A DNA stretch of 56,884 nt from NCBI GenBank assembly GCA_964419335.1, contig CAYQOX010000007.1, positions 65,189-122,072 of the forward strand. Reading direction: 5' to 3'. How positions within the stretch are numbered: position 1 is the first letter of the stretch; every line of letters begins with the position of its first letter. Shown here one piece after another: positions 1 to 56,884 of the stretch. Below the pieces are notes generated by a model, which was not told where the DNA came from, made no database searches, and was given only the letters and a program-made list of their open reading frames with translations. A program made the position numbers and the translations under genes. The DNA is from an uncultured bacterium (lineage in GTDB: Bacteria > Hinthialibacterota > Hinthialibacteria > Hinthialibacterales > Hinthialibacteraceae).

Positions 1-274
1 CTACTCCCCAAAAGTTGGATAGTTGATTTAAGAAATTAATTGGCTCATGACTATGGTCATATCTTGGAGGGATTGTATCGGACGCTCGGAAAGTTGGAGC
101 GCGATAACTTTGACCTTGATTGAAATAAAATAAAGATTTTTCGAGCAAAGCCAATAAAGTTAAACACGCCACCCTTCCAATTAATTGTGTATTGACACTC
201 GTTCAAGAATCCAAAATCGTGTAAAATATTTCAGTCTATTTCTTCTCTTATTAAGTTTCATGAGGCTTATCAAT

Positions 275-928
275 ATGAAGTGTATTGCTGTGGGGAACCA
301 GAAGGGAGGAGTCGGAAAATCTACGATCGCAGTTAATCTCGCGTGTGAATTTGCATACCGAAAATATCGTGTAATACTGATCGATGCTGATGAACAAGGT
401 ACGGCCACGAATTGGTTGTCACGTGGGAACTTGCCCATTGATTTTCAATCGATGCCGGTTGAGAACGTATCCAATGCAGAGGATATGATTCGCGCAATCA
501 AAACCTTGGAGCAAGACCTTGTGGTGATTGATTTACCTCCCCACACACGAGAAGCGACAGAAGCGGCCTTGATGATCTGCGATCTTTTCGCAGTACCGAT
601 TACCCCTTCAGGAGCCGATTTTGTTTCGGCTAGGAATGTTCTTGAGTTATCGTACGAGGCTAGACGCATGCGGAATGGGAAACCGAAAAATGTGTTGATT
701 CCCTCGCGTGTGGATCGTCGGACATCGTTTGGGCGAGAGGTGGATCAAGCGCTTCAAGGCTTTAACGAAACGATTAGCCCGAGCATTGGACAGCGCAGCG
801 CATTTGTTGATTGTTTTGGTTTGGGAGATTGGATAGGGCATGCTTACCCACATTCCAAAGCATACATAGAAATACAGGAACTCGCTTCCATGGTGGAGGA
901 TTTATTAGAATGGCACGAAGCAATTTAA
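275..928 (+). CDS. ParA/MinD-family P-loop ATPase (partition-type)
   Basis: ORF 185..928 trimmed to the internal ATG at 275. MKCIAVGNQKGGVGKSTIAVNLA is a deviant Walker A (KGGxGKS) within the first 20 residues. About 217 aa, typical of ParA/Soj. Confidence 0.8.
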   Translation: MKCIAVGNQKGGVGKSTIAVNLACEFAYRKYRVILIDADEQGTATNWLSRGNLPIDFQSMPVENVSNAEDMIRAIKTLEQDLVVIDLPPHTREATEAALMICDLFAVPITPSGADFVSARNVLELSYEARRMRNGKPKNVLIPSRVDRRTSFGREVDQALQGFNETISPSIGQRSAFVDCFGLGDWIGHAYPHSKAYIEIQELASMVEDLLEWHEAI

Positions 929-1476
929 GTACTTTTAGTCGTGTTGCTGAAGAGGAATCACCAAAGATCCCATACCAGCCGAGAGAAGAAACGCAAAAGG
1001 ATGAAAACCGAGAAGAAGATGCAATACATATTGTTAAAAAGAATATGTATTGGTCAATGGGAATCGGGGTGATTCCTTTGCCCTGGCTCAGCATGTTGGG
1101 AACGGGAGGCATGCAGGCTAAAGCCTTGAAAGAATTATCTGATTTGTATGGAATTCCTTTTTCTAAACATAAAGCCAAAAATGTCATCGCTTCCCTGATT
1201 AGTGGATTAGGTACCCCTTTCATGGCCTCCCATTTTATACGTTCGACCTTCTTTCTATTTCCAGTGTTTGGACCGTTGATTTATATGACTGCGACCCCCT
1301 TATCGGCAGGTGCACTGACTTATGCTACAGGAAAGGTTTTTATTCAACATTTTGAGTCAGGCGGTACTTTTCTCGATTTTAATCCTCGCAAGGTACGAGA
1401 ATATTATCGAGAACAATTTGAAGAAGGTTTGTTGCTTTCTTCACAAATCAAGCAGGAGAGAAAAACCTCCTCGTAA
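910..1476 (+). CDS. DUF697 (YcjF-like) small membrane-associated protein, paralog 1
   Basis: ORF 811..1476; ATG at 910 chosen, overlapping the ParA stop by 19 nt. Conserved core (NMYWSMGIGVIPLPW, ELSDLYGIPFSKH, ALTYATGKVFIQHFESGGTF) is shared with the paralog at 43206..43766 and resembles the DUF697 LYG block. Start is uncertain. Confidence 0.55.
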   Translation: MARSNLSTFSRVAEEESPKIPYQPREETQKDENREEDAIHIVKKNMYWSMGIGVIPLPWLSMLGTGGMQAKALKELSDLYGIPFSKHKAKNVIASLISGLGTPFMASHFIRSTFFLFPVFGPLIYMTATPLSAGALTYATGKVFIQHFESGGTFLDFNPRKVREYYREQFEEGLLLSSQIKQERKTSS

Positions 1477-1479
1477 TCC

Positions 1480-2139
1480 ATGACTCTTGTTTTAACAGCA
1501 CGTTTTCATTCTTCCTTGTTGGAAGAACGATGGAATACGTATCTCAGAGATCTCCCCCATTTTCTGAAAGACGAAATTATGCGTTATCGCCGGTGGGAAG
1601 ATCGCCATTGTGTTCTATTTGGGAAACTTTTATTACGCGATGGTTTGAAGCGTTATCGTATTGATCCCAAGGTTATTTCACGTTTACAAAAGAATGCTTA
1701 CGGTAAGCCGTTTATTCCAGGTACTCCTCATTTTTCCATATCGCATTCCGCGCAACATATCATTTGTGCTTTTCATCCAAAGGCAGAAATTGGGGTAGAT
1801 ATAGAACCTATTCGCCCCATTGACTTGACACCTTTCCAATCGTACATGTCCGATCAGGAGTGGCGCGATATTTATCGATATTCACCGCCTGAAGTGGGAT
1901 TTTTCCGTTATTGGGCAATCAAAGAAAGTGTGATTAAGGCTGATGGACGTGGTTTATCCGCTCCGTTGGAGGCGATGGATATTCAGGAAAACGTCGCATT
2001 TTTGCAGGGGCGAAAATGGTTTATTAAAGAGTTGAAGTTATATCCTGGGATGGCTTCTTGGGTGGCAAGTGGGGAGGCTCTTCAAGATTTAGAAATATGT
2101 GAAATTCAGTATTGCGTTGAAAACAAAATTATTGATTGA
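1480..2139 (+). CDS. 4'-phosphopantetheinyl transferase, Sfp-type
   Basis: ATG at 1480 with an AGGAG-like site upstream. Motifs GKPF (P1), FSISHS, GVDIE (P2) and WAIKESVIKADGRGL (P3; W/KES/K). Length about 219 aa. Convergently overlaps the SPFH gene by 11 nt. Confidence 0.85.
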   Translation: MTLVLTARFHSSLLEERWNTYLRDLPHFLKDEIMRYRRWEDRHCVLFGKLLLRDGLKRYRIDPKVISRLQKNAYGKPFIPGTPHFSISHSAQHIICAFHPKAEIGVDIEPIRPIDLTPFQSYMSDQEWRDIYRYSPPEVGFFRYWAIKESVIKADGRGLSAPLEAMDIQENVAFLQGRKWFIKELKLYPGMASWVASGEALQDLEICEIQYCVENKIID

Positions 2140-3232
2140 GATTGTCCTCGAGCAGTTCTTCTTCTATTGGTTGGTTAAATTGATCAAAGGTATCGGTGGC
2201 AGAAGGGGTTGGAATGTTGAAATAATCGGTGGAGTCGAGAATTTCTTGAGCCATGGTGGAGGAATAGGGAATCCCAGAGGTTTGTAGTCCCAATTTGGTG
2301 CTATTCATGATAAGAGGCAGGCCGTCTTCGGGTCCGCCTACAACAATAACCCTGGCGTTGGGTGAAGTCGCCAGGTCGAGAGAAGCCTCGATCCCTTTCC
2401 ATTGTAAAAGTTGTTTGGAGATCCCTTCGGCGACAATGTCTTGAAAATCACGTATTCCCGAGGCCATGATCACTTTGCGTTTTGCTTCTTCTTCTGCTTG
2501 CATTAGGAGATATTGGTATTTTTCGGCGTTGTGCATCTCACGGAGTTTTTCCTCGATGGCTTGCTCAACCAAAGAAGGGAGGGTGATTTTGGTGATAAGA
2601 AGATCATCAAGTTCGATATATCTTTCGGTTAATTGCAATAAAGCCTCGCTCAGGGCGGCATCCAGCATGCCATATTCTGCTCGATAGAGTTCTTCAGGGT
2701 GGTATTTGCCCACGACGAAGCGCAAGGAGGCCTCGATTTCAGGAATGATGACAGTTTCGACATAATCTGGCCCAATATATTTATGTAAATAGTTTAAGTC
2801 GGTACTCTCTCGGCTGGGGTGAAAACGAATAGAAACAGTAAATTTAATATGTAAGCCGTCTTGGGCAAGGATGTTAAATTCTTCCTGCACTTGTTGTTGA
2901 CGGATATTGTAAATGTGGATTCGATCGAAGGGCCAAATGATGTACAGGCCTTCGCCGAGGGGAGGTTTGTCGACCACGGTCCCGCCAAAGCGCCGGTAAT
3001 AGACTCCCCGCTCTCCGGAATGGATGGTGATAACGATGTTATTCCAAAACAAGATGATGAGGAATACAAGGATAAGGCCGAGGATTTCAAACTTCAATCG
3101 GTGGCGTTTGAACCATTGTTTCAAGCGAGTAGAGCATTTGTGTTGAGACGGAGAGGCTTGATTCTCTGGCTGGGATTGTATATAAAAGAACGATTGATCA
3201 TTTGTTTTCATAATGGTTGTATTATATTTCAT
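2129..3232 (-). CDS. SPFH/band-7 (prohibitin/HflC-like) membrane protein, paralog 1
   Basis: ATG at 3230-3232 (cat on +). N-terminal TM helix, then a band-7 core (ITIHSGERGVYYRRFGG, EAEYGMLDAAL, AEKYQYLLMQAEEEAKRKVIMASGIRDFQDIV). Highly similar to 40195..41277. Immediately downstream of ABC exporter 1 on the same strand. Confidence 0.8.
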   Translation of the reverse strand: MKYNTTIMKTNDQSFFYIQSQPENQASPSQHKCSTRLKQWFKRHRLKFEILGLILVFLIILFWNNIVITIHSGERGVYYRRFGGTVVDKPPLGEGLYIIWPFDRIHIYNIRQQQVQEEFNILAQDGLHIKFTVSIRFHPSRESTDLNYLHKYIGPDYVETVIIPEIEASLRFVVGKYHPEELYRAEYGMLDAALSEALLQLTERYIELDDLLITKITLPSLVEQAIEEKLREMHNAEKYQYLLMQAEEEAKRKVIMASGIRDFQDIVAEGISKQLLQWKGIEASLDLATSPNARVIVVGGPEDGLPLIMNSTKLGLQTSGIPYSSTMAQEILDSTDYFNIPTPSATDTFDQFNQPIEEELLEDNLNQ

Positions 3233-3243
3233 TTCCAGGCTTG

Positions 3244-4890
3244 TTAAAAATTCTTATTGATTTCGTGATTCATTGGTTCCAAACGGCCATAATCCATCCG
3301 ATAAATACGATCAGCGAGGCCATAATATTTGTCATCATGGGTAATGGCAATAATCGTCTTGCCTTGTTTCACCAAATTTTGCAGATAGACCTCATAAAAG
3401 TATTTCCTAAAGACTGGGTCTTGGTCGGCCGCCCATTCATCATACACATGGATTTCACGATTTTCTAACTCGGCTAATGTCAGAGCAAGTCTTTTTTTCT
3501 GACCCATCGAAAGGTCTAGGCTGGTAATCGTGCCATCTTTTCGAATTGAGGTTTTATCGTGAATTTGCATTTCTCGCAATAATTGTTGAACCCGATCGGG
3601 ATCAATTTGGTCTATACCGTAAGCCCGATCAAAGAGATGGGGTGATTGAAAAACTGCGGCAAAGTTGGCTCGATAGTGGGCGGGGGGGTGTTCAGTTATG
3701 TCTTGCTGGTTATGGAGGATCGTCCCTTGTTGGAGGGGATAAAGGCCGGTTAACACTTTAATTAAGGTGGTTTTTCCGGCGCCATTACCTCCCATGAGAA
3801 AGATGATTTCCCCGCGATTTACTTCTAGACTAATGGGGCCGATCCCAAACGTTGTTTCGGACACGTGATGATCGTATTGGAAATATACGTTATTCAAGCG
3901 CAAGTTAGCAAACTTCGGGGTAGAAATACGGCTATCAGGAGGGATCAGAGGTTCCTCAGGTAATTGTTGTAAATGTTGGCATATTTGGTTTAAACTTTTG
4001 ACTGAGATATTAGCCCGTTCAATGTAAGGGAATGAGCCGACGATTTCTTGCAACGGTCCGGTCGTTACAAAAAGAAGGATGGTCACTACTTGAATAAGGT
4101 TGTTTTGGGAAATTTGGATGATTTGGGGGAATATAAAGATCATGAATGCGAGAAGCAAGTATGAGAAGATCTGAGCAAAGATAATCGAAAAATTGAGTTT
4201 GGTCGAAGCATGAATTTTTAAGTTCTCAGTTTCATTGGCGGTAGAGAGAATATGGTTTTGAAAGAGATCCTGGTTACGAGGTTCATGGATTTTAATTTCT
4301 TGAAAACCATCAATCATGTGATTGATGTAATCAAAAAACTGGTTTTCTTTTTCTCTTGCTTCGGTTAGGTATCTTTCATGCTCTGATCGTTTAATACGAT
4401 AAAGTTGGATCCCCCCAAGCAAAAGGATGAGAGTAATAAGCAGTGCGTGCAAGGAAACAAAACCAATATATACAAAGGCGATGAGCATCAGGGTTAAAGA
4501 AGAAAGCATATTGGAAATGGAATTGGCGGCTTGAGAAATGAGGAGCATCTCTTGGGTGAGGAGGGTATGAATAGGATGCTGCTCTATCCTTTCAAAGGGA
4601 AGCAGGGGGATGCGTCGAATGAGGTTGGAAAACTGGGTTCGTGTGGAAGCGATCAACGTTTCGATCATTTCACTGGAACGATCCATGGTGTACTTTTGTA
4701 ATCGAACATAGGCAAAGATTGCGACACAAAATAAAAAGAAATATCGGAGTTGGGTATCGATTGTGGCATTGATAGAAAGAATAATTAAAAGTATGATAAC
4801 GAAATTTAATAGTCCAGCGAAGGCGAAATAGGCGAGAAACCGGGGTTCAAAAATACCGGTTTTTTCTTTCAAAAATTGCAAAAATTCCAT
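3244..4890 (-). CDS. Cyclic-peptide ABC exporter, SyrD/YojI family (fused permease + ATPase), paralog 1
   Basis: ATG at 4888-4890. N-terminal six-helix permease. C-terminal NBD with Walker A GGNGAGKTT, atypical signature LSMGQKKRLA, Walker B HVYDEWAADQD and an H-loop AITHDD. This motif set is characteristic of the SyrD-type exporters found in NRPS clusters. Confidence 0.85.
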   Translation of the reverse strand: MEFLQFLKEKTGIFEPRFLAYFAFAGLLNFVIILLIILSINATIDTQLRYFFLFCVAIFAYVRLQKYTMDRSSEMIETLIASTRTQFSNLIRRIPLLPFERIEQHPIHTLLTQEMLLISQAANSISNMLSSLTLMLIAFVYIGFVSLHALLITLILLLGGIQLYRIKRSEHERYLTEAREKENQFFDYINHMIDGFQEIKIHEPRNQDLFQNHILSTANETENLKIHASTKLNFSIIFAQIFSYLLLAFMIFIFPQIIQISQNNLIQVVTILLFVTTGPLQEIVGSFPYIERANISVKSLNQICQHLQQLPEEPLIPPDSRISTPKFANLRLNNVYFQYDHHVSETTFGIGPISLEVNRGEIIFLMGGNGAGKTTLIKVLTGLYPLQQGTILHNQQDITEHPPAHYRANFAAVFQSPHLFDRAYGIDQIDPDRVQQLLREMQIHDKTSIRKDGTITSLDLSMGQKKRLALTLAELENREIHVYDEWAADQDPVFRKYFYEVYLQNLVKQGKTIIAITHDDKYYGLADRIYRMDYGRLEPMNHEINKNF

Positions 4891-5126
4891 CAGGGTTTTA
4901 TCTCACCTTGTCATTTTGAATGGTTTTGGGTCATCCGGATAGAATCGATTCAAAAAAGGTCGAGAAGGATTCACTTAAGGATTCGTGTAATCTCTAACCA
5001 CCTATTTCAAGTCTTTGGCTTTTCTAAAGTAGTTTGGACACATCATAATTACTTCCTTGATAAAAATCTATACTTCGTACAATGATTTCTGCGTAACCAA
5101 ATGAGTTTATGCGGGTATCAGTGTCC

Positions 5127-5148
5127 TTGAAATCTCTATGGATTTCAA
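5127..5148. promoter_or_regulatory. Perfect palindrome TTGAAATC-N6-GATTTCAA in the PKS leader region
   Basis: 5127..5134 and 5141..5148 are exact reverse complements. Lies about 230 nt upstream of the gene A start, within the 484-bp AT-rich divergent intergenic region. Confidence 0.4.
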
Positions 5149-5269
5149 GTGAAAATGAAATTTTTAAAATTTATAAAAAAAATGGCAAAATCTTTCTCTT
5201 TTGATTTTGTAAAAAAAGCGTTTAGTGATATGATAAGTGTGCTTTTCTTAAATTTAAGTCATAATTAAG

Positions 5270-5290
5270 TTTGTAAAATAATATTACAAA
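5270..5290. promoter_or_regulatory. Inverted repeat TTTGTAA-N7-TTACAAA about 90 nt upstream of PKS gene A
   Basis: 5270..5276 and 5284..5290 are exact reverse complements in a very AT-rich stretch. Confidence 0.3.
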
Positions 5291-5380
5291 TAGAGAGATG
5301 TACTATTGATTTGAACTATCTCATAACTACTGGTGCATCATCAATGATATTTTTTAAGCGAGTTACTACGTAAATTGGAT

Positions 5381-8188
5381 ATGATGAATTTATTTAATGA
5401 CCCCATAGCCATTGTTGGAATGGGATGTCGGTATCCAGATGGGGCAAATCTACCTCATTTATTGTGGACGATTCTCAAAGAAAAAAAAGACTGTATTACC
5501 GAGATACCAGAAGAGCGATGGGATTACAGAGATTATCATAATAGCGACAATTCTATTTCAAAATGGGGGGGATTTCTTCAAGGTATAAAACCGGATGAAT
5601 TCGATGCGGCGTTTTTTGGTATCGCCTCAGGTGAAGCCACCTCGCTTGATCCGCAACAGCGTTGGTTATTAGAAGTCTCGTGGGAAGCGTTGGAATATGG
5701 GGGGATCGATCCCCGTGAATTACGGGCTCGGAAGGTCGGCATTTATATCGGGATTAGTACGCATGACTACCTAAACGGGACGATCGCTTCTCAAGATCTC
5801 CAACGTATCTCCCATTATAGTGGAACAGGCTCTTCCTTTAGTACCGCTGCGGGAAGGCTGGCTTACTTTTATGGAACTTATGGGCCCGCACTGTCGCTTG
5901 ATACGGCTTGTTCTTCTTCTCTCGTGGCCTTTCATCAAGCCTGCCAATCATTGCGAATGGGGGAATGTGATATGGCTATCGTCGGGGGTGTTAATGCACT
6001 CTTGACGCCTCATTTGCATGTTTATCTGTCCAAATTAGGGGTGATGTCTCGAAAAGGACGATGCCAGTCTTTTGATCAGAGTGCTGATGGGTATGTGCGA
6101 TCAGAAGGATGCGGGGTGATGGTACTGCAACGATTGGCCGATGCGAGGCGTGAAGGTAGAACGATCTTGGCTCATTGCATTGGTTCTGCTGTGAATCAGG
6201 ATGGTCATGGTGCCAGTTTGACCGCTCCTAATGTATCGGCGCAGGAACAATGTATTCGTCAGGCTTTGCGACAAGCGAAGATTGATGCTCGCGAGGTTGG
6301 ATATATTGAAGCGCATGGTACTGGGAACCCTTTGGGGGATGCGACGGAATTACAAGCACTGGGAAGCGTTTTTGCTTCCGGGAGAGAGACGCCTTTATGG
6401 CTGGGGTCGGTCAAATCCAATATTGGACATCTAGAAGCAGGAGCAGGAGTCGCAGGATTAATCAAAACTGTGCTCATATTTCGTTACGGCATGATTCCCC
6501 CAAATCTTCATTTCAAGCAGCCGTGTGATGCATTTACTTCCTTGGATCAAGTATTTCGAATACCAAAAAACACTGTGGCTTGGGAGAGAAATAAGATTCC
6601 TAGGCGTGCGGGGATTAGTTCGTTTGGGTTTAGCGGAACGAATGCGCATGTCATCTTAGAAGAGCCGCATGATGAGGTTGAGAATAGAAAGCCATCGAAA
6701 AATTTCGAGGATCGACCGGTACATATCCTTACTTTCTCGGGAAAAAGTAAAAATGCTTTACACGAATCTGTATCTCAGGGACTGACATTTCTTGAAAAAC
6801 ACAATTGTTCACTCGCGGATGTGGGTTACACATTGAATGCCGGGCGGGCTCATTTTGCCCACCGGTTTGCAGTATGGGGGAATAGTGTAAATGATGTTAT
6901 TTCACAACTGAAAAATCGGTTATGGGAACAAACAGAGGTGGATCTTGCCAAAGAACTGGTTTTTACTTTCACTCCTTTAACCAAGCGCGATAAAGAAGGC
7001 GTGAAAGAATTCCTTCGTACGAGTCCTGTTTTCTATACAGAGTTCAAAAAATGGGATGATGTTACGCAATCAAAGGGGTTGAAATCTCTGTTCTTATATA
7101 TACAAAACGACGGAGATGCAGGCGGTTTGGAAGAAGAGTTCGTTCTTCAAACTTCACTGTTGTGTATATTGTTTTTACTGTGGAATTCGTGGGGGGTTGT
7201 ATCCAAAAAATTGATTGCTCAGCCCTCAACCTTACTTGCAGCACTGTACTGCAGTGAAATTATTACCATGGAAGAAACGGTGGAACTTTCTTGTTTTCTT
7301 TCTCAAGAAAACAAGCCCTTGTCAGATGAAAAACTCGCTTCAATTGGGCAAAGAAGTTCGCAGTTGACATTATTTTTTGATACACAGAAGGAATGTAATT
7401 TTAATCGGGCATGGTTAACAACACTGAAAGATCGTTTTACTCTTGATTTACAGCATTCACCTCATTTTCATAAAGAAGTTCATTTTGATTTACGCCTTGG
7501 CATGTGGAGTAAAGATGAAGTTTTGAGTTGGAATCTGATATCTAAAACGTTATGTGCGTTGTCAATGCAAGGTTGGGATATTAACTGGAAGGCTTTTGAT
7601 TCGCCTTATGAGCGCAACGTACTATGTGAAATGCCTACCTACCCATTTCAACGAAAAAAATATTACATCAATCCTATGGAGCCTTTATTGCAAAAGATTG
7701 TTAAACCGGTCAATCCAAAAAGAAACCTTGAAACGCAGGATATTCAAGAAAGGTTGTGTTCATGCATTAAAGGGAAGCGAGGTGAATATTTGAAAACTTG
7801 TATTCATGATACGGCCCTACATATTTTGGGGGATGTCACCTCGTTGGAATATGAACGTCCATTGGTCGAACAGGGATTTGATTCACTCACGGCGGTAGAA
7901 TTACGCAACCGCTTAGCGAAAGACTTGGAATTATCCTTACCGGTGACCCTGCTGTTTAATTATCCTACCATACAGGCCTTAGCGGATTATTTAATGGAAA
8001 TCATTCCATGGGACGATTGGACAAATGAAGGAAAGACAAAGCCGTCTGAGGAACAAGAGGAGTCGAATATGGAATCGATCCCGGATGAGCTTCATAAGAC
8101 TTTAACCGATGAAGAAATGAAACATCTTGATGGGTTGGATGATGAAGAATTAGAACAATGGATCAAAGACGATCTAGAATCAATTTGA
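5381..8188 (+). CDS. Type I PKS module: KS - degenerate AT (AT0) - ACP
   Basis: The ORF track start at 5375 is TTG; the first ATG is 5381. KS motifs: DTACSSS (Cys about 5909), EAHGTGN, NIGHLE. The post-KS region is homologous to a KS-AT linker plus AT, but GQGSQ is replaced by PLTKR and GHSIG by AQPST, and HAFH is absent. This indicates an inactive AT. ACP has GFDSL (Ser about 7883). Acidic C-terminal tail (DEEMKHLDGLDDEELEQWIKDDLESI) resembles a docking element. Confidence 0.9.
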   Translation: MMNLFNDPIAIVGMGCRYPDGANLPHLLWTILKEKKDCITEIPEERWDYRDYHNSDNSISKWGGFLQGIKPDEFDAAFFGIASGEATSLDPQQRWLLEVSWEALEYGGIDPRELRARKVGIYIGISTHDYLNGTIASQDLQRISHYSGTGSSFSTAAGRLAYFYGTYGPALSLDTACSSSLVAFHQACQSLRMGECDMAIVGGVNALLTPHLHVYLSKLGVMSRKGRCQSFDQSADGYVRSEGCGVMVLQRLADARREGRTILAHCIGSAVNQDGHGASLTAPNVSAQEQCIRQALRQAKIDAREVGYIEAHGTGNPLGDATELQALGSVFASGRETPLWLGSVKSNIGHLEAGAGVAGLIKTVLIFRYGMIPPNLHFKQPCDAFTSLDQVFRIPKNTVAWERNKIPRRAGISSFGFSGTNAHVILEEPHDEVENRKPSKNFEDRPVHILTFSGKSKNALHESVSQGLTFLEKHNCSLADVGYTLNAGRAHFAHRFAVWGNSVNDVISQLKNRLWEQTEVDLAKELVFTFTPLTKRDKEGVKEFLRTSPVFYTEFKKWDDVTQSKGLKSLFLYIQNDGDAGGLEEEFVLQTSLLCILFLLWNSWGVVSKKLIAQPSTLLAALYCSEIITMEETVELSCFLSQENKPLSDEKLASIGQRSSQLTLFFDTQKECNFNRAWLTTLKDRFTLDLQHSPHFHKEVHFDLRLGMWSKDEVLSWNLISKTLCALSMQGWDINWKAFDSPYERNVLCEMPTYPFQRKKYYINPMEPLLQKIVKPVNPKRNLETQDIQERLCSCIKGKRGEYLKTCIHDTALHILGDVTSLEYERPLVEQGFDSLTAVELRNRLAKDLELSLPVTLLFNYPTIQALADYLMEIIPWDDWTNEGKTKPSEEQEESNMESIPDELHKTLTDEEMKHLDGLDDEELEQWIKDDLESI
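6700..7640 (+). other. Degenerate acyltransferase (AT0) region inside PKS gene A
   Basis: Aligns block-by-block with the active AT of gene B (linker ILTFSGKSKNAL vs LLPLSARSENAL; VFTFTPLTKR vs VFLFTGQGSQ; IAQPSTLLAA vs VAGHSIGEYAA). The oxyanion-hole and GHSxG motifs are lost. The post-AT linker PTYPFQRKKYY is retained. Confidence 0.7.
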
Positions 8189-8197
8189 GGTGGTTTA

Positions 8198-11100
8198 ATG
8201 AATCAATCCAATGAAAGCCAAGTGCTAAAAAAAACCTATATTGCTTTAAAGAAAACCCAAAAGCGGGTGGAAGAATTAGAAAACGCCCAGCGTGAACCTT
8301 TAGCGATTATTGGCATGGCTTGCCGATTTCCCGGGGGAGGAAATACACCTGAAGCGTTTTGGGATTTGCTGAAGAATGGTGTCGATGCGAGTAGTGAGAT
8401 TCCTGAAGAACGGTGGAAATCACAAACTTTTTATCATCCTGAACCCGATACTCCTGGAACCACCCATGCTCATCGTGCGAACTTTCTAACATTACCAATC
8501 GATGAATTCGACGCTCCTTTTTTCAATATATCCGCCAAAGAAGCCCGGGCCATGGATCCCCAGCAGCGTTTGCTCATGGAAGTCTCTTGGGAAGCCATGG
8601 AAGATGCAGGATTAAATGTAAGTCGCTTAAATGGTAGTCGGACAGGGGTGTATGTGGGGATTTCCAGCGATGATTATTCGCTAGCGCATCGACATTCGGG
8701 AGATTATGGGCAAGTAGATGCCTATTCATTGACAGGAACGTGTTTTGCGCCCGCGGCGGGACGGCTTTCGTATTCCTTTGGTTTTGAGGGACCGTCTATG
8801 GCGGTGGATACAGCTTGTTCTTCCTCGCTGGTGGCATTGCATTTGGCTTGTCGGGGATTGAGAAATCATGAGATGGATATGGCTTTGGTCGGGGGAGTGA
8901 ATTTAATCTTAACTCCATCTTTCCATATTTGTTCAACCAAGTTAGGCACGATTTCACCTGATGGACGGTGTAAAACTTTTGATGCTTCGGCCGATGGCTA
9001 TGGACGCGGTGAAGGCTGCGGAATGGTCGTGATTAAGCGGTTATCAGATGCGGTTCGCGATGAGGATCCTATCCATGCGGTGATTCGTGGTACGGAGGTC
9101 AATCAGGATGGGAAGAGCAATGGCTTAACTGCCCCTAATGGACGTTCCCAAGAAAAAGTGATTCGTAGTGCGTTGGCGAATGCGGGATTATCTCCAGCGG
9201 ATATTAATTATGTTGAAGCCCATGGTACTGGAACCTCGCTGGGGGATCCTATTGAGGTGGAAGCGATTGCTCGCGTGATGGAAGAATCGCACACCCGAGA
9301 GAATCCCGTGTGGATCAGCTCCGTAAAAATCAACATTGGCCATTTGGAGGCCGCAGCGGGGATTTCTGGCTTATTTAAAGTTATTTTATCTATGCGGCAT
9401 GATACCTTGCCTCCACATTTTCACTTCAAAAATCCCAATCCTTATGTTGACTGGGAGCAATTGCCCGTAGAAGTCCCGACACAGCTAACTTCATGGCAAA
9501 GGAATGACAAACCTCGACGTGCTGGGATCAGCTCTTTTGGTTTTAGCGGGACCAATGCCCATGTCGTTGTGGAAGAGCCCCCATCGGTGAAAGAGGAGCA
9601 GGAAGGTCAGCAGCCGATAGAAATTCAAAGCAGGAAAGATCGGTCGTCTTGTCTCTTGCCTTTGTCGGCTCGTAGTGAAAATGCATTAAAAGCATTAGCA
9701 AAGAACTATGTCCGTTTTATAGAGCACAGTGATGTTTCGATTGCCGATATATGTCATACCGCAGGTGTGGGTCGTACCCATTTCAATTACCGTATTTCCG
9801 TAATTGGTAAAGATGCGGATGAAATCAAAACGAACTTGGAGGCGTATACCCAGGGGAAAAAGGCGGCAGGACTCAAGCAAAATGATGGGGTTTTATCTAA
9901 ACCCAAGGTGGTTTTTCTGTTCACTGGTCAGGGCTCACAATATGTAGGGATGGGTAAGGAACTTTATGATACATCGCCGGTCTTTCGAGATGCTATGGAT
10001 GCCTGCGATGCAGGTTTACGTCCCTATCTAAATGAGTCGCTTCTAGAGTTACTCTATAGCGAAGGCGCAGATGATACGCGGTTGACCCAAACTCAGTTTA
10101 CCCAGCCAGCGATCTTTGCCATAGAATATGCGTTAGCACAGCTTTGGATGTCGTGGGGGGTGATACCCGATAAGGTTGCGGGACATAGCATTGGAGAATA
10201 TGCAGCGGCGTGTATCGCGGGAGTTATGAGCTTAGAGGATACACTTCGCCTTGTTGCCGCAAGGGGAAGATTGATGCAATCACTTCCGGGTAATGGAACC
10301 ATGGCGGCAGTGTTTGCCCGGGAAGAAGACTTGCTCGCTCAGTTGGATTTCGAGGGGAAAGAAGTTTCCATCGCTGCTGTGAATGCGCCGGGTTCGGTTG
10401 TCCTTTCAGGAGAACGTGGACAAGTCCAGGAGATGATTGAGGAGTTAAAGAAGCGAGGAATCTCTGCGAAGCAACTTAATGTTTCCCATGCGTTTCATTC
10501 TCCATTAATGGACCCTATTTTGGATGAATTTAGACAGATTGCCAATGAGATCACTTATCATGATCCTGAAATTTCCATCATTTCGACCGTAAGGGGTGGA
10601 GAGATTCAGGATGGGGATTTCACCAGCGCCGAATATTGGACAGAACAAATTCGGAAGCCGGTACGTTTTTGTGAAGCGGGTGAGAGGTTAAGTTTGGATA
10701 GTTCTTCTCTCCTGCTTGAGATCGGGGCAATGCCGATTTTGGCAGGACTCATGAAGCGGATTGTGACAGAGGACACTTGTACCATTTTATATTCAATGAA
10801 AAAAGGCGAAGAGGAATGGAAAAGTTTGCTTCACGCGTTGGGTGAAGTTTATATTCATGGAATTGAAGTTGGTTGGCGGGCCTATGATCAAGCTTATAAA
10901 CGCAAGCGCGTATCCTTACCTTTTTATGCTTTTCAACGCAAAAACTTCTATATGAATCCGGTTCGAGAACAAGGCCCCGCCGGTGGCGGACACGCTTTCA
11001 CAGAGGATAGCCATCCCTATTTAGGTGAACGTATTGATAGTCCCATTATGGGAGAAGATTCTACCTTATTTCAGGCTTTGTTTAGCGAGCCGTGGCCTGA

Positions 11101-14100
11101 CTTTTTACGTCAGCACAAGATTTTTGGGAAGATTATTTCTCCCGGGGCGGCGCATTTGTGTATGGCTTTATCGGCTTGGCGTAATGAAAAGGGGAACGAG
11201 CCTTGTGTTTTAGAAAATGTTGATTTGACGGCTCCTTTGGTGGTCGATGAGGAAGAAAAGCGTAAGGTTCAATTAATTTTGGAAAATAAGCTGGATTCAA
11301 AAGCGGAGTTTCGTCTGTTGAGTAAAGAGGCGGGACAACGAAAAGGAACGTGGATCCTACATTGTAATGGAAATGTTCACAATCTTTTGGAAGACGAAAC
11401 AAACTCTGAGCCGCTGCCGCTGGAAGAAATCCGAACCCGTTGTGATGAGGATATGACGGCGGAAGAATTGTATCAATATATTGAAAATGTGGGGTATAGC
11501 GTCGGCCCGTTATTCCAGTGCGTGCGCGAGATTCATAAGGGAGATAACGAGGCTTTGTGTATTGTGAGGAACGTGCATGAGGTAGATGAAATGGCGGTAT
11601 ATCCCGGATTGGTCGACTCGTTTTTGCAGACAGTTCTGCCTGCGTTGATGAAAAATGATCGCGGTATGCTGGATGGCGAGCATGTCCTGATTCCCCTGCA
11701 TTTTAAAAAGATCCAATTTCAAAAAAGTTTAGATGGAGATTTATATTGTCATACCCAGGTTGCATTGATGGAGGATGCTATCAAAGCCCAAATTCGGATT
11801 GCAGATCCGAGTGGAAACGTGGTTTTGGAAATTGAAGATTTCCTTCTTAAATATACTGATCGCAATACCCTCTACCGCGATTTGCGGGAAGACTTTCATA
11901 AACTCATTTATCTTACCCAGTGGGACGAGATACGCCCTCGAGAGAAAGAACATGTTTCCAGTACGGGACTCTCTTACTCTCTCGTTTTGGATGACGGTCA
12001 TGGTTTTGGACAGACTCTTGTGAATACGATTCGAACCCAAGGTGGGAATTGTATTCATGTTCTTCTTGGGGAGACTTTTGAGCAGAAAGCCAAGGATACT
12101 TATGTAGTCAATGCGAACCAGGAAGATGATCTTTCACAAATTTTCCATGAAGCCATTAAACATAAAGGGGATACACCCATTCACCTTTTGTGTTGCCTGG
12201 GTATCAAAGATGGTCATATTCATGAAATCGATGCCAATGGACTAGAATTCGCAGAGCAAATAATTATTCAGCCTTTGCTATCGGTTTTCCATCAATTGCA
12301 TTCTCAAAATGTAACTGATCATTTTAAACTTTGGTGTTTCACCGAAAAAAGTCAGCGCACTCATCTGGAGGATGGTACGATTCAACTCGCAACTTCTCCC
12401 CTATGGGGATTAGGGCGAACCATGGAAATGGAATTCCCTGAAATGTGGGGGGGGATGATCGATGTCGATGCCAACCTACCGGCAACAGCGTTTGCAACAG
12501 TGCTGGCTCATATCGAAGAACCAAATCACGAAAATCAGATTGCCGTGCGCCAGAATGGGCGGATATATGGTGCGCGCTTAATCCCGATGAAAAAGAGACG
12601 CGAGGAGTCTTCTCGGGAAGAATTGCCGCTGCCCTCCTGTTCGAAAGATGAAGGTATTTATTTGGATACAGGAAATAAAGGGACGCTCGATGAATTGAAC
12701 TTCAAAAAACGCTCACGACGCGAACCGCAAGCGAATGAAGTCGAAGTACACATTTATGCCTCAGGTCTGAATTTTCGTGATGTGCTTAATGTCTTGGGGC
12801 AGTACCCCGGTGACGCGGGATTTATGGGCTATGAGGCGGCAGGAATTGTGACCCGTACCGGATCTCTCGTGAGTGAATTTCGAGAGGGAGACGGGGTGAT
12901 TGTCATGGATGCACCGGGATGCATTTGTGATTACATGACCTGCGATTTGAATTGCGTGATGAAGATCCCCGCGGGGATGAATTTCTATGAAGCCGTTACA
13001 TTACCCGCTACCTTTTTGACGGCTTATTATGCCTTAGAAAAATTGGGACATGTGCGAGAAGGCGATAAAGTGTTGATCCATGCCGGAGCCGGCGGAGTGG
13101 GGATGGCCGCGGTCCAATTATGCCTGGATGCAGGGGCTGAAGTCTTTGCTACGGCAGGTTCGGATAAAAAACGCGCCTTATTGAAAGATATGGGAGTACA
13201 TCATGTGATGAATTCCCGCACACTTGAATTCGCGGATGAGATCCACACGATTACTCAAGGCCAGGGTGTCGATGTGGTGTTGAATTCCTTATCGGGCGAT
13301 TTTATTGAAAAGAGTTTTGAAGTCTTGGCCAAGCATGGACGCTTTTTAGAGATGGGAAAGATCGAGATTTGGAACGAGTCTCAGGTTCGTGCGAAAGATC
13401 CGAGTTATTCGTATTATCCCTTCGATCTCTCTACGGTCTCGCGTGAGAATCCCGGCTATGTCAAAGAATTGTTCCACGAGCTCTTGCCAAGATTTGAAAG
13501 CCAGTCTTTGACTGCCTTGCCCTATACTGTTTTTCCTATGCGACGTGCGAAAGAGGCGTTTCGTTACATGGCTCAAGCCAAGCATATAGGGAAAATTGTG
13601 CTTTCACGTTTGGAGGATATTCGTCGGGATGAAAGAGAAACCTTGGGAGTTGTTCGTTCGGATGCCACTTATTTAATTACCGGTGGTTTGGGGGCGTTAG
13701 GTTTGCAAGCAGCCCGGTGGTTGGCTGAAGAAGGAGCTCAACATATCGTGTTGACTAGTCGCAGTGATCCTAAGCCAGAGGTGGAAGCAATATTGCAATC
13801 GTTGCAGCAACAAGGCATTGAGATTGAGGTTATGCGGGGGGATGTGGCACACGAAGAGGATGTGCAACGTATAATCCAACGCATTCGGACTGAGATGCCC
13901 CCGCTGAAAGGAATTCTTCATGCCGCGGGAGTCTTAGATGATGGGATGTTAGGAGAACAAACTTGGGAACGTTTTAAAAAAGTAATGGCACCGAAGGTAC
14001 GTGGCGCTTGGAATCTGCATCGGGCTACCCGTAATGTGTTGTTGGACTTTTTCGTGATGTATTCTTCGGTGGCCTCGTTGTTAGGGAACTTAGGACAAAG

Positions 14101-14830
14101 TAACTATGCGGCTGCTAATGCCTTTATGGATTCATTAGCACACTATCGTCGTCAGCAAGGTTTACCTGCATTGAGCGTTAATTGGGGGCCCTGGGCTGAA
14201 GCCGGAATGGCAGCGGGTGTATCGAAAGAACGTTTCTCCAGCCAAGGCATACAAAGTCTTAATCCTGAACGCGGAATGCATATTTTGAATACTTTGCTTA
14301 CTGAAGAGATTACCCAACCGTGCGTGATTGATGTGGATTGGGCAAAGTATGCCGAGAGCCGGGCTCTGGATGGGCGGCACGGATTTTTCTCAATGTTATT
14401 AGGAGAATCCAAAGTCAAGAAAAAGACAGATAAATTCGAATCAAAAGAACAGAATCTAATTCTTGATGAGCTCAAGCAATGTTCCGATGGACAGCGGAAG
14501 AATACACTTGTTGCTTTTCTTAAGCAAACGGCGCTGGACGTGCTTGGTTATAGTGAGACGGAGCAAATATCAACCGATCAACCGTTGGTTGATCAAGGCT
14601 TTGATTCCCTTATGAGCGTGGAAATGCGCAATCGTTTAGGTAAAAGTTTGAATCAATCACTACCGGCCTCACTTTTGTTTGACTATCCCACTTTGGAAAA
14701 GATCGCCGAATATTTGCTGGAAGAAGTATTAAAAGTAGAGGAAGAAACCGGTACGAGTGAGGTACAAACGAAAGCAGGTCGCGCTTCCGATGATTTGCTG
14801 AGCGAGATCGATGAATTGGTAAAATCCTAA
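8198..14830 (+). CDS. Type I PKS module: KS-AT(malonyl)-DH-ER-KR-ACP (fully reducing)
   Basis: ATG at 8198 preceded by GAGGTGG. N-terminal coiled-coil docking. KS: DTACSSS, EAHGTGT, NIGHLE. AT: GQGSQ, GHSIGE (about 10181), HAFH (malonyl-type). DH: HPYLGERIDSP (HxxxGxxxxP) and DSFLQ. ER: LIHAGAGGVGMAAVQ (about 13072..13110). KR: TGGLGALG, LDD motif, S..Y..N triad (SNYAAANA about 14101). ACP: GFDSL (14597..14611). Confidence 0.9.
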   Translation: MNQSNESQVLKKTYIALKKTQKRVEELENAQREPLAIIGMACRFPGGGNTPEAFWDLLKNGVDASSEIPEERWKSQTFYHPEPDTPGTTHAHRANFLTLPIDEFDAPFFNISAKEARAMDPQQRLLMEVSWEAMEDAGLNVSRLNGSRTGVYVGISSDDYSLAHRHSGDYGQVDAYSLTGTCFAPAAGRLSYSFGFEGPSMAVDTACSSSLVALHLACRGLRNHEMDMALVGGVNLILTPSFHICSTKLGTISPDGRCKTFDASADGYGRGEGCGMVVIKRLSDAVRDEDPIHAVIRGTEVNQDGKSNGLTAPNGRSQEKVIRSALANAGLSPADINYVEAHGTGTSLGDPIEVEAIARVMEESHTRENPVWISSVKINIGHLEAAAGISGLFKVILSMRHDTLPPHFHFKNPNPYVDWEQLPVEVPTQLTSWQRNDKPRRAGISSFGFSGTNAHVVVEEPPSVKEEQEGQQPIEIQSRKDRSSCLLPLSARSENALKALAKNYVRFIEHSDVSIADICHTAGVGRTHFNYRISVIGKDADEIKTNLEAYTQGKKAAGLKQNDGVLSKPKVVFLFTGQGSQYVGMGKELYDTSPVFRDAMDACDAGLRPYLNESLLELLYSEGADDTRLTQTQFTQPAIFAIEYALAQLWMSWGVIPDKVAGHSIGEYAAACIAGVMSLEDTLRLVAARGRLMQSLPGNGTMAAVFAREEDLLAQLDFEGKEVSIAAVNAPGSVVLSGERGQVQEMIEELKKRGISAKQLNVSHAFHSPLMDPILDEFRQIANEITYHDPEISIISTVRGGEIQDGDFTSAEYWTEQIRKPVRFCEAGERLSLDSSSLLLEIGAMPILAGLMKRIVTEDTCTILYSMKKGEEEWKSLLHALGEVYIHGIEVGWRAYDQAYKRKRVSLPFYAFQRKNFYMNPVREQGPAGGGHAFTEDSHPYLGERIDSPIMGEDSTLFQALFSEPWPDFLRQHKIFGKIISPGAAHLCMALSAWRNEKGNEPCVLENVDLTAPLVVDEEEKRKVQLILENKLDSKAEFRLLSKEAGQRKGTWILHCNGNVHNLLEDETNSEPLPLEEIRTRCDEDMTAEELYQYIENVGYSVGPLFQCVREIHKGDNEALCIVRNVHEVDEMAVYPGLVDSFLQTVLPALMKNDRGMLDGEHVLIPLHFKKIQFQKSLDGDLYCHTQVALMEDAIKAQIRIADPSGNVVLEIEDFLLKYTDRNTLYRDLREDFHKLIYLTQWDEIRPREKEHVSSTGLSYSLVLDDGHGFGQTLVNTIRTQGGNCIHVLLGETFEQKAKDTYVVNANQEDDLSQIFHEAIKHKGDTPIHLLCCLGIKDGHIHEIDANGLEFAEQIIIQPLLSVFHQLHSQNVTDHFKLWCFTEKSQRTHLEDGTIQLATSPLWGLGRTMEMEFPEMWGGMIDVDANLPATAFATVLAHIEEPNHENQIAVRQNGRIYGARLIPMKKRREESSREELPLPSCSKDEGIYLDTGNKGTLDELNFKKRSRREPQANEVEVHIYASGLNFRDVLNVLGQYPGDAGFMGYEAAGIVTRTGSLVSEFREGDGVIVMDAPGCICDYMTCDLNCVMKIPAGMNFYEAVTLPATFLTAYYALEKLGHVREGDKVLIHAGAGGVGMAAVQLCLDAGAEVFATAGSDKKRALLKDMGVHHVMNSRTLEFADEIHTITQGQGVDVVLNSLSGDFIEKSFEVLAKHGRFLEMGKIEIWNESQVRAKDPSYSYYPFDLSTVSRENPGYVKELFHELLPRFESQSLTALPYTVFPMRRAKEAFRYMAQAKHIGKIVLSRLEDIRRDERETLGVVRSDATYLITGGLGALGLQAARWLAEEGAQHIVLTSRSDPKPEVEAILQSLQQQGIEIEVMRGDVAHEEDVQRIIQRIRTEMPPLKGILHAAGVLDDGMLGEQTWERFKKVMAPKVRGAWNLHRATRNVLLDFFVMYSSVASLLGNLGQSNYAAANAFMDSLAHYRRQQGLPALSVNWGPWAEAGMAAGVSKERFSSQGIQSLNPERGMHILNTLLTEEITQPCVIDVDWAKYAESRALDGRHGFFSMLLGESKVKKKTDKFESKEQNLILDELKQCSDGQRKNTLVAFLKQTALDVLGYSETEQISTDQPLVDQGFDSLMSVEMRNRLGKSLNQSLPASLLFDYPTLEKIAEYLLEEVLKVEEETGTSEVQTKAGRASDDLLSEIDELVKS

Positions 14831-14881
14831 TATCGGTTAAAACTGGAATATTTATTATTGGATTGATGGCAGAAGGACATA

Positions 14882-17800
14882 ATGGATTCGATCACAGAAC
14901 AAAAATATAAAGAAACTCTCCGAAAAGCCTCTGAACGAATCAAAGCCCTGACGGTGGAAAATGAGTCGTTAAAGAATCCTGAACCCATTGCTGTGATTGG
15001 TATGGGCTGCCGTTTTCCTGGCGAGGCGAATACACCGGCCTCTTTTTGGGAACTCTTGCGTAATGGGGTGGATGCGGTCGATGAAATTCCCGCGGATCGA
15101 TGGGATGTGGAGGCCTATTATGATCCTGATCGAGAAGCCTTGGGAAAAATGTATACCAAACAGGGGGCGTTTTTATCCGGTGTCGATTTGTTCGATTCTT
15201 CATTTTTCGGCATAACACCTAAAGAAGCAGAATCTATGGATCCCCAGCAACGAATTCTGATGGAAGTGTCGTGGGAAGCCTTTGAGAATGCCAGTTTGAA
15301 TCCCGCCCATTTCCGTGGAAGTCGAAGCGGGGTTTTTGTTGGGCTTTCGAATTATGACTATATTCAGAGCCATATTCATTCAGGAGATGTAGAACGCATA
15401 ACTCCCTATTCAGGAAGCGGAGTCATGTTCAGCACAACGGCGGGGCGGCTTTCATATTTTTACGATTTTCAAGGTCCCTGCTTGACCGTCGACACCGCCT
15501 GTTCATCTTCGCTGGTAACGCTGCATCTGGCCGTTAAAAGTTTGCAAAAGGGAGAGTGTGATTTGGCTTTAACAGGTGGAGTCAACCTCCTCTTGTCGCT
15601 CGATAGTTATATCGCTATGTGCAAGGTTAACGCACTTTCTCCAGATGGGCGATGCCGGACGTTTGATAATGAAGCCCAAGGCTACGGACGAGGTGAAGGC
15701 TGTGGTGTTATTCTGCTTAAACGATTGTCAGAATCTCTTCAAGATGGGGATCGAATCCTCTCTGTTATTCGCGGGACGGCGGTGAATCATGATGGACGCA
15801 GCAACGGACTCACCGCTCCGAATGGACCCTCACAGCAACGGGTGATTCAACAAGCTTTAACCGATGCGCGCTTGAAGCCCGAGGAGGTGGATTATATTGA
15901 AGCGCATGGCACGGGCACCATTTTGGGGGATCCGATAGAAGTTCATGCCTTGGATACGGTTTATGGAAAAGGACGGGATCAAGAAAATCCTTTATTCATT
16001 GGGTCGGTAAAAACCAATATTGGCCATACAGAGGCTTCTGCGGGAATCGCAGGTATTATTAAAGTGATTCTCGCTTTGCAAAATAAAATGATACCTCCCA
16101 GTTTGCATTTTCATTCTCCCAGCCAGCACATAACCTGGGATCAAATTCCCATTCGGGTTGCTTCGCAATTACAGGAGTGGGAGGTGAAAGACAAAAAGCG
16201 GATTGCGGGTGTCAGTTCGTTTGGGTTGAGCGGAACCAATTCGCATATTCTTTTAGAAGAAGCGCCTGTGAATCAAGTTGAAGTTGATCCACAGGATCCA
16301 CGCGATTCTTACACCTTAAAATTATCTGTCCATACAGAAGCAGCGTTGAAACAATCGGCACTCCAATTTTCTGATTTTCTTAAGAATCATCCAGAAGTTA
16401 ATTTGCGGGATTTGTGTTATACCGCGAATACAGGGCGATGTGATTTCGCCCGGCGAATTGCGATCGTTGCCCACACCCGCGAAGAATTCTCCAAGGCTCT
16501 TTCGGCCTATTCTCAAGAACAAAAATCTCCCCACGTTTTTCTTTCGAGATATCAACTTAAAAATAAAGAGGTTGTGTTTCTTTTTACGGGGCAAGGGGCT
16601 ACTTACAAGGGGATGGGAAAAGTCTTGTATGAACATCATCCCGTTTTCCGAGAATCTTTAGAACATTGTGAAGAGATCTTATCACGCTATTGGAATGAGT
16701 CTCTCCTTGATTTGCTTTACCAGGGAGAAGAAACGCGCTTGCTCGAAACCGAAATTACGCAGCCCGTTTTGGTTGCCTTTGAGTATGCCTTAGCCCAGTT
16801 GTGGAAACATTGGGGAATCCAGCCCCGTGTAGTTGTCGGCCATAGCATTGGTGAATATGCCGCAGCAATCACTGCAGGCGTGTTTTCGTTAGAAACGGGA
16901 TTGAAACTGGCGGTGGAGCGTGGACGTCTAATGCAAGCGCTCCCTTCACGAGGCGCGATGGCGGCGGTGTTCGCTTCAGAGGAACATATGACTCCTTTGC
17001 TAGAGGCCTTTACGGGCAAAATTCATATAGCCGCCTGCAATGCACCGGAACGTATGACCTTGTCCGGGGATGCGGATGCTCTGGAAGCATTCCTAGAGGA
17101 ATTGCGAGAAAAGAACATCGAGTTTCGCCGCTTACGTGTCTCGCATGCGTTTCATTCGCATCATATGCAGCCCATGCTTGAGGCGTTTGAACAGAGTGTA
17201 AAACAAGAAAAATGTAACCCTCCCAATCTCCCTTTTTATTCTTCGGTGACGGGGAAACGAGTTGATTCAAAGGAACTTTTGTCCAGCGCTTATTGGACAC
17301 GAGAAATCGCTCAGCCGGTGTTGTTTAAACAAGCAGTGCAAAGCCTTTATGACGATGGGATGAAAATTTTCTTAGAAGTGGGACCGACTGAAACCTTAGC
17401 CCTTTTTGCTCGGCAAACGTGCAGTGAAGGTTTGTTTCTTTCTTCTTTAAAAAAAGGAGTGAGTGATTGGGCGAGACTTCAAACGAGCGCAGCCCAACTC
17501 TACGTTCATGGAATTAATGTAGACTGGCACACTTTTGAGTCTCCTTTTTCTGGTAAACGGATCGATCTTCCAACTTATCCCTTTCAACGAAACCGTTACT
17601 GGTTGGATTTGTGTCCTATACGAAATCAAAAAGGAACGATTGCAAGCCAATCTACGGAACATACACAAGATACCACTCGAAACCTGACTTTACAGAATGA
17701 AACCTCAACTACCAATCAGCAGGTAAAAAAGATGGATATACGAGAAACGATATTAAATGAACTTACCCTTCAATTGGCAGAAGTGGGTGGTTTTCAACAA

Positions 17801-20800
17801 GAAGATATTTCGCCCGAGATTCGATTAATTGAGATGGGATTGGATTCATTAATGCTGGTCAAGATTGGACAAGAGGTTGAACGGCGCTATCAAGTCGAAC
17901 TCACCATGAGCCAGTTCTTTCATGAAATCCAAACCTTGCATGACTTGGTTGATTATTTAATGGAGCATGGAGATCTTCGTGCCGTCAAAGGGCAAGAATC
18001 CGCAGTTGAAGAAACCAAGCCCAATAAAGAAACACGCTCTTCTTTGCCCTCGATTGCTCATGAATCCATCGAGCCTACATCAAACTCCACGGTGCAATTG
18101 ATGCGAGAACAATTGCGTTTGATGGAGCAGGTGAGCAAACAAAGCCAAGAGTCGGTAGAAAAATTAATTCAAGAACAATTGTCGGTTTTACAGAATAGGG
18201 CGAGGGAAGATGGCAAAAACCTTCCTGCTACACCTTCTGCGTCTACGACTCATACTCAACCTGCTCAACCCAAGCCGGCTGAAAAGAAAGAACCGCGCGT
18301 TGGAGGAGCAGAACGCTTTCGTTCGCTTCATTTACAGCGTGGGGGAATGATGAACGAAAAGCAAAAAAAATTCATCGATGAACTCATTCAACGACACATT
18401 CAACGCACCTCAACCTCCAAATCCATGACCCAGGACTCACGGCCGGTCTTGGCGGATTGGAAGCATACCCTTTCCTTTTGGGGGCAGTTGAAGGAAGCGA
18501 AGTATCCCATCATTTCATCGCGTTCCGAAGGTGCACGATTTTGGGATGTGGATGGCAATGAATATATTGATGTGGCCATGGGCATGGGGGTCCATTTTCT
18601 TGGGCATACACCACCTGTGGTTCGCCAGTCCTTGGAGCGTCAATTAAGCGAAGGTATGGAAATTGGCACCCAGTGTGATTTGACCGGTGAGGTGGCGCGT
18701 TTGATTTGTGAGCTGACCGGCAATGAGCGGGTGACCTTTTGTAATACCGGATCGGAAGCAGTGATGGTATGTTTGCGGTTGGCGCGCGCGGTCAGTCAGC
18801 GGGATACGGTAGTTCTTTTCCAAGAGTCATACCATGGAATATTTGACGGCGTGTTGGCAATGGAAGCCGATGGTAAAAAAATCCCTATCGGTCTAGGAAC
18901 CCCGCAAGGGATGATTGAAAATGTTGTCGTTTTGAAATATGGCGATCCTGAATCCTTGGAAAAAATTGAAGAACTCGGAGATGAACTGGCGGCGGTATTG
19001 GTCGAACCGGTACAAAGCCGGAATCCCGATTTGCAGCCACAGAACTTTTTGAAAAAACTACGGCGTATTACACAACAAAACAATGTAGCGTTAATTTTCG
19101 ATGAAATGATCACGGGTTTTCGCATACATCCTGGCGGGGCTCAGCATTGGTTCGGCGTAAATGCGGATCTCTGCGCTTATGGGAAAATCGTGGGCGGGGG
19201 GCTGCCGATTGGGGTGGTCGCAGGCAAATCAAAGTATATGGATTACATCGACGGCGGTGTGTGGAACTATGGGGATGAATCCGGCCCCAGCTCAGCCATG
19301 ATCTTTTTTGGTGGGACCTTTGGACGTAATCCAATGACGATGGCTTCGGCTCATGCTGCCTTGCTTGAATTAAAACGGCAAGGGGCGGAGTTGCAGCAAA
19401 CCGTCAATCGCCGGACCAGGTCTTTTTGTGATCGTTTAAATTATTGGCTTGAAAAGGAACGGGTACCCATGCGGGTAAAATCATTCGCTTCGCAATGGCG
19501 TTTGGTTCCTTTGGGTGACAACGATCGACAGCCCTTAGAGATGGAATTGCTCTATTTGCAATTGATGGTGAAAGGCGTGTATACCTGGGAAAGACGTATC
19601 TGCTTTTTCTCGGCGGCACATGGGGAGGAAGAGATTGATTATATTTTAAAAAGTATAAAAGAGAGCATTCATGAACTGCGTGATGCGGGATTGGCTTTTT
19701 CGATGGAGGGCGATATCCCAAAACGTTTCGTGGCTCCTACCTCGATTCAGCGGCGATTGTATGCGTTGTGCCAACGTCCCGGGGGTGAAAAGCCTTACCA
19801 TCAGCCTTATGCCTATTGGGTGAATGGGGTGCTCGATATTGATCGTTTGGAAGAATGCATGCAGGAAATTATCCTACGGCATGAGGCGCTGCGCTGCAGC
19901 TTCCATGAATTGGAAGGCGACTTAGTTCTACGGATTGAGGACGAACCCCGCTTTTTAATTGAGCGGTATGAAGCGCGTGACGAAGAGGTTGAGGAGATTC
20001 TTACTCGACTCATTCGCCCTTTTGATTTACATACGGCACCATTATTGCGCATGGCTGTAATTCAAATTTCTCCCGAGCGCTATTTACTCTTTAATGATGC
20101 GCACCATATCGTGATTGATGGATTATCCTTTAATACCATCGTGCGTGATTTGATGGATCTGTACGAAGGACGAACCCCACAACCGGTAAAGCATACGTTT
20201 CTTGAATGTGCAGCATTGTTAGAGAAGCGATGCGATGAGAAACGGTTGGCCTTGTTGGATGCATTTTGGGAAAAAGAATTGCATGGACCGCTGCCGGTGT
20301 TGGAATTACCCACGGATTACCCGCGACCGAAAGAGCCGGATTATGAAGGCGAGCATTTGATCTCCACTCTCGATGAGACCAGCCTGCGAAGGATCAAAGA
20401 TTATACCAAGAAGCAAGGGATTTCATTATACATCTTCCTGGCCGCAGCTTATACGACACTCTTACATCGATTAACAGGGCAGGAAGATATCCTTGTCGGA
20501 ACCCCGGTTTCGGGGCGGGATATTCCAGAGGCACAGGATACGGTCGGCATGTTTGTGAATACCAGCGTGCTTCGCAATTATCCTAAAGCCGATACACCTT
20601 TTGAACAATTTCTCCATGAAGTAAAAGAAACATGCGCGTGTGTTTATGATCATCAGGATTATTCCTTTGAGCGTATGGCTAATCGCTATAACAACGGCAG
20701 GCCGCAAAATCGCAATGCTATTTTTGATACCACATTAGCGTATGAGAATGCAAATGATCGAATCTTCACGATTCGAGATTTAACCTTTACCCAGTATCCG

Positions 20801-23800
20801 CTGCATGATAAGTCATCGATGTTTGATTTTCGGCTTGAGGTTATTGAGGAACAAGACTCTTTATCGCTGGATTTTCAATATTCCACCCAACTTTTTTCTC
20901 GTGAATCGATTGAGAGATGGGTGAAGTATTTCCATCAACTTCTCGATGAGATACTACAAGATCCTTCTACTCCATTGGGTGTAATTGATATTTTACCTCT
21001 TAGCGAGAAAGAATGGTTGAAGCAATGTAACCAAACCCAAGCGGATTATCCCCAAAAAACCATTATCGAATTATTTGAAGAGCAAGTGGCCAAAACCCCC
21101 GAGCGAATAGCGCTTGTTTTTCAAGATACTACGCTTACCTACCGTGAACTTGACCGGTGGGTAAATCGAATAGCGAACGCGCTACAGAAGAAGCACTCAA
21201 TTTCTTCCGGTGATCGGGTGGGTGTATTTCTTGAGCGATCCGAATGGGTCATCTGTGCCTTTCTTGCGATCTTGAAGACAGGCGGAGTCTATGTGCCCTT
21301 GGATAGCGAGTATCCACAGGAACGTTTACGTTTTATGATCGAAGATAGTGGATGTTCTGTAATTCTAACCCAAAAGAAGCTTCTTCCTCTACTGCCGGCG
21401 GAAGTACAGCATCTAGCCGAAGAGATAGACGAACTTGATACATACGAAGAAGCAACAATGGATACCTCGATTTCTATTGATAATCCCGCGTATGTAATTT
21501 ATACCTCTGGATCGACAGGGCAGCCAAAAGGGTGTGTTATCACTCATCGCAACGTAGTGCGTTTGGTGAAAAACAAGCGGCATGATTTTGATTTTCATGA
21601 AGAGGATGTTTGGATTTGTACGCATTCATTCTGCTTTGATTTTTCTGTATGGGAAATGTATGGCGCACTATTATATGGCGGCCGGGTTGTCATAGCCAGT
21701 AAGGAAACCACCCGCGATCCACAACGGCTTCTAAACTTACTTCGAGCGCATCGGGTAACTGTGTTGAATCAAACTCCTGCTTCATTTTTGAATTTGATAG
21801 AAGTCGAGAAAAAGCAATCCAAACATTGTTTGGATGAGCATCTGCGCTATGTCATCTTTGGCGGTGATCGTTTGGAGCCGGCGGCGCTAAAACCGTGGGT
21901 TGATCTTTATTCCCTTTCCACAATTGCTTTGATCAATATGTACGGCATTACCGAAACTACGGTGCATGTGACGTTTTATCCCATCAATGAAAGCGATATC
22001 CAATCGACTCGGGGACAAAGCCCTATCGGCCGCCCGATTCCCGAAACCCAGGTTTATGTATGCAATGCGATGATGCAAGAACAGCCAATCGGTGTGGTCG
22101 GAGAAATGTATGTTGGCGGTTCAGGTGTTTGCCAGGGATATTTAAACAGAACGGAATTAACCCAAGAACGTTTTATCCCTTCACCATGGGGTGAAGGAAG
22201 GCTTTATCGCACGGGGGACCTAGCACATCGCCTGGCTGATGGAAACTTGGTGTATCTGGGACGCAATGATCAGCAAGTGCAAATTCGGGGGCACCGGGTT
22301 GAACTGGATGAGATTCATTTCCACCTGCTGCAACATCCGTGTGTTCAAAAAGCATTGATAACAGCGCATACCAACGCCCAGGAACAGCTTGAATTGGTGG
22401 CTTATTACATAACCGAGGGCGTCGTCACGATCCAAGAATTGCGAGATCATCTTGCAGCGCGCATCCCGATGTATATGATTCCATCTTCTTTCGTAACCTT
22501 AGATGAATTCCCTCTGACTCCAAATGGGAAAATGGATCGCCGCGCCTTGCCTGATCCGCAATCGGCCAAAGTAACAAGTGAGGAAAACTTCGTTTACCCC
22601 CGAGATGAGATCGAGAAAACCATTGCCCAGGTATGGAGTGAGATTTTGGGATGCGAACGCGTGGGGATCGAGGATAATTATTTTGTCTTGGGCGGTGATT
22701 CTATCAAAGCCATCCAGATTGTCAGCCGTCTGTTCCAGGCGGGGATCGAGGTGGAAGTTCGTCATATCTTGGAAGCGCAAACCGTGGCGGGTTTGCGTGA
22801 GCATGTAAAAGATTCACGTTCCTATGAAAAAGCAGAAAGCCGCTTTGGGCTGGAACAAGAAGAACTTGATAATGTGCTTCGCTATCTAGGTGTTGAAGCA
22901 AAGCAAGTGGAAAATATTTTACCGCTTTCAACCATGCAAGAGGGCATCTTATATCACTCTATCGCGGATGAAAATTCCAATGCGTATTTCGAACAATTTA
23001 CATACCGCATACGTGGAGAACTTCATAAGCAATCTTTTGAGCAAAGCTGGAATGAGTTAGCCAAACGCCATAGCGCTTTACGTACTTCCATTGTGTATGA
23101 TCAATCCCGTGAGCCAATCCAAGTGGTTTTGCGGGATCGTCCCGTACCCTTTTATTATGAGGATTGGCGTTCATTCTCTCGTGAAGAACAGAATCAAAAA
23201 CTAGAAGAATATCAACAACGGGATCGGGAACATTCTTTTGATTTGTCTCATGAGCCGTTGATGCGAATTTCGGTTTTACGCATGGAAGAGAATGTTTATG
23301 AGGTGATTTGGAGCCATCATCATATTATTTTGGATGGATGGTCAATGGGGATTTTAGTTGAAGAGTTTATGAAGATCTATGATTCTCTTCGCGCGAATAA
23401 ACCAATCCAATTGCCTTGTGCACCTTCTTATTCTTCTTATATCGAATGGCTAATAGCCAAAGACCGGGAGGAATCCCTTTCCTTTTGGGAACAATTTCTA
23501 TGTCACTATGAAAAACCAGTATCAATACCCAAAACCAAGAACGAAAATGCCATTCAAGATTATAAGCTAAATGAGCATGTGTTCTACTTGGATGAATCCA
23601 CCACGCAGAACTTACAACAAAAAGCCCGTGAACAACACGTAACTTTGAATACAATGATGCAATCGATCTGGGCTTATATCTTGGGAACCTACAATGACTC
23701 TCGGGATGTGGTCTTTGGCGTTGTGGTTTCGGGACGTCCACCGCAGCTTGAGGGTGTGGAAAAGATGGTAGGATTGTTTTTGCAGTCGATCCCAATGCGG

Positions 23801-26800
23801 GTCCAATGGGATGCTTCCACAAAGTTTACTCAATTGGTGCAGCAAGTGCAGCGGGTTTTCTCCGAATGTGAGTCTCACCATGTTTGTTCCATGGGAGAAA
23901 TCTTATCACTCACCCCGCATAAACAAAATCTTCTCGATCATCTTTTTGTGTTTGAAAATTATCCCATGCTGGAGGCTGATTGGCGAGAAACGCTCGGCTT
24001 TAGCGTGGAGGACATTCGCAGCTATGAGCAGATGAACTATCACTTTGGGATCGTGATTCATCCTGGAAATGGACTGGAGGTGAAGTTTAGCTACAACGAA
24101 AACGTGCATACGACTGAACAGATGCGAAAGATTGAGAAGGACATTCGTTCTGTTATACAAACGATGTTGAGGGACGAGTCAGTTTCTCTCAATGAAATAA
24201 TGATCGGAGATGATTCGCGTAAACACTCAGTGCAAGTGCTAGAAGATTCCCTCTCATGGTGGAAGCGTGATCTAACCGTCCTTGATCTATTCGAAGAGCA
24301 AGTTATGAACACTCCTGATCATGTAGCGGTGGAAGGTGCATCGCGGACCCTAACGTATGTTCAATTGAACCAAGAAGCGAATGCGTTGGCGCATGCTCTA
24401 CTCCAGGCAAACGTAGGCCGCGATCGCATGGTTGGAATCTACATGGGAAATGGTATTGATTATGTGGTTAGTATGATCGCCGTACAAAAAGCCGGGGGAG
24501 TGTTTGTTCCCATTGATCCAGAGACTCCCCGAAAACGTTTGGAAACGATACTTCAAAAAATCGAAGCCACAGTAGTAATCACTCAAGCGAGCTATGTTCA
24601 ATCCTTAAAAGAATCTCTCCATGATTTTTATTCCATTGTCCAACCGGAGCATTTTTTCTTTATCGATGATTCAAACACATGGCGGCATCTATCCATGAAC
24701 AACGGTGAATCAGATTCACCGATTCCCATGATCACAGAGCCTCTACGGGATCGCCCCATGGTAACAGATAGTATGTACGTCGTTTTTACTTCGGGTTCGA
24801 CAGGCGAACCCAAGGCGATACTGGGTGGTCATAATGGCCTATCTCACTTTATCCAATGGGAGTCGTATGAATTTGATGTGGATGAGACAGTACGCACATC
24901 GAATTTGGCACCGGTGATGTTTGATGTGAGTTTACGTGATCTTTTCCTGCCATTGGTTAATGGGGGGAGCGTCATCATTCCGGCTCCCGAGGTTCGTACG
25001 GATTTATCGGCTCTGGCGCAATGGATGGGCGAGAAACAGATTACATTGGTTCACATTGTTCCTAGCATGTTTCGCTTATTGCTCAACGAAGTGGAAGCCT
25101 TATCGCTTTCACCAGAGGTGTTTCAAACCTTGCGCACTGTGATTCTCGCGGGAGAAGCGTTGTATGAAAAGGATATTCAACGCGGGCGGGCGTTATTGGG
25201 TGAGCACATCGAATACGTGAACCTCTATGGACCTTCTGAAACAACGCTGGCTAAGGTTTTCTATCGTATTCCCAAATCGATTGAAGGATCCAATCGTGGG
25301 ATCGTACTGGGCAAAGCGATGGATGGAACCAAGGCTTTTATTGTAAAAAATAATCGTGCCGCAACCGTAGGCGAAATTGGTGAAATTTACATTCAAACCC
25401 CATTCGATTGTAAAGGTTATTATGGTGACCCTGAACGTACAGCAGAGAGTTTTGTTCCCCATCCATTCAAAAATGAATCAAGTGAACAAGTTTACAGGAC
25501 TGGTGATTTGGGACGCTTGACGGCGAATGGCGATATTGAATTTGTTGGGCGTCTTGATCGCCAAGTCAAAGTAAATGGGGTACGGGTAGAGTTGGCTGAA
25601 ATTGACCGGGTACTTGGTCTTGATCCCAACATTGATCAATCCACGGTCATGATCTATTCACGTGCGGATGGAGAAAATGTACTAGTGGCCTATTACACCG
25701 AAAAATATCCTGTGAATGAAGATGCATTACGCTCTATGATGGAGCAGTATCTTCCCGCCGCGATGATTCCCAATTACTTTGTACCGTTGGATGAATTTCC
25801 CTATAACCTCAATGGTAAAATTGATCGTAAGGCTTTACCCAAACCGGAAGATTTAGTCTATGACCGGGTCGATTATGAACCGCCGCGTGATGAAATCGAA
25901 AAGCGCTTAGTTGATATATGGAAGCAGGTATTGGGCGTGAAGAAGATCGGGGTCAACTCGCCCTTCTTGCATGTAGGAGGGAATTCTCTCAAAGCGATCC
26001 GAGTCATCTCTTGGATAAATCGCGAGTTTACGTCGGATCTCAGAATACGTTCGTTCTTTGAATTGGCAACGATCCGCAAGATCGCAGAAGCTATTCGCGT
26101 TAAGAAAGAAGTGGCTGCCGATACAATCGAACCACTTCCCAAGCAGCCAGATTATCCCTTATCCCATGCCCAGCGGCGTTTATGGATATTACACCAGCTG
26201 GAGATCGACGCGCGAGCCTATAATTTACCTTCGGTCTTGCTGTTAGAAGGGTTGTTTGATGTAAACTCATTTTGTCAGGCGATGCAAATCGTGGTGGATC
26301 GCCATGAGTCCTTACGCACGACCTTTCATCAAATTAATAATGAACCCCGCCAAGTTATCCATGATCACATTGCTTTTGATGTTGAGATCGTGGACCTTCG
26401 TGATGAAACAGATGGGTTGAAGACGGCTAAAGAAAGTGTAAGAAAAGATGCGCACCGCTCTTTTGATTTGACTCAAGGTCCATTGATACGCGTGCTTCTT
26501 TATCAAATCGCGGATGAACGCTATGTCTTATTCACAAATTTTCATCACATTGTTTTTGATGGAACTTCGATCTCCGTTTTGATTCGTGATGTCTTGCATC
26601 TCTATCAAGCCTTCGTCAAGAAAGAAGAGCCGAATCTCCCCTCGCTTCGGATTCAGTACAAGGATTTTGCCGCTTGGCAAAACGCGCATCTCGCACAAGA
26701 TACGATGAAAGAGCATCGAGAATACTGGCTTAAGAAATTGGAGGGAGAACTTCCGGTGCTTAATCTTCAAACCGATTTCCCCAGGCCACCGGTGCAAACT

Positions 26801-29800
26801 TTCAACGGAGAAACGCTTTCTTTTGATTTAGATCCCAACTTGTTGACATGGTTTCGCCAATATTGTTTTGAGCATGGCGGCAGTTTATATATGGGGGCTG
26901 TCGCCTTAATAAAAACTCTATTATATCGTTATACCGGCCAGCGTGATCTGCTTGTAGGCAGTGTGATTGCTGGACGTGATCTTGATGAACTGGATGATCA
27001 AGTCGGTTTTTATGTGAATACGCTTGTGCTTCGTGATGAAATAAATCCAGAAAGTCATTTTGCTCAAATTTTTGAATCAATCAAACAAACCATCACAGAA
27101 GCGTTTGAACATCGTGAATATCCCTTTGATCAAATAGTGGATGACCTCGGCTTGGATCGAGACATGAGTCGTCCTCCGTTAACAGAAATCATGGTGGTTT
27201 ATCAAAATATGGAACGACATGATTTCGCGATTGAAGGAGTCGAAATTAAAGAACTGGATATAGATTTTCATTGCAGCAAATTCCCATTGTCGTTCGTGTT
27301 TGAAGAGAAACCTAATGGCACCTTGTCATTGAAAGTCGAATATAATACAGATCTATTTCGGCGAAAACGGATTGAACACATGGTTGGCCATCTTCATGAA
27401 TTGTTGCACAGCATCAAGGCTAACTTCAAACACCCAGTTGGTTCATTGAATATCCTTCCCGACCATGAGCAACGATTGTTGCATCAATGCAATGATACGG
27501 CTTATGATTACCCCGAGGATCAAACGATTGTTGATTTGATCGAGCATCAAGTGGATCAAAATCCTCATGCCAAGGCAGTCGTGTGTGAAAAGGTTGAATG
27601 GACTTACCGAGAACTCAATGCGAAAGCCAATTTGTTAGCCCATCGACTAATTCATACATATAAACTTCAAGCCGGCCATCATGTTGGGGTGTTAATTAGC
27701 CGAAGCGAATGGTTGCCAGTTGCTTTTCTGGGTATCCAAAAAGCGGGTGGCGTTTATGTTCCCATTGATCCCACCTACCCGCATGAACGAGTTTCGTTTA
27801 TGCTACAGGATTGTGGCGCGACGCTGCTTTTAACTGATCGCGAATTCGATCAAACTTTAAAGCAAAAAGCAAAAACGGTTTTGGATATACGGCACTTAAA
27901 TGGCAAGGACCCTAGTAATCCACGAGTGGCGATAACGAGCCGTGATGTGGCTTATGTTATCTATACCTCGGGCTCGACCGGACAGCCTAAAGGGGTATTA
28001 ATCGAACATCAAAGCGCGGTGAACCTTTCTACATATCATCGCCATAGTCTCAAAGTAAATACGAAGGATCGGGTACTGCAATTCGCGCCTGCTTCTTTTG
28101 ATGCCTCGGTGTGGGAAATGATCATGGCGCTGGTACAAGGTGCATGCTTGGTTGTTACTTCGCGTGAATGTGTCTATGATCATAAACAGTTTGAACGATA
28201 CCTTCAAAAAAACCATGTAAGCGTAGCCACCTTGCCGCCATCCTATGTTGCCGAGTTGCCGAAAGAAAGTTTGACCTCACTGCGATTGTTGGTTACCGCC
28301 GGAGAAACTGCGCGGGTGGAAGATGCACTTTCATTAAGTCAATCCATCGAATACATCAACGCATATGGTCCAACAGAATCCACCATATGTGCGACCAGCC
28401 ATCGTGTTGATCCACAAGGAAAATATCAAGATTCAATCCCCATAGGCAAACCAATTCAGAATATGGAAGTCCTTATTTTGGATGAACAAGGACAGCTTAT
28501 GCCAATGGGCTATCCTGGAGAACTCTATTTGGGGGGCGTTGGTGTAGCACGTGGCTATTTACATCGGGAGGCCTTGAATAAAGAAAAATTTGTACAACAC
28601 CCATATCGGCCAGAAGAACGGGTCTATCGTTCGGGGGATATGGGATTTTGGAACTGGAATAAGGAAATCGAATTCCTGGGAAGGATGGATGATCAGGTCA
28701 AGATCCGTGGAAATCGCATTGAACTTGGTGAAGTTGAACATTGTATAAACCAGTCTCCAGAGGTGAATGAAGTGGTTGTAACTACTAGGCAAGAGCAGGG
28801 AAGAGATTTCCTAGCTGCCTATTTCACGTCGGAAAAAGAGATTGTTCCTTCTTCTGTGCGTGAACATGTTGAAAAGCATTTACCCGAATACATGATTCCT
28901 ACTTACTGGGTGCCAATGGATGCAATTCCCACACTTCCCAATGGAAAGGTGGATCGAAAGCAACTGCCAAACCCTGTTGATGCCTCGATAAATTCAGCAC
29001 GTGAGTACATCGCTCCACGTACAGAAAAGGAAACTTGTTTGTGTCATATATGGTCGCGTGTGTTGGGGCTTCATCGGGTTGGAATTTATGATCGGTTTTT
29101 TGAACTCGGGGGTGATTCCATTAAGGCAATTCAGATCGTATCGCATGTGCAAGAAGAGGGGTATAACCTCACGGTCAAAGAAATTTTCCGTTTTCCTACC
29201 ATAGAAACTTTAGCCGCACGACTGAAGAAAAATAAAAACTTACTTTCTACGGATCTATCTAAGGAACCGATTGCTTTTACGCCTATCCAGCATTGGTTTT
29301 TTGAAGAACATCAAGATGATATTCATCATTTTAATCAATCGATCTTACTAAAACCCCAGCATACTCTTTGTATAGATGCGTTGCGACGCGCTCTGAAGGA
29401 ATTGGTGAATTATCATGATAGTTTGCGTCTTATGTTCCCTTTTGAAAACGGTGAACGTCAACAGCGTTATCGGGAAAAGGATTCGCACTTCGACCTCCTT
29501 GTGAAAGATCTCTCGAACTCGGTACATTTTGAAGAGTCTTTGAAGGAACATGCGCAAACAATCCAGCAAAGCATGGATTTACAACGTGGTCCCTTATTTA
29601 AAGCGGTCTTGTATCGACAAAACGAAGAAGAACGACTTTGGCTTGTGGCTCATCATTTCATGGTCGACGGAATAACATGGCGAATCTTGATTGAGGATTT
29701 AACCTTGGCCTATCAACAATCACTCGAAGGAAAGCAAATAACTTTACCTCCTAAGAGTGCTTCTTATCAACAATGGTCACAGGCATTACAGCACTACAGC

Positions 29801-30649
29801 CAAAGCCCTAGTTTACAAAAACAAATCCCCTATTGGCGAGAAGTGGAAAAATACGCCGGTAAAAGTATCCCCGTTGATTTTCAAGGAGAAGGCAATTGTT
29901 ATGGAGAAACTAAGGCCGTTGACTTTACTTTAAGCAACGAAGAAACCCAGGCTCTATTGCGCCAAGTTCATCTTGCCTATAACACAGAAATCAATGATAT
30001 TCTTTTAACGGGTTTGGCTCGTGCATTGTACGGTTGGATGAATGAGGAAACGTGTTTGATTGCACTTGAAGGCCATGGCCGTGAAGTCATCGATGAGACA
30101 ACCCGTGTATATCGTACCGCGGGATGGTTTACCAGTTTGTATCCTTTTGCCTTGCCATTGCATTACAATGAGGTTGGTACCCATATCAAGGAAATCAAAG
30201 AAGCCCTGCGCCGCATTCCCCACAAAGGAATGGGATACGCGATTTTAAAATATCTTACTCCTAATTCAATGAAGCAAGGTCTGACTTTCCAAGCACGACC
30301 GCAAATTGCTTTCAATTATTTAGGACAATTTGATCAGGAATCAAAGCAAGCCTTATTTACACCCGCGTTTGAATCCACAGGTCGGGGAGAAGGCGATTAC
30401 TTACAACGCGTTCATTTGCTCGAATGGGATGGTTATGTATTGCATGGGCAATTGCAATTCACACTAAGGTATAACCACAATTGGCATCGACACGAAACCG
30501 CATTGGAATTGGTACAGCGTTATGAACAATCCTTGAAGACCATACTCGACCATTGCTTACAACGTGAGACGGCAGACCTTACTCCGAGTGATGTCGCCCG
30601 AGTGGATATGAAAATCGACGATTTTGAGAACTTGTTTCAAGATGAATAG
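14882..30649 (+). CDS. Hybrid PKS-NRPS: KS-AT(malonyl)-ACP-AMT(aminotransferase)-C-A(Thr)-PCP-C(DCL-like)-A(?)-PCP-C(LCL)-A(Phe)-PCP-E
   Basis: ATG at 14882 with a GAAGGA site. KS: DTACSSS (about 15501), EAHGTGT, NIGHTE. AT: GHSIGE (about 16838), HAFH. ACP: GLDSL (about 17846). AMT: class-III aminotransferase fold with the PLP-Lys in YGKIVGGGLP (about 19184). C1: AHHIVIDG (20102). A1 code DFWNIGMVHK. PCP1: GGDSI (22700). C2: LSTMQEGILYHS, RHSALRTSI, SHHHIILDGWS (23315). A2 code DVRHIALLAK. PCP2: GGNSL. C3: SHAQRRLWIL, HHIVFDG (26543). A3 code DAWTVAAICK. PCP3: GGDSI (29117). E: PIQHWFF (29282), HHFMVDGITW, EGHGRE, RTAGWFTSLYPF, FNYLGQF. Confidence 0.9.
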   Translation: MDSITEQKYKETLRKASERIKALTVENESLKNPEPIAVIGMGCRFPGEANTPASFWELLRNGVDAVDEIPADRWDVEAYYDPDREALGKMYTKQGAFLSGVDLFDSSFFGITPKEAESMDPQQRILMEVSWEAFENASLNPAHFRGSRSGVFVGLSNYDYIQSHIHSGDVERITPYSGSGVMFSTTAGRLSYFYDFQGPCLTVDTACSSSLVTLHLAVKSLQKGECDLALTGGVNLLLSLDSYIAMCKVNALSPDGRCRTFDNEAQGYGRGEGCGVILLKRLSESLQDGDRILSVIRGTAVNHDGRSNGLTAPNGPSQQRVIQQALTDARLKPEEVDYIEAHGTGTILGDPIEVHALDTVYGKGRDQENPLFIGSVKTNIGHTEASAGIAGIIKVILALQNKMIPPSLHFHSPSQHITWDQIPIRVASQLQEWEVKDKKRIAGVSSFGLSGTNSHILLEEAPVNQVEVDPQDPRDSYTLKLSVHTEAALKQSALQFSDFLKNHPEVNLRDLCYTANTGRCDFARRIAIVAHTREEFSKALSAYSQEQKSPHVFLSRYQLKNKEVVFLFTGQGATYKGMGKVLYEHHPVFRESLEHCEEILSRYWNESLLDLLYQGEETRLLETEITQPVLVAFEYALAQLWKHWGIQPRVVVGHSIGEYAAAITAGVFSLETGLKLAVERGRLMQALPSRGAMAAVFASEEHMTPLLEAFTGKIHIAACNAPERMTLSGDADALEAFLEELREKNIEFRRLRVSHAFHSHHMQPMLEAFEQSVKQEKCNPPNLPFYSSVTGKRVDSKELLSSAYWTREIAQPVLFKQAVQSLYDDGMKIFLEVGPTETLALFARQTCSEGLFLSSLKKGVSDWARLQTSAAQLYVHGINVDWHTFESPFSGKRIDLPTYPFQRNRYWLDLCPIRNQKGTIASQSTEHTQDTTRNLTLQNETSTTNQQVKKMDIRETILNELTLQLAEVGGFQQEDISPEIRLIEMGLDSLMLVKIGQEVERRYQVELTMSQFFHEIQTLHDLVDYLMEHGDLRAVKGQESAVEETKPNKETRSSLPSIAHESIEPTSNSTVQLMREQLRLMEQVSKQSQESVEKLIQEQLSVLQNRAREDGKNLPATPSASTTHTQPAQPKPAEKKEPRVGGAERFRSLHLQRGGMMNEKQKKFIDELIQRHIQRTSTSKSMTQDSRPVLADWKHTLSFWGQLKEAKYPIISSRSEGARFWDVDGNEYIDVAMGMGVHFLGHTPPVVRQSLERQLSEGMEIGTQCDLTGEVARLICELTGNERVTFCNTGSEAVMVCLRLARAVSQRDTVVLFQESYHGIFDGVLAMEADGKKIPIGLGTPQGMIENVVVLKYGDPESLEKIEELGDELAAVLVEPVQSRNPDLQPQNFLKKLRRITQQNNVALIFDEMITGFRIHPGGAQHWFGVNADLCAYGKIVGGGLPIGVVAGKSKYMDYIDGGVWNYGDESGPSSAMIFFGGTFGRNPMTMASAHAALLELKRQGAELQQTVNRRTRSFCDRLNYWLEKERVPMRVKSFASQWRLVPLGDNDRQPLEMELLYLQLMVKGVYTWERRICFFSAAHGEEEIDYILKSIKESIHELRDAGLAFSMEGDIPKRFVAPTSIQRRLYALCQRPGGEKPYHQPYAYWVNGVLDIDRLEECMQEIILRHEALRCSFHELEGDLVLRIEDEPRFLIERYEARDEEVEEILTRLIRPFDLHTAPLLRMAVIQISPERYLLFNDAHHIVIDGLSFNTIVRDLMDLYEGRTPQPVKHTFLECAALLEKRCDEKRLALLDAFWEKELHGPLPVLELPTDYPRPKEPDYEGEHLISTLDETSLRRIKDYTKKQGISLYIFLAAAYTTLLHRLTGQEDILVGTPVSGRDIPEAQDTVGMFVNTSVLRNYPKADTPFEQFLHEVKETCACVYDHQDYSFERMANRYNNGRPQNRNAIFDTTLAYENANDRIFTIRDLTFTQYPLHDKSSMFDFRLEVIEEQDSLSLDFQYSTQLFSRESIERWVKYFHQLLDEILQDPSTPLGVIDILPLSEKEWLKQCNQTQADYPQKTIIELFEEQVAKTPERIALVFQDTTLTYRELDRWVNRIANALQKKHSISSGDRVGVFLERSEWVICAFLAILKTGGVYVPLDSEYPQERLRFMIEDSGCSVILTQKKLLPLLPAEVQHLAEEIDELDTYEEATMDTSISIDNPAYVIYTSGSTGQPKGCVITHRNVVRLVKNKRHDFDFHEEDVWICTHSFCFDFSVWEMYGALLYGGRVVIASKETTRDPQRLLNLLRAHRVTVLNQTPASFLNLIEVEKKQSKHCLDEHLRYVIFGGDRLEPAALKPWVDLYSLSTIALINMYGITETTVHVTFYPINESDIQSTRGQSPIGRPIPETQVYVCNAMMQEQPIGVVGEMYVGGSGVCQGYLNRTELTQERFIPSPWGEGRLYRTGDLAHRLADGNLVYLGRNDQQVQIRGHRVELDEIHFHLLQHPCVQKALITAHTNAQEQLELVAYYITEGVVTIQELRDHLAARIPMYMIPSSFVTLDEFPLTPNGKMDRRALPDPQSAKVTSEENFVYPRDEIEKTIAQVWSEILGCERVGIEDNYFVLGGDSIKAIQIVSRLFQAGIEVEVRHILEAQTVAGLREHVKDSRSYEKAESRFGLEQEELDNVLRYLGVEAKQVENILPLSTMQEGILYHSIADENSNAYFEQFTYRIRGELHKQSFEQSWNELAKRHSALRTSIVYDQSREPIQVVLRDRPVPFYYEDWRSFSREEQNQKLEEYQQRDREHSFDLSHEPLMRISVLRMEENVYEVIWSHHHIILDGWSMGILVEEFMKIYDSLRANKPIQLPCAPSYSSYIEWLIAKDREESLSFWEQFLCHYEKPVSIPKTKNENAIQDYKLNEHVFYLDESTTQNLQQKAREQHVTLNTMMQSIWAYILGTYNDSRDVVFGVVVSGRPPQLEGVEKMVGLFLQSIPMRVQWDASTKFTQLVQQVQRVFSECESHHVCSMGEILSLTPHKQNLLDHLFVFENYPMLEADWRETLGFSVEDIRSYEQMNYHFGIVIHPGNGLEVKFSYNENVHTTEQMRKIEKDIRSVIQTMLRDESVSLNEIMIGDDSRKHSVQVLEDSLSWWKRDLTVLDLFEEQVMNTPDHVAVEGASRTLTYVQLNQEANALAHALLQANVGRDRMVGIYMGNGIDYVVSMIAVQKAGGVFVPIDPETPRKRLETILQKIEATVVITQASYVQSLKESLHDFYSIVQPEHFFFIDDSNTWRHLSMNNGESDSPIPMITEPLRDRPMVTDSMYVVFTSGSTGEPKAILGGHNGLSHFIQWESYEFDVDETVRTSNLAPVMFDVSLRDLFLPLVNGGSVIIPAPEVRTDLSALAQWMGEKQITLVHIVPSMFRLLLNEVEALSLSPEVFQTLRTVILAGEALYEKDIQRGRALLGEHIEYVNLYGPSETTLAKVFYRIPKSIEGSNRGIVLGKAMDGTKAFIVKNNRAATVGEIGEIYIQTPFDCKGYYGDPERTAESFVPHPFKNESSEQVYRTGDLGRLTANGDIEFVGRLDRQVKVNGVRVELAEIDRVLGLDPNIDQSTVMIYSRADGENVLVAYYTEKYPVNEDALRSMMEQYLPAAMIPNYFVPLDEFPYNLNGKIDRKALPKPEDLVYDRVDYEPPRDEIEKRLVDIWKQVLGVKKIGVNSPFLHVGGNSLKAIRVISWINREFTSDLRIRSFFELATIRKIAEAIRVKKEVAADTIEPLPKQPDYPLSHAQRRLWILHQLEIDARAYNLPSVLLLEGLFDVNSFCQAMQIVVDRHESLRTTFHQINNEPRQVIHDHIAFDVEIVDLRDETDGLKTAKESVRKDAHRSFDLTQGPLIRVLLYQIADERYVLFTNFHHIVFDGTSISVLIRDVLHLYQAFVKKEEPNLPSLRIQYKDFAAWQNAHLAQDTMKEHREYWLKKLEGELPVLNLQTDFPRPPVQTFNGETLSFDLDPNLLTWFRQYCFEHGGSLYMGAVALIKTLLYRYTGQRDLLVGSVIAGRDLDELDDQVGFYVNTLVLRDEINPESHFAQIFESIKQTITEAFEHREYPFDQIVDDLGLDRDMSRPPLTEIMVVYQNMERHDFAIEGVEIKELDIDFHCSKFPLSFVFEEKPNGTLSLKVEYNTDLFRRKRIEHMVGHLHELLHSIKANFKHPVGSLNILPDHEQRLLHQCNDTAYDYPEDQTIVDLIEHQVDQNPHAKAVVCEKVEWTYRELNAKANLLAHRLIHTYKLQAGHHVGVLISRSEWLPVAFLGIQKAGGVYVPIDPTYPHERVSFMLQDCGATLLLTDREFDQTLKQKAKTVLDIRHLNGKDPSNPRVAITSRDVAYVIYTSGSTGQPKGVLIEHQSAVNLSTYHRHSLKVNTKDRVLQFAPASFDASVWEMIMALVQGACLVVTSRECVYDHKQFERYLQKNHVSVATLPPSYVAELPKESLTSLRLLVTAGETARVEDALSLSQSIEYINAYGPTESTICATSHRVDPQGKYQDSIPIGKPIQNMEVLILDEQGQLMPMGYPGELYLGGVGVARGYLHREALNKEKFVQHPYRPEERVYRSGDMGFWNWNKEIEFLGRMDDQVKIRGNRIELGEVEHCINQSPEVNEVVVTTRQEQGRDFLAAYFTSEKEIVPSSVREHVEKHLPEYMIPTYWVPMDAIPTLPNGKVDRKQLPNPVDASINSAREYIAPRTEKETCLCHIWSRVLGLHRVGIYDRFFELGGDSIKAIQIVSHVQEEGYNLTVKEIFRFPTIETLAARLKKNKNLLSTDLSKEPIAFTPIQHWFFEEHQDDIHHFNQSILLKPQHTLCIDALRRALKELVNYHDSLRLMFPFENGERQQRYREKDSHFDLLVKDLSNSVHFEESLKEHAQTIQQSMDLQRGPLFKAVLYRQNEEERLWLVAHHFMVDGITWRILIEDLTLAYQQSLEGKQITLPPKSASYQQWSQALQHYSQSPSLQKQIPYWREVEKYAGKSIPVDFQGEGNCYGETKAVDFTLSNEETQALLRQVHLAYNTEINDILLTGLARALYGWMNEETCLIALEGHGREVIDETTRVYRTAGWFTSLYPFALPLHYNEVGTHIKEIKEALRRIPHKGMGYAILKYLTPNSMKQGLTFQARPQIAFNYLGQFDQESKQALFTPAFESTGRGEGDYLQRVHLLEWDGYVLHGQLQFTLRYNHNWHRHETALELVQRYEQSLKTILDHCLQRETADLTPSDVARVDMKIDDFENLFQDE
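18290..19700 (+). other. Integrated class-III (GSA-aminomutase-like) aminotransferase domain (AMT)
   Basis: About 470 aa after the ACP and a low-complexity coiled-coil linker. Motifs include GMGVHFLGH, TGSEAV, LIFDEMITGFR and YGKIVGGGLP (the PLP-lysine context). Its position after KS-AT-ACP matches beta-amination modules. Confidence 0.75.
21040..22560 (+). other. Adenylation domain A1, predicted Thr
   Basis: Hand-extracted Stachelhaus positions from FDFSVWE (D235 F236 W239), LNQTP (N278), VIFGGD (I299 G301), NMYGITETTVH (M322 V330 H331). The code DFWNIGMVHK equals the canonical Thr code. The 517 Lys is assumed from LTPNGKMDRRAL. Confidence 0.7.
24270..25850 (+). other. Adenylation domain A2, non-canonical specificity code
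   Basis: FDVSLRD gives D235 V236 R239. HIVPS gives H278. ILAGEA gives I299 A301. NLYGPSETTLA gives L322 L330 A331. The code is about DVRHIALLAK, with no match to the standard codes I know. Core motifs (FTSGSTGEPK, GRLDRQVKVNGVRVE, NLNGKIDRKAL) are intact. Confidence 0.5.
27500..28970 (+). other. Adenylation domain A3, predicted Phe (aromatic)
   Basis: FDASVWE (D A W), ATLPPS (T278), VTAGET (V299 A301), NAYGPTESTIC (A322 I330 C331). The code DAWTVAAICK is one substitution from the GrsA Phe code DAWTIAAICK. A PCP with GGDSI and a canonical E domain follow. Confidence 0.65.
29270..30646 (+). other. Epimerization domain (C-terminal domain of gene C)
   Basis: E1 PIQHWFF, E2 HHFMVDGITW, E4 EGHGRE, E5 RTAGWFTSLYPF, E6 HKGMGYAIL, E7 FNYLGQF. 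The upstream PCP has the GGDSI signature typical of E-coupled carrier proteins. Confidence 0.8.
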
Positions 30650-33600
30650 GACAACAAACGTCATCACCAAAGAAAGCGTTCAACGCATTTACCCTTTGCG
30701 ACCTATGCAAAAGGGAATGCTTTTTCATTCCTTACACGATTCGGAAAAGGCTTTTTATTTTGAGCAGATCCGTTATCGCTTGAGGGGAAATTTAGATGTT
30801 GCCCTATGTGAGCAAGTTTGGAATGAATTAATGCGGCGCCATGAACTGTTGCGCTCTGTGTTTGTAAGTCAAAAAGTTTCTCAACCCGTTCAGATTGTTT
30901 TGAAGCACCGGCAGGTAGATTTTACGTACAAAGATTTGCGGTATTTATCGGATGAGGAATGCCAATCTTATATTGATGATACATTATTTCATGAAAGACA
31001 ACGTGGTTTCGATCTAAGCCGGGATGCACTAGTGCGTATCTATATTTTTCAATGTGACGATCATACCTATGAGATGGTTTGGAATTATCCCCATATTTTG
31101 CTGGATGGATGGTCGGGATCGATTTTACAATCAGAGTTTATTGAGTTATATGAAGCTTATTGCACTGGAAGAGCACCCGATTTAAACCCTCCAGCAGATT
31201 ATAATGACTATCTGGATTGGTGCGAAAATAACGATCGGCAAGAAGATCTCCGTTACTGGCAGCATCTTTTACAAGGGTATGATTTTGTGGCCACGGTTCC
31301 GCAGTGGAATAAGCAAAACCATGGACAATCGTATGAACCGAGCGAGTATTCTTTTCGTTTTGACCACGATACAACCGAAGCTTTGCTTCGACTTGCGAGG
31401 CGTTTGCAGTGCACCCTGAATGTATTACTCCAAACAATGTGGGGTGTAATCTTAGGGCGCTATAACCAAAGTAGCGACGTGGTTTTTGGAGTCGTCGTTT
31501 CTGGCCGGCCTCCTGAAGTAACAGGCATCGATCGCATGGTGGGGTTATTTATTAATACCTTGCCGCTTCGGGTGCGTGTAGAATCCAATTCAACATTCAA
31601 TGAATTAATTCAAGAAATACAAGAGCAATCTTTAGCGAACCAAGAACATGATTCTTTATCGCTCGCAGAGATTCAAAATGAAATTCAAACGACAGACACT
31701 CTTTTAGATCATCTTTTTGTTTTTGAAAATTATCCCATGGATCAACGTTTGGGAGAGCGAGTCAATCTCTCCACAGTTGGATTTGAAGTGGAATCCACAG
31801 AGATGTTCGAACAAGTAAATTATCCCTTTGGGATGATGGTTTTACCTGGTGAAGAACTACAAATATCCTTTCGCTATGATGAGCAAGTTCACACGTATGA
31901 ACAAATGCGATGGATGGAGGGACATTGGCGTGCTCTAACAGCTCAGATTCTTGAGGATCCAGAATTCACTGTTCAAGAATTGACCATTCTTTCCGAAACT
32001 GAAAATCGCAAGGTATTGTATGAATTTCAAGGAAAGTTTGTGGATTACCCACGATATAAAACATTAGTTGATCTTTGGGAAGAGCAGGTAGCGAAAACCC
32101 CTCAAAATATTGCCCTTCGAATGGATAGGAAGGCCTTGACTTATGTTGAACTGGATCAATTAGCGAATGGGGTAGCGCATAACCTTCGTATCCACCATGG
32201 AATAAAACCGGAAAAGCGGATTGGGGTTTTATTGCCCCGTGGCTTTGATTTCATGATTTCGTTGTTAGGGATTCTCAAAGCAGGAGGCGTTTATGTCCCT
32301 ATGGATCCGAACTATCCGAGCGAAAGAATACAATTCATCGTAGAAGATGCCCAGTGTGAGGTGTTGCTAGTTACAGAGGACTCGGATTTGAACTTAACGG
32401 ACACGAATGTAAGTCAGGTCGTTCCCATTCGTACGCTTATGAAAAAAGTGAAAGCTATACCTGAGCTCTCTCTCTCAAGCGACAACTTGGCATACATGAT
32501 ATATACTTCCGGTTCAACCGGGCAGCCCAAAGGGGTGATGCTCGAACATCGTGGTTTTATCAACATGATCCAAGAGCAAATTTGCGCTTTTGGAGTAAGC
32601 GAAAAGGATCGTGTTTTACAATTCGCTTCCTGTTCATTTGATGCTTCACTTTCAGAAATATTCATGGCGCTTTTAAGCGGGGCATGCTTGGTACTTGTTG
32701 AAGAAGAATTAATCCGCGATGCGAATCGTATGTCGTCCTTTATGGATGAGGAGGGAATCACTGTCGTTACATTCCCACCCTCTTACTTACGGGCTATGGA
32801 GAAAAGGGATTTTCCCTCGCTGCGGGTGATGATTACCGCAGGCGAGTCTTTGCATGAAGAAGATGCGATTTACTATGCCGCCCGTTTACGATATTTCAAT
32901 GCTTATGGCCCGACAGAAACATCCGTGTGCGCTACGTATGTTGAACTTGATCCTGCAAACTTACAGCATCAGCCCGCTTCAATTGGACACCCCATCGCCA
33001 ATACCCAAATACTGATTCTAGATTCATCTCTTCAGCCTGTTCCTTTAGGAGTTGTGGGTGAGATCTGTATCGCAGGAGAGGGTGTGGCGCGGGGATATTG
33101 GAATCGCCCTGATGAAAACGAAAAGAAATTTATTGAGCACCCATTTATTCATGAGGGGAAACTCTATTGTACTGGTGACCTGGGGCGATGGCTTGAAAAT
33201 GGGTGTATTGAGTTTCTTGGGCGTAAAGATTCTCAAGTAAAGCTCCATGGCTACCGTATTGAACTGGGAGAAATTGAAAAACAGATTCAACGTGTATCTG
33301 AGATACAACAAGCGGTTGTGCGGATTATCGAACGGGAAGGGGAGAAGAAAGAACTTATCGCTTATTACGTGGCTAGCCGTGAGATCCAAAAAAATGATCT
33401 TTACGCTGTACTACGTAAATCGCTACCCGCGTATATGATCCCGAGTGATTTTATTTCACTGGGTGAGTTTCCTCTGACGCCAAATCTGAAAATTGATTAT
33501 AAGCGCTTACCCGATCCCCGCGAGAGCGTTCGTCAACTAAAAGAGGTTACCGCCCCTCGAAATTCAAGCGAAGCAGAGATGGTCCAAATATGGGAACAGG

Positions 33601-35069
33601 TTTTGTCACGCAAACCAATTGGCATCCATGACTCATTTTTTGATCATGGGGGGCATTCTCTTCTCGCCATTCAACTTGTGGGACAAATGGGAAAATCGGG
33701 ATTTTCAATACCACTGAAAACCCTTTATGAGTATCCTACCATTGCTCAACTTGCTGAGCATCTTAATGCCATAACAGAAAAGCAATATGATTCGATAGTA
33801 CATGGGCGTTTTAAACTAACGCCAATTCAACGCTGGTTTTTCCAAAGCCGTCGTCATGGCCATCATCATTTCAACCATTATGCTTTGCTAGAAGCCAACA
33901 ATGAGATTGATGTGGAAGTGTTACAACGTGCCTTAAAAAAACTGTGGCTTCATCATGATGGTTTACGTTCACGTTTTGATTTCTGCAATGATGATGTTGA
34001 TCAGATCATTGAAGATGATACATTCTCAATGCCATTCGATGTAGTTGATTTGCGTAAGCACAGTGATGCATGGCCGTATATGATAAATCGCATAGAAGAG
34101 GAACAAACTTCGTTGTGTTTAGAAACAGGGCCTTTGTGCAGACACATTCTGTTTCGTCTATCCGAAGGGGATTATTTCTTTTGGTTAATCCACCATCTTA
34201 TTACGGATGCCATATCTTGGAATATATTGTTCGAGGATCTAGAAGAGGCCTATCATCAGTCTTTCTCCGGTATCCCCATATCCCTTCCACCCAAAACGTC
34301 TTCCTATCAACAATGGGCAGAAGCCTTAAATCAATACGCAGTACATGAAAATGTATTACAAGAAAAACCTTTTTGGCAAAGGATCGAAGAAACCTATGTT
34401 TCTCCTTTGCCTCTGTCCAATTTAAATCCAGATCCTATAAATGTATATGGCGACAGCCATACACTAACATGTTCTTTCCCGCTGGAAAAAATAAATGAGA
34501 CATTTTATGAATCACCCGCATCATATATCTTGAGTGCGATAGGCTATTCTCTTTATGAATGGAGCGGGAATCAAATGTACCGAGTTCTTATGACTCATCA
34601 TGGGCGGGATTCCCCATGGACTTCATTGCAAGTTCATCGAACTGTTGGTTGGTTTACAGTGTATTATCCCTTATTGTTAAATTTATATCCATCCAAGAGA
34701 AAAGATGAGTTATATCAAAAAATACGCGATTGGATGAATCAAGTACCTCACTGTGGGATAGGGTATGGTATTCTTCGTTATCTTAGCCCTATGGAAGATA
34801 CGAACAATATGGAGTGGTCGTCACCTTCCATTTTGTTTAACTATATGGGTGAAATTTTTTCAAAGCGCAGAGAAGGTTTATTTGTTCTTTGCGAAGAGCA
34901 TTCCGGCGCTTCTCTTTCGCCTATAATGGAACGCCCTTTTTTATTAGAAATTGATGCGATGATTCGGGATAATCATATTGATATTCATTTGAGTTACAAT
35001 CAACAAATACATAGTAATGACAGTATTCAAAAAATAAAATGGGGTATAAAAAAGCATTTGCCATATTAA
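30642..35069 (+). CDS. NRPS module: C(DCL-type)-A(Tyr)-PCP-terminal E-like domain; no TE
   Basis: The ORF track start at 30624 is TTG. The ATG at 30642 overlaps the stop of the previous gene (ATGAATAGG), consistent with translational coupling. C: RPMQKGMLFHSL and YPHILLDGWS (first His replaced by Pro). A code DASTIAAVCK. PCP: GGHSL (about 33650). Terminal domain has PIQRWFF (33822), HHLITDAISW, RTVGWFT, GIGYG and FNYMGE, which are E-domain-like motifs. The protein ends at 35069 with no thioesterase. Confidence 0.9.
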   Translation: MNRTTNVITKESVQRIYPLRPMQKGMLFHSLHDSEKAFYFEQIRYRLRGNLDVALCEQVWNELMRRHELLRSVFVSQKVSQPVQIVLKHRQVDFTYKDLRYLSDEECQSYIDDTLFHERQRGFDLSRDALVRIYIFQCDDHTYEMVWNYPHILLDGWSGSILQSEFIELYEAYCTGRAPDLNPPADYNDYLDWCENNDRQEDLRYWQHLLQGYDFVATVPQWNKQNHGQSYEPSEYSFRFDHDTTEALLRLARRLQCTLNVLLQTMWGVILGRYNQSSDVVFGVVVSGRPPEVTGIDRMVGLFINTLPLRVRVESNSTFNELIQEIQEQSLANQEHDSLSLAEIQNEIQTTDTLLDHLFVFENYPMDQRLGERVNLSTVGFEVESTEMFEQVNYPFGMMVLPGEELQISFRYDEQVHTYEQMRWMEGHWRALTAQILEDPEFTVQELTILSETENRKVLYEFQGKFVDYPRYKTLVDLWEEQVAKTPQNIALRMDRKALTYVELDQLANGVAHNLRIHHGIKPEKRIGVLLPRGFDFMISLLGILKAGGVYVPMDPNYPSERIQFIVEDAQCEVLLVTEDSDLNLTDTNVSQVVPIRTLMKKVKAIPELSLSSDNLAYMIYTSGSTGQPKGVMLEHRGFINMIQEQICAFGVSEKDRVLQFASCSFDASLSEIFMALLSGACLVLVEEELIRDANRMSSFMDEEGITVVTFPPSYLRAMEKRDFPSLRVMITAGESLHEEDAIYYAARLRYFNAYGPTETSVCATYVELDPANLQHQPASIGHPIANTQILILDSSLQPVPLGVVGEICIAGEGVARGYWNRPDENEKKFIEHPFIHEGKLYCTGDLGRWLENGCIEFLGRKDSQVKLHGYRIELGEIEKQIQRVSEIQQAVVRIIEREGEKKELIAYYVASREIQKNDLYAVLRKSLPAYMIPSDFISLGEFPLTPNLKIDYKRLPDPRESVRQLKEVTAPRNSSEAEMVQIWEQVLSRKPIGIHDSFFDHGGHSLLAIQLVGQMGKSGFSIPLKTLYEYPTIAQLAEHLNAITEKQYDSIVHGRFKLTPIQRWFFQSRRHGHHHFNHYALLEANNEIDVEVLQRALKKLWLHHDGLRSRFDFCNDDVDQIIEDDTFSMPFDVVDLRKHSDAWPYMINRIEEEQTSLCLETGPLCRHILFRLSEGDYFFWLIHHLITDAISWNILFEDLEEAYHQSFSGIPISLPPKTSSYQQWAEALNQYAVHENVLQEKPFWQRIEETYVSPLPLSNLNPDPINVYGDSHTLTCSFPLEKINETFYESPASYILSAIGYSLYEWSGNQMYRVLMTHHGRDSPWTSLQVHRTVGWFTVYYPLLLNLYPSKRKDELYQKIRDWMNQVPHCGIGYGILRYLSPMEDTNNMEWSSPSILFNYMGEIFSKRREGLFVLCEEHSGASLSPIMERPFLLEIDAMIRDNHIDIHLSYNQQIHSNDSIQKIKWGIKKHLPY
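32030..33520 (+). other. Adenylation domain A4, predicted Tyr
   Basis: FDASLSE (D A S), VTFPPS (T278), ITAGES (I299 A301), NAYGPTETSVC (A322 V330 C331). The code is DASTIAAVCK, which I recall as a Tyr code. Confidence 0.6.
33810..35066 (+). other. Terminal E-like (condensation-superfamily) domain at the end of the assembly line
   Basis: PIQRWFF, HHLITDAISW (same spacing as E2 HHLVVDGISW but with Gly replaced by Ala), THHGRD, RTVGWFT, CGIGYGILRYL, FNYMGE. No downstream C domain or TE. Confidence 0.65.
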
Positions 35070-35144
35070 TTAAAGTTAAAAGTATGTACAATATTTATTT
35101 GTCTTATTATATGGACCATCTTAAATAATGAAGGGAAAAAGCCA

Positions 35145-36728
35145 ATGAAAAAACTTTGTAGGTATGTACTGTGGGGTTCTGTTTTTTTTGTTTTCACAAC
35201 CGTAATGGGGATTGGTTTTGCTTTTGCTAGTTCAAATGCATTGCCTTACAAACCTTTTCCAGCAAAATGGCAAGCGGAAATGCAGCATATAGTGGATGAA
35301 GGTGAGATACCCGGAGCCGTAATCGTGATTAAATCCCCCGAATGGGGGGTCCGGGTTGGTACTGCCGGCCATGCCAATTTAGCCGAAGAAACTCCCATGT
35401 CACCTGATTTACAGTTCCGGGTTGGAAGTGTTACAAAATCATTTACAGCTTTGACGCTTTTACAGATGGAACAAGAAGGATTGATTCAATTGGACGATAC
35501 GGTTGATATGTATTTGACCGGGGATAAATCGTTACAAGAAAATGCTCATATTATCACCATTAAAGATTTACTGCAGATGGAATCAGGACTCGAGGATTAT
35601 GTCGCCCATCCCGAAATCCAATCGATGATGAACGCGAATCCAATGACGGTCTTCTCACCCGTAGATCTTCTAAACTACGCTAATTCAATGCCTACCTTAT
35701 TTGCACCGGGTGATACCTATCCGAATCCCTACCAGGTCATGTTATGGGGTGTTGATGAAAGTGCAGCCGAGCCGCTCCCTTATTGGTACTATACCAATAC
35801 CAACTATCTTTTGCTTGGACTGATCATCGAAGAACTATCGGGGCAATCGCTGGCCGAAGAAATGAATCAGCGAATTATGGAACCCTTGGGACTAGAGGAT
35901 ACTTACTTGGCTGAAGAAGGCAATGTCCCCGATGATTTTATGCGTGGTTATGTTAAAACCGATAAGTTATATAATCCCACCCAGCAATTAGAAGAATGGC
36001 GAGACGTGACTGAAACCCATCCTTCTTATGCCTGGTCTGCGGGAGCCGTTATCTCGACTCCCTGGGATCTTTTGCGCTATCTCGAATCCCAGTTTGAAGA
36101 AGAAATATTGATTAACAAAGGAACGAAAAAGAAATGGCTGAATTTTGTCTCAGCCGATATTAAATGGAGTAATGTGGAGTATGGGGTCGGCGGTTTGATG
36201 CAAAGTCAGCGAACGTATGGTGATTGCCGCGGTCATGGAGGCGCTATCCCCGGATATAAAACCTTATTATATTATTTCCATGATGATGAAACCTCGTTTG
36301 TCCTTAGCGCCAATACTTGGGATGGTCATGCAGAGATCGATTTGCTGGATGCGATTATGCCGATGGTGTTGGATCAACACGCAACCTATCCTCTGCCAGA
36401 AGACCAATCTGCAGATGTCGGTTTTAGCGAGAATGGTGGTGTTGCTCTTTCTTGGCAGCCGGGTACGATCTACGGCGATCAATATCGTGTTTACATCGGC
36501 CTGAATGAAGCGGATGTAGAAGCGGCTGATGAATCCTCTTCCGAAGTAGAACAACTTTTAATTCAAGATGAAACGGAAACCGTCGTTATGGAATTAGAAG
36601 ACAATACGACATACTACTGGCGTGTAGATACCATTTCAAATAATCAGGGTACCTTTCCCGGACCGGTATGGTCTTTCACTACGGGAGAAAAGGAAGGTTC
36701 ACCTGTCGCCCAGTGGAAAGATATGTAA
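35145..36728 (+). CDS. Beta-lactamase/PBP-fold serine hydrolase (PF00144-like) with C-terminal beta-sandwich extension; candidate trans-acting release/cyclase enzyme or esterase
   Basis: ATG at 35145 with AAGGGAAAAAG upstream. The N-terminal hydrophobic segment MKKLCRYVLWGSVFFVFTTVMGIGFAFASS looks like a signal peptide or anchor. SxxK motif in FRVGSVTKSF, YxN in YYTNTNYLL, and a KTG-like GYKT further on. About 150 aa C-terminal extra domain. Only 75 nt downstream of the last NRPS gene, on the same strand. Confidence 0.8.
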   Translation: MKKLCRYVLWGSVFFVFTTVMGIGFAFASSNALPYKPFPAKWQAEMQHIVDEGEIPGAVIVIKSPEWGVRVGTAGHANLAEETPMSPDLQFRVGSVTKSFTALTLLQMEQEGLIQLDDTVDMYLTGDKSLQENAHIITIKDLLQMESGLEDYVAHPEIQSMMNANPMTVFSPVDLLNYANSMPTLFAPGDTYPNPYQVMLWGVDESAAEPLPYWYYTNTNYLLLGLIIEELSGQSLAEEMNQRIMEPLGLEDTYLAEEGNVPDDFMRGYVKTDKLYNPTQQLEEWRDVTETHPSYAWSAGAVISTPWDLLRYLESQFEEEILINKGTKKKWLNFVSADIKWSNVEYGVGGLMQSQRTYGDCRGHGGAIPGYKTLLYYFHDDETSFVLSANTWDGHAEIDLLDAIMPMVLDQHATYPLPEDQSADVGFSENGGVALSWQPGTIYGDQYRVYIGLNEADVEAADESSSEVEQLLIQDETETVVMELEDNTTYYWRVDTISNNQGTFPGPVWSFTTGEKEGSPVAQWKDM

Positions 36729-36750
36729 GATATGGTACGTTCGCTGGTTG

Positions 36751-36785
36751 TTCAGCCCATCGAGAGAGACTCCCGGTGGGCTGAA
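36751..36785. terminator. Hairpin between convergent genes (possible bidirectional terminator)
   Basis: TTCAGCCCA (36751..36759) pairs with TGGGCTGAA (36777..36785), giving a 9-bp stem and a 17-nt loop. It lies exactly between the bla-fold stop (36728) and the asnB stop (36786). No clear U-tract. Confidence 0.3.
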
Positions 36786-38654
36786 TTATGTTAAATCGGG
36801 GATGCTAAATGTCTCGATGAATATTTGAAAGGTAAGGATGATCATTAAAAAATCCAGCTCGAAGGTTGTATTGATGGAAGCACTCTTTTGAGAGTACATG
36901 GTTTTTAGACGTTCGACCGTCTCGGGATGAAAGTATCCTTGCCGCTGGATACGTTCATAAGACAATAAGTCTTGGATCCATTCGATATTTTTCTGTAAAA
37001 GATAAGGACTACCAGGAGCGACGAAGCCGAACTTTTCTCGGCTCATGATGGCCGCGGGAAGGTAACGTTTCGCAACCTGACGCAAAAGATATTTCTCTTG
37101 GGATTGGTGCACCATAAGGTCAGGGGGAATCGATGCCGTATAATCGATGAGGGTGGGATCAAGAAAAGGATAGCGTGCTTCTACAGAATTCGCATAAGCG
37201 ACCCGATCCCCATGATCGGCAACCAAATGATCGGCTAATCGCACTTTAAAATCAACATAGGAACGTTTATGGATAGGATGACGGTTTCGGATTTTCTTAT
37301 GATCTATCAGGGGATGTTGGGTGGAATCAAATTCATCCATGCTTTCGGCTAATTGAGAAGAATACAACGCTGACTTATTTTCACGGAAAGCATAATAATC
37401 ACGTTCATAAAAGAAATTCTCATCACCCCACAGGGTCTCCCGCACTTCGTTTTCCAACATGGCTTCAGCATCGAAAGGATCGATTTCTCTCTCTCGATTT
37501 TGATCCAAACGATACCCAACATACCCTCCGAAGAGCTCATCCGCACCCTCGCCGGTAAGGATTACTTTCAAACCGGTGTTTTTTACCAGTTCCGAAAGGG
37601 CTAAAGAACAAGTGTCATAGGATTCTTTCAGGGGACATTCCGTATAATAAATGACGTCGCGCAATCGCTTAATCATTTCCTCATGATCAAACAAGGTCTC
37701 GTGATGGATCGAACCGACTTGTTCAGCCATAATCTTTTGATAAGGACGTTCGCTGATGTCAGATTGCGGGAACGTAATGGAAAAGGAATGACGCCCTTCA
37801 TTGGGGGAGAGAGAATGAATTTTGGAGGCGATTAAACTTGAATCCATCCCCCCGCTTAAGTAGAAACCTACGGGGACATCCGCTTGTAAACGATGTTGAA
37901 CCGCCTGAGTTATCTTTTCATCCAGATGGTTCACATAGTGCTTTTCTGATTGTGTATCGGGGATCTGAGATAATTCAGGATATTCAATATCCCAATATTC
38001 ACACACTTGCACTTGCCCCTGTTTCATAAGCAAGTAATGCCCTGGCTTGAGTGAGGATACATCACGAAACATGGTAGTAGGACTGACTAATCCGGGAAAA
38101 GTAATGATTTGATCCAGGCCGGTAAGATTAACCCGGCGGCTGACATCAGGATGTACGAGTAGACTCTTTATCTCAGATGCGAAAAGCAGATGATTTTTGG
38201 ATTGTGCATAGAATAGAGGAGCAATCCCTACGTGATCGCGCGCGAGAAGGAGGATTTTGCTTTTTTGATCGTACAGGGCCAATGCAAATTGACCATTTAA
38301 CCGATGGAGGAAATCTGTTCCATACGCTTCATACAAATGAACCAAGACTTCTACATCACATTGTGTACGAAAGCGATGGCCTTTGTTTTCTAGCTCGTTG
38401 CGCAAGCTACGGAAATTATAGATCTCACCATTGCATACCGAGAAAATAGAATGGTCTTCGTTGAAATGAGGTTGATTACCACCCGCCAGATCAATGATTG
38501 CCAAGCGGCTAAAGCCAAAACTTACACCGGGGACCCTATGAAAACCTAAATCATCCGGACCGCGATGAGAGAGGCACTGGGTCATGTTATGGATCAATTC
38601 TGTATCAATAGACTCTCTTTGATGATAATCAACAATGCCTGTTATTCCGCACAT
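36786..38654 (-). CDS. Asparagine synthetase (glutamine-hydrolysing) AsnB-family amidotransferase
   Basis: The ORF track start at 38696 is TTG. The internal ATG at 38652-38654 gives an N-terminus of MCGITGIVDY (Ntn-Cys2 glutaminase). Synthetase domain has SGGMDSS (PP-loop). Convergent with the beta-lactamase-fold gene. Confidence 0.85.
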   Translation of the reverse strand: MCGITGIVDYHQRESIDTELIHNMTQCLSHRGPDDLGFHRVPGVSFGFSRLAIIDLAGGNQPHFNEDHSIFSVCNGEIYNFRSLRNELENKGHRFRTQCDVEVLVHLYEAYGTDFLHRLNGQFALALYDQKSKILLLARDHVGIAPLFYAQSKNHLLFASEIKSLLVHPDVSRRVNLTGLDQIITFPGLVSPTTMFRDVSSLKPGHYLLMKQGQVQVCEYWDIEYPELSQIPDTQSEKHYVNHLDEKITQAVQHRLQADVPVGFYLSGGMDSSLIASKIHSLSPNEGRHSFSITFPQSDISERPYQKIMAEQVGSIHHETLFDHEEMIKRLRDVIYYTECPLKESYDTCSLALSELVKNTGLKVILTGEGADELFGGYVGYRLDQNREREIDPFDAEAMLENEVRETLWGDENFFYERDYYAFRENKSALYSSQLAESMDEFDSTQHPLIDHKKIRNRHPIHKRSYVDFKVRLADHLVADHGDRVAYANSVEARYPFLDPTLIDYTASIPPDLMVHQSQEKYLLRQVAKRYLPAAIMSREKFGFVAPGSPYLLQKNIEWIQDLLSYERIQRQGYFHPETVERLKTMYSQKSASINTTFELDFLMIILTFQIFIETFSIPDLT

Positions 38655-38699
38655 AGGTGTGAATCCTTGTGTTTTTTTCTTGGTGATAGAATCCAATAA

Positions 38700-40151
38700 T
38701 TATTGGTTGGCTTCTTCTTGTGATTCGAGATAAAGTTTCAGGACCTCGACCATAATTTGATTTTTGGTGAGTCCTGAATCAATCGATTCGAGCGTTAGTT
38801 GATAATTAAGAGCCTTGGGTAAATACACAGTGACTGGAATGAGATCATTAAGCGATGGGGTAGATCTTCTTTCTTGAGCTAATCTTTTTCCCCGCAGGTA
38901 GCGTTGTTGAACGACATCTTCTTTTTGCGATTGAATTCCATTTCTTTCGAAATCTATACGATCCATCCTTGGAGCATCCGTGGCGATATCGGCTCGTTTT
39001 TTTTGGCTTATGGCAAAGGACCATAATGCCCGGTAATTTCGCATGGTTTGAGGGGTAACAATACCCCAGAAGGAAACTTCTTCCCAATATTCTTGGTCAC
39101 CAATGTTGTAATTATCGATATCTTTTTGATCGAATAAATTGCTATCTGTTTTTAATATGGGAGTTACTCCCCATAATTCAACGGCCGTCTTTTGTACGTC
39201 GGGAGAAATGCAATAATCTATCCAGTCCATACAAATTTTATATTTTAGAGATTCCTTAGGAACGTTTGAGCAGATTGACCAATGATCAAGCCACGCGGTC
39301 GTCCCTTCTACGGGATCGGAAAATTTCCAATTCATTCCTCTCGCATTGGCGACCTGAACCGCATATCCCCAGGTCGTCGTAAAGGCTAAATCATCCATTT
39401 CATTAATATTTGGAACACTTTGCCAGAATGAATAAGCATTTTTGGCAAGATCATTGAGTTTTGTACGTACTTGATTAATTGACACTTGCTTGAAAAGCTC
39501 ATTCGTCTTGTAAAGCACATCATAATCTGCGCCTAAAGCCAGGGCGGTGATATAAATATTACATTCAGCATAATCAGAACAAATAGAATACATATTCTGA
39601 TATTTCTCTTCCCAAAGCACCTTCCAGGTTTTTGGGTCTTCTTCAACAATGTCCGCGTTATAGGCGAGAGCGTAATTCCCTGTTGCGACGGGGATTCCAT
39701 AAACAAGTTTTTCCTTTTCATTGTTTTTACCTTGTTCGATCTCTTGGACAACAAAATGAGTTTCCTTAAAAGCGGGGAGGATTTGATCATAATTAGATAA
39801 TTGGTGAACTTCCAAGGGGTGGAGATACTGTTCCTCGATTAAAGGCCATAAACCGCTTTTGTACATGTCATGAGAAGGAGTGACAAGATCCGCTTCTTTT
39901 CTTGTGACCTTATCAAAAAGTTCATCCGGGTTGGCGACGATTTCAATTTTGAACGATAGATTCACATTCTCATATTTGTTTTCAATGAGAGTTTTGAAAT
40001 CTTCCATCAAGGGTTCTGCATATCCTTCGTAACATGAAATCCGTAAGGTGATTTGTTGAGGTTCCTGGGCAAAAGAGATAGAGGTTAGTAAAAAAAATAA
40101 GAACCCGAAAAGAAGCCCAGTGAAAGATTGATTTTTATTTTGAAAACTCAT
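38700..40151 (-). CDS. Secreted periplasmic-binding-protein-like protein with C-terminal ribbon-helix-helix-like tail
   Basis: ORF 38700..40331 trimmed to the ATG at 40149-40151, preceded by AGGAG at 8 nt. N-terminal signal peptide MSFQNKNQSFTGLLFGFLFFLLTSISFAQEP. The body is weakly PotD/extracellular solute-binding-like. The last about 50 aa (IPVTVYLPKALNYQLTLESIDSGLTKNQIMVEVLKLYLE) follow a beta-strand then two-helix RHH pattern. Last gene of the ABC2-SPFH2 operon. Confidence 0.5.
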   Translation of the reverse strand: MSFQNKNQSFTGLLFGFLFFLLTSISFAQEPQQITLRISCYEGYAEPLMEDFKTLIENKYENVNLSFKIEIVANPDELFDKVTRKEADLVTPSHDMYKSGLWPLIEEQYLHPLEVHQLSNYDQILPAFKETHFVVQEIEQGKNNEKEKLVYGIPVATGNYALAYNADIVEEDPKTWKVLWEEKYQNMYSICSDYAECNIYITALALGADYDVLYKTNELFKQVSINQVRTKLNDLAKNAYSFWQSVPNINEMDDLAFTTTWGYAVQVANARGMNWKFSDPVEGTTAWLDHWSICSNVPKESLKYKICMDWIDYCISPDVQKTAVELWGVTPILKTDSNLFDQKDIDNYNIGDQEYWEEVSFWGIVTPQTMRNYRALWSFAISQKKRADIATDAPRMDRIDFERNGIQSQKEDVVQQRYLRGKRLAQERRSTPSLNDLIPVTVYLPKALNYQLTLESIDSGLTKNQIMVEVLKLYLESQEEANQ

Positions 40152-40194
40152 AATGGGTTGCTCCTGTCTGTAGTCAAGGATCATTTGAATGCGA

Positions 40195-41277
40195 TTATTG
40201 TTGCATTGTAGGTAAGGTAGAGCGCGTTTGGTCCATGACGTTATTGTTGATCTGATCGAAGAGTCCCGTACTCTGGCTTTCCGAAGTTTGAAAGATCGTG
40301 CTGGGAGAAACCATGGTCTTGCTTGCATCATTGACTTGAACGGGAGAAGAGGCTTTTGATATGTCCGAGGTATTTCCTGTATTCAAAATGAGAGGCAGAC
40401 CTTCTTCAGGACTTCCAATCACCACAACTTTTGGATTCGTTGATCTCGCGAGTACATGAGTGGCTTCGATGCCTCTCCATTTCAAGAGTTCATCGGATAT
40501 CCCTTCTGAGACAATGTCTTGAAAATCGCGGATACCGGTGGCGATAATAACTTTACGTTTTGCTTCTTCTTCTGCCTGCATAAGCAAATACTGATATTTC
40601 TCCGCGTTATGAAATTCCATCAGTTTGTTTTCAATCGATTCCTTAACCAAAGGTGGAAGTTCGATATTGGTTATCAACAAATCATCCAGTTCGACGTAAT
40701 AATCTTCCAATTGGTGTAAGGCTTCTTCTAAAGCCGCATCTAAGAAGCCATACTCGAGTTGATATAATTCTTCAGGTTCATATTTTCCTACAATAAAGCG
40801 TAAGGCCGCCTCTATTTCAGGAACAATGACATTTTGCAAATAATTTGGGCCTAAGTATTCGTGAAGATAATTAAGATCAGTTCCATCCCGGCGCGGGTGA
40901 TGACGGATGGAGATCGTTATATCCACCCGTAAACCATCGCGAGAGAGAACATGGAATGTATGGCGCGTGTGTTGCTGACGAACGTTATAAATATAAATAA
41001 TATCCCATGGAGGAATGATGTGTAATCCTTCATGAAGCGGGGTGGCTTCCAGCACTGTTCCAGTAAAGCGGCGGTACAATACTCCTCGCTCTCCCGATTG
41101 AATGGTAATAAAAATTTTAGGCCAAAGATAGATGGTTAACGCGAGCAGGATTAGTAATAGGATTTCAATCATGAAACGTCTTTTCACAATCCAGCTTCGA
41201 ATCTTCTCTTTCAGAGTTTTTTTGGCCGCCTCTGGACTATGGGGATTTGTCGTCATGTTTGTGGTTGAGTCATTCAT
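40195..41277 (-). CDS. SPFH/band-7 (prohibitin/HflC-like) membrane protein, paralog 2
   Basis: ATG at 41275-41277 overlapping the ABC2 stop by 4 nt. Same core as paralog 1 (ITIQSGERGVLYRRFTG, AEKYQYLLMQAEEEAKRKVIIATGIRDFQDIV). Confidence 0.8.
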   Translation of the reverse strand: MNDSTTNMTTNPHSPEAAKKTLKEKIRSWIVKRRFMIEILLLILLALTIYLWPKIFITIQSGERGVLYRRFTGTVLEATPLHEGLHIIPPWDIIYIYNVRQQHTRHTFHVLSRDGLRVDITISIRHHPRRDGTDLNYLHEYLGPNYLQNVIVPEIEAALRFIVGKYEPEELYQLEYGFLDAALEEALHQLEDYYVELDDLLITNIELPPLVKESIENKLMEFHNAEKYQYLLMQAEEEAKRKVIIATGIRDFQDIVSEGISDELLKWRGIEATHVLARSTNPKVVVIGSPEEGLPLILNTGNTSDISKASSPVQVNDASKTMVSPSTIFQTSESQSTGLFDQINNNVMDQTRSTLPTMQQ

Positions 41278-42902
41278 TTTATTTGAAACAATTTTCCGTA
41301 ATCCATTTTATAGATTCGATCTGCAATGTGATAGTAGGCATCATCGTGAGTGATGGCAATAACCGTTTTTCCTCGTTGTATTAATTCTCGCAAGTAGACT
41401 TCATAAAAATATCTTCGAAAGAGAGGATCTTGATCTGCGGCCCATTCATCATAGACATGAATATCTCTGTTTTCTAAGTCTGAGATCAATAAAGCAAGGC
41501 GTTTTTTTTGCCCCATTGACAACTTCAGAGATGTGATGCTCTTATCTTCGCGAATATCGGTCTTTTCAGCAATTTTCAACCGTTCTAACATCGTATCACA
41601 CCATTCACGGTTAAAGGATTGGATGCCGAGTAAATAATTGAATAAATGCACGTTTTGAAAAATTACCGAAAAGTAGGAACGATATCGTGAAATGTTCTGT
41701 CGGGTGACAAATCGCCCGTTCAATTTCATTTTCCCGGTATCAGGAAAATATAAACCAATGAGCACTTTTAGCAGCGTGGTTTTTCCCGAACCGTTCCCTC
41801 CCATAAAAAAAACAATCTCACCTCGCTGAATTTTTAGATCGATGGGGCCAATTTGAAAAGGTTGACCTTTTTTCGTATGGTTATAGGTAAACACAACTTC
41901 TTTGAGTTCCAAAGTAGAAAAGGGGGTTGTTTTTCTCGTTTCTTCTAGCGTAGGGAGCGAATGATAATCTAATTGATCTAATTTATTTTCCATTTCCCGA
42001 ATGTTAGAAATGGCTGAATTGGCTCGCTCAATAAGTGGCAACGAACCAACAATTTCACGCACGGGTCCAGTGGTTACAAACAAAATAAGCCCTACCACTT
42101 GAATTAACGTGAATTGATCAATGCTTGTAATTTTTGGATAAATAAAAATGAGAATCCCCAACAACAAATAACTAAACACTTGAGCAAGAATTACAGAGTT
42201 ATTGAGTTGATTGGTAGCCGAAATGTTATGATCCTTGGCTTCTCCTGAGAGAGGAATCATGGTGTTATGGTAAAGATCATTATTCTTATGATCATTAAGT
42301 TTTAATTCTTTAAATCCCAAAAGGAGATGTTTCATTGATTCAAAAAATCGATTTTCTTTTTGGCTGGCTTGTGAATATTCTTTTTCGTATTCAGAGATTT
42401 GCTTTTGGTAAAGACGAACTCCATAAAATATGACCAACCCGGTTAGGATTAGCGCCAGGGGAGAGATTAACGTAATATAGAAGCAGGCTACGATCGTCAG
42501 CGCTAAAGAAGAAATAATTCGCGAGATATTCTTCGCGGCTCCGGAAATATCAGTCGTATCTCGGTTAAGAAGCATGAAGAAATCTTCTTGGCGCATAGAT
42601 TCAAAAGAGAGAAGGTCGATTCGTCGAATACGATCGGTTAACCGGATTCGGATTTTAGTAACTATTTTTTCTACGATGCGGCAAGTTTGATCGAGAGAAT
42701 ATTTTTGAATAAAAATAAAACCGAGAATACTAATACATAAAAGGAAAATGGTAAGGTAAGAGGTGTGGGTTTCGATCGTTCCTAGAGAATAGATAATGAT
42801 CGCGATAATTAAAAAATTGAGTAGTCCCGCTAGAGAATAGTACAGTAGCAGAGATGTATCCAATGCCTCCGATTCTTGCTTAATAAAATGGAAGAAGTTC
42901 AT
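41274..42902 (-). CDS. Cyclic-peptide ABC exporter, SyrD/YojI family, paralog 2
   Basis: ATG at 42900-42902. Walker A GGNGSGKTT, LSMGQKKRLA, HVYDEWAADQD, AITHDD. N-terminal six-TM permease. Paralogous to 3244..4890. Confidence 0.85.
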   Translation of the reverse strand: MNFFHFIKQESEALDTSLLLYYSLAGLLNFLIIAIIIYSLGTIETHTSYLTIFLLCISILGFIFIQKYSLDQTCRIVEKIVTKIRIRLTDRIRRIDLLSFESMRQEDFFMLLNRDTTDISGAAKNISRIISSLALTIVACFYITLISPLALILTGLVIFYGVRLYQKQISEYEKEYSQASQKENRFFESMKHLLLGFKELKLNDHKNNDLYHNTMIPLSGEAKDHNISATNQLNNSVILAQVFSYLLLGILIFIYPKITSIDQFTLIQVVGLILFVTTGPVREIVGSLPLIERANSAISNIREMENKLDQLDYHSLPTLEETRKTTPFSTLELKEVVFTYNHTKKGQPFQIGPIDLKIQRGEIVFFMGGNGSGKTTLLKVLIGLYFPDTGKMKLNGRFVTRQNISRYRSYFSVIFQNVHLFNYLLGIQSFNREWCDTMLERLKIAEKTDIREDKSITSLKLSMGQKKRLALLISDLENRDIHVYDEWAADQDPLFRRYFYEVYLRELIQRGKTVIAITHDDAYYHIADRIYKMDYGKLFQIK

Positions 42903-43205
42903 GATGTTTCATGTTATAAAAAAATGAAAAAGAGCAATTCTTGCATTACAAAATCCAAGAATTGCTCTTAGAAGTCTTTCTTCAAGTTTGTATAGAATTA
43001 TCCATCGCTTTTTCGTGCGGGTTCGGATGGGATTAATAGCAATATACCTCCGATGGGGGTGAAAATTAAAGAAGCGATGAGGTATCCCCAAAAACCGAAT
43101 TTTTTATCTTGGCCAAGAAAGCCAATAATCACACACAGTAGAATATAAAGAACCGTATTTAATAGCAATGATCAATGATCCTTTCAAACCATGTCGTAAA
43201 GGGTA

Positions 43206-43766
43206 TTAGGATTTCGGAGTTGTTTTCTTTGTTGCACTTTCGCTTTCTTTTTTGGTTTCTTCTTCGGCTTGTTTTGCCACTTCTATCCCTTCTTTGATTT
43301 GAGAATTGAAATATTCACGTACGTCTTCGGGATGAAAGTTCAAAAAGGTACCGCCGGCTTCAAAGTGTTGAATAAATACTTTACCCAAGGCGTAAGTGAT
43401 GGCACCGGCCATGATCGGCATAGAAACTACACCCGCGGCGGTTCCAATGCCTGGGATTATTTTCGTGACGCTCCAGAAAAGCCCTCCAGCCAAAACCGGT
43501 GTGCTTAATCCACCAAGAAGAGAAGCGAGAATATTCTTCACCAAATGACGATTGAATCGGATTTCATATAAATCAGAAAGTTCTTTGATCGCTTTCAGCT
43601 GAAACCCGGTTACGCCGATGATGTCCACAATCGGAATTGGAATGACTCCGATTCCCATAGCCCAATACATATTTTTTCTTACGATGCTTTTGGCAGCATC
43701 CAGTTTCCCCGAGGGTTGAATTTGGGGTAGATCCATTGTACTTACAGTGGCTTCGGCAGCGTTCAT
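43206..43766 (-). CDS. DUF697 (YcjF-like) small membrane-associated protein, paralog 2
   Basis: ATG at 43764-43766. NMYWAMGIGVIPIPIVD, ELSDLYEIRFNRH, ITYALGKVFIQHFEAGGTF. Clear paralog of 910..1476. First gene upstream of ABC2 on the same strand. Confidence 0.65.
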   Translation of the reverse strand: MNAAEATVSTMDLPQIQPSGKLDAAKSIVRKNMYWAMGIGVIPIPIVDIIGVTGFQLKAIKELSDLYEIRFNRHLVKNILASLLGGLSTPVLAGGLFWSVTKIIPGIGTAAGVVSMPIMAGAITYALGKVFIQHFEAGGTFLNFHPEDVREYFNSQIKEGIEVAKQAEEETKKESESATKKTTPKS

Positions 43767-43861
43767 AACTTTCTCCTTCGTTATTTAACAAAAATGTGTT
43801 ATTGGTTCCCTACAACCTGTTATGTTTATTCATGGAAAACAAAAACGAGATTTAGGATATA

Positions 43862-43894
43862 TTAATACTTTTTTATTCAATAAACAAGTATTAA
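43862..43894. promoter_or_regulatory. Perfect 9-bp inverted repeat TTAATACTT-N15-AAGTATTAA in divergent intergenic region
   Basis: Read directly: 43862..43870 and 43886..43894 are exact reverse complements. Sits between the divergent DUF697-2/ABC2 operon and the lipoprotein gene. Confidence 0.4.
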
Positions 43895-43924
43895 TTTAAA
43901 TATTTTTTGTTAGGTTTCCAATAT

Positions 43925-43953
43925 TGACAAGTTTTTCTTATTTGTGTTAGAGT
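43925..43953 (+). promoter_or_regulatory. Sigma70-like promoter for the lipoprotein gene (TTGACA, 18-nt spacer, TAGAGT)
   Basis: TTGACA at 43925..43930, spacer of 18 nt, TAGAGT at 43948..43953, about 55 nt upstream of the start codon. Sequence match only. Confidence 0.35.
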
Positions 43954-44007
43954 CCCTCATCTTTTTGTGTAATTTCCATAAAAAAGGAGAAAAGGAGAAA
44001 ATAAAAA

Positions 44008-45195
44008 ATGAAACGAAGGGTGATTTCGACGATGTGTGTCTTGTTTAGCGGTTTGTTTTTGATGAATGGATGCGCGATGAGACATTTTTATGACAATTCT
44101 TTTAATAAATTACGTGAAGATACCTCCCAGAGTTATTCACAGCAAGTCGTAGATGTGGTCGTTGATCTGGTGGATAAATCCAACCTTCCCGTTTTTATGA
44201 AAGTTGAAGCAGGCAATGCGGCATGGAATCCCGCGGTAAGGGGGAGTATTGATGCACAAATTCCTGGTCCATGGAACGCCAATACCACAAGTTTAGTGCC
44301 TTCCTTAAGCGGGCAAGATGCTTTAACCAGTAGTATTCAGTTTAATGATTTTAGTACGGCTGCCATGTTACGTATCAATTCTCTCTATGAGTTTCTCTGT
44401 TTTCCCATTGAATTCGACGATGTCTATATGCCCAATGGTACGCTTTATACCACGGTTAGCGTTAAAGATAGTTCAGAAGGACTCTTTTTTGCACGAGAAA
44501 TGAGTGATAGAGGGTACTTAGGGGTTCCACCCGAAAAGAAGGGGGAATTCCTCATGTTTGCTAATGATGTTATTTATTGGAGCCAAAATGCAAATCCTGA
44601 TCCGAAAGATTTACGTTCACCTGCAGGCTTGATTTATCGTTTTTCGGTTGAATACCGAGAATCCTTAATGGATTTGGCGAAAGGGCAAAGAACCCTTATT
44701 GCGTTACAGGAAGACTTACAGAAAATGAAAGAAAATTTAGACGCCCTGGAACAGGACTATGATCAAGCCGAAAAAGAAGCCAAAAACACGGAGTCCAATA
44801 CCAGCGTGATTCAAGACATTTTGAAATTTAAACGTGAAGACTTGCAAGCCGGACGAAAGAGTATGGGGCTAATTAATGATCAAATCGTCTCAACTCAAGT
44901 TACGATCCAATCGAGCCGTGAGAATTTAAAGGAATTAGTTAAAAAAATTAGAATTGTAATGGAACAAGTTCAGGAAAATGATCCTGATTTCCAAGGCGAT
45001 ATCGATACCACCATCGCCATGTTCGAAGGTCATATCGCCCAAGCCATGCAAGGGGATATAAATATATTGGAAGATGTCAAAGGAACAGATCGTCGGGGTA
45101 CAGGGTTGGATGCGACCGAATCGGTTGATGAACTCTATCGTGAACGGTTTGAAGCCTTACCGCAGCGATTTGAAGGTGCTTTTCAGGCTCAGTAA
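44008..45195 (+). CDS. Secreted lipoprotein with coiled-coil region (function unknown)
   Basis: ATG at 44008 preceded by AAAGGAGAAAAGGAG. Signal peptide with lipobox LFLMNGC. Long coiled-coil-like segment (LQEDLQKMKENLDALEQDYDQAEKEAK). Confidence 0.7.
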   Translation: MKRRVISTMCVLFSGLFLMNGCAMRHFYDNSFNKLREDTSQSYSQQVVDVVVDLVDKSNLPVFMKVEAGNAAWNPAVRGSIDAQIPGPWNANTTSLVPSLSGQDALTSSIQFNDFSTAAMLRINSLYEFLCFPIEFDDVYMPNGTLYTTVSVKDSSEGLFFAREMSDRGYLGVPPEKKGEFLMFANDVIYWSQNANPDPKDLRSPAGLIYRFSVEYRESLMDLAKGQRTLIALQEDLQKMKENLDALEQDYDQAEKEAKNTESNTSVIQDILKFKREDLQAGRKSMGLINDQIVSTQVTIQSSRENLKELVKKIRIVMEQVQENDPDFQGDIDTTIAMFEGHIAQAMQGDINILEDVKGTDRRGTGLDATESVDELYRERFEALPQRFEGAFQAQ

Positions 45196-45247
45196 AAAGA
45201 GATTATACAACGATCTAAACGCCGTGAGAGTTTCAAAGAATGGGCTC

Positions 45248-46693
45248 TCACGGCTTATCAGATCGATGGCGTAATAAAATCATGGCTCCATCTTTGCCCG
45301 GATCAAGAATAGGAACCGCTTCGTCCATTACTTTTTCCACCTCATGATTTCTGAAAAGTTGGATAAATTGTTTTAGTTGTACATCGGTTTCGTTCTCGAA
45401 AGTATGAAGGAGTAAAATTTCATTCGATTGGGCATGGTGGGAAGAGGAATGATCAGTTTTCATTCCTGCTGCGTAGGTGTAAAAGGTATAATCTCCATTG
45501 AAATGGAATGTAATTCCTTGAAAATATCGCAGGTTGTAGAAAAGTTGTAGTTCTTCACAAATGGTCTCAAAATCGTATTCCTTGATGGCTTGGGTAATCC
45601 AAGAAGAGATCGAGGTAGAAGCAATCGAGGTTTTGGAGTAGTTCTTTTCATGCTGGATATCGGCGAGTTGAAATTCATTCTCTGTCACTACAATGTCAAA
45701 TTTTTTTTCTGATAGATAATCGATCTGCCCTACAAAAGCATAAATCTTTTCATTTTCGTCCTCTTGGACATGGAAAAAGGATCGCGTGGAGTGGCCAATA
45801 AGTTGGCCATAAGCTTCGACAAAGGCATTATGAATCTTTAAAGGCGGCCAAAATTCTTTCACATAAGCATGGGCTAACTCTTCGTTTGTAGAAAATGGCG
45901 CCCCCTGGATTAATTCGCGATTGATTCGGTTTGTGGCTTCATCAAGCACACAAACCATGGTGTTATACGTATGATTAAGATCTCCAAACTCTCGTATACG
46001 GGAAACCGGCAAAGGCTTGCCTTCTTGCCTATCCTTTGTATAAGTCAAAGCATGATGGAGGTTTTGAATCGGTTTATTGATGAGATAAGAAAGCAGGATT
46101 GCGGCAAACAATCCAACAAATAAAGCAATCACTGCAGCCACAATGTTTTCTTCAATAATAATTCTGCTATTGGCAGCGATGTCAGAAGCGTCTTTTTCGA
46201 TGAAAACGAAAGCGGCAATTTCTTCCCGGCCGTTATAGATAGGAGAAATAGCGGCCATCGTATCGGGTTCGGCCTCATTTTTTCCTAAACGGAGTGGAGA
46301 AACGGTTGCGGGTGGTTTCTTTTTTGTTTGTAATAAGTACTTTTTCATCATCTCCGTGGGGGAATGAAAAGTATCTTCTCCTTGTTCGAAGAGAACGTGA
46401 TGGTTTTCAGCGTTAATGATTTGTAATGAGCGCAACATCCCTTGAGAAAAGATTTCACGTAAAGCGTCAAGTATGTGGTGTTTTTTGGCTTGGGCTGCTT
46501 CATCTTGGGTTCTGTCTTTCAAAACGTAGGGATTAATAAACTCAGCAATTGAAATAGAAAATGCGGTGAGTTCATTCTCTGTAGCCCATCGGTTTTCTTC
46601 CCATTCTGAAATATATTGACTGAATCCGATGATGGCTACCAGAATCATAAAAATGGGAATCAAATAAAGAGCATTTTTGTAAATGAGTTTCAT
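45248..46693 (-). CDS. Membrane sensor: TM - periplasmic domain - TM - HAMP-like - degenerate PP2C/SpoIIE-like C-terminal domain
   Basis: The ORF track start at 46747 is TTG. The ATG at 46691-46693 gives MKLIYKNALYLIPIFMILVAIIG (TM1). The second TM (IVAAVIALFVGLFAAILLSYL) is followed by a HAMP-like linker. The C-terminal domain has only loose matches to PP2C motifs (GQLIGHSTRS; NEILLLHTFENETD), so the function call is tentative. Confidence 0.55.
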   Translation of the reverse strand: MKLIYKNALYLIPIFMILVAIIGFSQYISEWEENRWATENELTAFSISIAEFINPYVLKDRTQDEAAQAKKHHILDALREIFSQGMLRSLQIINAENHHVLFEQGEDTFHSPTEMMKKYLLQTKKKPPATVSPLRLGKNEAEPDTMAAISPIYNGREEIAAFVFIEKDASDIAANSRIIIEENIVAAVIALFVGLFAAILLSYLINKPIQNLHHALTYTKDRQEGKPLPVSRIREFGDLNHTYNTMVCVLDEATNRINRELIQGAPFSTNEELAHAYVKEFWPPLKIHNAFVEAYGQLIGHSTRSFFHVQEDENEKIYAFVGQIDYLSEKKFDIVVTENEFQLADIQHEKNYSKTSIASTSISSWITQAIKEYDFETICEELQLFYNLRYFQGITFHFNGDYTFYTYAAGMKTDHSSSHHAQSNEILLLHTFENETDVQLKQFIQLFRNHEVEKVMDEAVPILDPGKDGAMILLRHRSDKP

Positions 46694-46768
46694 TTTTCTT
46701 TTAGCTATCTTTGTATCAAATGATTTGTTGTTGCTCGTATACGACAATATTTGTTTAAATGGAAGAGT

Positions 46769-47182
46769 TTAATTCCCTTTTGATCGCTGAATATATTGTT
46801 TTTCTTGACTTAAGGTATTTAGGGTGCCTACCAAAAAAAAGGGACATTCATTAACCATCGTAAAAAAATGGCCTTTTCTTATCGTAAGGCACTGAGTTTC
46901 TTGTTCGGGATGAGTCACTAAATCCTGCGCCAGGGGATAATCAAATAAGAGAGAGGAGGTCCCGACAATGGTAGATAAGAGAGTTCCATCTCCCAGATGA
47001 ATGCCTCCCTCAATCACAATAAAAAGACGTGTGATCACAGTTTCAGAGTTAGCGAGGATATAGTTCGCAGGGTAGAAACGCTCTTCTGTGACATCTGCGA
47101 CTAAACCCAGCTCCGAATCTCGCATTTCTGAAAAAGGAAAAATTTCCTTAAGGCAAAAGAGGCGTTCAATAAAATTCATCAT
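46769..47182 (-). CDS. Small cyclic-nucleotide-binding-like domain protein (degenerate, lacks the phosphate-binding Arg motif)
   Basis: ATG at 47180-47182 overlapping the upstream stop by 4 nt. Pattern FPFSEMRDSELGLVADVTEERFYPANYIL...ITRLFIVIEGGIHL fits a cNMP-binding beta-roll, but there is no FGE..RSA signature. Confidence 0.45.
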   Translation of the reverse strand: MMNFIERLFCLKEIFPFSEMRDSELGLVADVTEERFYPANYILANSETVITRLFIVIEGGIHLGDGTLLSTIVGTSSLLFDYPLAQDLVTHPEQETQCLTIRKGHFFTMVNECPFFLVGTLNTLSQEKQYIQRSKGN

Positions 47183-49536
47183 TTCGTCCTCATGAATACA
47201 ATAATATGGTTGTCCTCATTACCCACATTTGTTCCCATATCTACCCAAGTTTGTTTCCATTCATGAAGAATCGTTTGGATCTTTTTTGGATCCTCTGCGA
47301 GAAGATCATGGATGGGGAGTGAATGGATTGCTTCCCTCACCAAAGTTCTACTTCCCAGGAATAGAATTTGCCGTGGGAGTAAGGTATGGGAAAATCGATG
47401 CTCATACAATAATTCCTGACGATGATCTTTATCGATTAGAAAGCCCACAGAAGGTTTCGAATGAGTGTAATAATACAAATGGGAATTATTGTTATTGAAT
47501 AAGGAAAAAGCATGTACATTTTCAGGATGAAGATGACGCATGATGGGAAGCAAAGAATCAAAATCACGACGCGATTCTAACATTTGGTAAGAAAATAGTT
47601 TTATTTCTTGTTGGATTCGTTTAGCGTTTAAGCTCTCTCCTGAATAGGTACCTGTCCATATCATTGAACGATCAAAGATATACTCTCTTCCAGAAATATC
47701 AATTCCATGATTGTGCAAGGCGAATTGTACTGCCTCGTAGGGGGCTTCGCTTTCGAAAGTTGTAGAATGTTCAGGGGTGAGAAAGTGTTCTAGTTTTCTA
47801 ACTGTAGATTTATTGGTCAGTATAATATTGGAACGTATTTTTTCTTTAAAGAATTGTTCCAGCGTTTGACTTAATTGATTGAAGGCATGACAAAGGGATT
47901 GAATTTCTGCGGGTCCTTGGAGAGGGACTTTTTCACCATAATTCCCCGCAGCCACAGTGAGGGTTTTTTCTTTCAAAGCCAGGATGGGACGTAACAACGT
48001 GAGGGTAATTCCATACGCGAGCAAGCCTGCTAGAACTATAGCGACAACCCCAATAAGAATAGTTTTTAAGAGAGCCATTCGGGTCTTGGAAGAAATAATA
48101 GAGACATCAACATCGGCCGCAGCAACCCCGACAACCTCATGATTCGAATCATAAATAGGAGCATAACAGGTCTTGATCAAGCCCCAGTCTTCCCATTCGA
48201 TTACTTTGGATTGGTAAATTCCACCCATATAAATTTTGCCGTAAATATCAACCCCTTGTCCTTCAGGAAAGGAGTCAGGGCTACCAATGGGGGTATGGTC
48301 TTCATCCATGCTCGCATCGAGTATGTAAACAATCGCATCTGCGGAACTATCATGAGGATGAGTGAAGGTGTACAAATAGGTGATATTTAACTTTTGTTTG
48401 ATACGCCGCATCGGGAGTACATAATCAAGATAATCGGGATCAATTTGATTACGATATTCTTTCCACCAGCCTTGTTGCCAGCATTGACCTGTTTCAGGAT
48501 CAATGCTTATTAGCACATTGGCATCGCTGTACAATCGATTTCGTGATGGATCCCAGGTAAGTCCTTGAAGAGTAAGTTCCTCCATAGGGGGAAGATCTTC
48601 TTGCGAAAACGCGTCGGTACGAAGCAAAATCGTTTTAGTTATCTCCTCAACATTCTGGCGGGTTTCTTTGATCCAGTCTGTATTTCCACTGTAGCGGATT
48701 CGTTCGAATTGCATGGCTTGCTGAAATTCTTCTTCATTTAAAGGAAATCCATTGAAATTTTGTTCAGGCTCTTCTTCTTGATCTAATGAAGAGAGTATTG
48801 GAGAGGAAATAAGCGATAAAGCCGTGTTGGAATGTACTTTAGACGTGGCGGGATCTATTGCTATGAGATGATTATCATGGTTTATGAAATACAATAGATT
48901 GTTTGTTGGAATATAAGCGAGACCGGTTGATTCTCCTAAATCCAAGTTCATGAAGGAGGTTATCGTTGCGCTATTAACATCAATGGAGGCGATCGTGTTA
49001 TTGATTCCATAAAGGCGGGATTCTCCTGAATGATAGGCTAAAGCATGAAACCATTGGGATAGAGGGACGCGATGGTCGATAGTTTCGGTTTTTTTATCAA
49101 TGGCAATGAGTTGAGGGGTGGAAGAATCTGTGTCTATCGCAAATAAACGGTCGTGTTCGCTGTCGTAAGCGAATGCCGATAATACAGAATTTTCCAAAGG
49201 AATGTTCTTCGTTATGATTCCCTTTTCAGGATGGATGGCTACAAGATCTTGGTCTCCATGATCGAAACCATAGATACGGTCTTCGCTATTATCATAAGCC
49301 AAATGACGAATATCGCGGCTTTTAAGTAAAGAGTTATGGGTATCACCGTTAATGAAACTACTTAAAACCAGGCTGATAGCGCTAAGTTTTTGGTTGAAGC
49401 CTTCTTCGATTTCATGATAAAGATCGTTTCGAATTTTGATCGCCATGACGAGGGTGATCAACGAAATAATCGCCATCAGAAACAGGAGATAAATGGTCTT
49501 TAAATTCAGAATGAATTTCTTTTGTTTGGATTGCAT
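47179..49536 (-). CDS. Large membrane sensor: TM - periplasmic beta-propeller-like repeat domain - TM - HAMP - degenerate PP2C-like domain
   Basis: ATG at 49534-49536. TM1 is LKTIYLLFLMAIISLITLVMAI. The periplasmic region has repeated ...HDRLFAID.../...ESRLYGIN.../...NLLYFIN... blades. TM2 is LLKTILIGVVAIVLAGLLAYGITL. HAMP is RPILALKEKTLTVAAGNYGEKVPLQGPAEIQSLCHAFNQL. The C-terminal 250 aa has weak PP2C-like motifs (HGIDISGREY; LLPRQILFLGSRTLVRE). Confidence 0.6.
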   Translation of the reverse strand: MQSKQKKFILNLKTIYLLFLMAIISLITLVMAIKIRNDLYHEIEEGFNQKLSAISLVLSSFINGDTHNSLLKSRDIRHLAYDNSEDRIYGFDHGDQDLVAIHPEKGIITKNIPLENSVLSAFAYDSEHDRLFAIDTDSSTPQLIAIDKKTETIDHRVPLSQWFHALAYHSGESRLYGINNTIASIDVNSATITSFMNLDLGESTGLAYIPTNNLLYFINHDNHLIAIDPATSKVHSNTALSLISSPILSSLDQEEEPEQNFNGFPLNEEEFQQAMQFERIRYSGNTDWIKETRQNVEEITKTILLRTDAFSQEDLPPMEELTLQGLTWDPSRNRLYSDANVLISIDPETGQCWQQGWWKEYRNQIDPDYLDYVLPMRRIKQKLNITYLYTFTHPHDSSADAIVYILDASMDEDHTPIGSPDSFPEGQGVDIYGKIYMGGIYQSKVIEWEDWGLIKTCYAPIYDSNHEVVGVAAADVDVSIISSKTRMALLKTILIGVVAIVLAGLLAYGITLTLLRPILALKEKTLTVAAGNYGEKVPLQGPAEIQSLCHAFNQLSQTLEQFFKEKIRSNIILTNKSTVRKLEHFLTPEHSTTFESEAPYEAVQFALHNHGIDISGREYIFDRSMIWTGTYSGESLNAKRIQQEIKLFSYQMLESRRDFDSLLPIMRHLHPENVHAFSLFNNNNSHLYYYTHSKPSVGFLIDKDHRQELLYEHRFSHTLLPRQILFLGSRTLVREAIHSLPIHDLLAEDPKKIQTILHEWKQTWVDMGTNVGNEDNHIIVFMRTK

Positions 49537-49542
49537 GGTCTT

Positions 49543-52500
49543 TTATAGGTTCAACCCTTTATTGAGTAAAGCAATAGAAATATGCGGTTTAATTTTTGCG
49601 CATTGGATTAAGTAGTCATTATCGATGCGGTAGGCTTGTCCTTGCTCCTTTGTTATGGCGTGATGGCTTCGGGTCGATTGACCTGTAAATAATTCGATGC
49701 CAAAGGCTCTACCACGTTGATATGTAGATCGAGAACCGTTGGAGAGTTCGACGGCGCCCTTCTTAATAATATAGATACATGTTGCCGCATCCCCAGTACG
49801 GTAAATTTCCTCGCCTTCTTCAAAAATGATACATTCAGCCCCATCAGCGATTGTAGAAATCTCGGTTGTGTTGATCTCCTCGAATACATGCGTTTGGGCG
49901 AAGAGATGGATGCGTTCAATGATGGTATCCTGCGAGTTATTCGTACTTTTATGAAACAATAAAGCAAAGATGGTTTCCTTAACGAATTTTTGTTGTTCAC
50001 TCAGGTTCTGACAAAGTTGTTCCATGGTCGATGTGTAGAGGTTCTCTTTCTCGGTAGAATCGAGATCTTCATGATTCTCTTGGTTGAGAATATTCCATTT
50101 TGCTTGGGCGGCTGCGGCTTTTTCCAGTTCCATCGAGCTGTTCCATGCGTGATCGATCACTTCTGTTAACGTGACTTTTTTGACTTTAAACTGTTTTTGA
50201 TAAAAATGGATTTTATCTTCGAGGGAGCGGTTATCCACTAAGGGGAGAATAATCTTAAATAAACGCCAGTTCACCGCTTGTTCAATGGTTTCAATGGCAT
50301 TTCCCCGCACCTTGGGATTGCTTGAGCGAAGAGAAGCCGCGATCATCTCGTGAGCCGGTAGCTGACCTCCGAGCGTTAATAACTCTAACACAAACTCGAG
50401 AGTGGTGATTTGTTCATCGCGGTAATATCGAGAAAGAACTTGAGTTCCTGGCGTTGGGGTTTGCTTGCTTTCCAATATCGTGTGGTAATAGAGCATTCGG
50501 TAGGCTTGCGGCAATTCTCGTGAAATGAGTTCTGGAATCAACGATTGTAGTTGGGGCAGAGCTAAATGGGCTAAGGAACGGGCTGCAATGGAACGCGCGG
50601 CATAAGAATAGGATTCATCCTTGACAATCTGGACGATCGCAGGGATACCGCGAAGCTCCATGCTTAAAATAACCTGATTCACTTGTCTTCGTTCATAAGG
50701 AGTAAATTGGGGCGCCATGGAGAGTAAGGGAGGAATACAATTCGAATCATTCATTTTCATTAACGCATGAAATGCGCGTGTACGAATATCACTATCGCTC
50801 TCCCGAATGATAACCAAGACTTGGTCTAAAAGATGAATGCACTCATGATCAACCAAGTTACAAATAGCAACTTTGGCTGCCTGTTGAATCTTCGGAGAGG
50901 GATCCTTTAAAAATTGAACGAGATAGGGAGCGTAATGATTTTTCCCTGAGAGTCCCAAGGTTTGAATTCCCGCGATTTTAGAGGCTTCATCTCCGCTCAG
51001 TAAAGAATGAAGGGTGGACATTGCATAGTAACCATGAGCAATGTTCCAATGGTTCCATAAAATATTACTGGCGGCGCCGCGTACTTGGGCATTTTGATCT
51101 TCCAAGAGATTCACCAAACCCTCTGTTTGCATCAAATTAAATTGGCTTATCTCTCGTAGGATAAGGATCTTTTCATCCTCTTTATGATTCAGCATCCATT
51201 CGATGATGATGCGAATGATGGTGTTGTCTTTGCTTGCAAGCATCTCAAGGAGAAGCGGACGCGCGATTTCTATATGGCTCAAAGCTTCGCGATCAATGAA
51301 ATTAAGGAGCAGGTTCACCGCTTTGGCTCGATCGTTATACCAAAGAATACGCACCACGGTGAGTAATTTGTCATCCGTGCTTTGATAGAATTGATTGTAC
51401 AGCTGATCAATTTGTTTCGAATGGAGACCCGAGAATATATCTTCTTCTCGCCTAGAAAAATCCAGCCATTCTTTACGCAGGTTTTGAATCATTTCACCTA
51501 CATAGTAATGACGCAGGGCGAAGACCACGAGCAAATAAGTAAGTGAGGCCGCTGTCATAAAGATCGAGATTTCTAAAAAATTCAATTCAAAATAATTCGA
51601 GAGTATAATTAAGTTCAAACCAGCGAAAGCGGTTGCGAATGGATCCACCACGCCTTCGGCGAAAGTGCGAAAAGAGGCTTTGTTATGCTGGGCAATCGGG
51701 TTAATTAAAAAATTCCAATTATTATCCTCAATGGTTTTATGGAGACTGTTAAAGGCAAAAAATCCAAATAAACCCGCGTAGAATAAGAGTTCGCTGAAAT
51801 CATGAAAGGCGATATAAGCAGTGAATGAAAGAGAGTAAGTGATGGGTTGAATAAGGGCGGTGTTGCGAATGCCAAGGATAGAAATAATGCGATTCAAGAA
51901 GAAAAAGGTGATCAGTGTATTAAATAAATTGATGAAGAGATGAAGATGGCCAAAAAGTTGAGCCAATTCTTTTTCTGTATTAAAACGCTGTTCGAATATA
52001 TTCATATATTGGAATTCACAGACATGCGCGAGAAACGTTCCAAAAAAAGCGGTGAGGGTAAGAAATACGATATATCGTGAGGTTTTGAAAGCCTGTTTTA
52101 AGTTTCTTTGTTGGTTGAATAGGGTGATCTTATCTGCTTCTTTTTCCTCGGTGATTGGGTTGTATTTGCGCCGTAAGAAAATCGAAGGTAAAAAGGCAAG
52201 CAAAGCGAGTAATGCCCATATGAGAAACAAGATGCTAATATTTAACTCGAATTCCATAAAAAGAGTGACGAGATAGGACCCGAGCATGATCCCGATGGAT
52301 TTAATGCCCGCTAAAAAAGGAAAGAGTCGTTTCGCGCTAATTATGTCGAAATAGGAATCTACACAATTCCAATAGATGCTATAAAGAACAAAATACCATA
52401 AACTGGTGTAAATCTTGATAATAAAGTAAAACCAGGAGGGATCGATAGGAAACGTGTCGATAGCCTCTAAAACAAGAAAACTACTTACTCCACCTAGAAC

Positions 52501-52773
52501 TAATATTGTGCATGCGGCTCCATTGGTGAAAAACATGCCTAAACGATCCATGGAATAGGTCAGGATCGGAGTGATGATGACCATGATGAAGGGAAGTATA
52601 AAGTAGACATAGGGCAACATCCCGGCGCCTAAATTCGTTAGGAAGAGCGCGTCTGCCCCGACAAAACCCATGGTGAATCCTGCATCGAGCAAGATACCCA
52701 GCACAGAAAAATGAAAAACTTTTTTCCCTTCGCCGGCATGGATATTAACCAATTTCAACACATTATTCATCAT
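49543..52773 (-). CDS. Polytopic transporter (MFS/TLC nucleotide-antiporter-like) fused to HEAT-repeat region and C-terminal cNMP-binding domain
   Basis: The ORF track start at 52803 is TTG; ATGs at 52771-52773 and 52768-52770 (MMNNVLKL) are preferred. About 430 aa with 10 to 12 hydrophobic helices, then about 450 aa of HEAT/PBS-lyase-type repeats (NAQVRGAASNIL, DPSPKIQQAAKVAICNL, SDIRTRAFHALMKM, SNPKVRGNAIETIEQ). The C-terminus has a canonical cNMP-binding signature (IFEEGEEIYRTGDAATCIYIIKKGAVEL...GRAFGIELFTGQSTRSHHAIT). Confidence 0.65.
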   Translation of the reverse strand: MMNNVLKLVNIHAGEGKKVFHFSVLGILLDAGFTMGFVGADALFLTNLGAGMLPYVYFILPFIMVIITPILTYSMDRLGMFFTNGAACTILVLGGVSSFLVLEAIDTFPIDPSWFYFIIKIYTSLWYFVLYSIYWNCVDSYFDIISAKRLFPFLAGIKSIGIMLGSYLVTLFMEFELNISILFLIWALLALLAFLPSIFLRRKYNPITEEKEADKITLFNQQRNLKQAFKTSRYIVFLTLTAFFGTFLAHVCEFQYMNIFEQRFNTEKELAQLFGHLHLFINLFNTLITFFFLNRIISILGIRNTALIQPITYSLSFTAYIAFHDFSELLFYAGLFGFFAFNSLHKTIEDNNWNFLINPIAQHNKASFRTFAEGVVDPFATAFAGLNLIILSNYFELNFLEISIFMTAASLTYLLVVFALRHYYVGEMIQNLRKEWLDFSRREEDIFSGLHSKQIDQLYNQFYQSTDDKLLTVVRILWYNDRAKAVNLLLNFIDREALSHIEIARPLLLEMLASKDNTIIRIIIEWMLNHKEDEKILILREISQFNLMQTEGLVNLLEDQNAQVRGAASNILWNHWNIAHGYYAMSTLHSLLSGDEASKIAGIQTLGLSGKNHYAPYLVQFLKDPSPKIQQAAKVAICNLVDHECIHLLDQVLVIIRESDSDIRTRAFHALMKMNDSNCIPPLLSMAPQFTPYERRQVNQVILSMELRGIPAIVQIVKDESYSYAARSIAARSLAHLALPQLQSLIPELISRELPQAYRMLYYHTILESKQTPTPGTQVLSRYYRDEQITTLEFVLELLTLGGQLPAHEMIAASLRSSNPKVRGNAIETIEQAVNWRLFKIILPLVDNRSLEDKIHFYQKQFKVKKVTLTEVIDHAWNSSMELEKAAAAQAKWNILNQENHEDLDSTEKENLYTSTMEQLCQNLSEQQKFVKETIFALLFHKSTNNSQDTIIERIHLFAQTHVFEEINTTEISTIADGAECIIFEEGEEIYRTGDAATCIYIIKKGAVELSNGSRSTYQRGRAFGIELFTGQSTRSHHAITKEQGQAYRIDNDYLIQCAKIKPHISIALLNKGLNL

Positions 52774-52885
52774 AAAGGAATATGGGTTCGTTTGGGTTTT
52801 CAATCAATATTATCTTCAAATACAGAACATAAACGATACACGGATGGAATACAATTAACATGTTGATATTTATTTACTTACGGAT

Positions 52886-53671
52886 TTAAAAATAATATCC
52901 TAGGCTCATTGTAAAGAACCATTCATCTTCTTCATTGACCGTGTCTTCGTAAGACCATTGATATCCCACCGCAGGAGTGAAATAGAGCTGTTTCCATTCA
53001 AAGGTCGTAGACACATTATATGTGGAATGGCTCCAGCTGGATTTTGAACCATAAACTCCATCATTGTACGTAATATCCCAACTTAACGAGAGGTATTGTT
53101 CTTCTTGTTCCGGAATAAGCGCAGGGAAGGGAATATCATACGCCAAACCGAATAGATGAAACCATCCGTTATCTAAATGGTCTGAACTTTGAATCCCATC
53201 CCAATCATAGGCGATGGTATAGGAGGGAACGAGAGTACCGGGACCTAAAGGGAGGAGATTTGGCATAGAGAGAATTAGCATGATTTCCTGAGCATCTTCA
53301 AGACTTGCCATTTTGGGATAATCGAAATAAGTGTATGAAATATTTGTAGATAGAGCATATTGATCTTCTTCAAAAAAAGTGTGCTCGTAACCAACATAGT
53401 AATCTAACTCGGTCCCATCCTCGAATCCGGAGGCTGTAGGCCAGGCCCCCCAAACACCCAAATAAGCTCCTTTGTAGTCCAGTGTAATACTTGGCTGAAA
53501 AGCTCCGTGATCATCGTAGTAATCATACCCCCGCCACAAATATTTTGACGCATAAGTGAAATCGAGGTTGATTCCCACAGGGATCGTCTTTTCTTCTTGA
53601 GACCAACTTTTAAAAGTGCATAAAAAAAAGAAGACTACAAGTAAATATTTCAGAAAGTGTTTTTTCTCCAT
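52886..53671 (-). CDS. Outer-membrane beta-barrel protein (small OMP; C-terminal Phe)
   Basis: ORF 52886..53749 trimmed to the ATG at 53669-53671, preceded by AAGGAG. Signal peptide MEKKHFLKYLLVVFFFLCTFKSWSQEE. Alternating amphipathic strands rich in Y/W/G, ending in the SLGYYF-COOH typical of OMP C-terminal signals. Confidence 0.65.
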   Translation of the reverse strand: MEKKHFLKYLLVVFFFLCTFKSWSQEEKTIPVGINLDFTYASKYLWRGYDYYDDHGAFQPSITLDYKGAYLGVWGAWPTASGFEDGTELDYYVGYEHTFFEEDQYALSTNISYTYFDYPKMASLEDAQEIMLILSMPNLLPLGPGTLVPSYTIAYDWDGIQSSDHLDNGWFHLFGLAYDIPFPALIPEQEEQYLSLSWDITYNDGVYGSKSSWSHSTYNVSTTFEWKQLYFTPAVGYQWSYEDTVNEEDEWFFTMSLGYYF

Positions 53672-53997
53672 GTCTATTTCTCCTTCTCTTTCAATGAAAT
53701 TATGATTGAATAGCTTTATAAGTTTGAACGATATGGGCAAAAACCTCAATACCTTGCTTCAAAAAAATGCTTTAATGTAGCGATATGGCCTTAATCAAAA
53801 TCGTATAACAACGATAAGTTTAATGGAACAATTACATAGACTTGGGAGACAATCCATACAATGATCTCATTTCGCTCGTTTTATTTTTTGACTTGCAATG
53901 TTATGTTATCCCAAAAGAGGTCCTAGACTTTTCGTAAATGTCTTTTGGATGATGATGAAAGAAGTGTCGCATTAATATTTATATCAAGAACAGAATA

Positions 53998-54822
53998 ATG
54001 AACATGTATAATAATCAGATAGAACGTTTTATTCAAGAAATAAAAACCGAATGCGGGATTCCAGAGTTAAAAATTGCATCGAAAGATGTGGAACGCTTCA
54101 TTCATGCCTGCGGTAATGACATTGAACGTTTACGCCGTTACATCAAAAGGCGAATAAACGGAGAACCTTTGGAATATATTTTAGGATACGAGGAATTTCG
54201 AGGGAATTATTTCTATGTAGACCGTCGGGCGTATATCACGGATCCCGAAACTTCCTACCTTGTCGATGAGGTGATCGAATGTGCAAAACAGATGTATGAT
54301 GAATTGTTACGCCCAATATACGTTCTTGAATTGGGAGTAGGTTGTGGCAGCTTGGCCATATCAGTGAAGAAAGAGTTAGGAAATGTGGTTTGGGTTCAAG
54401 GTTTGGATATTGATCACGCAGCGCTTGAACTTGCCCATAAAAATTGTGAATACCACCAAGTTGAAATTCAATTAATCGAAAGCGACTTGTTACGTTCTTA
54501 CCCCCAAAACATGATTCCCGATATTTTGTTTGGCGATCCACCCTGGGGGGATAAAAACTCGATCTATGATGAAGAACGTCCTTGGGAACATTACCAAGCG
54601 ATGCCGCCCATGTCGGTTTTACCCATTGGGGGAATTACGCAAATTCATGAACAAATCCTCAAGGAGGTTCATGATCGCAAGTGGACATCGCAAATTTTTC
54701 TAAATACTGGAACTCTCTCGGAAACTCACCTTCAACGTTTGGGAAAACTTGTTTCGTCTTATAAAATTTTGAGGCCGGCCAGAGATCTTACTATCTTTTA
54801 CGTCGATGATTTGTTTAAATAA
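53998..54822 (+). CDS. HemK/PrmC-like SAM-dependent methyltransferase with DPPW motif
   Basis: ATG at 53998. GEPLEYILGYEEFRGNYFYVDRRAYITDPETSYLVDEV (HemK N-terminal region), LELGVGCGSLAIS (motif I) and GDPPWGD (motif IV, DPPW variant of NPPY). The 3' end overlaps the SET gene by 25 nt on the opposite strand. Confidence 0.65.
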   Translation: MNMYNNQIERFIQEIKTECGIPELKIASKDVERFIHACGNDIERLRRYIKRRINGEPLEYILGYEEFRGNYFYVDRRAYITDPETSYLVDEVIECAKQMYDELLRPIYVLELGVGCGSLAISVKKELGNVVWVQGLDIDHAALELAHKNCEYHQVEIQLIESDLLRSYPQNMIPDILFGDPPWGDKNSIYDEERPWEHYQAMPPMSVLPIGGITQIHEQILKEVHDRKWTSQIFLNTGTLSETHLQRLGKLVSSYKILRPARDLTIFYVDDLFK

Positions 54823-55268
54823 GGCACTATGGGAGAAAGCATTTTCCGCTTTAATCGACCTACAATCCGCAGGCGGCAATGCTTGGCATCGCAATAACAA
54901 TCGAATTCTTTGAAGAGTACGTCTTCGGTTTTCTCATAGTCGATAGTGACCAAATCGCCGGGATGTATTGGTTTAATAGCATAAAGATATTGTTCTTGCA
55001 TATTCACTTCACAATTGGGATCACAGTGGTGGAGTGTTTTTCCCATAAAAAAGGGATCATGAATATGCTGAGTTGGACTAATTTGTAGAGAATATTGAGT
55101 TGTTGTGGGATTAGGAATTCCTTGAAAAGCGAAGACAATTTCCCCTATTGAAAACGATTTTAGCGCACGAATTCCTTCTCCTCTTCGTTCATCAATCCAT
55201 TCAATCGAAAAATCTTCCATCGAGGGTTCATGTTCAAAGGGTGGAATATCATTGGGATAAAATCTCAT
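54798..55268 (-). CDS. SET-domain protein (putative protein-lysine methyltransferase)
   Basis: ATG at 55266-55268 overlapping the upstream stop by 4 nt. GEGIRALKSFSIGEIVFAF, HHCDPNCEV (NHSCDPN-like), LVTIDY (ELTxDY-like), and a CYCDAKHC post-SET Cys cluster. 156 aa. Confidence 0.7.
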   Translation of the reverse strand: MRFYPNDIPPFEHEPSMEDFSIEWIDERRGEGIRALKSFSIGEIVFAFQGIPNPTTTQYSLQISPTQHIHDPFFMGKTLHHCDPNCEVNMQEQYLYAIKPIHPGDLVTIDYEKTEDVLFKEFDCYCDAKHCRLRIVGRLKRKMLSPIVPYLNKSST

Positions 55269-55648
55269 TTTCGCAATAATACCTCATGCTCCTCATATTC
55301 GGGAGCGAAACATTCATGAACATAATCAAGGGCGGTTTGTGGATTAAAATCCTTACAACTAAAAATATCAAGATATAAATCCCGAGCTCCATCGTTGGTA
55401 TGAATTGTAATCGCGCTGGTTTCGATCAATTGCACGCCGGATATTCCAATCTCGATTCCCTGTCCAAAACGTTCTACTAAAGGTTCACCAAAAGCGATCA
55501 TATCAATTTTCTTTGTAAGGCGACGCAAAAAAGAGGCAAGGTACTCTTTGCTTAATACGTTTTCATTACATCGCTTCAATGATGCAATAAGGTGCTTCCC
55601 ATAATAATATTCGTTATCAACAACAATGCGGCGATATTCTTTCATCAT
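55265..55648 (-). CDS. S-adenosylmethionine decarboxylase-like (SpeH/class-1 small AdoMetDC proenzyme fold)
   Basis: ATG at 55646-55648. GKHLIASLKRC...SGVQLIETSAITIHTNDGARDLYLDIFSC matches the GxHL..C...SGV..ISESHLTIHT.......D.F.C pattern of SpeH proenzymes. The Ser in ETS would be the pyruvoyl precursor. 127 aa. Translationally coupled to the SET gene. Confidence 0.55.
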   Translation of the reverse strand: MMKEYRRIVVDNEYYYGKHLIASLKRCNENVLSKEYLASFLRRLTKKIDMIAFGEPLVERFGQGIEIGISGVQLIETSAITIHTNDGARDLYLDIFSCKDFNPQTALDYVHECFAPEYEEHEVLLRK

Positions 55649-55772
55649 TTTCGTTTACCACTTTTCAAAATAATTAACCAAATATTTCTGAATTTGGGTG
55701 TAAACATGTATTACAACTTGGTTTTATCAAAAAATCTTTCCAAGATCGTCTTTTTTCTTTCCTGATTCGAAT

Positions 55773-56346
55773 TTATCGATACCTTTCCGAAATATTATTG
55801 CATTGCTCCAATTGAACAAGTGATTGGTCTTTGAATAAGGGATCTCTTCTTATATTTTTTACGTATCCTCCTTTCAAATTATGACCGGTAAAAGCATGTC
55901 TCGGTTCATCCCGATATATTGACTCCGGGGCCGAAACCTGAATATTATCAACCATTATCGCAGTAACATGGGCTACCGACAAAAAAGAAGGAACCGAAGC
56001 AAACTTGGTGTCACGATCATCCTTATAAGTTCGTCTTCTACCAACCGCTTTTTTTTCGGTTGCGAATATCATCTTTCCAATCCGATCGTATAATAATATT
56101 CTGTATGGTTTAATTTTCAATGGGACTTTTCGGCATTCCTTGGATTAAGATTCTACTTCCATTATGTATCAAAATATCACGAAAGACAATATCCCGGATG
56201 GGGCCGATAGGGGAATCTTCATGACGTTTTTCAATATCCATAAAAATGGGGAATATATCCATATCGTAAGGATGCTGCTGGCACCGTTTGGAAATTGACC
56301 CAGGGCAACGTTTGGTTTTTTGAACACTTACATTAGAAAAAAACAA
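55773..56346 (-). pseudogene. Possible frameshifted remnant of a parallel beta-helix (glycoside-hydrolase/pectate-lyase-like) gene
   Basis: Two overlapping minus-strand ORFs in different frames (56110..56346 and 55773..56120). Repeated x-I-x-F-x-[DN]-I-x-I pattern (IRDIVFRDILIHNGSRILIQG; YRILLYDRIG). No intact start/RBS pairing. Low confidence. Confidence 0.25.
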
Positions 56347-56350
56347 GCGT

Positions 56351-56659
56351 ATGACGACGCAAAATGGTGGGATGCTTCATTTTATACGGAAGGTGTTTCG
56401 GATTGGCAAGTATAAAATCAGCCGATCTTTGGAAAAAGCCTGGAAATCATTGGATTGCACCGTGGAAGAAGGGATCAAAGAACTCAGTTCGATTTGTTCC
56501 GTTGAAGTTGATATGAAGAACGTAAAAATTCAATCTGTCCCCCAGCCTCGCCCTTTTGGGAAAGAGTTGTTAAAATCGATAAATCTGACTCTTCCTGACG
56601 CGGTTTCTTCGCGAGGTGTCCAAGTAGACACTAGGAAAAAACTTATACGCCACGATTAA
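56351..56659 (+). CDS. Hypothetical protein (102 aa), no recognisable motif
   Basis: Only the ORF is seen (ATG at 56351). Basic, no TM. Confidence 0.3.
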   Translation: MTTQNGGMLHFIRKVFRIGKYKISRSLEKAWKSLDCTVEEGIKELSSICSVEVDMKNVKIQSVPQPRPFGKELLKSINLTLPDAVSSRGVQVDTRKKLIRHD

Positions 56660-56884
56660 GCACCTGATATGAATAGGTTTACGCACTATAATAGTACAGG
56701 CCATTTCTGGAAGAACCGTTATAAAGAGGCTACTAAAACATGGATAACAGATAGTACGAACAATCAAAAAAAGGTAGGCCACCATCTTAACTCACCCTCT
56801 TTTTTGTCCAAATAATGGGGTACACCTCAGTACCTCATCCGACTGAAGCGGGACACCCTCCCCTTGCGACCCAATTTTGTGGAC

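Follow-up and report, generated by a model that had tools for sequence, protein, structure and literature searches.

Introduction

To our knowledge, none of the characterised ABC exporters SyrD, PvdE and YojI is encoded together with an SPFH or DUF697 partner. Positioning ATPases of the ParA/MinD type act with adaptor proteins, as in ParA-ParB, McdA-McdB and BcsQ. For SPFH proteins, a 2009 survey covering 497 genomes and 12 subfamilies nowhere mentions ABC or other transporter partners (PMC2636767). More recently, a paraslipin, which is an SPFH protein, was proximity-labelled in Amycolatopsis by Tba, the ABC exporter of the BGC for the glycopeptide balhimycin, and the authors proposed that the product is made and exported within a membrane microdomain (PMC11960670). 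An ABC-prohibitin pairing like the one described here also appears in the NRPS/PKS island of Thalassobaculum sp. OXR-137, where it is reported in passing only, with no mention of DUF697, small ORF or SBP, and no comparative analysis or report of duplication (PMC12016528).

Results

Two ABC-SPFH pairs flank a PKS/NRPS cluster

The window, meaning the whole stretch of 56,884 nucleotides analysed here, carries the following features around its PKS/NRPS genes (L, left; R, right):

275..928, plus strand: ParA/MinD-like P-loop ATPase (Pfam AAA_31, CbiA, ParA)
910..1476, plus strand: DUF697_L, ParA-linked paralog (PF05128, 38 bits)
1480..2139, plus strand: Sfp-type 4'-phosphopantetheinyl transferase, PPTase (Pfam ACPS, AASDHPPT_N)
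2129..3232, minus strand: SPFH_L, prohibitin family, extra copy (Band_7 PF01145, 93 bits)
3244..4890, minus strand: ABC_L, SyrD/PvdE/YojI-type half-transporter (TMD-NBD), extra copy (TIGR01194, 311.9 bits)
35145..36728, plus strand: S12 (beta-lactamase-fold) D-peptidase-like enzyme, secreted (Pfam Beta-lactamase)
36786..38696, minus strand: AsnB-type glutamine-dependent amidotransferase (TIGR01536, 477.6 bits)
38700..40148, minus strand: SBP-like protein of PotD/SBP_bac_8 type, secreted (Pfam SBP_bac_8, SBP_bac_6)
40195..41277, minus strand: SPFH_R, prohibitin family, export operon (Band_7 PF01145, 91 bits)
41274..42902, minus strand: ABC_R, SyrD-type half-transporter, export operon (TIGR01194, 314.0 bits)
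42998..43168, minus strand: small two-TM membrane protein, 56 aa (ORF with two hydrophobic segments)
43206..43766, minus strand: DUF697_R, first gene of the export operon (PF05128, 37 bits)
44008..45195, plus strand: predicted lipoprotein with a coiled-coil C-terminal half (lipobox-like N-terminus; no Pfam family)

An earlier note on this DNA had described the DUF697, SPFH and ABC genes as diverged paralogs occurring on both flanks, with only moderate ABC identity. All six ORFs were found where it had placed them, and BLASTP alignment bore out the relationship, giving 46% identity for the ABC proteins (539 aa, E 6e-179), 54% for the SPFH proteins (365 aa, E 3e-129) and 52% for the DUF697 proteins (144 aa, E 5e-49). 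Its domain assignments were likewise correct in both copies: the DUF697 proteins score above the PF05128 cut-off of 27.7 bits, and both ABC proteins contain ABC_tran (Pfam) and exceed the curated cut-off (286.2 bits) of the 'cyclic peptide export ABC transporter' family, TIGR01194. ABC_L retains an intact Walker A, LSMGQ, Walker B and H-loop. The ABC gene stands immediately upstream of the SPFH gene in both copies, as the note had said; on the left, the TAA stop of ABC_L is followed after 11 nt by the ATG of SPFH_L, and on the right the two genes overlap by 4 nt (ATGA). These exporters resemble SyrD, PvdE and YojI in family score, TMD-NBD half-transporter architecture, intact ATPase motifs and location at an NRPS cluster, but differ in being translationally coupled to a prohibitin and in being present twice. 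The copies are old, with no recent gene conversion, since identity between left and right DNA reaches just 67% for SPFH (761 nt) and 71% for the ABC NBD (224 nt).

The right-side operon runs DUF697_R - small two-TM protein - ABC_R - SPFH_R - SBP, with the lipoprotein gene divergent from DUF697_R, and ABC_L is transcribed divergently from the first PKS gene. Two members of this operon are absent from the earlier note: the 56-aa ORF between DUF697_R and ABC_R, and the SBP gene directly after SPFH_R. The note likewise passes over the lack of collinearity between the two sides.

ABC exporter and prohibitin genes are recurrently linked

The ABC-SPFH pairing recurs in other genomes, usually beside PKS/NRPS genes; the two genes adjoin each other in 25 or more independent loci, which span several phyla and show varied gene orders, and the trio stays together though gene order is shuffled between phyla. 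In 12 further loci the end of the ABC gene either overlaps the SPFH start or comes within 43 nt of it. All ABC-linked SPFH proteins fall in one clade (bootstrap 93), in which 25 of 29 tips are linked, compared with 0 of 141 other prohibitins. PKS/NRPS matches are confined to the trio loci (10/22 vs 0/145), and plasmids of cultured Skermanella, Azospirillum and Tistrella provide RefSeq-annotated examples next to NRPS genes. The pairing of the two genes is thus strongly supported. The suggestion that the exporter works with a prohibitin-like protein gains from this recurrent adjacency and from the single SPFH clade: judging by gene adjacency, the ABC exporter probably functions as one unit with the SPFH protein of prohibitin type.

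SPFH_L begins with a TM helix, which is followed by an SPFH domain, a helix of 49 residues and a disordered tail. Its best solved relatives by sequence are PHB2/PHB1, its AF2 model matches the human prohibitin complex (Foldseek, E 1.7e-17), and the best sequence and fold matches of the SPFH proteins are the prohibitin, HflK/C, stomatin and erlin cages. The N-terminal TM helix, SPFH domain and long wall helix are shared with HflK/C-FtsH, PHB1/PHB2, QmcA-YbbJ (SPFH-NfeD) and stomatin, and an SPFH partner encoded in the same operon is shared with SPFH-NfeD; in contrast to HflK/C-FtsH and QmcA-YbbJ, however, that partner is an ABC exporter rather than a protease or NfeD. Tba offers a parallel in which experiments placed an SPFH protein near the ABC exporter of an NRPS cluster, whereas the putative partnership in the window is marked by a conserved genetic link; the Tba partner also belongs to another subfamily, its gene is not reported in the cluster, and the host is Gram-positive (PMC11960670).

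Since the closest solved relatives include the PHB1/PHB2 and HflK/C cages, the prohibitin might gate an AAA protease (FtsH) and so control how fast the exporter or envelope enzymes are turned over, as is thought for HflK/C and mitochondrial prohibitins. We consider this very unlikely: no protease gene was found in the conserved neighbourhoods of the related loci, and their sole conserved hydrolase is the secreted S12 peptidase.

A conserved accessory gene set accompanies the cluster

We compared the window with seven related loci beside PKS/NRPS genes (L084, L086, L087, L088, L089, L090 and L091; L088 is a Ca. Hinthialibacter antarcticus MAG), which share one accessory set. It comprises a lipoprotein gene; the run DUF697 - small two-TM ORF - ABC - prohibitin - SBP; the run ParA-like - DUF697 - PPTase; AsnB; and the S12 peptidase. 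This membrane gene set is conserved but uncharacterised, and accompanies antibiotic-type (PKS/NRPS) clusters in several phyla. Gene order is identical between the window's right flank and L090, and the order at SPFH_R matches L086-L091. Each of the seven loci has a single ABC gene, adjoined by SPFH in all except L084, where it lies five genes from the SPFH genes; in L002 the distance is 9 kb.

Orthologs of the small two-TM ORF (52-71% identity) occupy the equivalent position in all seven loci and in L172, and SBP orthologs directly follow SPFH in L002, L086 and L088-L091. The SBP protein carries a signal peptide and a conserved C-terminal tail that is basic plus RHH-like; its translation probably starts at M62 of the longest ORF. 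The lipoprotein, for which a Pfam search matched no family, has orthologs (35-45% identity) in the equivalent divergent position in L084, L086, L087, L090 and L091; a 36% homolog in L002 is placed differently, downstream of the SBP gene. AsnB orthologs (61-63% identity) occur in L084, L086, L090 and L091, and S12 orthologs in L084, L086 and L090. The S12 enzyme carries a signal peptide, lacks C-terminal TM helices and has alkaline D-peptidase 4y7p as its best PDB match (E 3e-35).

The second run of the set is represented on the left flank. The ParA-like gene overlaps DUF697_L by 19 nt, with GGAGG about 10 nt upstream of the DUF697_L ATG at 910, and ParA-like orthologs (58-64% identity) are always followed by a DUF697 gene with the N-terminal motif given below, with a PPTase gene nearby (L084, L086, L088, L089 and L091; the relative strand of the PPTase gene differs in L084). 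The ParA-DUF697_L-PPTase trio is a standard part of the accessory set of this PKS/NRPS cluster family. The motif, MARSNLSTFSRVA in DUF697_L and M[AST][RK]SxLxxF in general, is common to ParA-linked DUF697 proteins only, and the ABC-linked DUF697 proteins form one clade (94% bootstrap); DUF697_R is 59-60% identical to its orthologs vs 52% to DUF697_L. The DUF697 genes are therefore an older paralog pair whose members differ in partner: one is linked to ParA, and the other heads the export operon. An AF2 model of DUF697_R has six helices (pLDDT 79.5) and gave no significant match to PDB folds.

Origin of the extra exporter-prohibitin copy

The earlier note had traced the two flanks to an old segmental duplication that carried DUF697, SPFH and ABC genes together and now frames the megasynthase cluster. 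Each of the three families is indeed present on either flank, at comparable identity (46-54%), and paralogy and old divergence stand. A single three-gene event does not: the sides are not collinear, with DUF697_L on the strand opposite to ABC_L-SPFH_L, beyond the PPTase gene and coupled to ParA, and five relatives with a single ABC gene (L084, L086, L088, L089 and L091) already have both DUF697 types, so that the DUF697 pair predates the ABC-SPFH copying and is independent of it. Nor is framing a conserved design, since in these same five loci the accessory genes seen form one stretch adjoining the megasynthase genes, and in L172 orthologs of ABC_L and of DUF697_R-ABC_R stand back to back. Block duplication is accordingly highly improbable. 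Positions 910..4890 hold two things, not one duplicated three-gene module: part of the ParA-DUF697_L-PPTase trio, and the ABC_L-SPFH_L pair. Only the latter is a supernumerary copy; it is old, comprises two genes, and duplicates the exporter-prohibitin pair whose conserved arrangement is on the right flank.

In neighbour-joining (NJ) trees of ABC and of SPFH, the L and R copies both group with L086, L090 and L091 (58-71% bootstrap for ABC_R with these orthologs). L-R distances equal R-ortholog distances in both genes (ABC, 0.94 vs 0.88-0.94; SPFH, 0.62 vs 0.52-0.65), which argues that ABC and SPFH were copied together. Each copy also has orthologs of its own, P0087 and P0002 for the L copy, and L172 and P0018 for the R copy; NJ support for the branching order of L, R and single-copy orthologs is 16-71%. 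The two genes of the pair may have been duplicated jointly, roughly when this lineage diverged from the lineages of L086, L090 and L091, and later rearrangement would have put the two pairs on opposite flanks.

Alternatively, the left pair could have arrived when two related clusters fused or recombined, or by lateral transfer, rather than arising in situ. In a wider ABC tree, ABC_L groups with P0095 and P0101 (88%), and P0101 (L173), like ABC_L, is divergent from a similar PKS gene (2205 aa) that it heads, but is not followed by an SPFH gene. The two left genes could therefore differ in origin, ABC_L belonging to a 'head-of-PKS' exporter lineage and SPFH_L being added separately. GC3 is also somewhat higher in the left pair (0.43-0.49 vs 0.37-0.42), although all values lie inside the window's gene-to-gene range. 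We regard such an arrival as rather unlikely, because SPFH_L and SPFH_R share one subclade (81%), the ABC and SPFH paralog pairs match in relative depth, and the ABC tree lacks support at its deep nodes (33-50%).

A prohibitin ring may scaffold the exporter

The explanation that we favour, at a probability of roughly 60%, combines the accessory trio and the extra ABC-SPFH copy with a prohibitin ring scaffolding a SyrD-type exporter. The cluster's PKS, large NRPS and terminal C domain make a lipopeptide product probable, and a SyrD/PvdE-type half-transporter dimer would carry this lipopeptide-like product, or its precursor, through the inner membrane. Synthesis of the prohibitin-family protein would be stoichiometrically coupled to that of the exporter, with which it would interact physically; by assembling as an SPFH ring or cage, it would organise or confine the exporter. 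The presence of a single SPFH gene in most loci implies a homo-oligomer. Lysine and arginine average 3.9 before the TM helix vs 1.6 after it, a bias seen in 13 of 15 family members; going solely by the positive-inside rule, the SPFH protein would be oriented N-in, and with one such helix its SPFH and coiled-coil parts would face the periplasm. Four further products, namely DUF697_R, the small two-TM protein and the secreted SBP and S12 peptidase, probably act at the same place in the envelope.

A prohibitin acting independently of the exporter, protecting or repairing the producer membrane against a membrane-active product, would also suit a probable lipopeptide cluster, and B. subtilis YqfA (SPFH5) is cited as conferring resistance to toxic peptides (PMC2636767). 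Such self-resistance appears unlikely, given that the stop/start overlap recurs specifically with the ABC gene in about 14 loci and that the linkage is kept across BGCs of differing architecture.

Beside the putative prohibitin-scaffolded exporter, the ParA-like ATPase and the N-motif DUF697 may, as a conjecture, form a separate NTPase/membrane-adaptor pair, possibly one that positions the machinery. By analogy with ParA/MinD systems, the ATPase carries a deviant Walker A (KGGVGKS), and its gene overlaps that of a partner with a short, conserved basic N-terminal peptide; the partner, however, is a DUF697 membrane protein and not a DNA- or cargo-binding ParB, and the ATPase scores 155 bits against NF041546 (ParA_partition), below the curated cut-off of 180. 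We read 275..928 as a member of the conserved BGC accessory set, not as a plasmid partition gene.

Paralogous export genes on the two flanks of the megasynthase genes

Genes for three protein types, a SyrD-type ABC exporter, an SPFH protein and a DUF697 protein, lie on both sides of the PKS/NRPS genes, and their copies are distinguished here by the suffixes _L (left) and _R (right). The layout also includes an Sfp-type 4'-phosphopantetheinyl transferase (PPTase) and an SBP-like secreted protein of the PotD/SBP_bac_8 type (SBP).

Genes of the megasynthase region and its flanks (window coordinates, strand, product)
275..928, +, ParA-like gene, left flank
910..1476, +, DUF697_L, left flank (PF05128, 38.0 bits)
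1480..2139, +, PPTase, left flank
2129..3232, -, SPFH_L, left flank (PF01145, 93.1 bits)
3244..4890, -, ABC_L, left flank (TIGR01194, 311.9 bits)
5375..35069, +, PKS/NRPS genes, middle
35145..36728, +, S12 beta-lactamase-fold peptidase
36786..38696, -, AsnB
38700..40148/40331, -, SBP, right flank
40195..41277, -, SPFH_R, right flank (PF01145, 91.0 bits)
41274..42902, -, ABC_R, right flank (TIGR01194, 314.0 bits)
42998..43168, -, small ORF, right flank, between DUF697_R and ABC_R
43206..43766, -, DUF697_R, right flank (PF05128, 37.0 bits)
44008..45195, +, 395-aa protein, right flank

Pairwise alignment gave 46% identity for the ABC pair (E 6e-179), 54% for the SPFH pair (E 3e-129) and 52% for the DUF697 pair (E 5e-49), and the Pfam/NCBIfam families agree; the occurrence of all three types on both flanks is far beyond chance, and the earlier note's description of related yet diverged paralogs, with ABC identity only moderate, is borne out. 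Also as described there, the ABC gene lies just upstream of the SPFH gene in both copies, with 11 nt between ABC stop and SPFH start on the left and an ATGA overlap on the right. Strands and order differ, the left flank reading DUF697(+), PPTase(+), SPFH(-), ABC(-) and the right flank DUF697, small ORF, ABC, SPFH, all on the minus strand. At the DNA level, the flanks share 67-71% identity in short stretches only, which rules out gene conversion and any duplication of recent date. As a duplication, this is ordinary paralogy.

Scanning window positions 1..5500 for promoters gave counts not above shuffled expectation; terminator-like sites there were about 2 sd above it (11 versus 5.4 expected, sd 2.6), a scan of which we made no use. 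Unrelated to the ABC-SPFH finding, a 1086-aa protein encoded at 49543..52803 (-) has an MFS transporter region together with HEAT repeats and, at its C-terminus, a cyclic-nucleotide-binding domain.

Both ABC proteins exceed the curated cut-off (286.2 bits) of TIGR01194, 'cyclic peptide export ABC transporter'. They are fused TMD-NBD half-transporters of ~545 aa with N-terminal hydrophobic segments and intact ATPase motifs (Walker A GGNG[AS]GKT, LSMGQ, VYDE and ITHD). The SPFH proteins lie well over the PF01145 gathering score (23.6 bits), and the closest solved relatives of SPFH_L by sequence are PHB2 (3e-15) and PHB1 (5e-12; phmmer against the PDB). An AF2 monomer model of SPFH_L (pLDDT 72.7, high across residues 30-270) has a TM helix at 45-66, the SPFH domain at 67-217 and a 49-residue helix at 220-268; its best Foldseek match is the human prohibitin complex 8rrh (1.7e-17), followed by the HflK/C, stomatin, erlin and QmcA cages. 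Because positive charges are concentrated ahead of the TM helix (6 versus 3 after it in SPFH_L, 5 versus 1 in SPFH_R; family mean 3.9 versus 1.6, 13 of 15 members showing the bias), the sequences suggest an N-in topology, which would leave most of the protein in the periplasm.

A prohibitin clade is linked to SyrD-type exporters

Scanning species-representative genomes and metagenomes with the SPFH profile gave 160 loci with SPFH relatives; these were swamped by Bacteroidota-type prohibitins, with few close relatives, and served as a negative control. By tblastn, a SyrD-type ABC gene lies beside the SPFH gene in 22 of 167 loci, usually together with a DUF697 gene. In a neighbour-joining tree of 170 SPFH proteins, all ABC-linked members fall into one clade (bootstrap 93), in which 25 of 29 tips are linked, compared with 0 of 141 prohibitins outside it, mostly from Bacteroidota. 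Besides the window's own group, the linked loci represent Verrucomicrobiae, Geobacteraceae, Cystobacter and Azonexus, and their gene orders vary: DUF697-ABC-SPFH, DUF697-SPFH with a convergent ABC gene, or a divergent DUF697 gene with SPFH-ABC-ABC, two tandem ABC genes being found in three loci. Where ABC precedes SPFH, the genes overlap or are separated by at most 43 nt in 12 loci. PKS/NRPS domains are encoded in 10 of the 22 linked loci versus 0 of the 145 others.

Searching plasmids by tblastn, we found the same gene set, RefSeq-annotated, in cultured Alphaproteobacteria, Skermanella among them. Azospirillum argentinense p2 carries NRPS, TauD, two ABC, hydrolase and DUF697 genes, then a 65-aa ORF similar to the window's small ORF ahead of the prohibitin gene. 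On the megaplasmid pTM3 of Tistrella mobilis KA081020-065 (NC_017958.1, ~663.7-667.4 kb), an NRPS gene is followed by DUF697-ABC-SPFH. This strain is a didemnin producer; a search for a published link between these coordinates and the didemnin cluster found none, and we do not claim the trio as part of that cluster. Together, a neighbourhood kept through rearrangement, its restriction to one clade and its linkage to biosynthetic gene clusters (BGCs) make a functional partnership of ABC exporter and prohibitin likely, and the functional unit proposed in the earlier note gains support from a pairing kept across phyla.

Exporters of the SyrD/PvdE/YojI type and SPFH cages are each well known, as are SPFH proteins with the operon partners NfeD and FtsH. 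A survey of SPFH proteins in 497 genomes nowhere mentions ABC or transporter partners (PMC2636767). An ABC exporter followed by a prohibitin is mentioned in passing for a Thalassobaculum NRPS/PKS island (PMC12016528), and proximity labelling of the glycopeptide exporter Tba recovered a paraslipin, and a membrane microdomain was proposed there (PMC11960670). The ABC-linked prohibitin, with DUF697 and the small ORF, represents a variation, as yet uncharacterised, on the SPFH scaffold-and-client theme. A prohibitin subfamily almost always beside a SyrD-type exporter, and usually with DUF697, would offer a clear, testable client-scaffold pair, in a system that spans phyla and includes cultivable Azospirillum, Skermanella and Tistrella.

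The accessory gene set in relatives

We compared the window with the contigs encoding the closest SPFH homologs (loci L084 and L086-L091, with L084 from GCA_964612675.1, L088 from the Candidatus Hinthialibacter antarcticus MAG, and L086 and L087 on contigs of 1.8 and 2.6 Mb), classifying their ORFs by comparison with the window's proteins. All seven loci adjoin PKS/NRPS genes, and an export operon of the order DUF697, small ORF (~60 aa), ABC, SPFH, SBP recurs. Further recurring members are a separate ParA-like-DUF697-PPTase trio, AsnB and the S12 peptidase, whose gene adjoins that of the last NRPS. There is a single ABC gene per locus, and only in L084 is it not next to an SPFH gene. The gene order of L090 is exactly that of the window's right flank; on the left flank, the ParA-DUF697-PPTase trio is joined by an extra ABC-SPFH pair. 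In genome mining, this gene set marks cluster borders.

The framing of the cluster by two modules, stressed in the earlier note, is not conserved. In L172 (GCA_014728855.1), an ortholog of ABC_L (67%) stands back to back with orthologs of DUF697_R (86%), the small ORF (71%) and ABC_R (70%), and in L084, L086, L088, L089 and L091 the accessory genes seen form one stretch beside the megasynthase genes. The position of the ABC-SPFH pairs on opposite flanks is a local rearrangement.

The small ORF, unannotated in the window, encodes 56 aa with two TM segments and has counterparts of 52-71% identity at the equivalent place in L084, L086-L091 and L172; near the left module, we found no copy. No Pfam family covers the 395-aa protein, whose N-terminus resembles that of a lipoprotein and whose C-terminal half is coiled-coil; its homologs (35-45% identity) are divergent from the export-operon DUF697 gene in L084, L086, L087, L090 and L091, none was seen in L088 or L089, and L002, another relative's locus, has one in a different position. 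This predicted lipoprotein could be a periplasmic adaptor. Signal peptides are predicted for the SBP and the S12 peptidase. The best PDB match of the latter is the alkaline D-peptidase 4y7p, and it has an extra C-terminal domain; a role as a ClbP-type prodrug peptidase is unsupported, the ClbP match being weak and C-terminal TM helices missing. Its gene comes after an NRPS with a terminal C domain, so the enzyme may act on the product in the periplasm, by processing or releasing it.

The C-terminal ~75 aa of the SBP (38700..39100, -) contain a conserved basic stretch, Y.RGK+LA.ERR, and then a ribbon-helix-helix-like segment, for which 3 of 5 orthologs give Pfam matches (RHH_1, Antitox_RHH, VapB), all of them sub-threshold. 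Why an apparently secreted or periplasmic protein should carry a fold of DNA-binding type is unexplained.

Origin of the second ABC-SPFH pair

In the SPFH tree, SPFH_L (with P0002, its 76% ortholog) and SPFH_R (with P0018, a homolog from another locus) fall into one subclade with L086, L090 and L091 (81%). In the ABC tree, ABC_R groups with the same three loci at 58-71%, and ABC_L, with its 67% ortholog P0087, is placed close to this group, deep nodes being weak. On a common taxon set, left-right distances resemble those between right copies and their orthologs (ABC, 0.94 versus 0.88-0.94; SPFH, 0.62 versus 0.52-0.65), and the depths of the two paralog pairs agree with each other. These values fit, without proving, a copying of ABC-SPFH as a two-gene unit at about the time when the window's lineage and those of L086, L090 and L091 split. 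Separate origins of ABC_L and SPFH_L are a live rival to this two-gene copying, because ABC_L groups at 88% with the homologs P0095 and P0101, and P0101 (locus L173) heads a similar PKS in divergent orientation and is not followed by an SPFH gene. Alternatively, the left pair may have been acquired through a fusion of clusters; by composition, we found no clear foreign signal in the pair, its GC3 lying inside the window's range.

A different paralogy, and an older one, underlies the DUF697 pair. Both proteins pass the PF05128 gathering cut-off (27.7 bits). In a neighbour-joining tree, the export-operon DUF697s including DUF697_R form one clade (94% bootstrap), while the ParA-linked DUF697s including DUF697_L share the N-terminal motif M[AST][RK]SxLxxF..[IV]A, which other DUF697s lack and which is present in 5 of 120 DUF697 homologs of the group. 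DUF697_R is 59-60% identical to its positional orthologs and only 52% to DUF697_L. From tree, motif and identities, it follows that the DUF697 copies were not made by the event behind the second ABC-SPFH pair; both types already occur in relatives with a single ABC-SPFH pair, and 5 of the 7 single-ABC loci have two DUF697 genes. The old segmental duplication suggested in the earlier note is therefore borne out in its age and, for ABC and SPFH, fits the matching depths, but fails as a single three-gene event, given the older DUF697 pair and the non-collinear order.

L084 has two prohibitin genes, sister paralogs with 100% bootstrap, on either side of two SBP genes of the Phosphonate-bd type (10001..14179), and its one ABC gene lies five genes off. 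Here SPFH was duplicated independently, and the SBP family differs.

The ParA-like gene and DUF697_L

GGAGG stands ahead of the DUF697_L start codon (ATG at 910), and 19 nt are shared with the ParA-like gene. A reading of the latter as a plasmid partition gene was rejected on its conserved BGC context and its sub-threshold score against the NF041546 equivalog (155.3 bits, cut-off 180). Its neighbour encodes a DUF697 membrane protein and not an adjacent centromere-binding partner, and its orthologs lie inside BGC accessory sets on Mb-scale contigs; in genome mining, the gene is no evidence here for a plasmid. N-terminal peptides of ParA partner proteins stimulate the ATPase, and the conserved N-terminal peptide of the DUF697_L type (MARSNLSTFSRVA in DUF697_L) recalls them. 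An AF2 model of DUF697_R has six helices (pLDDT 79.5). Among solved structures, we found no DUF697 relative by sequence and no significant one by fold (PDB search), and a literature search found no functional paper on DUF697. The export operon provides a first functional context for DUF697 and for the small orphan membrane protein.

A possible export chamber

SPFH cages enclose specific membrane clients; to our knowledge, few such clients have been defined in bacteria, and the hand-over of large PKS/NRPS products to exporters is poorly understood. Judging from its location beside the PKS/NRPS genes, the ABC dimer would export their product or a precursor, and the co-translated prohibitin would assemble at this dimer as a ring or cage. 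The same envelope site would be where DUF697_R, the small protein, the SBP and the secreted peptidase act, and the ParA-like protein with DUF697_L would form a separate pair of NTPase and membrane adaptor. We give a probability of only about 15% to the full reading, in which the prohibitin forms a periplasm-facing cage that surrounds the SyrD-type exporter and, with DUF697, the small two-TM protein, the SBP and the S12 peptidase, makes up a confined chamber where the PKS/NRPS product is exported and matured, and the ParA-like ATPase with the N-motif DUF697 adaptor positions this platform, perhaps with the megasynthase, in the membrane. If true, this would be a genetically hard-wired 'biosynthesis-export organelle'.

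The prohibitin may instead serve membrane self-protection, or gate a protease in the manner of HflK/C, cages that are among the structural matches of SPFH_L. HflK/C-FtsH and prohibitin-AAA protease systems have an AAA+ membrane protease as partner; no protease gene was found in the window's modules or in the conserved neighbourhoods, though a partner may be encoded elsewhere.

The left ABC-SPFH pair and the first PKS gene share an intergenic region, and the pair may provide export co-regulated with synthesis, handle a second substrate or form hetero-oligomers; under the confined-chamber reading, the two pairs would mean one chamber for each or a hetero-oligomeric cage. Pairs of overlapping SyrD-type ABC genes in tandem, beside one prohibitin gene, occur at L066 4722..8002, L117 3404..6654, L122 7081..10331 and L175 6651..9949. 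Such tandem genes in distant loci suggest heterodimeric exporters, and they bear on whether ABC_L and ABC_R could pair with each other.

What the first reader, a model, noticed from the sequence alone, without database searches (positions are those of the whole stretch)
5381..36728. TE-less cis-AT PKS/NRPS assembly line predicted to build a beta-amino-acyl tetrapeptide
Four co-directional megasynthase genes (about 9,900 aa in total) use linear PKS-to-NRPS logic. The KS-AT-ACP-AMT unit is the beta-amination architecture known from mycosubtilin/iturin, microginin and puwainaphycin. Several accessory elements of those systems are absent here: a fatty-acyl-AMP ligase or acyl ligase, an N-methyltransferase or oxygenase domain, a TE domain and an MbtH protein. 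The number and order of modules (3 PKS + 4 NRPS), the internal and terminal E or E-like domains, and one unassignable A-domain code do not match any lipopeptide family I recognise. This suggests an undescribed beta-amino-acid lipopeptide, likely [beta-amino acyl]-(D?)Thr-X-D-Phe-Tyr.
Basis: partly seen in the sequence, partly recalled or inferred. Interest (0 to 1): 0.85.

Follow-up and report, generated by a model that had tools for sequence, protein, structure and literature searches.

The report
Orphan TE-less beta-amino PKS–NRPS cluster family
This is a real, intact gene cluster for a small peptide that begins with a polyketide-made beta-amino acid. It belongs to an uncharacterised cluster family found from Omnitrophota to Magnetospirillum, which lacks the usual starter and release enzymes. 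In every member sampled it carries a secreted D-peptidase-like hydrolase, and in nearly all an amidotransferase too.

Summary
Four co-directional genes (5375-35069, 9,883 aa) encode KS-AT°-ACP | KS-AT-DH-ER-KR-ACP | KS-AT-ACP-AMT-C-A(Thr)-PCP-C-A(unknown)-PCP-C-A(Phe)-PCP-E | C-A(Tyr)-PCP-E*. The window contains no TE, acyl ligase, MbtH, methyltransferase or oxygenase.

- Module 1 has only a vestigial AT.
- The terminal E-like domain (E*) has lost the catalytic Glu in all 8 family members examined.
- The last 1.6 kb of the interval is a fifth gene. It encodes an S12 (beta-lactamase-fold) serine hydrolase with a Sec signal peptide.
- The S12 gene follows the last NRPS gene in 7 other sampled loci, including Magnetospirillum molischianum. 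An AsnB-type amidotransferase accompanies it in 7 of 8 and a SyrD/PvdE-type ABC exporter in 4. SPFH, DUF697, ParA-like, SBP and lipoprotein genes recur in the members whose flanks can be read.

The S12 enzyme is closest to R61 DD-peptidase and alkaline D-peptidase, not to SurE. I therefore read it as an extracytoplasmic processing or protection enzyme rather than the missing off-loading cyclase.

Chain initiation and chain release remain unexplained. This is a new variant of a known kind. It is moderately to highly interesting because the family is widespread, orphan and experimentally reachable.

The parts
185..928 (+). ParA/MinD-like P-loop ATPase. The likely true start is the Met at about 275.
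   Evidence: Pfam AAA_31/CbiA/ParA. NCBIfam ParA_partition scores 155 bits, below its cutoff. Orthologues of 59-64% identity occur in L005 and L017.
811..1476 (+). DUF697 membrane protein, copy a
   Evidence: Pfam DUF697. It is 52% identical to copy b. Orthologues occur in L005, L017 and L020.
1480..2139 (+). Sfp/HetI-type 4'-phosphopantetheinyl transferase
   Evidence: Pfam ACPS plus AASDHPPT_N. NCBIfam AusB/HetI-like hits are below cutoff. Orthologues occur in L005 and L017.
2129..3232 (-). SPFH/Band 7 membrane protein, copy a
   Evidence: Pfam Band_7 at 2.8e-26. It is 54% identical to copy b. Orthologues occur in L005, L017 and L020.
3244..4890 (-). ABC exporter with fused permease and ATPase, copy a (SyrD/PvdE-type)
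   Evidence: NCBIfam TIGR01194 'cyclic peptide export ABC transporter' scores 311.9 bits against a cutoff of 286.2. It is 46% identical to copy b.
5375..8188 (+). PKS module 1: KS (5399-6514, Cys-His-His intact), vestigial AT° (6917-7744), ACP (7820-7993). There is no N-terminal docking region.
   Evidence: GQGSQ, GHSxG and HAFH are all lost. AT° is only 36% identical to its closest orthologue, against 69% for ACP1.
8198..14830 (+). PKS module 2: KS-AT(malonyl)-DH-ER-KR(B-type)-ACP, fully reducing
   Evidence: Pfam. Motifs present: GHSIG/HAFH, HxxxGxxxxP, GAGGVG, LDD and YAAAN.
14882..30649 (+). Hybrid protein. PKS module 3 is KS-AT(malonyl)-ACP followed by the AMT (18500-19480). Then come three NRPS modules: C1(LCL)-A1(Thr)-PCP, C2(DCL-type)-A2(DVRHIALLAK)-PCP, and C3(LCL)-A3(Phe)-PCP-E (29264-30646, canonical EGHGRE).
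30624..35069 (+). Last NRPS module: C4(DCL)-A4(Tyr)-PCP-E*. E* spans 33807-35066. It keeps HHLITDA, but EGHGRE has become THHGRD. There is no C-terminal docking tail.
35145..36728 (+). Exported S12 (beta-lactamase-fold) serine hydrolase. It has a Sec-type signal peptide (residues 1-29, AFA|SS) and a catalytic domain with SVTK, YxN and HGG. It also has a C-terminal FN3-like beta-sandwich (residues about 414-513).
   Evidence: No terminator separates it from gene D, and an RBS-like GAAGGGA lies upstream.
36786..38696 (-). AsnB-type glutamine-dependent amidotransferase. The likely true start is MCGITG at 38654, giving 622 aa.
   Evidence: Pfam GATase_7 plus Asn_synthase. NCBIfam TIGR01536 scores 477.8 bits against a cutoff of 267.1. 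The Ntn Cys and the SGGxDS PP-loop are kept in all 7 orthologues, which are 58-75% identical.
38700..40331 (-). Periplasmic solute-binding protein. The ORF is over-extended at its 5' end, and a signal peptide is present.
   Evidence: Pfam SBP_bac_8/SBP_bac_6. N-terminus shown. Orthologues occur in L005 and L020.
40195..41277 (-). SPFH/Band 7 membrane protein, copy b
41274..42902 (-). ABC exporter, copy b
43206..43766 (-). DUF697 membrane protein, copy b
44008..45195 (+). Conserved lipoprotein of unknown function. It has a lipobox (LMNGC) and a coiled-coil-like middle. It marks the probable right border of the cluster.
   Evidence: No Pfam hit. N-terminus shown. Orthologues of 35-55% identity sit beside DUF697 in L005, L017 and L020.

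Best explanation
The region is a complete hybrid PKS-NRPS biosynthetic gene cluster (about 185-45195) belonging to a widespread, uncharacterised family.

Shown by sequence:
- An Sfp-type PPTase is encoded, which would prime seven carrier domains.
- Docking tails and heads order the proteins A>B>C>D.
- Module 1 has an intact KS and ACP but a dead AT.
- Modules 2 and 3 use malonyl units. Module 2 reduces fully. Module 3 leaves a beta-keto group that the in-line PLP aminotransferase can convert to a beta-amine.
- Four NRPS modules add Thr, an unknown residue (code DVRHIALLAK, conserved in the family), Phe (followed by a canonical E domain) and Tyr.
- The line ends in an E-family domain that has lost its catalytic Glu.

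Inferred:
- KS1 is primed directly by a small acyl thioester, and ACP1 is charged in trans by AT2, AT3 or FabD.
- Because module 1 has no KR, the acyl part would be a short 3-amino-7-oxo-acyl unit rather than a fatty acid.
- The peptide leaves PCP4 without a canonical TE. The catalyst is unknown. The candidates are the conserved E* domain or an unlinked hydrolase.
- One of the two SyrD/PvdE-type ABC exporters pumps the peptide out.
- Outside the cytoplasm the peptide meets the co-transcribed, Sec-exported S12 D-peptidase-like hydrolase. That enzyme trims or matures it, or detoxifies it for self-protection. This is the logic known from PvdQ, ClbP and the BogQ/TriF resistance peptidases.
- The AsnB-type amidotransferase amidates a carboxylate of the product. 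None of the three assignable A-domain codes is Asn-type.
For: Architecture and motifs:
-.
- C1 is LCL-type and C2 is DCL-type by PDB neighbours.
- Docking logic.

Family conservation:
- The order C-A-PCP-E*, then S12, is found in L001, L002, L005, L006, L017, L019 (Magnetospirillum molischianum) and L020. An AsnB gene lies next to S12 in all of these except L006.
- The ABC, Band7, DUF697, ParA, PPTase and lipoprotein genes have orthologues in L005, L017 and L020, where each is within the fetched flanks. An SBP orthologue was found in L005 and L020 only.
- About 95 database clusters of the S12 protein score above the gap to Bacillus ADP-like proteins.
- The Tyr code, HHxxxDA and the Glu-to-Thr/Ser change in E* are invariant in 8 of 8 members.
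- The A2 code DVRHxA[IL]L recurs in L005 and L020.

S12 enzyme:
- An N-terminal basic, hydrophobic, AxA signal is present in all ten closest homologues and in the proteobacterial ones.
- The AlphaFold model has pLDDT 92, with an N-terminal helix, the catalytic domain and a beta-sandwich.
- The best sequence and fold neighbours are alkaline D-peptidase, R61 DD-peptidase, D-stereospecific amidohydrolase and D-amino-acid amidase. SurE ranks 21st and ClbP 30th.
- Literature: BogQ and TriF are cluster-encoded S12 peptidases that cut after D-residues, and TriF cuts after a D-aromatic residue (PMC8127968). Lip3 and Lip7 are Sec-exported S12 DL-peptidases (PMC12903863).

Other components:
- The exporter passes the TIGR01194 cutoff and AsnB passes the TIGR01536 cutoff.
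- AsnB keeps its Ntn Cys and PP-loop.
Against: - Release from PCP4 is not explained by any gene in the window.
- An S12 gene directly after a TE-less NRPS that ends in an E-type domain is exactly the signature of SurE-type off-loading.
- The signal peptide was judged from charge, hydropathy and AxA pattern plus conservation, not with a dedicated predictor.
- The internal E domain after Phe is absent in L005, L019 and L020. D-Phe therefore cannot be the universal S12 recognition element.
- Loss of the E-domain Glu lowers GrsA activity only about 6-fold (PMC8905534), so E* may still epimerise.
- The starter unit, the A2 substrate, the S12 cleavage site and the AsnB substrate are all unknown.
- No product has been observed.
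- MIBiG could not be queried.
Confidence: 0.55

Rival explanations
1. The S12 protein is the missing release enzyme. On this view it is a SurE/PenA-like PBP-type thioesterase. It would take the peptide from PCP4 via a C-terminal D-Tyr set by E*, and close a head-to-tail macrolactam with the beta-amine.
For: - There is no TE anywhere in the window.
- The line ends in an E-family domain.
- The S12 gene is the next gene, apparently co-transcribed, and is invariably linked across the family.
- The catalytic SxxK/YxN/HxG set is intact.
- E-domain Glu loss is not necessarily inactivating.
- PenA shows that such enzymes can make cyclic pentapeptides (PMC9113502).
Against: - A Sec-type signal peptide is conserved in every homologue inspected. 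A thioester on a cytoplasmic megasynthase is out of reach of an exported enzyme.
- The C-terminal domain is an FN3-like sandwich. PBP-type TEs carry a lipocalin domain (PMC9113502).
- SurE is a distant neighbour: 39.8 bits against 125 bits for alkaline D-peptidase, and Foldseek rank 21 at 19% identity.
Confidence: 0.15
2. The terminal E* domain is itself the release catalyst. It would be a condensation-superfamily domain repurposed for hydrolysis or macrocyclisation, comparable to fungal CT domains. S12 and AsnB would act only afterwards.
For: - E* is full length and keeps the HH..D active-site motif and E motifs E1 and E5-E7.
- It has replaced the epimerase Glu by Thr or Ser in 8 of 8 members.
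- It is always the last domain, and the protein has no docking tail.
- No other cytoplasmic hydrolase is conserved in the family.
Against: - All close structural and sequence relatives are bona fide epimerases.
- E* evolves faster than C4 and A4: 31-52% against 38-64% identity.
- I know of no precedent for release by an E-clade domain.
- A more distant relative, L021, carries a discrete type II TE next to its PKS genes. Release may therefore depend on a trans TE that is simply unlinked here.
Confidence: 0.15
3. The cluster is decaying or non-functional in this organism, as suggested by the dead AT1 and the crippled terminal E domain.
For: AT° has lost every catalytic motif and evolves fast. 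E* lacks its Glu.
Against: - All four giant ORFs (9,883 codons) are uninterrupted.
- Every other catalytic motif is intact.
- The same two 'defects' are conserved features of the family. AT1 is absent altogether in L014 and L021, and E* is altered in 8 of 8 members.
Confidence: 0.04

Closest known systems
Mycosubtilin/iturin synthetases (MycA-C plus FenF)
   Same: A KS-ACP-aminotransferase unit fused in one protein to the first C-A-PCP module turns a beta-keto thioester into a beta-amino acyl starter of a peptide. E domains give D-residues (PMC4219810).
   Different: The iturin systems start with an acyl-AMP ligase domain, use a trans-AT, have seven NRPS modules and end in a TE that closes the ring on the beta-amine. 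Here there is no ligase and no TE. Two extra PKS modules precede the AMT module, only four NRPS modules follow, and an exported S12 hydrolase and AsnB are added.
Puwainaphycin/minutissamide synthetase (PuwB-PuwH) and microginin synthetase (MicACDE)
   Same: In puwainaphycin, a fully reducing PKS module is followed by a hybrid KS-AT-ACP-AMT-C-A-PCP protein. Microginin is also a short linear peptide, with an N-terminal beta-amino acid and (from my own knowledge) C-terminal Tyr residues. Its cluster combines one PKS module, an aminotransferase and three NRPS modules (PMC2739229).
   Different: Puw has a FAAL plus ACP loader, a C-methyltransferase, a monooxygenase and a terminal TE. None of these is present here. 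Those clusters are cyanobacterial, whereas this family is found in Omnitrophota, Proteobacteria and Acidobacteriota-type MAGs.
SurE/PenA PBP-type thioesterase systems (surugamide, pentaminomycin)
   Same: A TE-less NRPS ends in an E-type domain and is partnered with a stand-alone S12-fold enzyme carrying SxxK/YxN/HxG.
   Different: SurE-type enzymes have a PBP domain plus a lipocalin domain. By alignment coordinates they have no N-terminal extension. The enzyme here has a signal peptide and an FN3-like domain, is closer to DD- and D-peptidases, and the E domain has lost its Glu.
Cluster-encoded or secreted S12 D-stereospecific peptidases: BogQ/TriF (resistance), ClbP (prodrug activation), Lip3/Lip7, alkaline D-peptidase
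   Same: An S12 catalytic domain that is exported and genetically or functionally tied to D-residue-containing non-ribosomal peptides. The best sequence and fold neighbours belong to this functional group.
   Different: There is no N-acyl-D-Asn prodrug module and there are no C-terminal transmembrane helices as in ClbP. Identity to any characterised member is 28% or less. The strict pairing with a Tyr-PCP-E* module, usually with AsnB as well, has not been described.
Pyoverdine pathway logic (PvdE exporter plus periplasmic PvdQ)
   Same: A cytoplasmic NRPS product is exported by an ABC transporter of the TIGR01194 family and then matured by a periplasmic hydrolase. The comparison rests on established knowledge; exporter family membership was tested.
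   Different: PvdQ is an Ntn hydrolase, not an S12 enzyme. Pyoverdine NRPSs have a TE.

Membership tests
Beta-amino-acyl lipopeptide synthetases (iturin/puwainaphycin type) | PKS module with an in-line class-III aminotransferase, fused to the first NRPS module | tested here: met
   KS-AT-ACP, then Aminotran_3 (1.2e-52, residues 1207-1533, YGK PLP lysine present), then C-A-PCP, all in gene C.
Beta-amino-acyl lipopeptide synthetases (iturin/puwainaphycin type) | Fatty acyl-AMP ligase or acyl ligase plus ACP loader that brings in a fatty acid | tested here: not met
   AMP-binding hits occur only in the four NRPS A domains. Related loci L014 and L019 also show no ligase next to module 1. PMC4219810 regards FAAL plus AMT as characteristic of the class.
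Beta-amino-acyl lipopeptide synthetases (iturin/puwainaphycin type) | Terminal thioesterase domain that cyclises or releases the product | tested here: not met
   No PF00975, PF12697 or PF00561 hit in any ORF of at least 150 aa. Gene D ends in an E-like domain.
PBP-type thioesterase (SurE-like) off-loading system | NRPS without a TE whose last module ends in an E domain | tested here: inconclusive
   The TE is absent and the last domain belongs to the E family. Its catalytic Glu is Thr here and Thr or Ser in 8 of 8 members. Glu loss reduces GrsA activity only about 6-fold.
PBP-type thioesterase (SurE-like) off-loading system | Cytoplasmic stand-alone S12 enzyme able to reach the PCP thioester | tested here: not met
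   An N-terminal basic, hydrophobic, AxA signal sequence is conserved in all homologues inspected. Judged by eye and hydropathy, not with SignalP.
PBP-type thioesterase (SurE-like) off-loading system | C-terminal lipocalin-like substrate-binding domain | tested here: not met
   The model shows a seven-to-eight-strand sandwich at residues 414-513. It gives weak fn3 and Pur_ac_phosph_N hits (also in homologues). The lipocalin requirement is taken from PMC9113502.
S12 D-stereospecific peptidases (alkaline D-peptidase / DD-peptidase / DRP group) | SxxK, YxN and HxG catalytic motifs on a beta-lactamase fold, with nearest neighbours in this group | tested here: met
   SVTK, YTNTNY and HGG are present. 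4y7p scores 3e-35. The Foldseek top hits are R61, ADP, DAH and D-amino-acid amidase, with TM-target 0.81-0.89.
S12 D-stereospecific peptidases (alkaline D-peptidase / DD-peptidase / DRP group) | Hydrolysis at the carboxyl side of a D-residue | not testable with these tools
   This needs an enzyme assay with D/L peptide variants.
ClbP-type prodrug activation | First NRPS module C-A(Asn)-PCP-E that makes an N-acyl-D-Asn cap, and a peptidase with C-terminal transmembrane helices | tested here: not met
   The line starts with PKS modules. No A-domain code is Asn-type. The S12 protein ends in a soluble beta-sandwich. ClbP is Foldseek rank 30.
Cyclic peptide export ABC transporters (TIGR01194; SyrD/PvdE type) | Whole-protein score above the curated cutoff | tested here: met
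   311.9 bits against a cutoff of 286.2 for ORF 3244-4890. The paralogue at 41274-42902 is 46% identical.

The most novel reading that the evidence does not exclude
The invariant pair of Tyr-PCP-E* and the exported S12 enzyme, with the AsnB-type amidotransferase that accompanies them in 7 of 8 loci, may form a new post-export ring-closing route. On this reading the peptide is released with a C-terminal (D-)Tyr. The amidotransferase spends ATP to convert that carboxylate into a primary amide, and the amide is exported. The periplasmic S12 enzyme then uses the D-Tyr amide as acyl donor. This is the aminolysis chemistry known for D-stereospecific amidohydrolases and DD-transpeptidases. It would close a macrolactam on the N-terminal beta-amine. 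The result would be SurE-like chemistry moved outside the cytoplasm and driven by an amide instead of a thioester.
Probability: 0.08. Interest if true: 0.85.

Novelty: new variant of a known kind. Interest (0 to 1): 0.6.

Why it matters
- Beta-amination PKS-NRPS lines are known, but all characterised ones load a fatty acid with an acyl-AMP ligase and finish with a TE.
- This family does neither. It is nevertheless conserved across very distant bacteria, from Omnitrophota-type MAGs to Magnetospirillum molischianum. Both its initiation and its release or maturation logic are therefore likely to differ from the textbook.
- The strict linkage of a Glu-less terminal E domain to an exported D-peptidase-like enzyme, usually with an amidotransferase as well, gives a concrete, testable handle on how TE-less assembly lines finish their products.
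- A cultured family member makes genetics and LC-MS feasible.
- It would also give a first natural product for lineages with almost none known.

Tried and rejected
1. The genome-contig scan with gene A returned only PKSs of 40% identity or less. The whole-gene-A homologue search was swamped by generic KS proteins. Only the AT°-ACP fragment found orthologues (P0241, P0242).
2. Exact look-ups of the window's proteins gave no names or accessions, so the source organism stays unidentified.
3. The 1.8-billion-protein HMMER search with E* was dominated by giant multi-E NRPSs and identified only one orthologue (P0433). It did not help to define an E* clade.
4. AsnB as a beta-lactam-synthetase-like enzyme acting on the beta-amino acid was rejected. 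The Ntn Cys (MCG) and glutaminase domain are intact in all orthologues, and the protein passes the asparagine-synthase model.
5. AsnB as an Asn supplier is unlikely. None of the three assignable A-domain codes is Asn-type, although A2 is unassigned.
6. C2 as a dual E/C domain: no N-terminal HH motif was seen. It groups with DCL domains, so the configuration of Thr stays open.
7. The small ORF 4876-5085 upstream of gene A looks non-coding.
8. The metagenome scan with KS2-AT2 yielded one plausible relative (L021, 62% in the best segment). The remaining hits were generic KS-AT proteins of about 50% identity.

Full report
**Observation**

The window has four large co-directional ORFs on the + strand: 5375-8188 (937 aa), 8198-14830 (2210 aa), 14882-30649 (5255 aa) and 30624-35069 (1481 aa), 9,883 aa in all.

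Pfam gives these domains:
- A: KS and ACP.
- B: KS, AT, DH, ER, KR, ACP.
- C: KS, AT, ACP, a class-III aminotransferase, then three Condensation/AMP-binding/PP-binding sets and a fourth Condensation-type domain.
- D: C-A-PCP plus a second Condensation-type domain.

Domain borders were refined by intra-cluster phmmer and converted to window coordinates. E-values of 1e-40 to 1e-299 exclude chance.

**PKS part**

KS1, KS2 and KS3 all keep the Cys-His-His set.

AT2 and AT3 carry GHSIG and HAFH, the malonyl signature. The DH has HxxxGxxxxP and DxxxQ. The ER has the GAGGVG nucleotide site. The KR has LDD (B-type) and the YAAAN tyrosine.

The 300 residues between the KS1 linker and ACP1 have the length and remnants of an AT, such as LWNSWGV. 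They have lost GQGSQ, GHSxG (now QPSTL) and HAFH. They give no Acyl_transf_1 hit even at E<=10.

Against the closest relative (L013) this stretch is 36% identical, compared with 69% for ACP1 and 74% for the start of gene B. The former serine position is not conserved.

In Magnetospirillum molischianum the equivalent protein has an intact malonyl-type AT (L019). In L014 and L021 the AT region is missing altogether, leaving 746-aa KS-ACP proteins. Module 1 is thus a KS-ACP pair whose cis AT is dispensable.

KS1 begins at residue about 10, with no docking head. B and C have docking heads of about 30 aa, and A and B have acidic tails. A is therefore the first protein, and nothing in the cluster loads it.

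KS1 orthologues are only 47-51% identical to one another, while KS2 orthologues are 68-72% identical. Module 1 is the most variable part of the family.

**NRPS part**

Stachelhaus residues were read by aligning to a GrsA segment that I recalled from memory, which reproduces the published DAWTIAAIC code. They give A1 DFWNIGMVH (Thr), A2 DVRHIALLA (no assignment), A3 DAWTVAAIC (Phe) and A4 DASTIAAVC (Tyr). The amino-acid assignments rest on my knowledge of published codes.

C1 and C3 group with LCL domains; the best PDB hit of C1 is TycC6 at 286 bits. C2 and C4 are 41% identical to each other. The best PDB hits of C2 are all C domains that follow an E domain: BacC, SrfA-C, TycB1 and McyB, at 250-348 bits.

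C4 follows the canonical E domain of module 3. That E domain has PIQHWF, HHFMVDG, EGHGRE, RTAGWFT and FNYLGQ. C2 follows the Thr module, which has no E domain, and C2 shows no dual-E/C HH motif.

A-domain lengths and the 84-aa AMT-to-C1 gap leave no room for methyltransferase or oxygenase domains.

**Missing accessory elements**

No thioesterase or alpha/beta-hydrolase family, and no further AMP-binding enzyme, was found in any ORF of at least 150 aa across the window. A six-frame pattern scan found no MbtH signature.

**Terminal domain**

The last 420 residues of D match only epimerisation domains strongly: BacC, TycB, GrsA, TycA and PvdL E domains, at 5e-67 to 1e-52. The domain keeps E1, E2 (as HHLITDA), E5, E6 and E7. 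EGHGRE, however, reads THHGRD.

Eight family members were examined: the window, L001, L002, L005, L006, L017, L019 and L020. In all of them the motif is HHxxxDA plus [T/S]xHGRx. The Glu loss is therefore an old, conserved feature.

Mutagenesis summarised in PMC8905534 reports that the His mutant of GrsA is dead, while E892A loses only about 6-fold activity. I therefore do not call E* inactive.

E* is less conserved than C4 and A4 but remains full length. D has no acidic docking tail, unlike C, so D is the last protein.

**The overlooked fifth gene**

ORF 35145-36728 lies 75 nt after D. No terminator-like site intervenes, and an RBS-like GAAGGGA lies upstream. It encodes a 527-aa Beta-lactamase-family (S12) protein with SVTK, YxN and HGG motifs.

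Its N-terminus is MKKLCRYVLWGSVFFVFTTVMGIGFAFA|SSN: a basic n-region, a hydrophobic core with mean hydropathy up to 1.7, and an AxA site. The same design is present in all ten closest homologues. In proteobacterial homologues it is often followed by a Pro/Ala-rich linker before the conserved SN(A/V)LPY(K/R)PFP start of the mature domain.

An AlphaFold model built on a 43-sequence alignment has pLDDT 92.4. It shows helix 2-26, the catalytic domain and a C-terminal beta-sandwich at residues 414-513. The sandwich gives weak fn3 and Pur_ac_phosph_N matches (the same families are precomputed for homologues).

By sequence, the best solved relatives are alkaline D-peptidase (3e-35) and D-Ala-D-Ala carboxypeptidases, including the R61 enzyme. 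An S12 peptidase and D-amino-acid amidase follow. SurE scores 1.9e-9 and ClbP 6e-8.

By fold, R61, alkaline D-peptidase, D-stereospecific amidohydrolase and D-amino-acid amidase lead, with TM-target 0.81-0.89. SurE is rank 21 and ClbP rank 30. No NCBIfam model reaches its cutoff.

**A family, not a singleton**

Seven other loci that encode homologues of the S12 protein were inspected:
- L001, 70% identity, GCA_014728855.1.
- L002, 66%.
- L005, 51%, on a 1.8-Mb contig.
- L006, 48%, from a Candidatus Omnitrophota MAG.
- L017, 47%.
- L020, 48%.
- L019, 46%, Magnetospirillum molischianum.

In all seven the S12 gene sits close downstream of a C-A-PCP-E* gene: directly after it in six, and with asnB between them in L002. 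That gene is preceded by a protein of about 5,300-5,700 aa that starts KS-AT-ACP-Aminotran_3, wherever that part is visible. An Asn_synthase gene lies next to S12 in every one except L006.

In L019 the gene order is C, D, S12, AsnB, A, B, so the gene set is kept although the order is permuted.

The ABC exporter, Band 7, both DUF697 proteins, the ParA-like ATPase, the PPTase and the 395-aa lipoprotein all have orthologues in L005, L017 and L020, at 35-65% identity, where these lie within the fetched flanks. An SBP orthologue was found in L005 and L020 only. That places the right border of the cluster near 45195.

In the homologue table, about 95 clusters at 90% identity score between 1e-256 and 1e-66. 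Below that there is a drop to 720-aa Bacillus alkaline-D-peptidase-like proteins. Named sources include Shumkonia, Azospirillaceae, Rugamonas/Duganella, Methylumidiphilus and Thermoanaerobaculia.

Within the family:
- The A4 code is Tyr-type in all 8 members.
- A3 is Phe-type in 7 of 8.
- The unusual A2 code recurs as DVRHGAIL and DVRHLALL.
- The E domain after Phe is present in five members but absent in L005, L019 and L020.

**Other accessory genes**

ORF 3244-4890 passes the curated cutoff of TIGR01194, 'cyclic peptide export ABC transporter'. The amidotransferase passes TIGR01536.

The amidotransferase's real start is MCGITG. All seven orthologues keep the Ntn cysteine and the SGGxDS loop, and they are 58-75% identical. 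It is therefore a working glutamine-dependent, ATP-dependent carboxylate amidotransferase, not a beta-lactam-synthetase-like cyclase.

The window carries two paralogous ABC/Band 7/DUF697 sets flanking the core.

**How it most likely works**

Shown: the domain order, the docking order and the substrate signatures described above.

Inferred:
- KS1 is primed directly, and ACP1 is charged in trans.
- Three malonyl extensions follow, with no reduction in module 1, full reduction in module 2 and transamination in module 3. This gives a short 3-amino-7-oxo-acyl unit: C8 if the primer is acetyl.
- Its free amine and ketone could also form a six-membered cyclic imine.
- The unit is extended to beta-aminoacyl-Thr-X-D-Phe-Tyr.

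Release has no assigned catalyst.

The only conserved enzyme positioned like an off-loading partner is exported. Its nearest relatives are secreted D-stereospecific peptidases, amidases and transpeptidases. I therefore place it after export by the SyrD/PvdE-type pump, as a maturation or self-protection hydrolase.

The precedents are BogQ and TriF, which are cluster-encoded and cut after D-residues, TriF after a D-aromatic one (PMC8127968). Lip3 and Lip7 are Sec-exported S12 DL-peptidases (PMC12903863). ClbP and PvdQ I cite from established knowledge.

The amidotransferase probably amidates a product carboxylate. This could be the C-terminus or the side chain of residue X, whose pocket carries an Arg at position 239.

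**Rivals**

- SurE-like off-loading fits the genetics but fails on localisation, domain composition and relatedness.
- Release by E* itself is compatible with its conserved His-only active site but has no precedent.
- A more distant relative (L021) has a discrete type II TE and a stand-alone aminotransferase beside its KS-ACP gene. This hints that a trans TE may do the job and may simply be unlinked here.
- Decay is unlikely, given 9,883 uninterrupted codons and the family-wide conservation of the 'defects'.

**Comparison and novelty**

The cluster works like the iturin, puwainaphycin and microginin beta-amination lines. It fails two of their defining features, the FAAL loader and the TE.

It resembles PBP-type-TE systems genetically but fails two of three defining features.

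Full-text searches found no description of this cluster family:
- Magnetospirillum BGCs.
- AMT, beta-lactamase and asparagine synthetase co-occurrence.
- Omnitrophota BGCs.
- Microginin-type clusters.

MIBiG could not be queried. I rate the finding a new variant of a known kind, with interest 0.6.

Noticed in passing
window 2129-4890 and 40195-43766: Two paralogous sets of ABC exporter, SPFH/Band 7 protein and DUF697 protein (46%, 54% and 52% identity) flank the megasynthase genes in inverted arrangement. Related clusters carry one ABC and one Band 7 gene. Pairing an SPFH scaffold protein with an NRPS exporter is unusual and unexplained.
   Followed up: partly
window 185-1476; L005 13580-14867; L017 15581-16812: A ParA/MinD-like ATPase followed by a DUF697 membrane protein is conserved next to the PPTase gene in this cluster family. 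Its role in a biosynthetic cluster is unknown.
   Followed up: partly
window 44008-45195: A 395-aa predicted lipoprotein with no Pfam family gives only weak SMC-like coiled-coil matches. It is conserved beside DUF697 in L005, L017 and L020 and probably belongs to the cluster.
   Followed up: partly
window 22913-24166 (C2): A DCL-type condensation domain follows the Thr module, which has no E domain. Related C-proteins lacking the Phe-module E domain have the same length (5269 and 5276 aa). Others are about 460 aa longer (5713 and 5737 aa). An E domain after Thr may therefore exist in relatives and have been lost here.
   Followed up: no
L021 4474-7475: A more distant relative has its KS-ACP, KS-AT-DH-ER-KR-ACP and KS-AT-ACP-AMT genes preceded by a stand-alone class-III aminotransferase and a type II thioesterase (PF00975, 2.3e-38). 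A 227-aa ORF without a Pfam family and two ABC transporters also lie there.
   Followed up: partly
window 38700-40331: The solute-binding-protein ORF is over-extended at its 5' end and so overlaps the Band 7 gene. A signal peptide (LLFGFLFFLLTSISFAQE) starts about 70 codons in, and orthologues are 455-471 aa.
   Followed up: no
window 45248-56884: The genes downstream look unrelated to the cluster. They include a 499-aa protein with a weak WalK-like N-terminus, a 785-aa HAMP-domain protein and a 1086-aa MFS-HEAT-repeat-cNMP-binding fusion. A PrmC-like methyltransferase and a SET-domain protein complete the set.
   Followed up: no
window 1-56884: GC content is 37-49% and is highest across the PKS genes. 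GC skew is positive throughout. The exact proteins occur in NCBI on one unnamed 122,072-bp contig, so the source organism could not be named.
   Followed up: partly

Follow-up and report, generated by a model that had tools for sequence, protein, structure and literature searches.

How is a polyketide chain started and extended by a first module that has neither a recognisable loading domain nor a working acyltransferase (AT)? This question is raised by gene A, which encodes the first PKS protein of an orphan, lipopeptide-type hybrid PKS-NRPS assembly line of an uncultivated bacterium, within the 56.9-kb stretch of DNA analysed here (the window; coordinates refer to its plus strand unless stated otherwise). 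The gene A open reading frame extends over 5375..8188, with its start placed at the ATG at 5384 according to a 100% identical database protein (P0001). The ORF list, this protein and Pfam thus define a product of 934 aa (5384..8188) in which a ketosynthase (KS), a KS-AT linker, an AT remnant, a post-AT linker, an ACP and an acidic docking tail follow one another. Pfam recognised the KS at residues 9-380, KS-AT linker families at 391-514 and PP-binding at 816-873 (ORF numbering). The initial annotation had described the protein as KS, dead AT and ACP, and Pfam, motifs and alignment bore this out. On balance, gene A is probably a conserved, working first chain-extension module whose AT has decayed to a structural spacer.

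The KS domain (5384..6517), delimited by Pfam and motif search, begins at residue 6-9 and is not preceded by a docking coil. It has the intact Cys-His-His triad of an elongating KS, consisting of Cys176 in DTACSSS (5900..5920), His311 in EAHGTGN (6308..6328) and His349 in KSNIGH (6413..6430), and the earlier claim that it keeps this triad and is not a KSQ domain was confirmed. A KSQ-type loader has Gln or Ser in place of the Cys, and its AT works, whereas here Cys176 is kept and the AT is dead. In known non-elongating KSs the HGTGT histidine is usually lost; the gene A domain keeps it and is not of this KS0 type. The six closest non-orthologous KS relatives inspected were only 51-54% identical to the gene A KS, and half of them were first KSs located directly after a loader carrier (in one case after a FAAL-ACP protein), with one ambiguous and two internal. 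An argument from a clade of starter KSs was rejected, as these contexts are mixed and give a weak lean only.

The AT relic (6944..7519, approximately 192 aa) was characterised by alignment, Pfam, HMM and AF2. When the relic was aligned with the two active ATs in this cluster, those of genes B and C (AT_B and AT_C), a comparison that the initial annotation had called for, four changes emerged. The VFLFTGQGSQY of the active ATs is VFTFTPLTKRD in gene A, with PLTKRD in place of GQGSQ (6956..7000); the GHSxG motif, GHSIGE in AT_B and AT_C, is replaced by AQPSTL (7205..7246); the arginine of RGRLMQ has been deleted along with the small subdomain; and SHAFHS has become LTLFFDT. The relic is about 110 residues shorter than active ATs, so the damage is more severe than the loss of GQGSQ and GHSxG noted before, the domain being truncated as well as mutated. 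Only its first 115 or so residues are recognisable as AT sequence, and when AT_B and AT_C were combined into an HMM, it matched the relic at HMM positions 2-116 only, with 16 bits. Pfam gave no Acyl_transf_1 match in gene A and no AT match even at E<=10; G-x-S-x-G, GQG and GHS are absent from the entire gene A protein. An intact GHSxG or GQG, which would have contradicted the dead-AT reading, was looked for within 6700..7640 and not found, and the other frames of this interval did not match the AT_B/AT_C HMM. In the AF2 model residues 521-650 are confidently folded and residues 650-700 poorly, and the relic is the region of lowest GC and lowest conservation within gene A. Judged from its sequence, this AT is incapable of catalysis.

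The surroundings of the relic are those of a cis-AT elongation module. The KS-AT linker subdomain (6518..6943) matched the Pfam families KAsynt_C_assoc, CurL-like_PKS_C and RhiE-like_linker, and the post-AT linker (7520..7666, …GWDINWKAFDSPY…PTYPFQRKKYY) matched the post-AT linkers of CurL, DEBS and PksA among PDB sequences. The ACP (7784..8008), recognised by Pfam PP-binding and a carrier HMM, has an intact GFDSL motif with Ser834 (7874..7900). An AF2 model of gene A (pLDDT 81) had CurL (4MZ0) as its best Foldseek match, among cis-AT KS-AT didomains. The linkers and the DSL-bearing ACP are accordingly those expected of such a module (Pfam, PDB matches and AF2/Foldseek to CurL and DEBS), while the marks of an integrated AT, namely GQGSQ, GHSxG, the substrate Arg and HAFH/YASH, are all absent. 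The post-AT linker and the ACP lie only approximately 55 residues apart, which leaves no room for a KR and agrees with the initial annotation of a KR-less module. The protein ends in an acidic C-terminal docking tail (8009..8185, …EELEQWIKDDLESI). N-terminal coiled-coil segments of about 33 residues are present on genes B and C and absent from gene A, and the acidic tail of gene A matches the N-terminal coiled coil of gene B, which is basic and its predicted partner.

A search of representative proteins that used the relic as query returned one true gene A orthologue (P0200, from the MAG GCA_014728855.1). The two proteins are 44-69% identical and the ORF is intact in both genomes, with regional identities of 68% for the KS, 49% for the KS-AT linker, 56% for the post-AT linker and 69% for the ACP. 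The two relics share 29% identity, with 192/192 positions aligned without a gap, and that of the orthologue is likewise dead (motifs HPVTGED and IATPATL). The orthologue begins directly with the KS (N-terminus MMDLIPETIAVIGMGC), which keeps the Cys and His349, the His311 position falling in an assembly gap; the end motif of the docking tail is kept as DELQKWIEDDLESF. An orthologue of gene B (74% identical) also follows. Upstream of the orthologue lie non-biosynthetic lipoprotein and sensor genes, whose homologues occupy 44008..49536 in the window, and no loader was found there. The equivalent dead remnant, the KS-first start and the conserved KS and ACP mark gene A as a functional first module that has been conserved, rather than a fresh pseudogene. 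Searching 5.8 billion proteins with gene A recovered itself and generic PKSs only, and a two-sequence profile scan of genome and metagenome contigs found no further orthologue. One candidate, L058, was discarded because it matched the ACP tail only and belongs to a different, unrelated PKS.

Downstream of gene A, Pfam, motifs and alignment assign gene B (8198..14830) the order KS-AT-DH-ER-KR-ACP, with an intact, malonyl-type AT by alignment and motifs (9911..10867). Pfam assigns gene C (14882..30649) the order KS-AT-ACP-aminotransferase-C-A-PCP-C-A-PCP-C-A-PCP-E. It also has an intact, malonyl-type AT (16574..17515), and its class III aminotransferase (AMT, 18500..19480; Aminotran_3 at residues 1207-1533 in Pfam) is followed by a C domain (residues 1617-2045). 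Gene C is thus predicted to make a beta-amino acyl unit and to add three amino acids. Both AT_B and AT_C carry GHSIGE, Arg and HAFH. Gene D (30624..35069, Pfam) encodes C-A-PCP followed by an E-like domain, with no TE, and is followed by a stand-alone protein of beta-lactamase/PBP fold (35145..36728; Pfam Beta-lactamase, weak NCBIfam D-aminopeptidase and class C matches), a candidate off-loading cyclase. An AsnB homologue with an MCG start and Asn_synthase and GATase domains lies at 36786..38654 on the minus strand. The initial annotation had stated that nothing upstream of gene A is biosynthetic, which does not hold. An Sfp-type phosphopantetheinyl transferase (PPTase, 1480..2139; Pfam ACPS, NCBIfam AusB/HetI-like below cut-off), probably needed to activate ACP_A, the ACP of gene A, and the six other carriers, is found there. 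So is a cyclic-peptide export ABC transporter (3244..4890, minus strand, TIGR01194 above cut-off), which is divergent from gene A and 46% identical to a paralogue at 41274..42902. Neighbouring genes encode a SET-domain protein and a nucleotide-transporter-like HEAT protein, which may be a sign of life with a eukaryotic host. For one neighbouring gene, the best named relatives come from MAGs of Omnitrophota and Hinthialibacterota, at 37-44% identity.

A loader was sought throughout the window. The Pfam scan covered every ORF of at least 150 aa outside the opposite strand of gene C and was not aimed specifically at a GNAT-type loader of <150 aa; a six-frame scan compared all 462 stop-to-stop ORFs of at least 45 aa with HMMs of the cluster's own carriers, A domains, ATs and KSs. 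Beyond the assembly-line domains both were empty: neither a FAAL/A-type ligase nor a discrete AT or carrier nor an additional KS was found in any frame of the 56.9 kb, in line with the earlier claim that the window holds no loading domain, and the orthologue is loader-less upstream as well. The carrier HMM found seven integrated carriers only, no AT-like ORF other than AT_B, AT_C and the relic was present in the six frames, and the window has no AMP-binding domain outside the four NRPS A domains and no dedicated malonyl-CoA transacylase gene of ItuD/FenF type. The AT-rich, 485-bp divergent intergenic region (4891..5374) was inspected and contains no hidden loader or carrier ORF, and a stop codon just upstream of 5375 leaves no room for a ligase or ACP fused before the KS. 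Rfam and tRNA scans of the window gave no matches. As a point against priming from outside, a far-off dedicated loader would be untidily placed, given that the cluster has its own PPTase and two exporters.

Given the dead AT and the lack of a starter-loading enzyme encoded nearby, the starter and the extender for gene A would both come from elsewhere. Cys176 would take its acyl group directly from a thioester that is produced outside the window, most likely supplied by a carrier protein loaded by a fatty-acyl-AMP-type ligase, or alternatively by fatty-acid synthase or the acyl-CoA pool. ACP_A would be malonylated in trans by a malonyl-specific AT; AT_B and AT_C are possible donors because both are intact and malonyl-type, and the housekeeping FabD is another candidate. 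The KS would then condense the acyl starter with malonyl-ACP_A and hand the chain to gene B, still as a beta-keto intermediate since module A has no KR. We hold this sequence of in-trans priming, in-trans malonylation and beta-keto transfer to be the probable course of events, with modest confidence. Gene B would add a fully reduced C2 unit and gene C a further C2 unit, the new beta-keto group of which would be converted to an amine; the acyl unit would then be of 3-amino-7-oxo type. This unit would be extended with Thr, one unassigned residue, D-Phe and Tyr, and the product released by the stand-alone PBP-type enzyme. The 3-amino-7-oxo prediction follows from colinearity and applies only if ACP_A is malonylated and module A elongates; a KS acting as a loader only would leave no ketone. 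Such a chain is a 1,5-aminoketone, prone to close to a cyclic imine, a property overlooked in the initial annotation.

The lack of a loader in the window and beside the orthologue would also be explained if module A primed itself with acetate. ACP_A would again be malonylated in trans, the KS would decarboxylate the malonyl group to acetyl and take it back onto Cys176, and condensation with a second malonyl-ACP_A would follow, so that no outside loader is required and the short acyl unit is 3-amino-7-oxo-octanoyl. That modules lacking a loader can be primed by decarboxylation is established for PKSs. In other respects the cluster looks complete in itself (PPTase, exporters, release enzyme), and three PKS modules, one fully reducing, would build six carbons de novo. 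Dedicated decarboxylating loaders, however, have Gln for the Cys that is conserved in both genomes here, and several of the closest KS relatives come after loader carriers; we consider this route rather unlikely. The intact histidines bear on another reading, in which ACP_A is never malonylated and the KS merely passes an acyl group from acyl-CoA or acyl-ACP via its Cys to ACP_A and then to gene B, yielding an ordinary saturated beta-amino fatty acid without the 7-ketone. A dead AT, the absence of a trans-AT gene from the window and the conservation of the ACP and docking tail are consistent with it, but gene A retains both His, which only decarboxylative condensation requires, and the orthologue retains His349, making such a loader-only role quite improbable. 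A decayed or skipped gene A, with the line starting at gene B instead, is suggested by the degenerate AT with its low GC and conservation. This reading appears highly improbable, as both genomes keep an intact ORF (44-69% identity), the KS (68%) and ACP (69%) are about as conserved as gene B (74%), the docking tail has been preserved too and the N-terminal docking coil of gene B needs a partner.

The AsnB homologue offers a different starter: it might amidate malonyl-ACP_A in the manner of GbnC, the KS then taking malonamyl and the line producing a C9 3-amino-7-oxo diacid monoamide similar to the beta-amino acid of azumamide. Amidated starters made by GbnC-type enzymes on loader-less PKSs have precedent (bioRxiv 10.64898/2026.04.24.720606), and the homologue lies within the cluster boundaries with an intact MCG N-terminus, finds its best solved-structure match in TsnB9, an enzyme that acts on polyketides, and not in E. 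coli AsnB, and is accompanied by no A domain with an Asn code. In all precedents, however, the ACP is discrete and an AT is dedicated to it, and neither protein was found here. The closest annotated relatives of the homologue (44-53% identity) all belong to NRPS-only clusters, and near two of the three AsnB relatives lies an amino acid racemase (in one case directly adjacent and of the aspartate/glutamate racemase family). The homologue also passes the generic asparagine synthase model, and the A2 pocket with Arg and His would suit an acidic or amide residue, for which AsnB could be of use. The NRPS association and the lack of a discrete ACP or AT led us to downgrade the malonamyl starter to very unlikely; the enzyme more likely acts on an amino acid or peptide. 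A conserved pairing of AsnB with a solute-binding protein was dismissed, the neighbouring solute-binding proteins being non-homologous. More generally, AT_B or AT_C might serve two modules including ACP_A, with module A making its own starter, acetyl or malonamyl, on ACP_A. Such a self-sufficient cluster, which we think unlikely, would produce a small cyclic pentapeptide with a beta-amino acid bearing a delta-ketone, and this ketone could be a zinc-binding or imine-forming warhead like those of azumamide-/apicidin-type deacetylase inhibitors. Literature searches for an azumamide gene cluster, and for the sample and assembly accessions, brought up nothing relevant.

The product class, lipopeptide or small keto-peptide, depends on the starter. 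Product prediction from gene clusters presumes self-loading of the extender by every module and a recognisable loader at the start of the line; module A has neither, yet is conserved in two distant genomes. If module A is a chain-extension module served by a neighbouring cis-AT or FabD, it would be a natural case of cis/trans mixing, useful for engineering and for annotation rules, an example of the latter being that a module should not be counted as lost when its dead AT is framed by intact linkers. An AT shrunk to a spacer of fixed length is a likely intermediate on the way from cis-AT to trans-AT architecture.

Among known systems, the iturin/mycosubtilin lines (ItuA/MycA with ItuD/FenF) have the partner ACP of a KS malonylated in trans (PMC11751314), as is proposed for ACP_A. 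As in iturin, an in-line aminotransferase would turn the beta-keto group into a beta-amine ahead of NRPS modules, the class III aminotransferase of gene C standing after KS-ACP and being followed by a C domain, and a cyclic peptide with a beta-amino acyl unit is the inferred product. In iturin, however, an acyl ligase and first ACP are fused before the KS and a malonyl transacylase gene is present in the operon, neither of which is seen here. The AT-dead module is here a separate protein, two modules before the aminotransferase module, which has a working AT. Modules of trans-AT PKSs, e.g., bacillaene module 4, consist of KS, linker and ACP with no working AT and take their extender from another protein (PMC11907408). 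The present line differs in having no stand-alone AT in the window and ordinary cis-AT neighbours, modules B and C with full Acyl_transf_1, while gene A keeps an AT remnant of about 190 residues and its model best fits cis-AT KS-AT didomains.

In amidated-starter systems (gladiolin GbnA/B/C, glutarimides, sanglifehrin) an AsnB-family amidotransferase is encoded in the cluster, as it is here, whereas the discrete ACP and dedicated AT are absent from this window and the nearest relatives of its AsnB are NRPS-associated. First modules primed by FAAL-ACP, following the logic of cyanobacterial-type lipopeptides, start like gene A with a Cys-type KS and no docking coil. In one of these (L070, from a Victivallales MAG) the first KS is 54% identical to that of gene A, but a FAAL-ACP gene lies immediately upstream, which is the case neither in this window nor beside the orthologue. 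KSQ-AT-ACP loaders (GfsA, pikromycin) likewise head their lines with the order KS-AT-ACP, and their structures match the model, yet they combine Gln for the active Cys with a working AT where gene A combines Cys with a dead AT; gene A is 26-27% identical to them as compared with 30-33% to elongating KS-AT didomains. Gene A is an unusual variant, though one with precedent.

The window holds, by ORF list and Pfam, a single PKS-NRPS cluster, all on the + strand. Its first PKS gene, gene A (5375/5384..8188; ORF from 5375, database protein from 5384), is followed by gene B (8198..14830; KS-AT-DH-ER-KR-ACP), gene C (14882..30649; KS-AT-ACP-aminotransferase, then three C-A-PCP modules and an E domain) and gene D (30624..35069; C-A-PCP and an E-like domain). 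A database protein of 934 aa starting at 5384 matches gene A at 100% identity. Pfam recognizes in it a KS (residues 9-380), KS-AT linker families (391-514) and a carrier (816-873), with no domain called between residues 514 and 816. The KS motifs DTACSSS, EAHGTGN and KSNIGH are present, in agreement with the initial annotation, which had taken the retained triad to exclude a KSQ loader, and the carrier (ACP_A) has GFDSL. The post-AT linker and ACP_A lie about 55 residues apart, so that there is no KR, as had also been claimed.

The AT region of gene A (6944..7519) was aligned with AT_B and AT_C, the two active ATs of genes B and C. VFTFTPLTKRD aligns with VFLFTGQGSQY, IAQPSTL stands opposite AGHSIGE and LTLFFDT faces SHAFHS, while the RGRLMQ arginine and the entire small subdomain are missing. 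No GxSxG, GQG or GHS was found by motif search of the whole gene A protein, nor any Pfam match to an AT domain even at E<=10. A cluster-specific AT HMM matched the relic over the HMM's first 116 positions only (16 bits) and found no AT in any other reading frame of 6700..7640. Sequence matches in the PDB covered the N-terminal part weakly, together with the post-AT linker. The AlphaFold model of gene A (pLDDT 81; relic residues 521-650 confident, 650-700 uncertain), taken as a whole, superposes best on KS-AT didomains of the cis-AT type, for instance CurL. The motif loss, the missing small subdomain and the HMM, PDB and model results together indicate that the domain is not simply point-mutated but survives as a truncated remnant, about 190 residues long, within a KS-AT scaffold that is canonical elsewhere; this goes further than the dead AT originally proposed. 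The relic also has the lowest GC/GC3 in gene A (0.38/0.34, compared with 0.48/0.41 for the KS), consistent with relaxed amino-acid constraint.

When the relic alone was used as query against the full library, one protein (P0200) aligned along the entire relic. This is the C-terminal 624 aa of a gene A orthologue in MAG GCA_014728855.1, followed by a gene B orthologue (74% identity to gene B); its absent front half (P0350, 69% identity) was recovered, with the KS N-terminus as query, from a different contig of that MAG. Identity between gene A and its orthologue is 68% in the KS, 49% in the KS-AT linker, 29% in the relic, 56% in the post-AT linker, 69% in the ACP and 39% in the C-terminal tail, and the two relics align at 192 of 192 positions with zero gaps. 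The orthologous AT is likewise dead (HPVTGED, IATPATL), the C-terminal docking motif is kept, and the KS retains its Cys and second His, the position of the first His being an assembly gap. Since the orthologue is equally dead and otherwise conserved, AT death predates the split of the two lineages, with module A retained since. A fixed length, a drifting sequence and the lowest GC are what a spacer keeping the KS-linker architecture together should show. It is this conserved orthologue that makes the AT-dead first module credible.

Upstream of the orthologue (WJKX01000663.1) lie genes for a lipoprotein, a HAMP-domain sensor and two unknown proteins, which share 47-68% identity with the window genes at 44008..49536. 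These four abut gene A there, whereas in the window they lie beyond the cluster's opposite end, and the cluster therefore occupies the same neighbourhood in both genomes, rearranged or inverted relative to it. With these non-biosynthetic genes adjoining directly, no loader precedes gene A on the orthologue contig.

No loader was found in the window either. Pfam was run on all large ORFs, and HMMs of the cluster's own KSs, ATs, A domains and carriers were run against all 462 six-frame ORFs of at least 45 aa; only the assembly-line domains scored. The gene A ORF is not extendable beyond 5375 on its 5' side, where the intergenic stretch of 485 bp is AT-rich with no coding potential. The initial reading thus held for the dead AT, the Cys-type KS and the lack of a loader and a KR, but not for its statement that nothing upstream is biosynthetic, as an Sfp-type PPTase (1480..2139; Pfam/NCBIfam) and a TIGR01194 cyclic-peptide exporter (3244..4890; NCBIfam) precede gene A. 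Old paralogous gene sets flank the cluster on both sides (811-4890 and 40195-43766), with paired cyclic-peptide ABC exporters (46% identity), SPFH/Band-7 proteins (54%) and DUF697 proteins; the right-hand set additionally has a solute-binding protein and an AsnB (asparagine-synthetase-like) homologue. Further along are a 1086-aa protein (49543-52803, -) with MFS/nucleotide-transporter-like, HEAT-repeat and cyclic-nucleotide-binding parts, and a small SET-domain protein (54798-55268, -). Such HEAT-fused transporter-like and SET-domain proteins are frequent in bacteria living with eukaryotic hosts; the best named relatives are MAGs of Omnitrophota and Hinthialibacterota.

Genes B and C carry a basic coiled-coil segment of about 33 residues before the KS, and genes A and B have acidic C-terminal tails. 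Given the acidic tail on gene A, the basic coil on gene B and the absence of an N-terminal coil from gene A, gene A can only be first, with ACP_A poised to hand over to gene B. The orthologue also begins with MMDLIPETIAVIGMGC and hence likewise lacks a docking coil or other extension at its N-terminus. Motifs and alignments show that module A combines a competent KS, a competent ACP and a conserved hand-off tail with a dead AT, and that it has no loader in cis.

As to the starter, we incline to an acyl group that originates outside the window. Among the nearest non-orthologous relatives of the gene A KS, six with inspected context (51-54% identity), three are first KSs directly after a loader carrier, one of them behind a FAAL-ACP gene; of the remainder, two are internal KSs and one is ambiguous. 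These contexts hint, if faintly, at an externally loaded starter. The main rival is self-priming with acetate through decarboxylation, which would suit an otherwise self-contained cluster. The KS might possibly act as a loader only, giving no elongation and no ketone, although its retained histidines speak against this.

Another lead is the AsnB homologue (36786..38654, -; MCG start), just past the release enzyme gene and in an operon with the second exporter, which might make a malonamyl starter by amidating malonyl-ACP_A. A 2026 preprint (bioRxiv 10.64898/2026.04.24.720606) shows AsnB-type enzymes turning malonyl- or succinyl-ACP into amidated starters for PKSs without loading modules, and the best solved-structure match of the homologue is TsnB9, not E. 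coli AsnB. However, all known amidated-starter cases rely on a dedicated AT together with a discrete ACP, neither of which HMM scans found in the window; the homologue passes the generic asparagine synthase model; and the annotated proteins most closely related to it (44-53% identity), which are encoded on linear plasmids of Streptomyces and Kitasatospora, are all in NRPS-only clusters. For these reasons we think that it serves the peptide part. An amino acid racemase lies near the relative in two of three clusters, in one of them adjacent and of the Asp/Glu-racemase family. The homologue and its relatives look like a cluster-associated AsnB subfamily common to different phyla.

One possible beneficiary is the second A domain (about 24300-26000, gene C), whose pocket code, DVRHIALLAK at the GrsA reference positions, is basic and has no assigned specificity; the pocket contains Arg and His, and its carrier reads GGNSL. 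The remaining codes are Thr, Phe (E next) and Tyr. The terminal E-like domain (33801-35066, gene D) is 30% identical to the gene C E domain and has degenerate motifs (HHLITDA; THHGRD for EGHGRE), the latter replacement removing the catalytic Glu. The last NRPS module has no TE domain and is followed by a stand-alone beta-lactamase/PBP-fold protein (35145..36728, +), a candidate release enzyme resembling SurE/PenA-type off-loading, which normally requires a C-terminal D-residue.

With an externally supplied starter, the KS cysteine would be acylated in trans and ACP_A malonylated in trans, by AT_B, AT_C or FabD as candidate donors; AT_B and AT_C are intact and malonyl-type (GHSIGE, Arg, HAFH). 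Condensation would leave an unreduced beta-ketoacyl-ACP_A, and colinear passage through full reduction on gene B and amination on gene C would give the 3-amino-7-oxo chain of the initial reading. A 1,5-aminoketone tends to cyclise to a delta-1-piperideine, a reaction that would compete with ring closure through the amine.

By itself, an odd orphan module is no rarity, given that orphans make up about 95% of assembly-line PKS clusters (PMC10394414). A multi-module PKS in a Parachlamydiaceae MAG (CAWDEQ010000003.1, 68-20383) also carries dead AT remnants, of about 190 aa in the first module (GQG to GQT, GHSxG to GDGIG) and seen by Pfam as a fragment of only about 50 residues in the other modules that it reports; AT relics of similar design thus occur elsewhere in uncultivated lineages. 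KSQ and KS0 assignments were rejected for gene A, as Cys and His, respectively, are retained. Gene A resembles a trans-AT module (PMC11907408), but its neighbours are cis-AT and the window has no stand-alone AT. It would work most like iturin/mycosubtilin initiation, in which the ACP paired with the KS receives malonyl in trans and the beta-amine comes from an in-line aminotransferase (PMC11751314), although this cluster is without the acyl-ligase/ACP head and the dedicated transacylase. Because gene A departs from each compared family in at least one defining feature, it is best regarded as a variant, in which a single AT-dead module opens a cis-AT hybrid line.

Follow-up and report, generated by a model that had tools for sequence, protein, structure and literature searches.

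The hybrid megasynthase ORF3 very probably contains a MycA-type aminotransferase (AMT) domain, GSA-aminomutase-like, within a module at the PKS/NRPS interface, and we expect this domain to aminate an ACP-bound beta-ketone in the steps proposed below (we put the probability at roughly 0.88, judging from sequence and modelled structure). AMT domains at such interfaces have been characterised since MycA; structures have been solved, and hundreds of clusters across phyla encode them. The domain is an ordinary further member of this well-known type and in itself offers no mechanistic novelty. Its value lies in product prediction, here a putative 3-amino acyl start followed by what is probably Thr, then an unassigned residue, D-Phe and a Tyr-like residue, and for such structure prediction the order of donor and acceptor at the first condensation matters. 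The unusual features of the locus lie outside the AMT: a cluster with no thioesterase (TE), an E-like terminal domain that is conserved and diverged, and a secreted hydrolase resembling D-peptidases, likewise conserved. At least three uncultured bacteria share the TE-less family of gene clusters to which the AMT belongs.

The aminotransferase domain of ORF3

Within the window, by which we mean the whole stretch of 56,884 nucleotides that was analysed, ORF3 occupies positions 14882..30649 and encodes a hybrid PKS-NRPS of 5255 aa, as delineated from the ORF list, Pfam and an internal phmmer domain map (this and every feature below lies on the + strand). Pfam and the internal map together give the domain order KS-AT-ACP-linker-AMT-C-A-T-C-A-T-C-A-T-E. 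The reading frame runs without interruption across all 5255 aa, and at the AMT region the ORFs overlapping it are all antisense and short (61-109 aa). An earlier note had proposed a class-III aminotransferase placed in cis after KS-AT-ACP and ahead of the first C domain, and had suggested a search with PF00202. The Pfam order agrees with this placement, and the PF00202 (Aminotran_3) match covers aa 1207-1533 (nt 18500-19480) with an E-value of 1.1e-52 and 179.5 bits against a cutoff of 30.5. We set the limits of the fold more widely, aligning the sequence with the crystallised MycA AMT construct and using an AlphaFold model; the result is a MycA-type class-III PLP aminotransferase of fold-type I, about 446 aa long, at aa 1159-1604 (18356..19693). 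Of the span 18290-19700 first assigned to the domain, the end holds, while the start takes in about 22 residues of the preceding linker.

The catalytic residues are in place. The Schiff-base lysine, Lys1435 (nt 19184-19186), sits inside YGKIVGGGLP and aligns with its counterparts in GSAM structures ('GKVIGGGLP') and in MycA ('YGKIIGGGQP'), bearing out the intact PLP-lysine context described before. Asp1407 (nt 19100-19102) likewise aligns with the aspartate that contacts the pyridine nitrogen in MycA and the GSAM structures. Both residues are invariant across an alignment of 31 homologues, and all 56 of the 56 residues invariant among those homologues are also present here. These observations bear on the idea that the AMT is catalytically silent, a purely structural or dimerising insert that leaves the chain as a beta-ketone. 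Dead copies do exist, since a few embedded Aminotran_3 domains carry Thr or Val in place of the lysine (Milano et al., PMC3870968); yet the retention of Lys1435, Asp1407 and every other invariant residue, the identity to the active MycA domain and the confidently predicted fold make a silent domain very unlikely in this case.

A MycA-type assignment is also what the structural comparisons favour. The closest solved protein is the MycA AMT itself (6KFM, E 5.6e-129, over query residues 23-467, the whole domain), whereas the best GSAM reaches 1.1e-51. When the AlphaFold model (mean pLDDT 80.6, with the AMT part mostly above 90) was searched with Foldseek, 6kfu and 6kfm_A ranked first; the top match, 6KFU, is an ACP-AMT fusion, and 6kfm_A superimposes with a TMt of 0.93, an rmsd of 2.3 Å and 45% identity. 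An insertion of about 12 residues sets embedded AMTs apart from GSAM (PMC3870968), and this insertion is present as 8+4 gap columns opposite 'GVWNYGDE...SSAM' in the alignments to 3k28 and 6w80. An NCBIfam scan of the AMT matched only HemL-family models, all of them below their curated cutoffs (NF000818, 253.3 versus 398; TIGR00713, 248.1 versus 527.3). Because NCBIfam has no dedicated model, the AMT assignment rests on homology to MycA.

Between the ACP and the AMT, the earlier note had described a coiled-coil linker at 17960-18290 (aa 1027-1137). A linker is indeed found there, mostly disordered and of low complexity, with a single helix of 43 residues predicted by AlphaFold at aa 1068-1110 (18083..18211; H119-161 of the model, pLDDT ~70-76, with flanks below 50). 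The coiled-coil label is not supported by these data: the monomer model gives one helix, and the heptad test is not significant, in that 7 of 12 a/d positions are hydrophobic, a value matched by 215 of 2000 shuffles. What does recur is a Q-rich motif of this helix, LMREQLRLMEQ...QEQLSVL, which 47 of the 77 homologous linkers contain, whereas shuffles gave 1.0 on average (maximum 5). AMT modules may use this conserved Q-rich helix as a dedicated element for docking or dimerisation; a literature search on an ACP-AMT linker helix returned nothing relevant.

Predicted chemistry and the first condensation

The domains upstream of the AMT appear suited to making its substrate. The KS (aa 34-411, 14981..16114; PF00109/PF02801) has an intact Cys-His-His triad in the motifs DTACSSS, HGTGT and NIGH. 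The AT (aa 565-878, 16574..17515; PF00698, E 1.5e-60) retains GHSIG and a malonyl-type HAFH motif, of the kind generally associated with malonyl specificity in PKSs. The ACP (aa 956-1030, 17747..17971; PF00550, with the Pfam match at aa 965-1026) follows at an AT-ACP spacing of 78 aa; it is well modelled (pLDDT 86-96) and bears its phosphopantetheine serine, Ser989 (nt 17846-17848), in a GLDSL motif. By Pfam domain content, the AMT-bearing module of ORF3 has no KR, DH or ER. Since the KS is competent, the AT is of the malonyl type, an ACP is present and a KR is missing from the module, a beta-ketoacyl-S-ACP is the expected AMT substrate.

We propose that the KS of ORF3 would extend the acyl chain received from ORF2 with malonate loaded by the cis AT, giving a beta-ketoacyl-S-ACP on Ser989 whose beta-keto group would be kept, as the domain content of the module suggests. 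The AMT, with PLP on Lys1435, would form PMP with an amine taken from a soluble donor, presumably Gln as in MycA, and would then transaminate the ACP-tethered beta-ketone to a beta-aminoacyl-S-ACP. The MycA AMT moves the amine from Gln via PLP to an ACP-bound beta-ketothioester (PMC3870968). Conversion of the beta-ketoacyl-ACP to a beta-aminoacyl-ACP, as had been anticipated for this domain, is accordingly the chemistry that a module with no KR and the homology to MycA would predict.

The wider genomic context is consistent with a transaminase. Most of 80 related loci, spread over many phyla, share the layout KS-AT-ACP-AMT-C-A. Enough upstream DNA was available for 68 of these, of which 59 have KS and AT with no KR directly upstream of the AMT; enough downstream DNA was likewise available for 68, of which 61 carry a C domain after the AMT, directly abutting it in 52. 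The closest relative (L001, 67% identity) has the same order, KS-AT-DH-ER-KR / KS-AT-AMT-C-A-C-A-C-A. One could argue that the domain instead performs other PLP chemistry, namely a GSAM-like 2,1-aminomutase reaction, a decarboxylation or a Claisen condensation, given that its nearest stand-alone relatives are GSAMs (~1e-51) and its top NCBIfam matches are HemL models. Those HemL scores, however, fall far under their cutoffs (253 versus 398 and 248 versus 527), and the MycA AMT is nearer by about 80 orders of magnitude in E-value. Claisen-type embedded domains belong to PF00155 and decarboxylase-type ones to Pyridoxal_deC, not to PF00202 (PMC3870968), and the setting of a beta-ketoacyl-ACP, no KR and then a C domain fits a transaminase in most of the 80 loci. 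We regard a reaction other than transamination as highly improbable.

Where the new amine goes next depends on the first NRPS module. The first condensation domain, C1 (aa 1617-2045, 19730..21016; PF00668, E 9e-99; motif HHIVIDG), is fused about 12 residues after the AMT, as read from the junction sequence. It is followed by the A1 adenylation core (aa 2065-2421, 21074..22144; PF00501) and the T1 carrier (about aa 2575-2645, 22604..22816), which was placed by its GGDSI motif at aa 2604 and PF00550 stretches. All A-domain codes, extracted by alignment against a GrsA fragment, are provisional. On this footing the A1 code is DFWNIGMVH, which among the Stachelhaus codes probably specifies Thr, and the code of the ORF4 A domain reads provisionally as Tyr.

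The earlier note had cast the beta-amine as the acceptor nucleophile of the first NRPS condensation. The amine would indeed be made directly upstream of C1, and a free amine is a chemically competent nucleophile, but the arrangement of carriers speaks for the opposite polarity. The ACP is the sole carrier between the ORF3 KS and C1, with no second carrier ahead of C1 and no peptidyl or aminoacyl donor carrier upstream of the ACP, while A1-T1 lies downstream, in the acceptor position. Because the ACP that would bear it is the only carrier upstream of C1, the beta-aminoacyl thioester falls in the donor position. Characterised homologues behave in the same way: in the iturin and mycosubtilin systems the beta-amino fatty acyl group is passed onto an Asn thioester, and the beta-amine reacts only last, in the final ring closure (PMC11751314, PMC4219810). 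A role for the beta-amine as acceptor consequently seems to us very improbable. Colinearity, together with the precedents of iturin and puwainaphycin, instead makes the beta-aminoacyl-S-ACP the predicted donor of the first condensation, and the acceptor used by C1 would be the alpha-amine of the T1 residue, probably Thr.

Three further modules would then extend the chain with an unassigned residue, with Phe followed by an E domain, and with a Tyr-like residue. The E domain at the C-terminus of ORF3 has canonical EGHGRE and HHxxxDG motifs. The beta-amine would stay free throughout elongation; unused in the first condensation, it would be available for ring closure or would persist as a free basic group. 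Later it could act as a ring-closing nucleophile, as in iturin, or remain unreacted at the N-terminus, as in linear peptides of the microginin kind. Either fate is compatible with the window, which has no thioesterase.

Neighbouring genes and chain release

Two PKS genes precede ORF3. ORF1 (5375..8188; Pfam), the first PKS protein of the line, consists of a KS, a degenerate AT-like region and an ACP. Its AT gives no match in the internal phmmer domain map, and AQPST stands in the place of GHSxG. The window contains no acyl ligase, and no AMP-binding domain lies upstream of the KS domains. ORF2 (8198..14830; Pfam) is a fully reducing PKS module, KS-AT-DH-ER-KR-ACP, that would feed the AMT module, and in the closest relative, too, this reducing module stands before the AMT module.

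Downstream, ORF4 (30624..35069; Pfam; TIGR01720, 85.5 bits) encodes the last NRPS module, C-A-T with an E-derived terminal domain. This terminal domain lacks the EGHGRE glutamate, having MTHHGRD together with HHLITDA, and the divergence is conserved in two orthologues; in 3/3 orthologues, EGHGRE becomes T-x-HGR-D/E while the HHxxxD histidine is kept. Pfam finds no PF00975 TE in the cluster. The next gene, ORF5 (35145..36728; PF00144, signal peptide), encodes a secreted serine hydrolase of the S12/PBP fold that resembles alkaline D-peptidases. It has SxxK and YxN motifs and matches 4y7p (E 3e-35), the Bacillus cereus alkaline D-peptidase, which is a D-Phe-directed endopeptidase (PMC4570186). 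ORF5 and both of its orthologues begin with a typical signal peptide, and the ORF5 start is preceded by a ribosome-binding site.

For an adjacent AsnB homologue a beta-lactam-synthetase-like role was considered; translation from its internal MCGITG start would yield a glutaminase with the usual N-terminal Cys. One flanking gene has its nearest named relatives, 37-44% identical, in MAGs of Candidatus Omnitrophota and Candidatus Hinthialibacter.

How the chain is released bears on the fate of the beta-amine. ORF5 could be read as an offloading cyclase of the SurE type, with a PBP fold, that would use this amine for ring closure, a reading encouraged by the missing TE, by an NRPS that finishes in T and an E-like domain, and by synteny, the end of the NRPS adjoining a PF00144 gene in three clusters. 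Against it, the signal peptide in all three orthologues would probably export the protein away from a carrier-bound thioester, and SurE (6KSU) is matched weakly, at E 1.9e-9 versus 3e-35 for the alkaline D-peptidase. On these two grounds, export and the far stronger D-peptidase similarity, we discarded the SurE-type cyclase, which we consider unlikely. A D-stereospecific peptidase for processing or self-resistance is the more likely role of ORF5. A more speculative scheme, which we think possible though rather doubtful, has the E-derived domain of ORF4, in place of a thioesterase, releasing the chain by macrolactamisation onto the AMT-derived beta-amine, much as fungal terminal C (CT) domains do, with ORF5 then acting on the D-Phe-containing product in processing or self-resistance.

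Comparison with known aminotransferase modules

Stand-alone HemL/GSAM enzymes share with this domain the Pfam family, the GK(I/V)(I/V)GGGLP lysine motif, the FDE aspartate motif and the fold (TM ~0.85). They are only about 26-28% identical, and the AMT described here adds the ~12-residue insertion, an N-terminal extension and its megasynthase setting.

The AMT of MycA (also ItuA and BamA; PDB 6KFM, 6KFR and 6KFU) has the same fold, the same catalytic residues and the same insertion relative to GSAM, and it likewise sits after an acyl carrier and ahead of the first C domain, with the same predicted reaction. The surrounding enzymes differ. In iturin-type systems an acyl-ligase loads the fatty acid and a trans acyltransferase loads malonate, ItuA is described as having C-PCP-C behind its AMT, and a TE terminates the line (PMC11751314). 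ORF3 has a single C after the AMT, and, unlike in the iturin line, the chain would come from upstream cis-AT PKS modules and pass through four amino-acid modules in a cluster with no TE. We took iturin-family synthetases to be those with an acyl-ligase loading domain, a trans malonyl transferase, seven amino-acid modules and a terminal TE; the present cluster has no AMP-binding domain upstream of the KS, has cis ATs and four A domains, and has no PF00975 TE.

A further architectural match is offered by PuwE of the puwainaphycin pathway and by other modules, from cyanobacteria and elsewhere, of the form KS-AT-ACP-AMT-(Ox)-C-A-T, which have an identical domain order with a cis AT and AMTs of 45-54% identity. 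ORF2 is partly like PuwB, which has AT, DH, MT, ER and KR (PMC4219810), and for this comparison Pfam finds no FAAL starter enzyme within the window. Unlike the (Ox) modules, ORF3 has no monooxygenase between AMT and C, and the distance from the start of the AMT to that of the C domain is about 1.4 kb, versus about 2.6 kb in 9 loci; with no monooxygenase at this position, no 2-hydroxylation would be expected. Finally, the Burkholderia thailandensis protein Q2T5Z2, KS-AT-CP-PLP-C-A-CP (Milano et al. 2013, PMC3870968), has a domain order identical to that of the AMT module of ORF3, again with a cis AT.

The aminotransferase domain of ORF3

The megasynthase genes of the window form one co-directional run on the plus strand (ORF listing), comprising the upstream PKS proteins ORF1 (5375..8188) and ORF2 (8198..14830), the 5255-aa hybrid PKS-NRPS ORF3 (14882..30649), and ORF4 (30624..35069), the last NRPS module. 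ORF1 encodes a KS whose Cys/His/His triad is intact, an AT-like region of ~300 aa in which GHSxG has degenerated to AQPST, and an ACP. In ORF3, Pfam places a KS (aa 34-411), an AT (aa 565-878), a PP-binding domain, the ACP (aa 965-1026), an Aminotran_3 domain (PF00202, aa 1207-1533), and the first condensation (C1, aa 1617-2045) and AMP-binding (A1, aa 2065-2421) domains. A phmmer self-map resolves the remainder of ORF3 as T-C-A-T-C-A-T-E and, together with Pfam, ORF4 as C-A-T followed by an E-like domain.

An earlier note had proposed a PLP-dependent aminotransferase (AMT) of about 470 aa at nt 18290-19700, which correspond to aa 1137-1607 of ORF3 and are overlapped only by short antisense ORFs (61-109 aa). 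The PF00202 match (E 1.1e-52, 179.5 bits, cutoff 30.5) bears out the domain, while the MycA alignment and AlphaFold model give a slightly shorter fold, aa 1159-1604 (nt 18356-19693). When all PDB sequences were searched, the top matches were the AMT of the mycosubtilin synthase MycA (6KFM/6KFR, E 5.6e-129 across query residues 23-467) and the same protein's ACP-AMT fusion (6KFU), followed by glutamate-1-semialdehyde aminomutases (GSAM) at ~1e-51. The AlphaFold2 model of aa 950-1612 has a mean pLDDT of 80.6, with most of the AMT above 90, and superposes on 6kfm_A with TMt 0.93, an rmsd of 2.3 Å and 45% identity. The catalytic lysine is intact, as claimed: Lys1435 (nt 19184-19186), within YGKIVGGGLP, aligns to the lysines of 'YGKIIGGGQP' in MycA and 'GKVIGGGLP' in GSAM. 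In residue-level alignments, Asp1407 (IFDEM) pairs with the FDE aspartate, and the segment 'GVWNYGDE...SSAM' faces gap columns in GSAM. Judged by alignment, this segment corresponds to the ~12-residue insertion that Milano et al. (PMC3870968) describe as a hallmark of assembly-line-embedded Aminotran_3 domains. When 30 database homologues were aligned with the domain, Lys1435 and Asp1407 both proved invariant, and the window AMT has all 56 invariant residues. NCBIfam HemL models match only below their curated cutoffs (253 vs 398; 248 vs 527), so the domain is GSAM-like and not a HemL. The AMT is a new member of a well-characterised domain kind.

The first condensation and the predicted peptide

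The KS of the AMT module has its Cys-His-His motifs, and the AT has GHSIG and HAFH, the latter a sign of malonyl specificity in PKS enzymes. The ACP carries its attachment site, Ser989, within GLDSL. Only 78 aa separate AT from ACP, too little space for a KR, so what arrives at the AMT on the ACP should be a beta-ketoacyl thioester. Conversion of a beta-keto into a beta-amino group, as the earlier note predicted, is the chemistry expected of a MycA-type AMT in this KR-less module. The AMT joins C1 through ~12 residues, and with no second carrier between them the same ACP must offer the aminated chain to C1. In MycA and ItuA, the AMT transfers an amine from Gln via PLP to an ACP-tethered beta-ketothioester (PMC3870968), and the C domain then passes the beta-amino fatty acyl group to an Asn thioester (PMC11751314). 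The earlier assignment of the beta-amine as acceptor in the first condensation is contradicted by the module order, since the ACP is the sole carrier upstream of C1, and hence the donor, and A1-T1 lie downstream. By colinearity, the donor at C1 would be beta-aminoacyl-S-ACP and the acceptor the alpha-amine of whichever residue T1 carries, which would leave the beta-amine unconsumed. The beta-amine may serve as a ring-closing nucleophile or stay free.

All A-domain codes are provisional readings against a GrsA fragment. We take the code of A1 (DFWNIGMVH) to indicate Thr, that of A3 (DAWTVAAICK), which is followed by a canonical E domain, to indicate Phe, and that of A4 (DASTIAAVC) to indicate a Tyr-like residue. 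The code of A2 (ORF3 aa 3137-3680, 24290-25921), DVRHIALL or DVRHIALL-K, is not known to match an established code and is left unassigned, so the second peptide residue has no prediction. The window carries neither an acyl ligase nor a FAAL or loading AT that would point to the starter unit and to the chain length of the beta-amino acid.

Chain release and adjoining genes

No TE domain occurs anywhere in the window. The C-terminal domain of ORF4 (33801-35066) is E-derived (TIGR01720, 85.5 bits), with MTHHGRD in place of EGHGRE (Glu to Thr) and HHLITDA in place of HHxxxDG. Two orthologous clusters, L081 (5380-9861) and L083 (5513-9937), show the same changes in their terminal domains; the internal E domains are canonical in these motifs in all three clusters. 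The ORF4 domain may be a non-epimerising release domain, and the chain-release logic of the cluster is the part that might repay more work.

ORF5 (35145-36728, plus strand) encodes a PF00144 serine hydrolase of the S12/PBP fold. Among solved structures it comes nearest to the alkaline D-peptidase of Bacillus cereus (4Y7P, E 3e-35), a D-Phe-directed enzyme (PMC4570186). We reject a role as a cytoplasmic cyclase of the SurE type, given the weak match to SurE (E 1.9e-9) and the N-terminal signal peptides in ORF5 and both orthologues (L081, 10001-11569; L083, 10001-11590). The hydrolase also has a C-terminal extension of ~130 aa, and in all three clusters its gene comes directly behind the last NRPS gene and ahead of a divergent AsnB-type gene. 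We favour ORF5 as a putative secreted D-stereospecific peptidase acting in processing or resistance.

An AsnB-type glutamine amidotransferase (36786-38696, minus strand) adjoins the cluster here and in two other genomes, GCA_964612675.1 and GCA_014728855.1 keeping the order NRPS end, hydrolase, divergent amidotransferase. Translation of this gene probably starts downstream of the listed TTG, at an internal MCGITG that would provide the usual N-terminal Cys nucleophile. Asn supply and product amidation are candidate roles. Paralogous gene sets lie on both sides of the cluster (811-4890 and 40195-43766), each encoding an ABC ATPase/permease (548, 542 aa), an SPFH/Band7 protein (367, 360 aa) and a DUF697 protein; ABC, ParA-like, DUF697, PPTase and Band7 genes adjoin the L081 cluster. 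Homologues of one flanking gene occur in Candidatus Omnitrophota and Candidatus Hinthialibacter MAGs. At 49543-52803 (minus strand), a 1086-aa fusion joins an MFS/ATP:ADP-antiporter-like membrane domain, HEAT repeats and a cyclic-nucleotide-binding domain, with homologues almost only in MAGs of uncultured candidate phyla (Omnitrophota, Hinthialibacterota, Cloacimonadota).

Linker helix and module architecture across genomes

Between the ACP (aa 950-1036) and the AMT, the AlphaFold model has a disordered stretch, a single long helix (aa 1068-1110, nt 18083-18211, pLDDT about 70-76) and a disordered Pro/Ala/Thr/Lys-rich segment (aa 1112-1154). The earlier note had described a coiled-coil linker at 17960..18290; the long helix is predicted, but coiled coil is unproven, since 215 of 2000 shuffles equalled its heptad periodicity, which is therefore not significant. 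The Q-rich motif of the helix reads LMREQLRLMEQ...QEQLSVL. Searched for with a loose pattern, this motif (h-h-x-x-Q-L-x-x-M-x-Q...QQLxxL) lies 60-100 residues before the AMT core in 47 of 77 ACP-AMT linkers of related loci; composition-preserving shuffles gave a mean of 1.0 matches (max 5). The pattern missed near-matches visible by eye in several linkers. This excess and the near-matches mark the helix as a conserved element of the AMT module type. No description of the helix or motif was found in the literature searched.

Scanning one genome per species gave at least 589 AMT relatives, from cyanobacteria, Pseudomonadota, Bacteroidota, actinomycetes, myxobacteria, Acidobacteriota, Chloroflexota, Gemmatimonadota and others. 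We compared 80 of these loci. Upstream DNA sufficed in 68 loci, and in 59 of these KS and AT without a KR lie directly before the AMT; downstream DNA likewise sufficed in 68, with a C domain abutting the AMT in 52. In nine further loci about 2.6 kb separate the AMT start from a C domain downstream, a distance that would fit a monooxygenase insert as in PuwE-type modules (PMC4219810). Among the relatives listed, the closest AMT (67% identity, the others at most 54%) comes from an uncultured MAG (L001) whose domain order, KS-AT-DH-ER-KR / KS-AT-AMT-C-A-C-A-C-A, is identical to that of the window. Proteins with a KS-AT-CP-PLP-C-A-CP order appear in the 2013 catalogue of Milano et al. (PMC3870968), and the KS-AT-ACP-AMT-C-A architecture is known and widespread.
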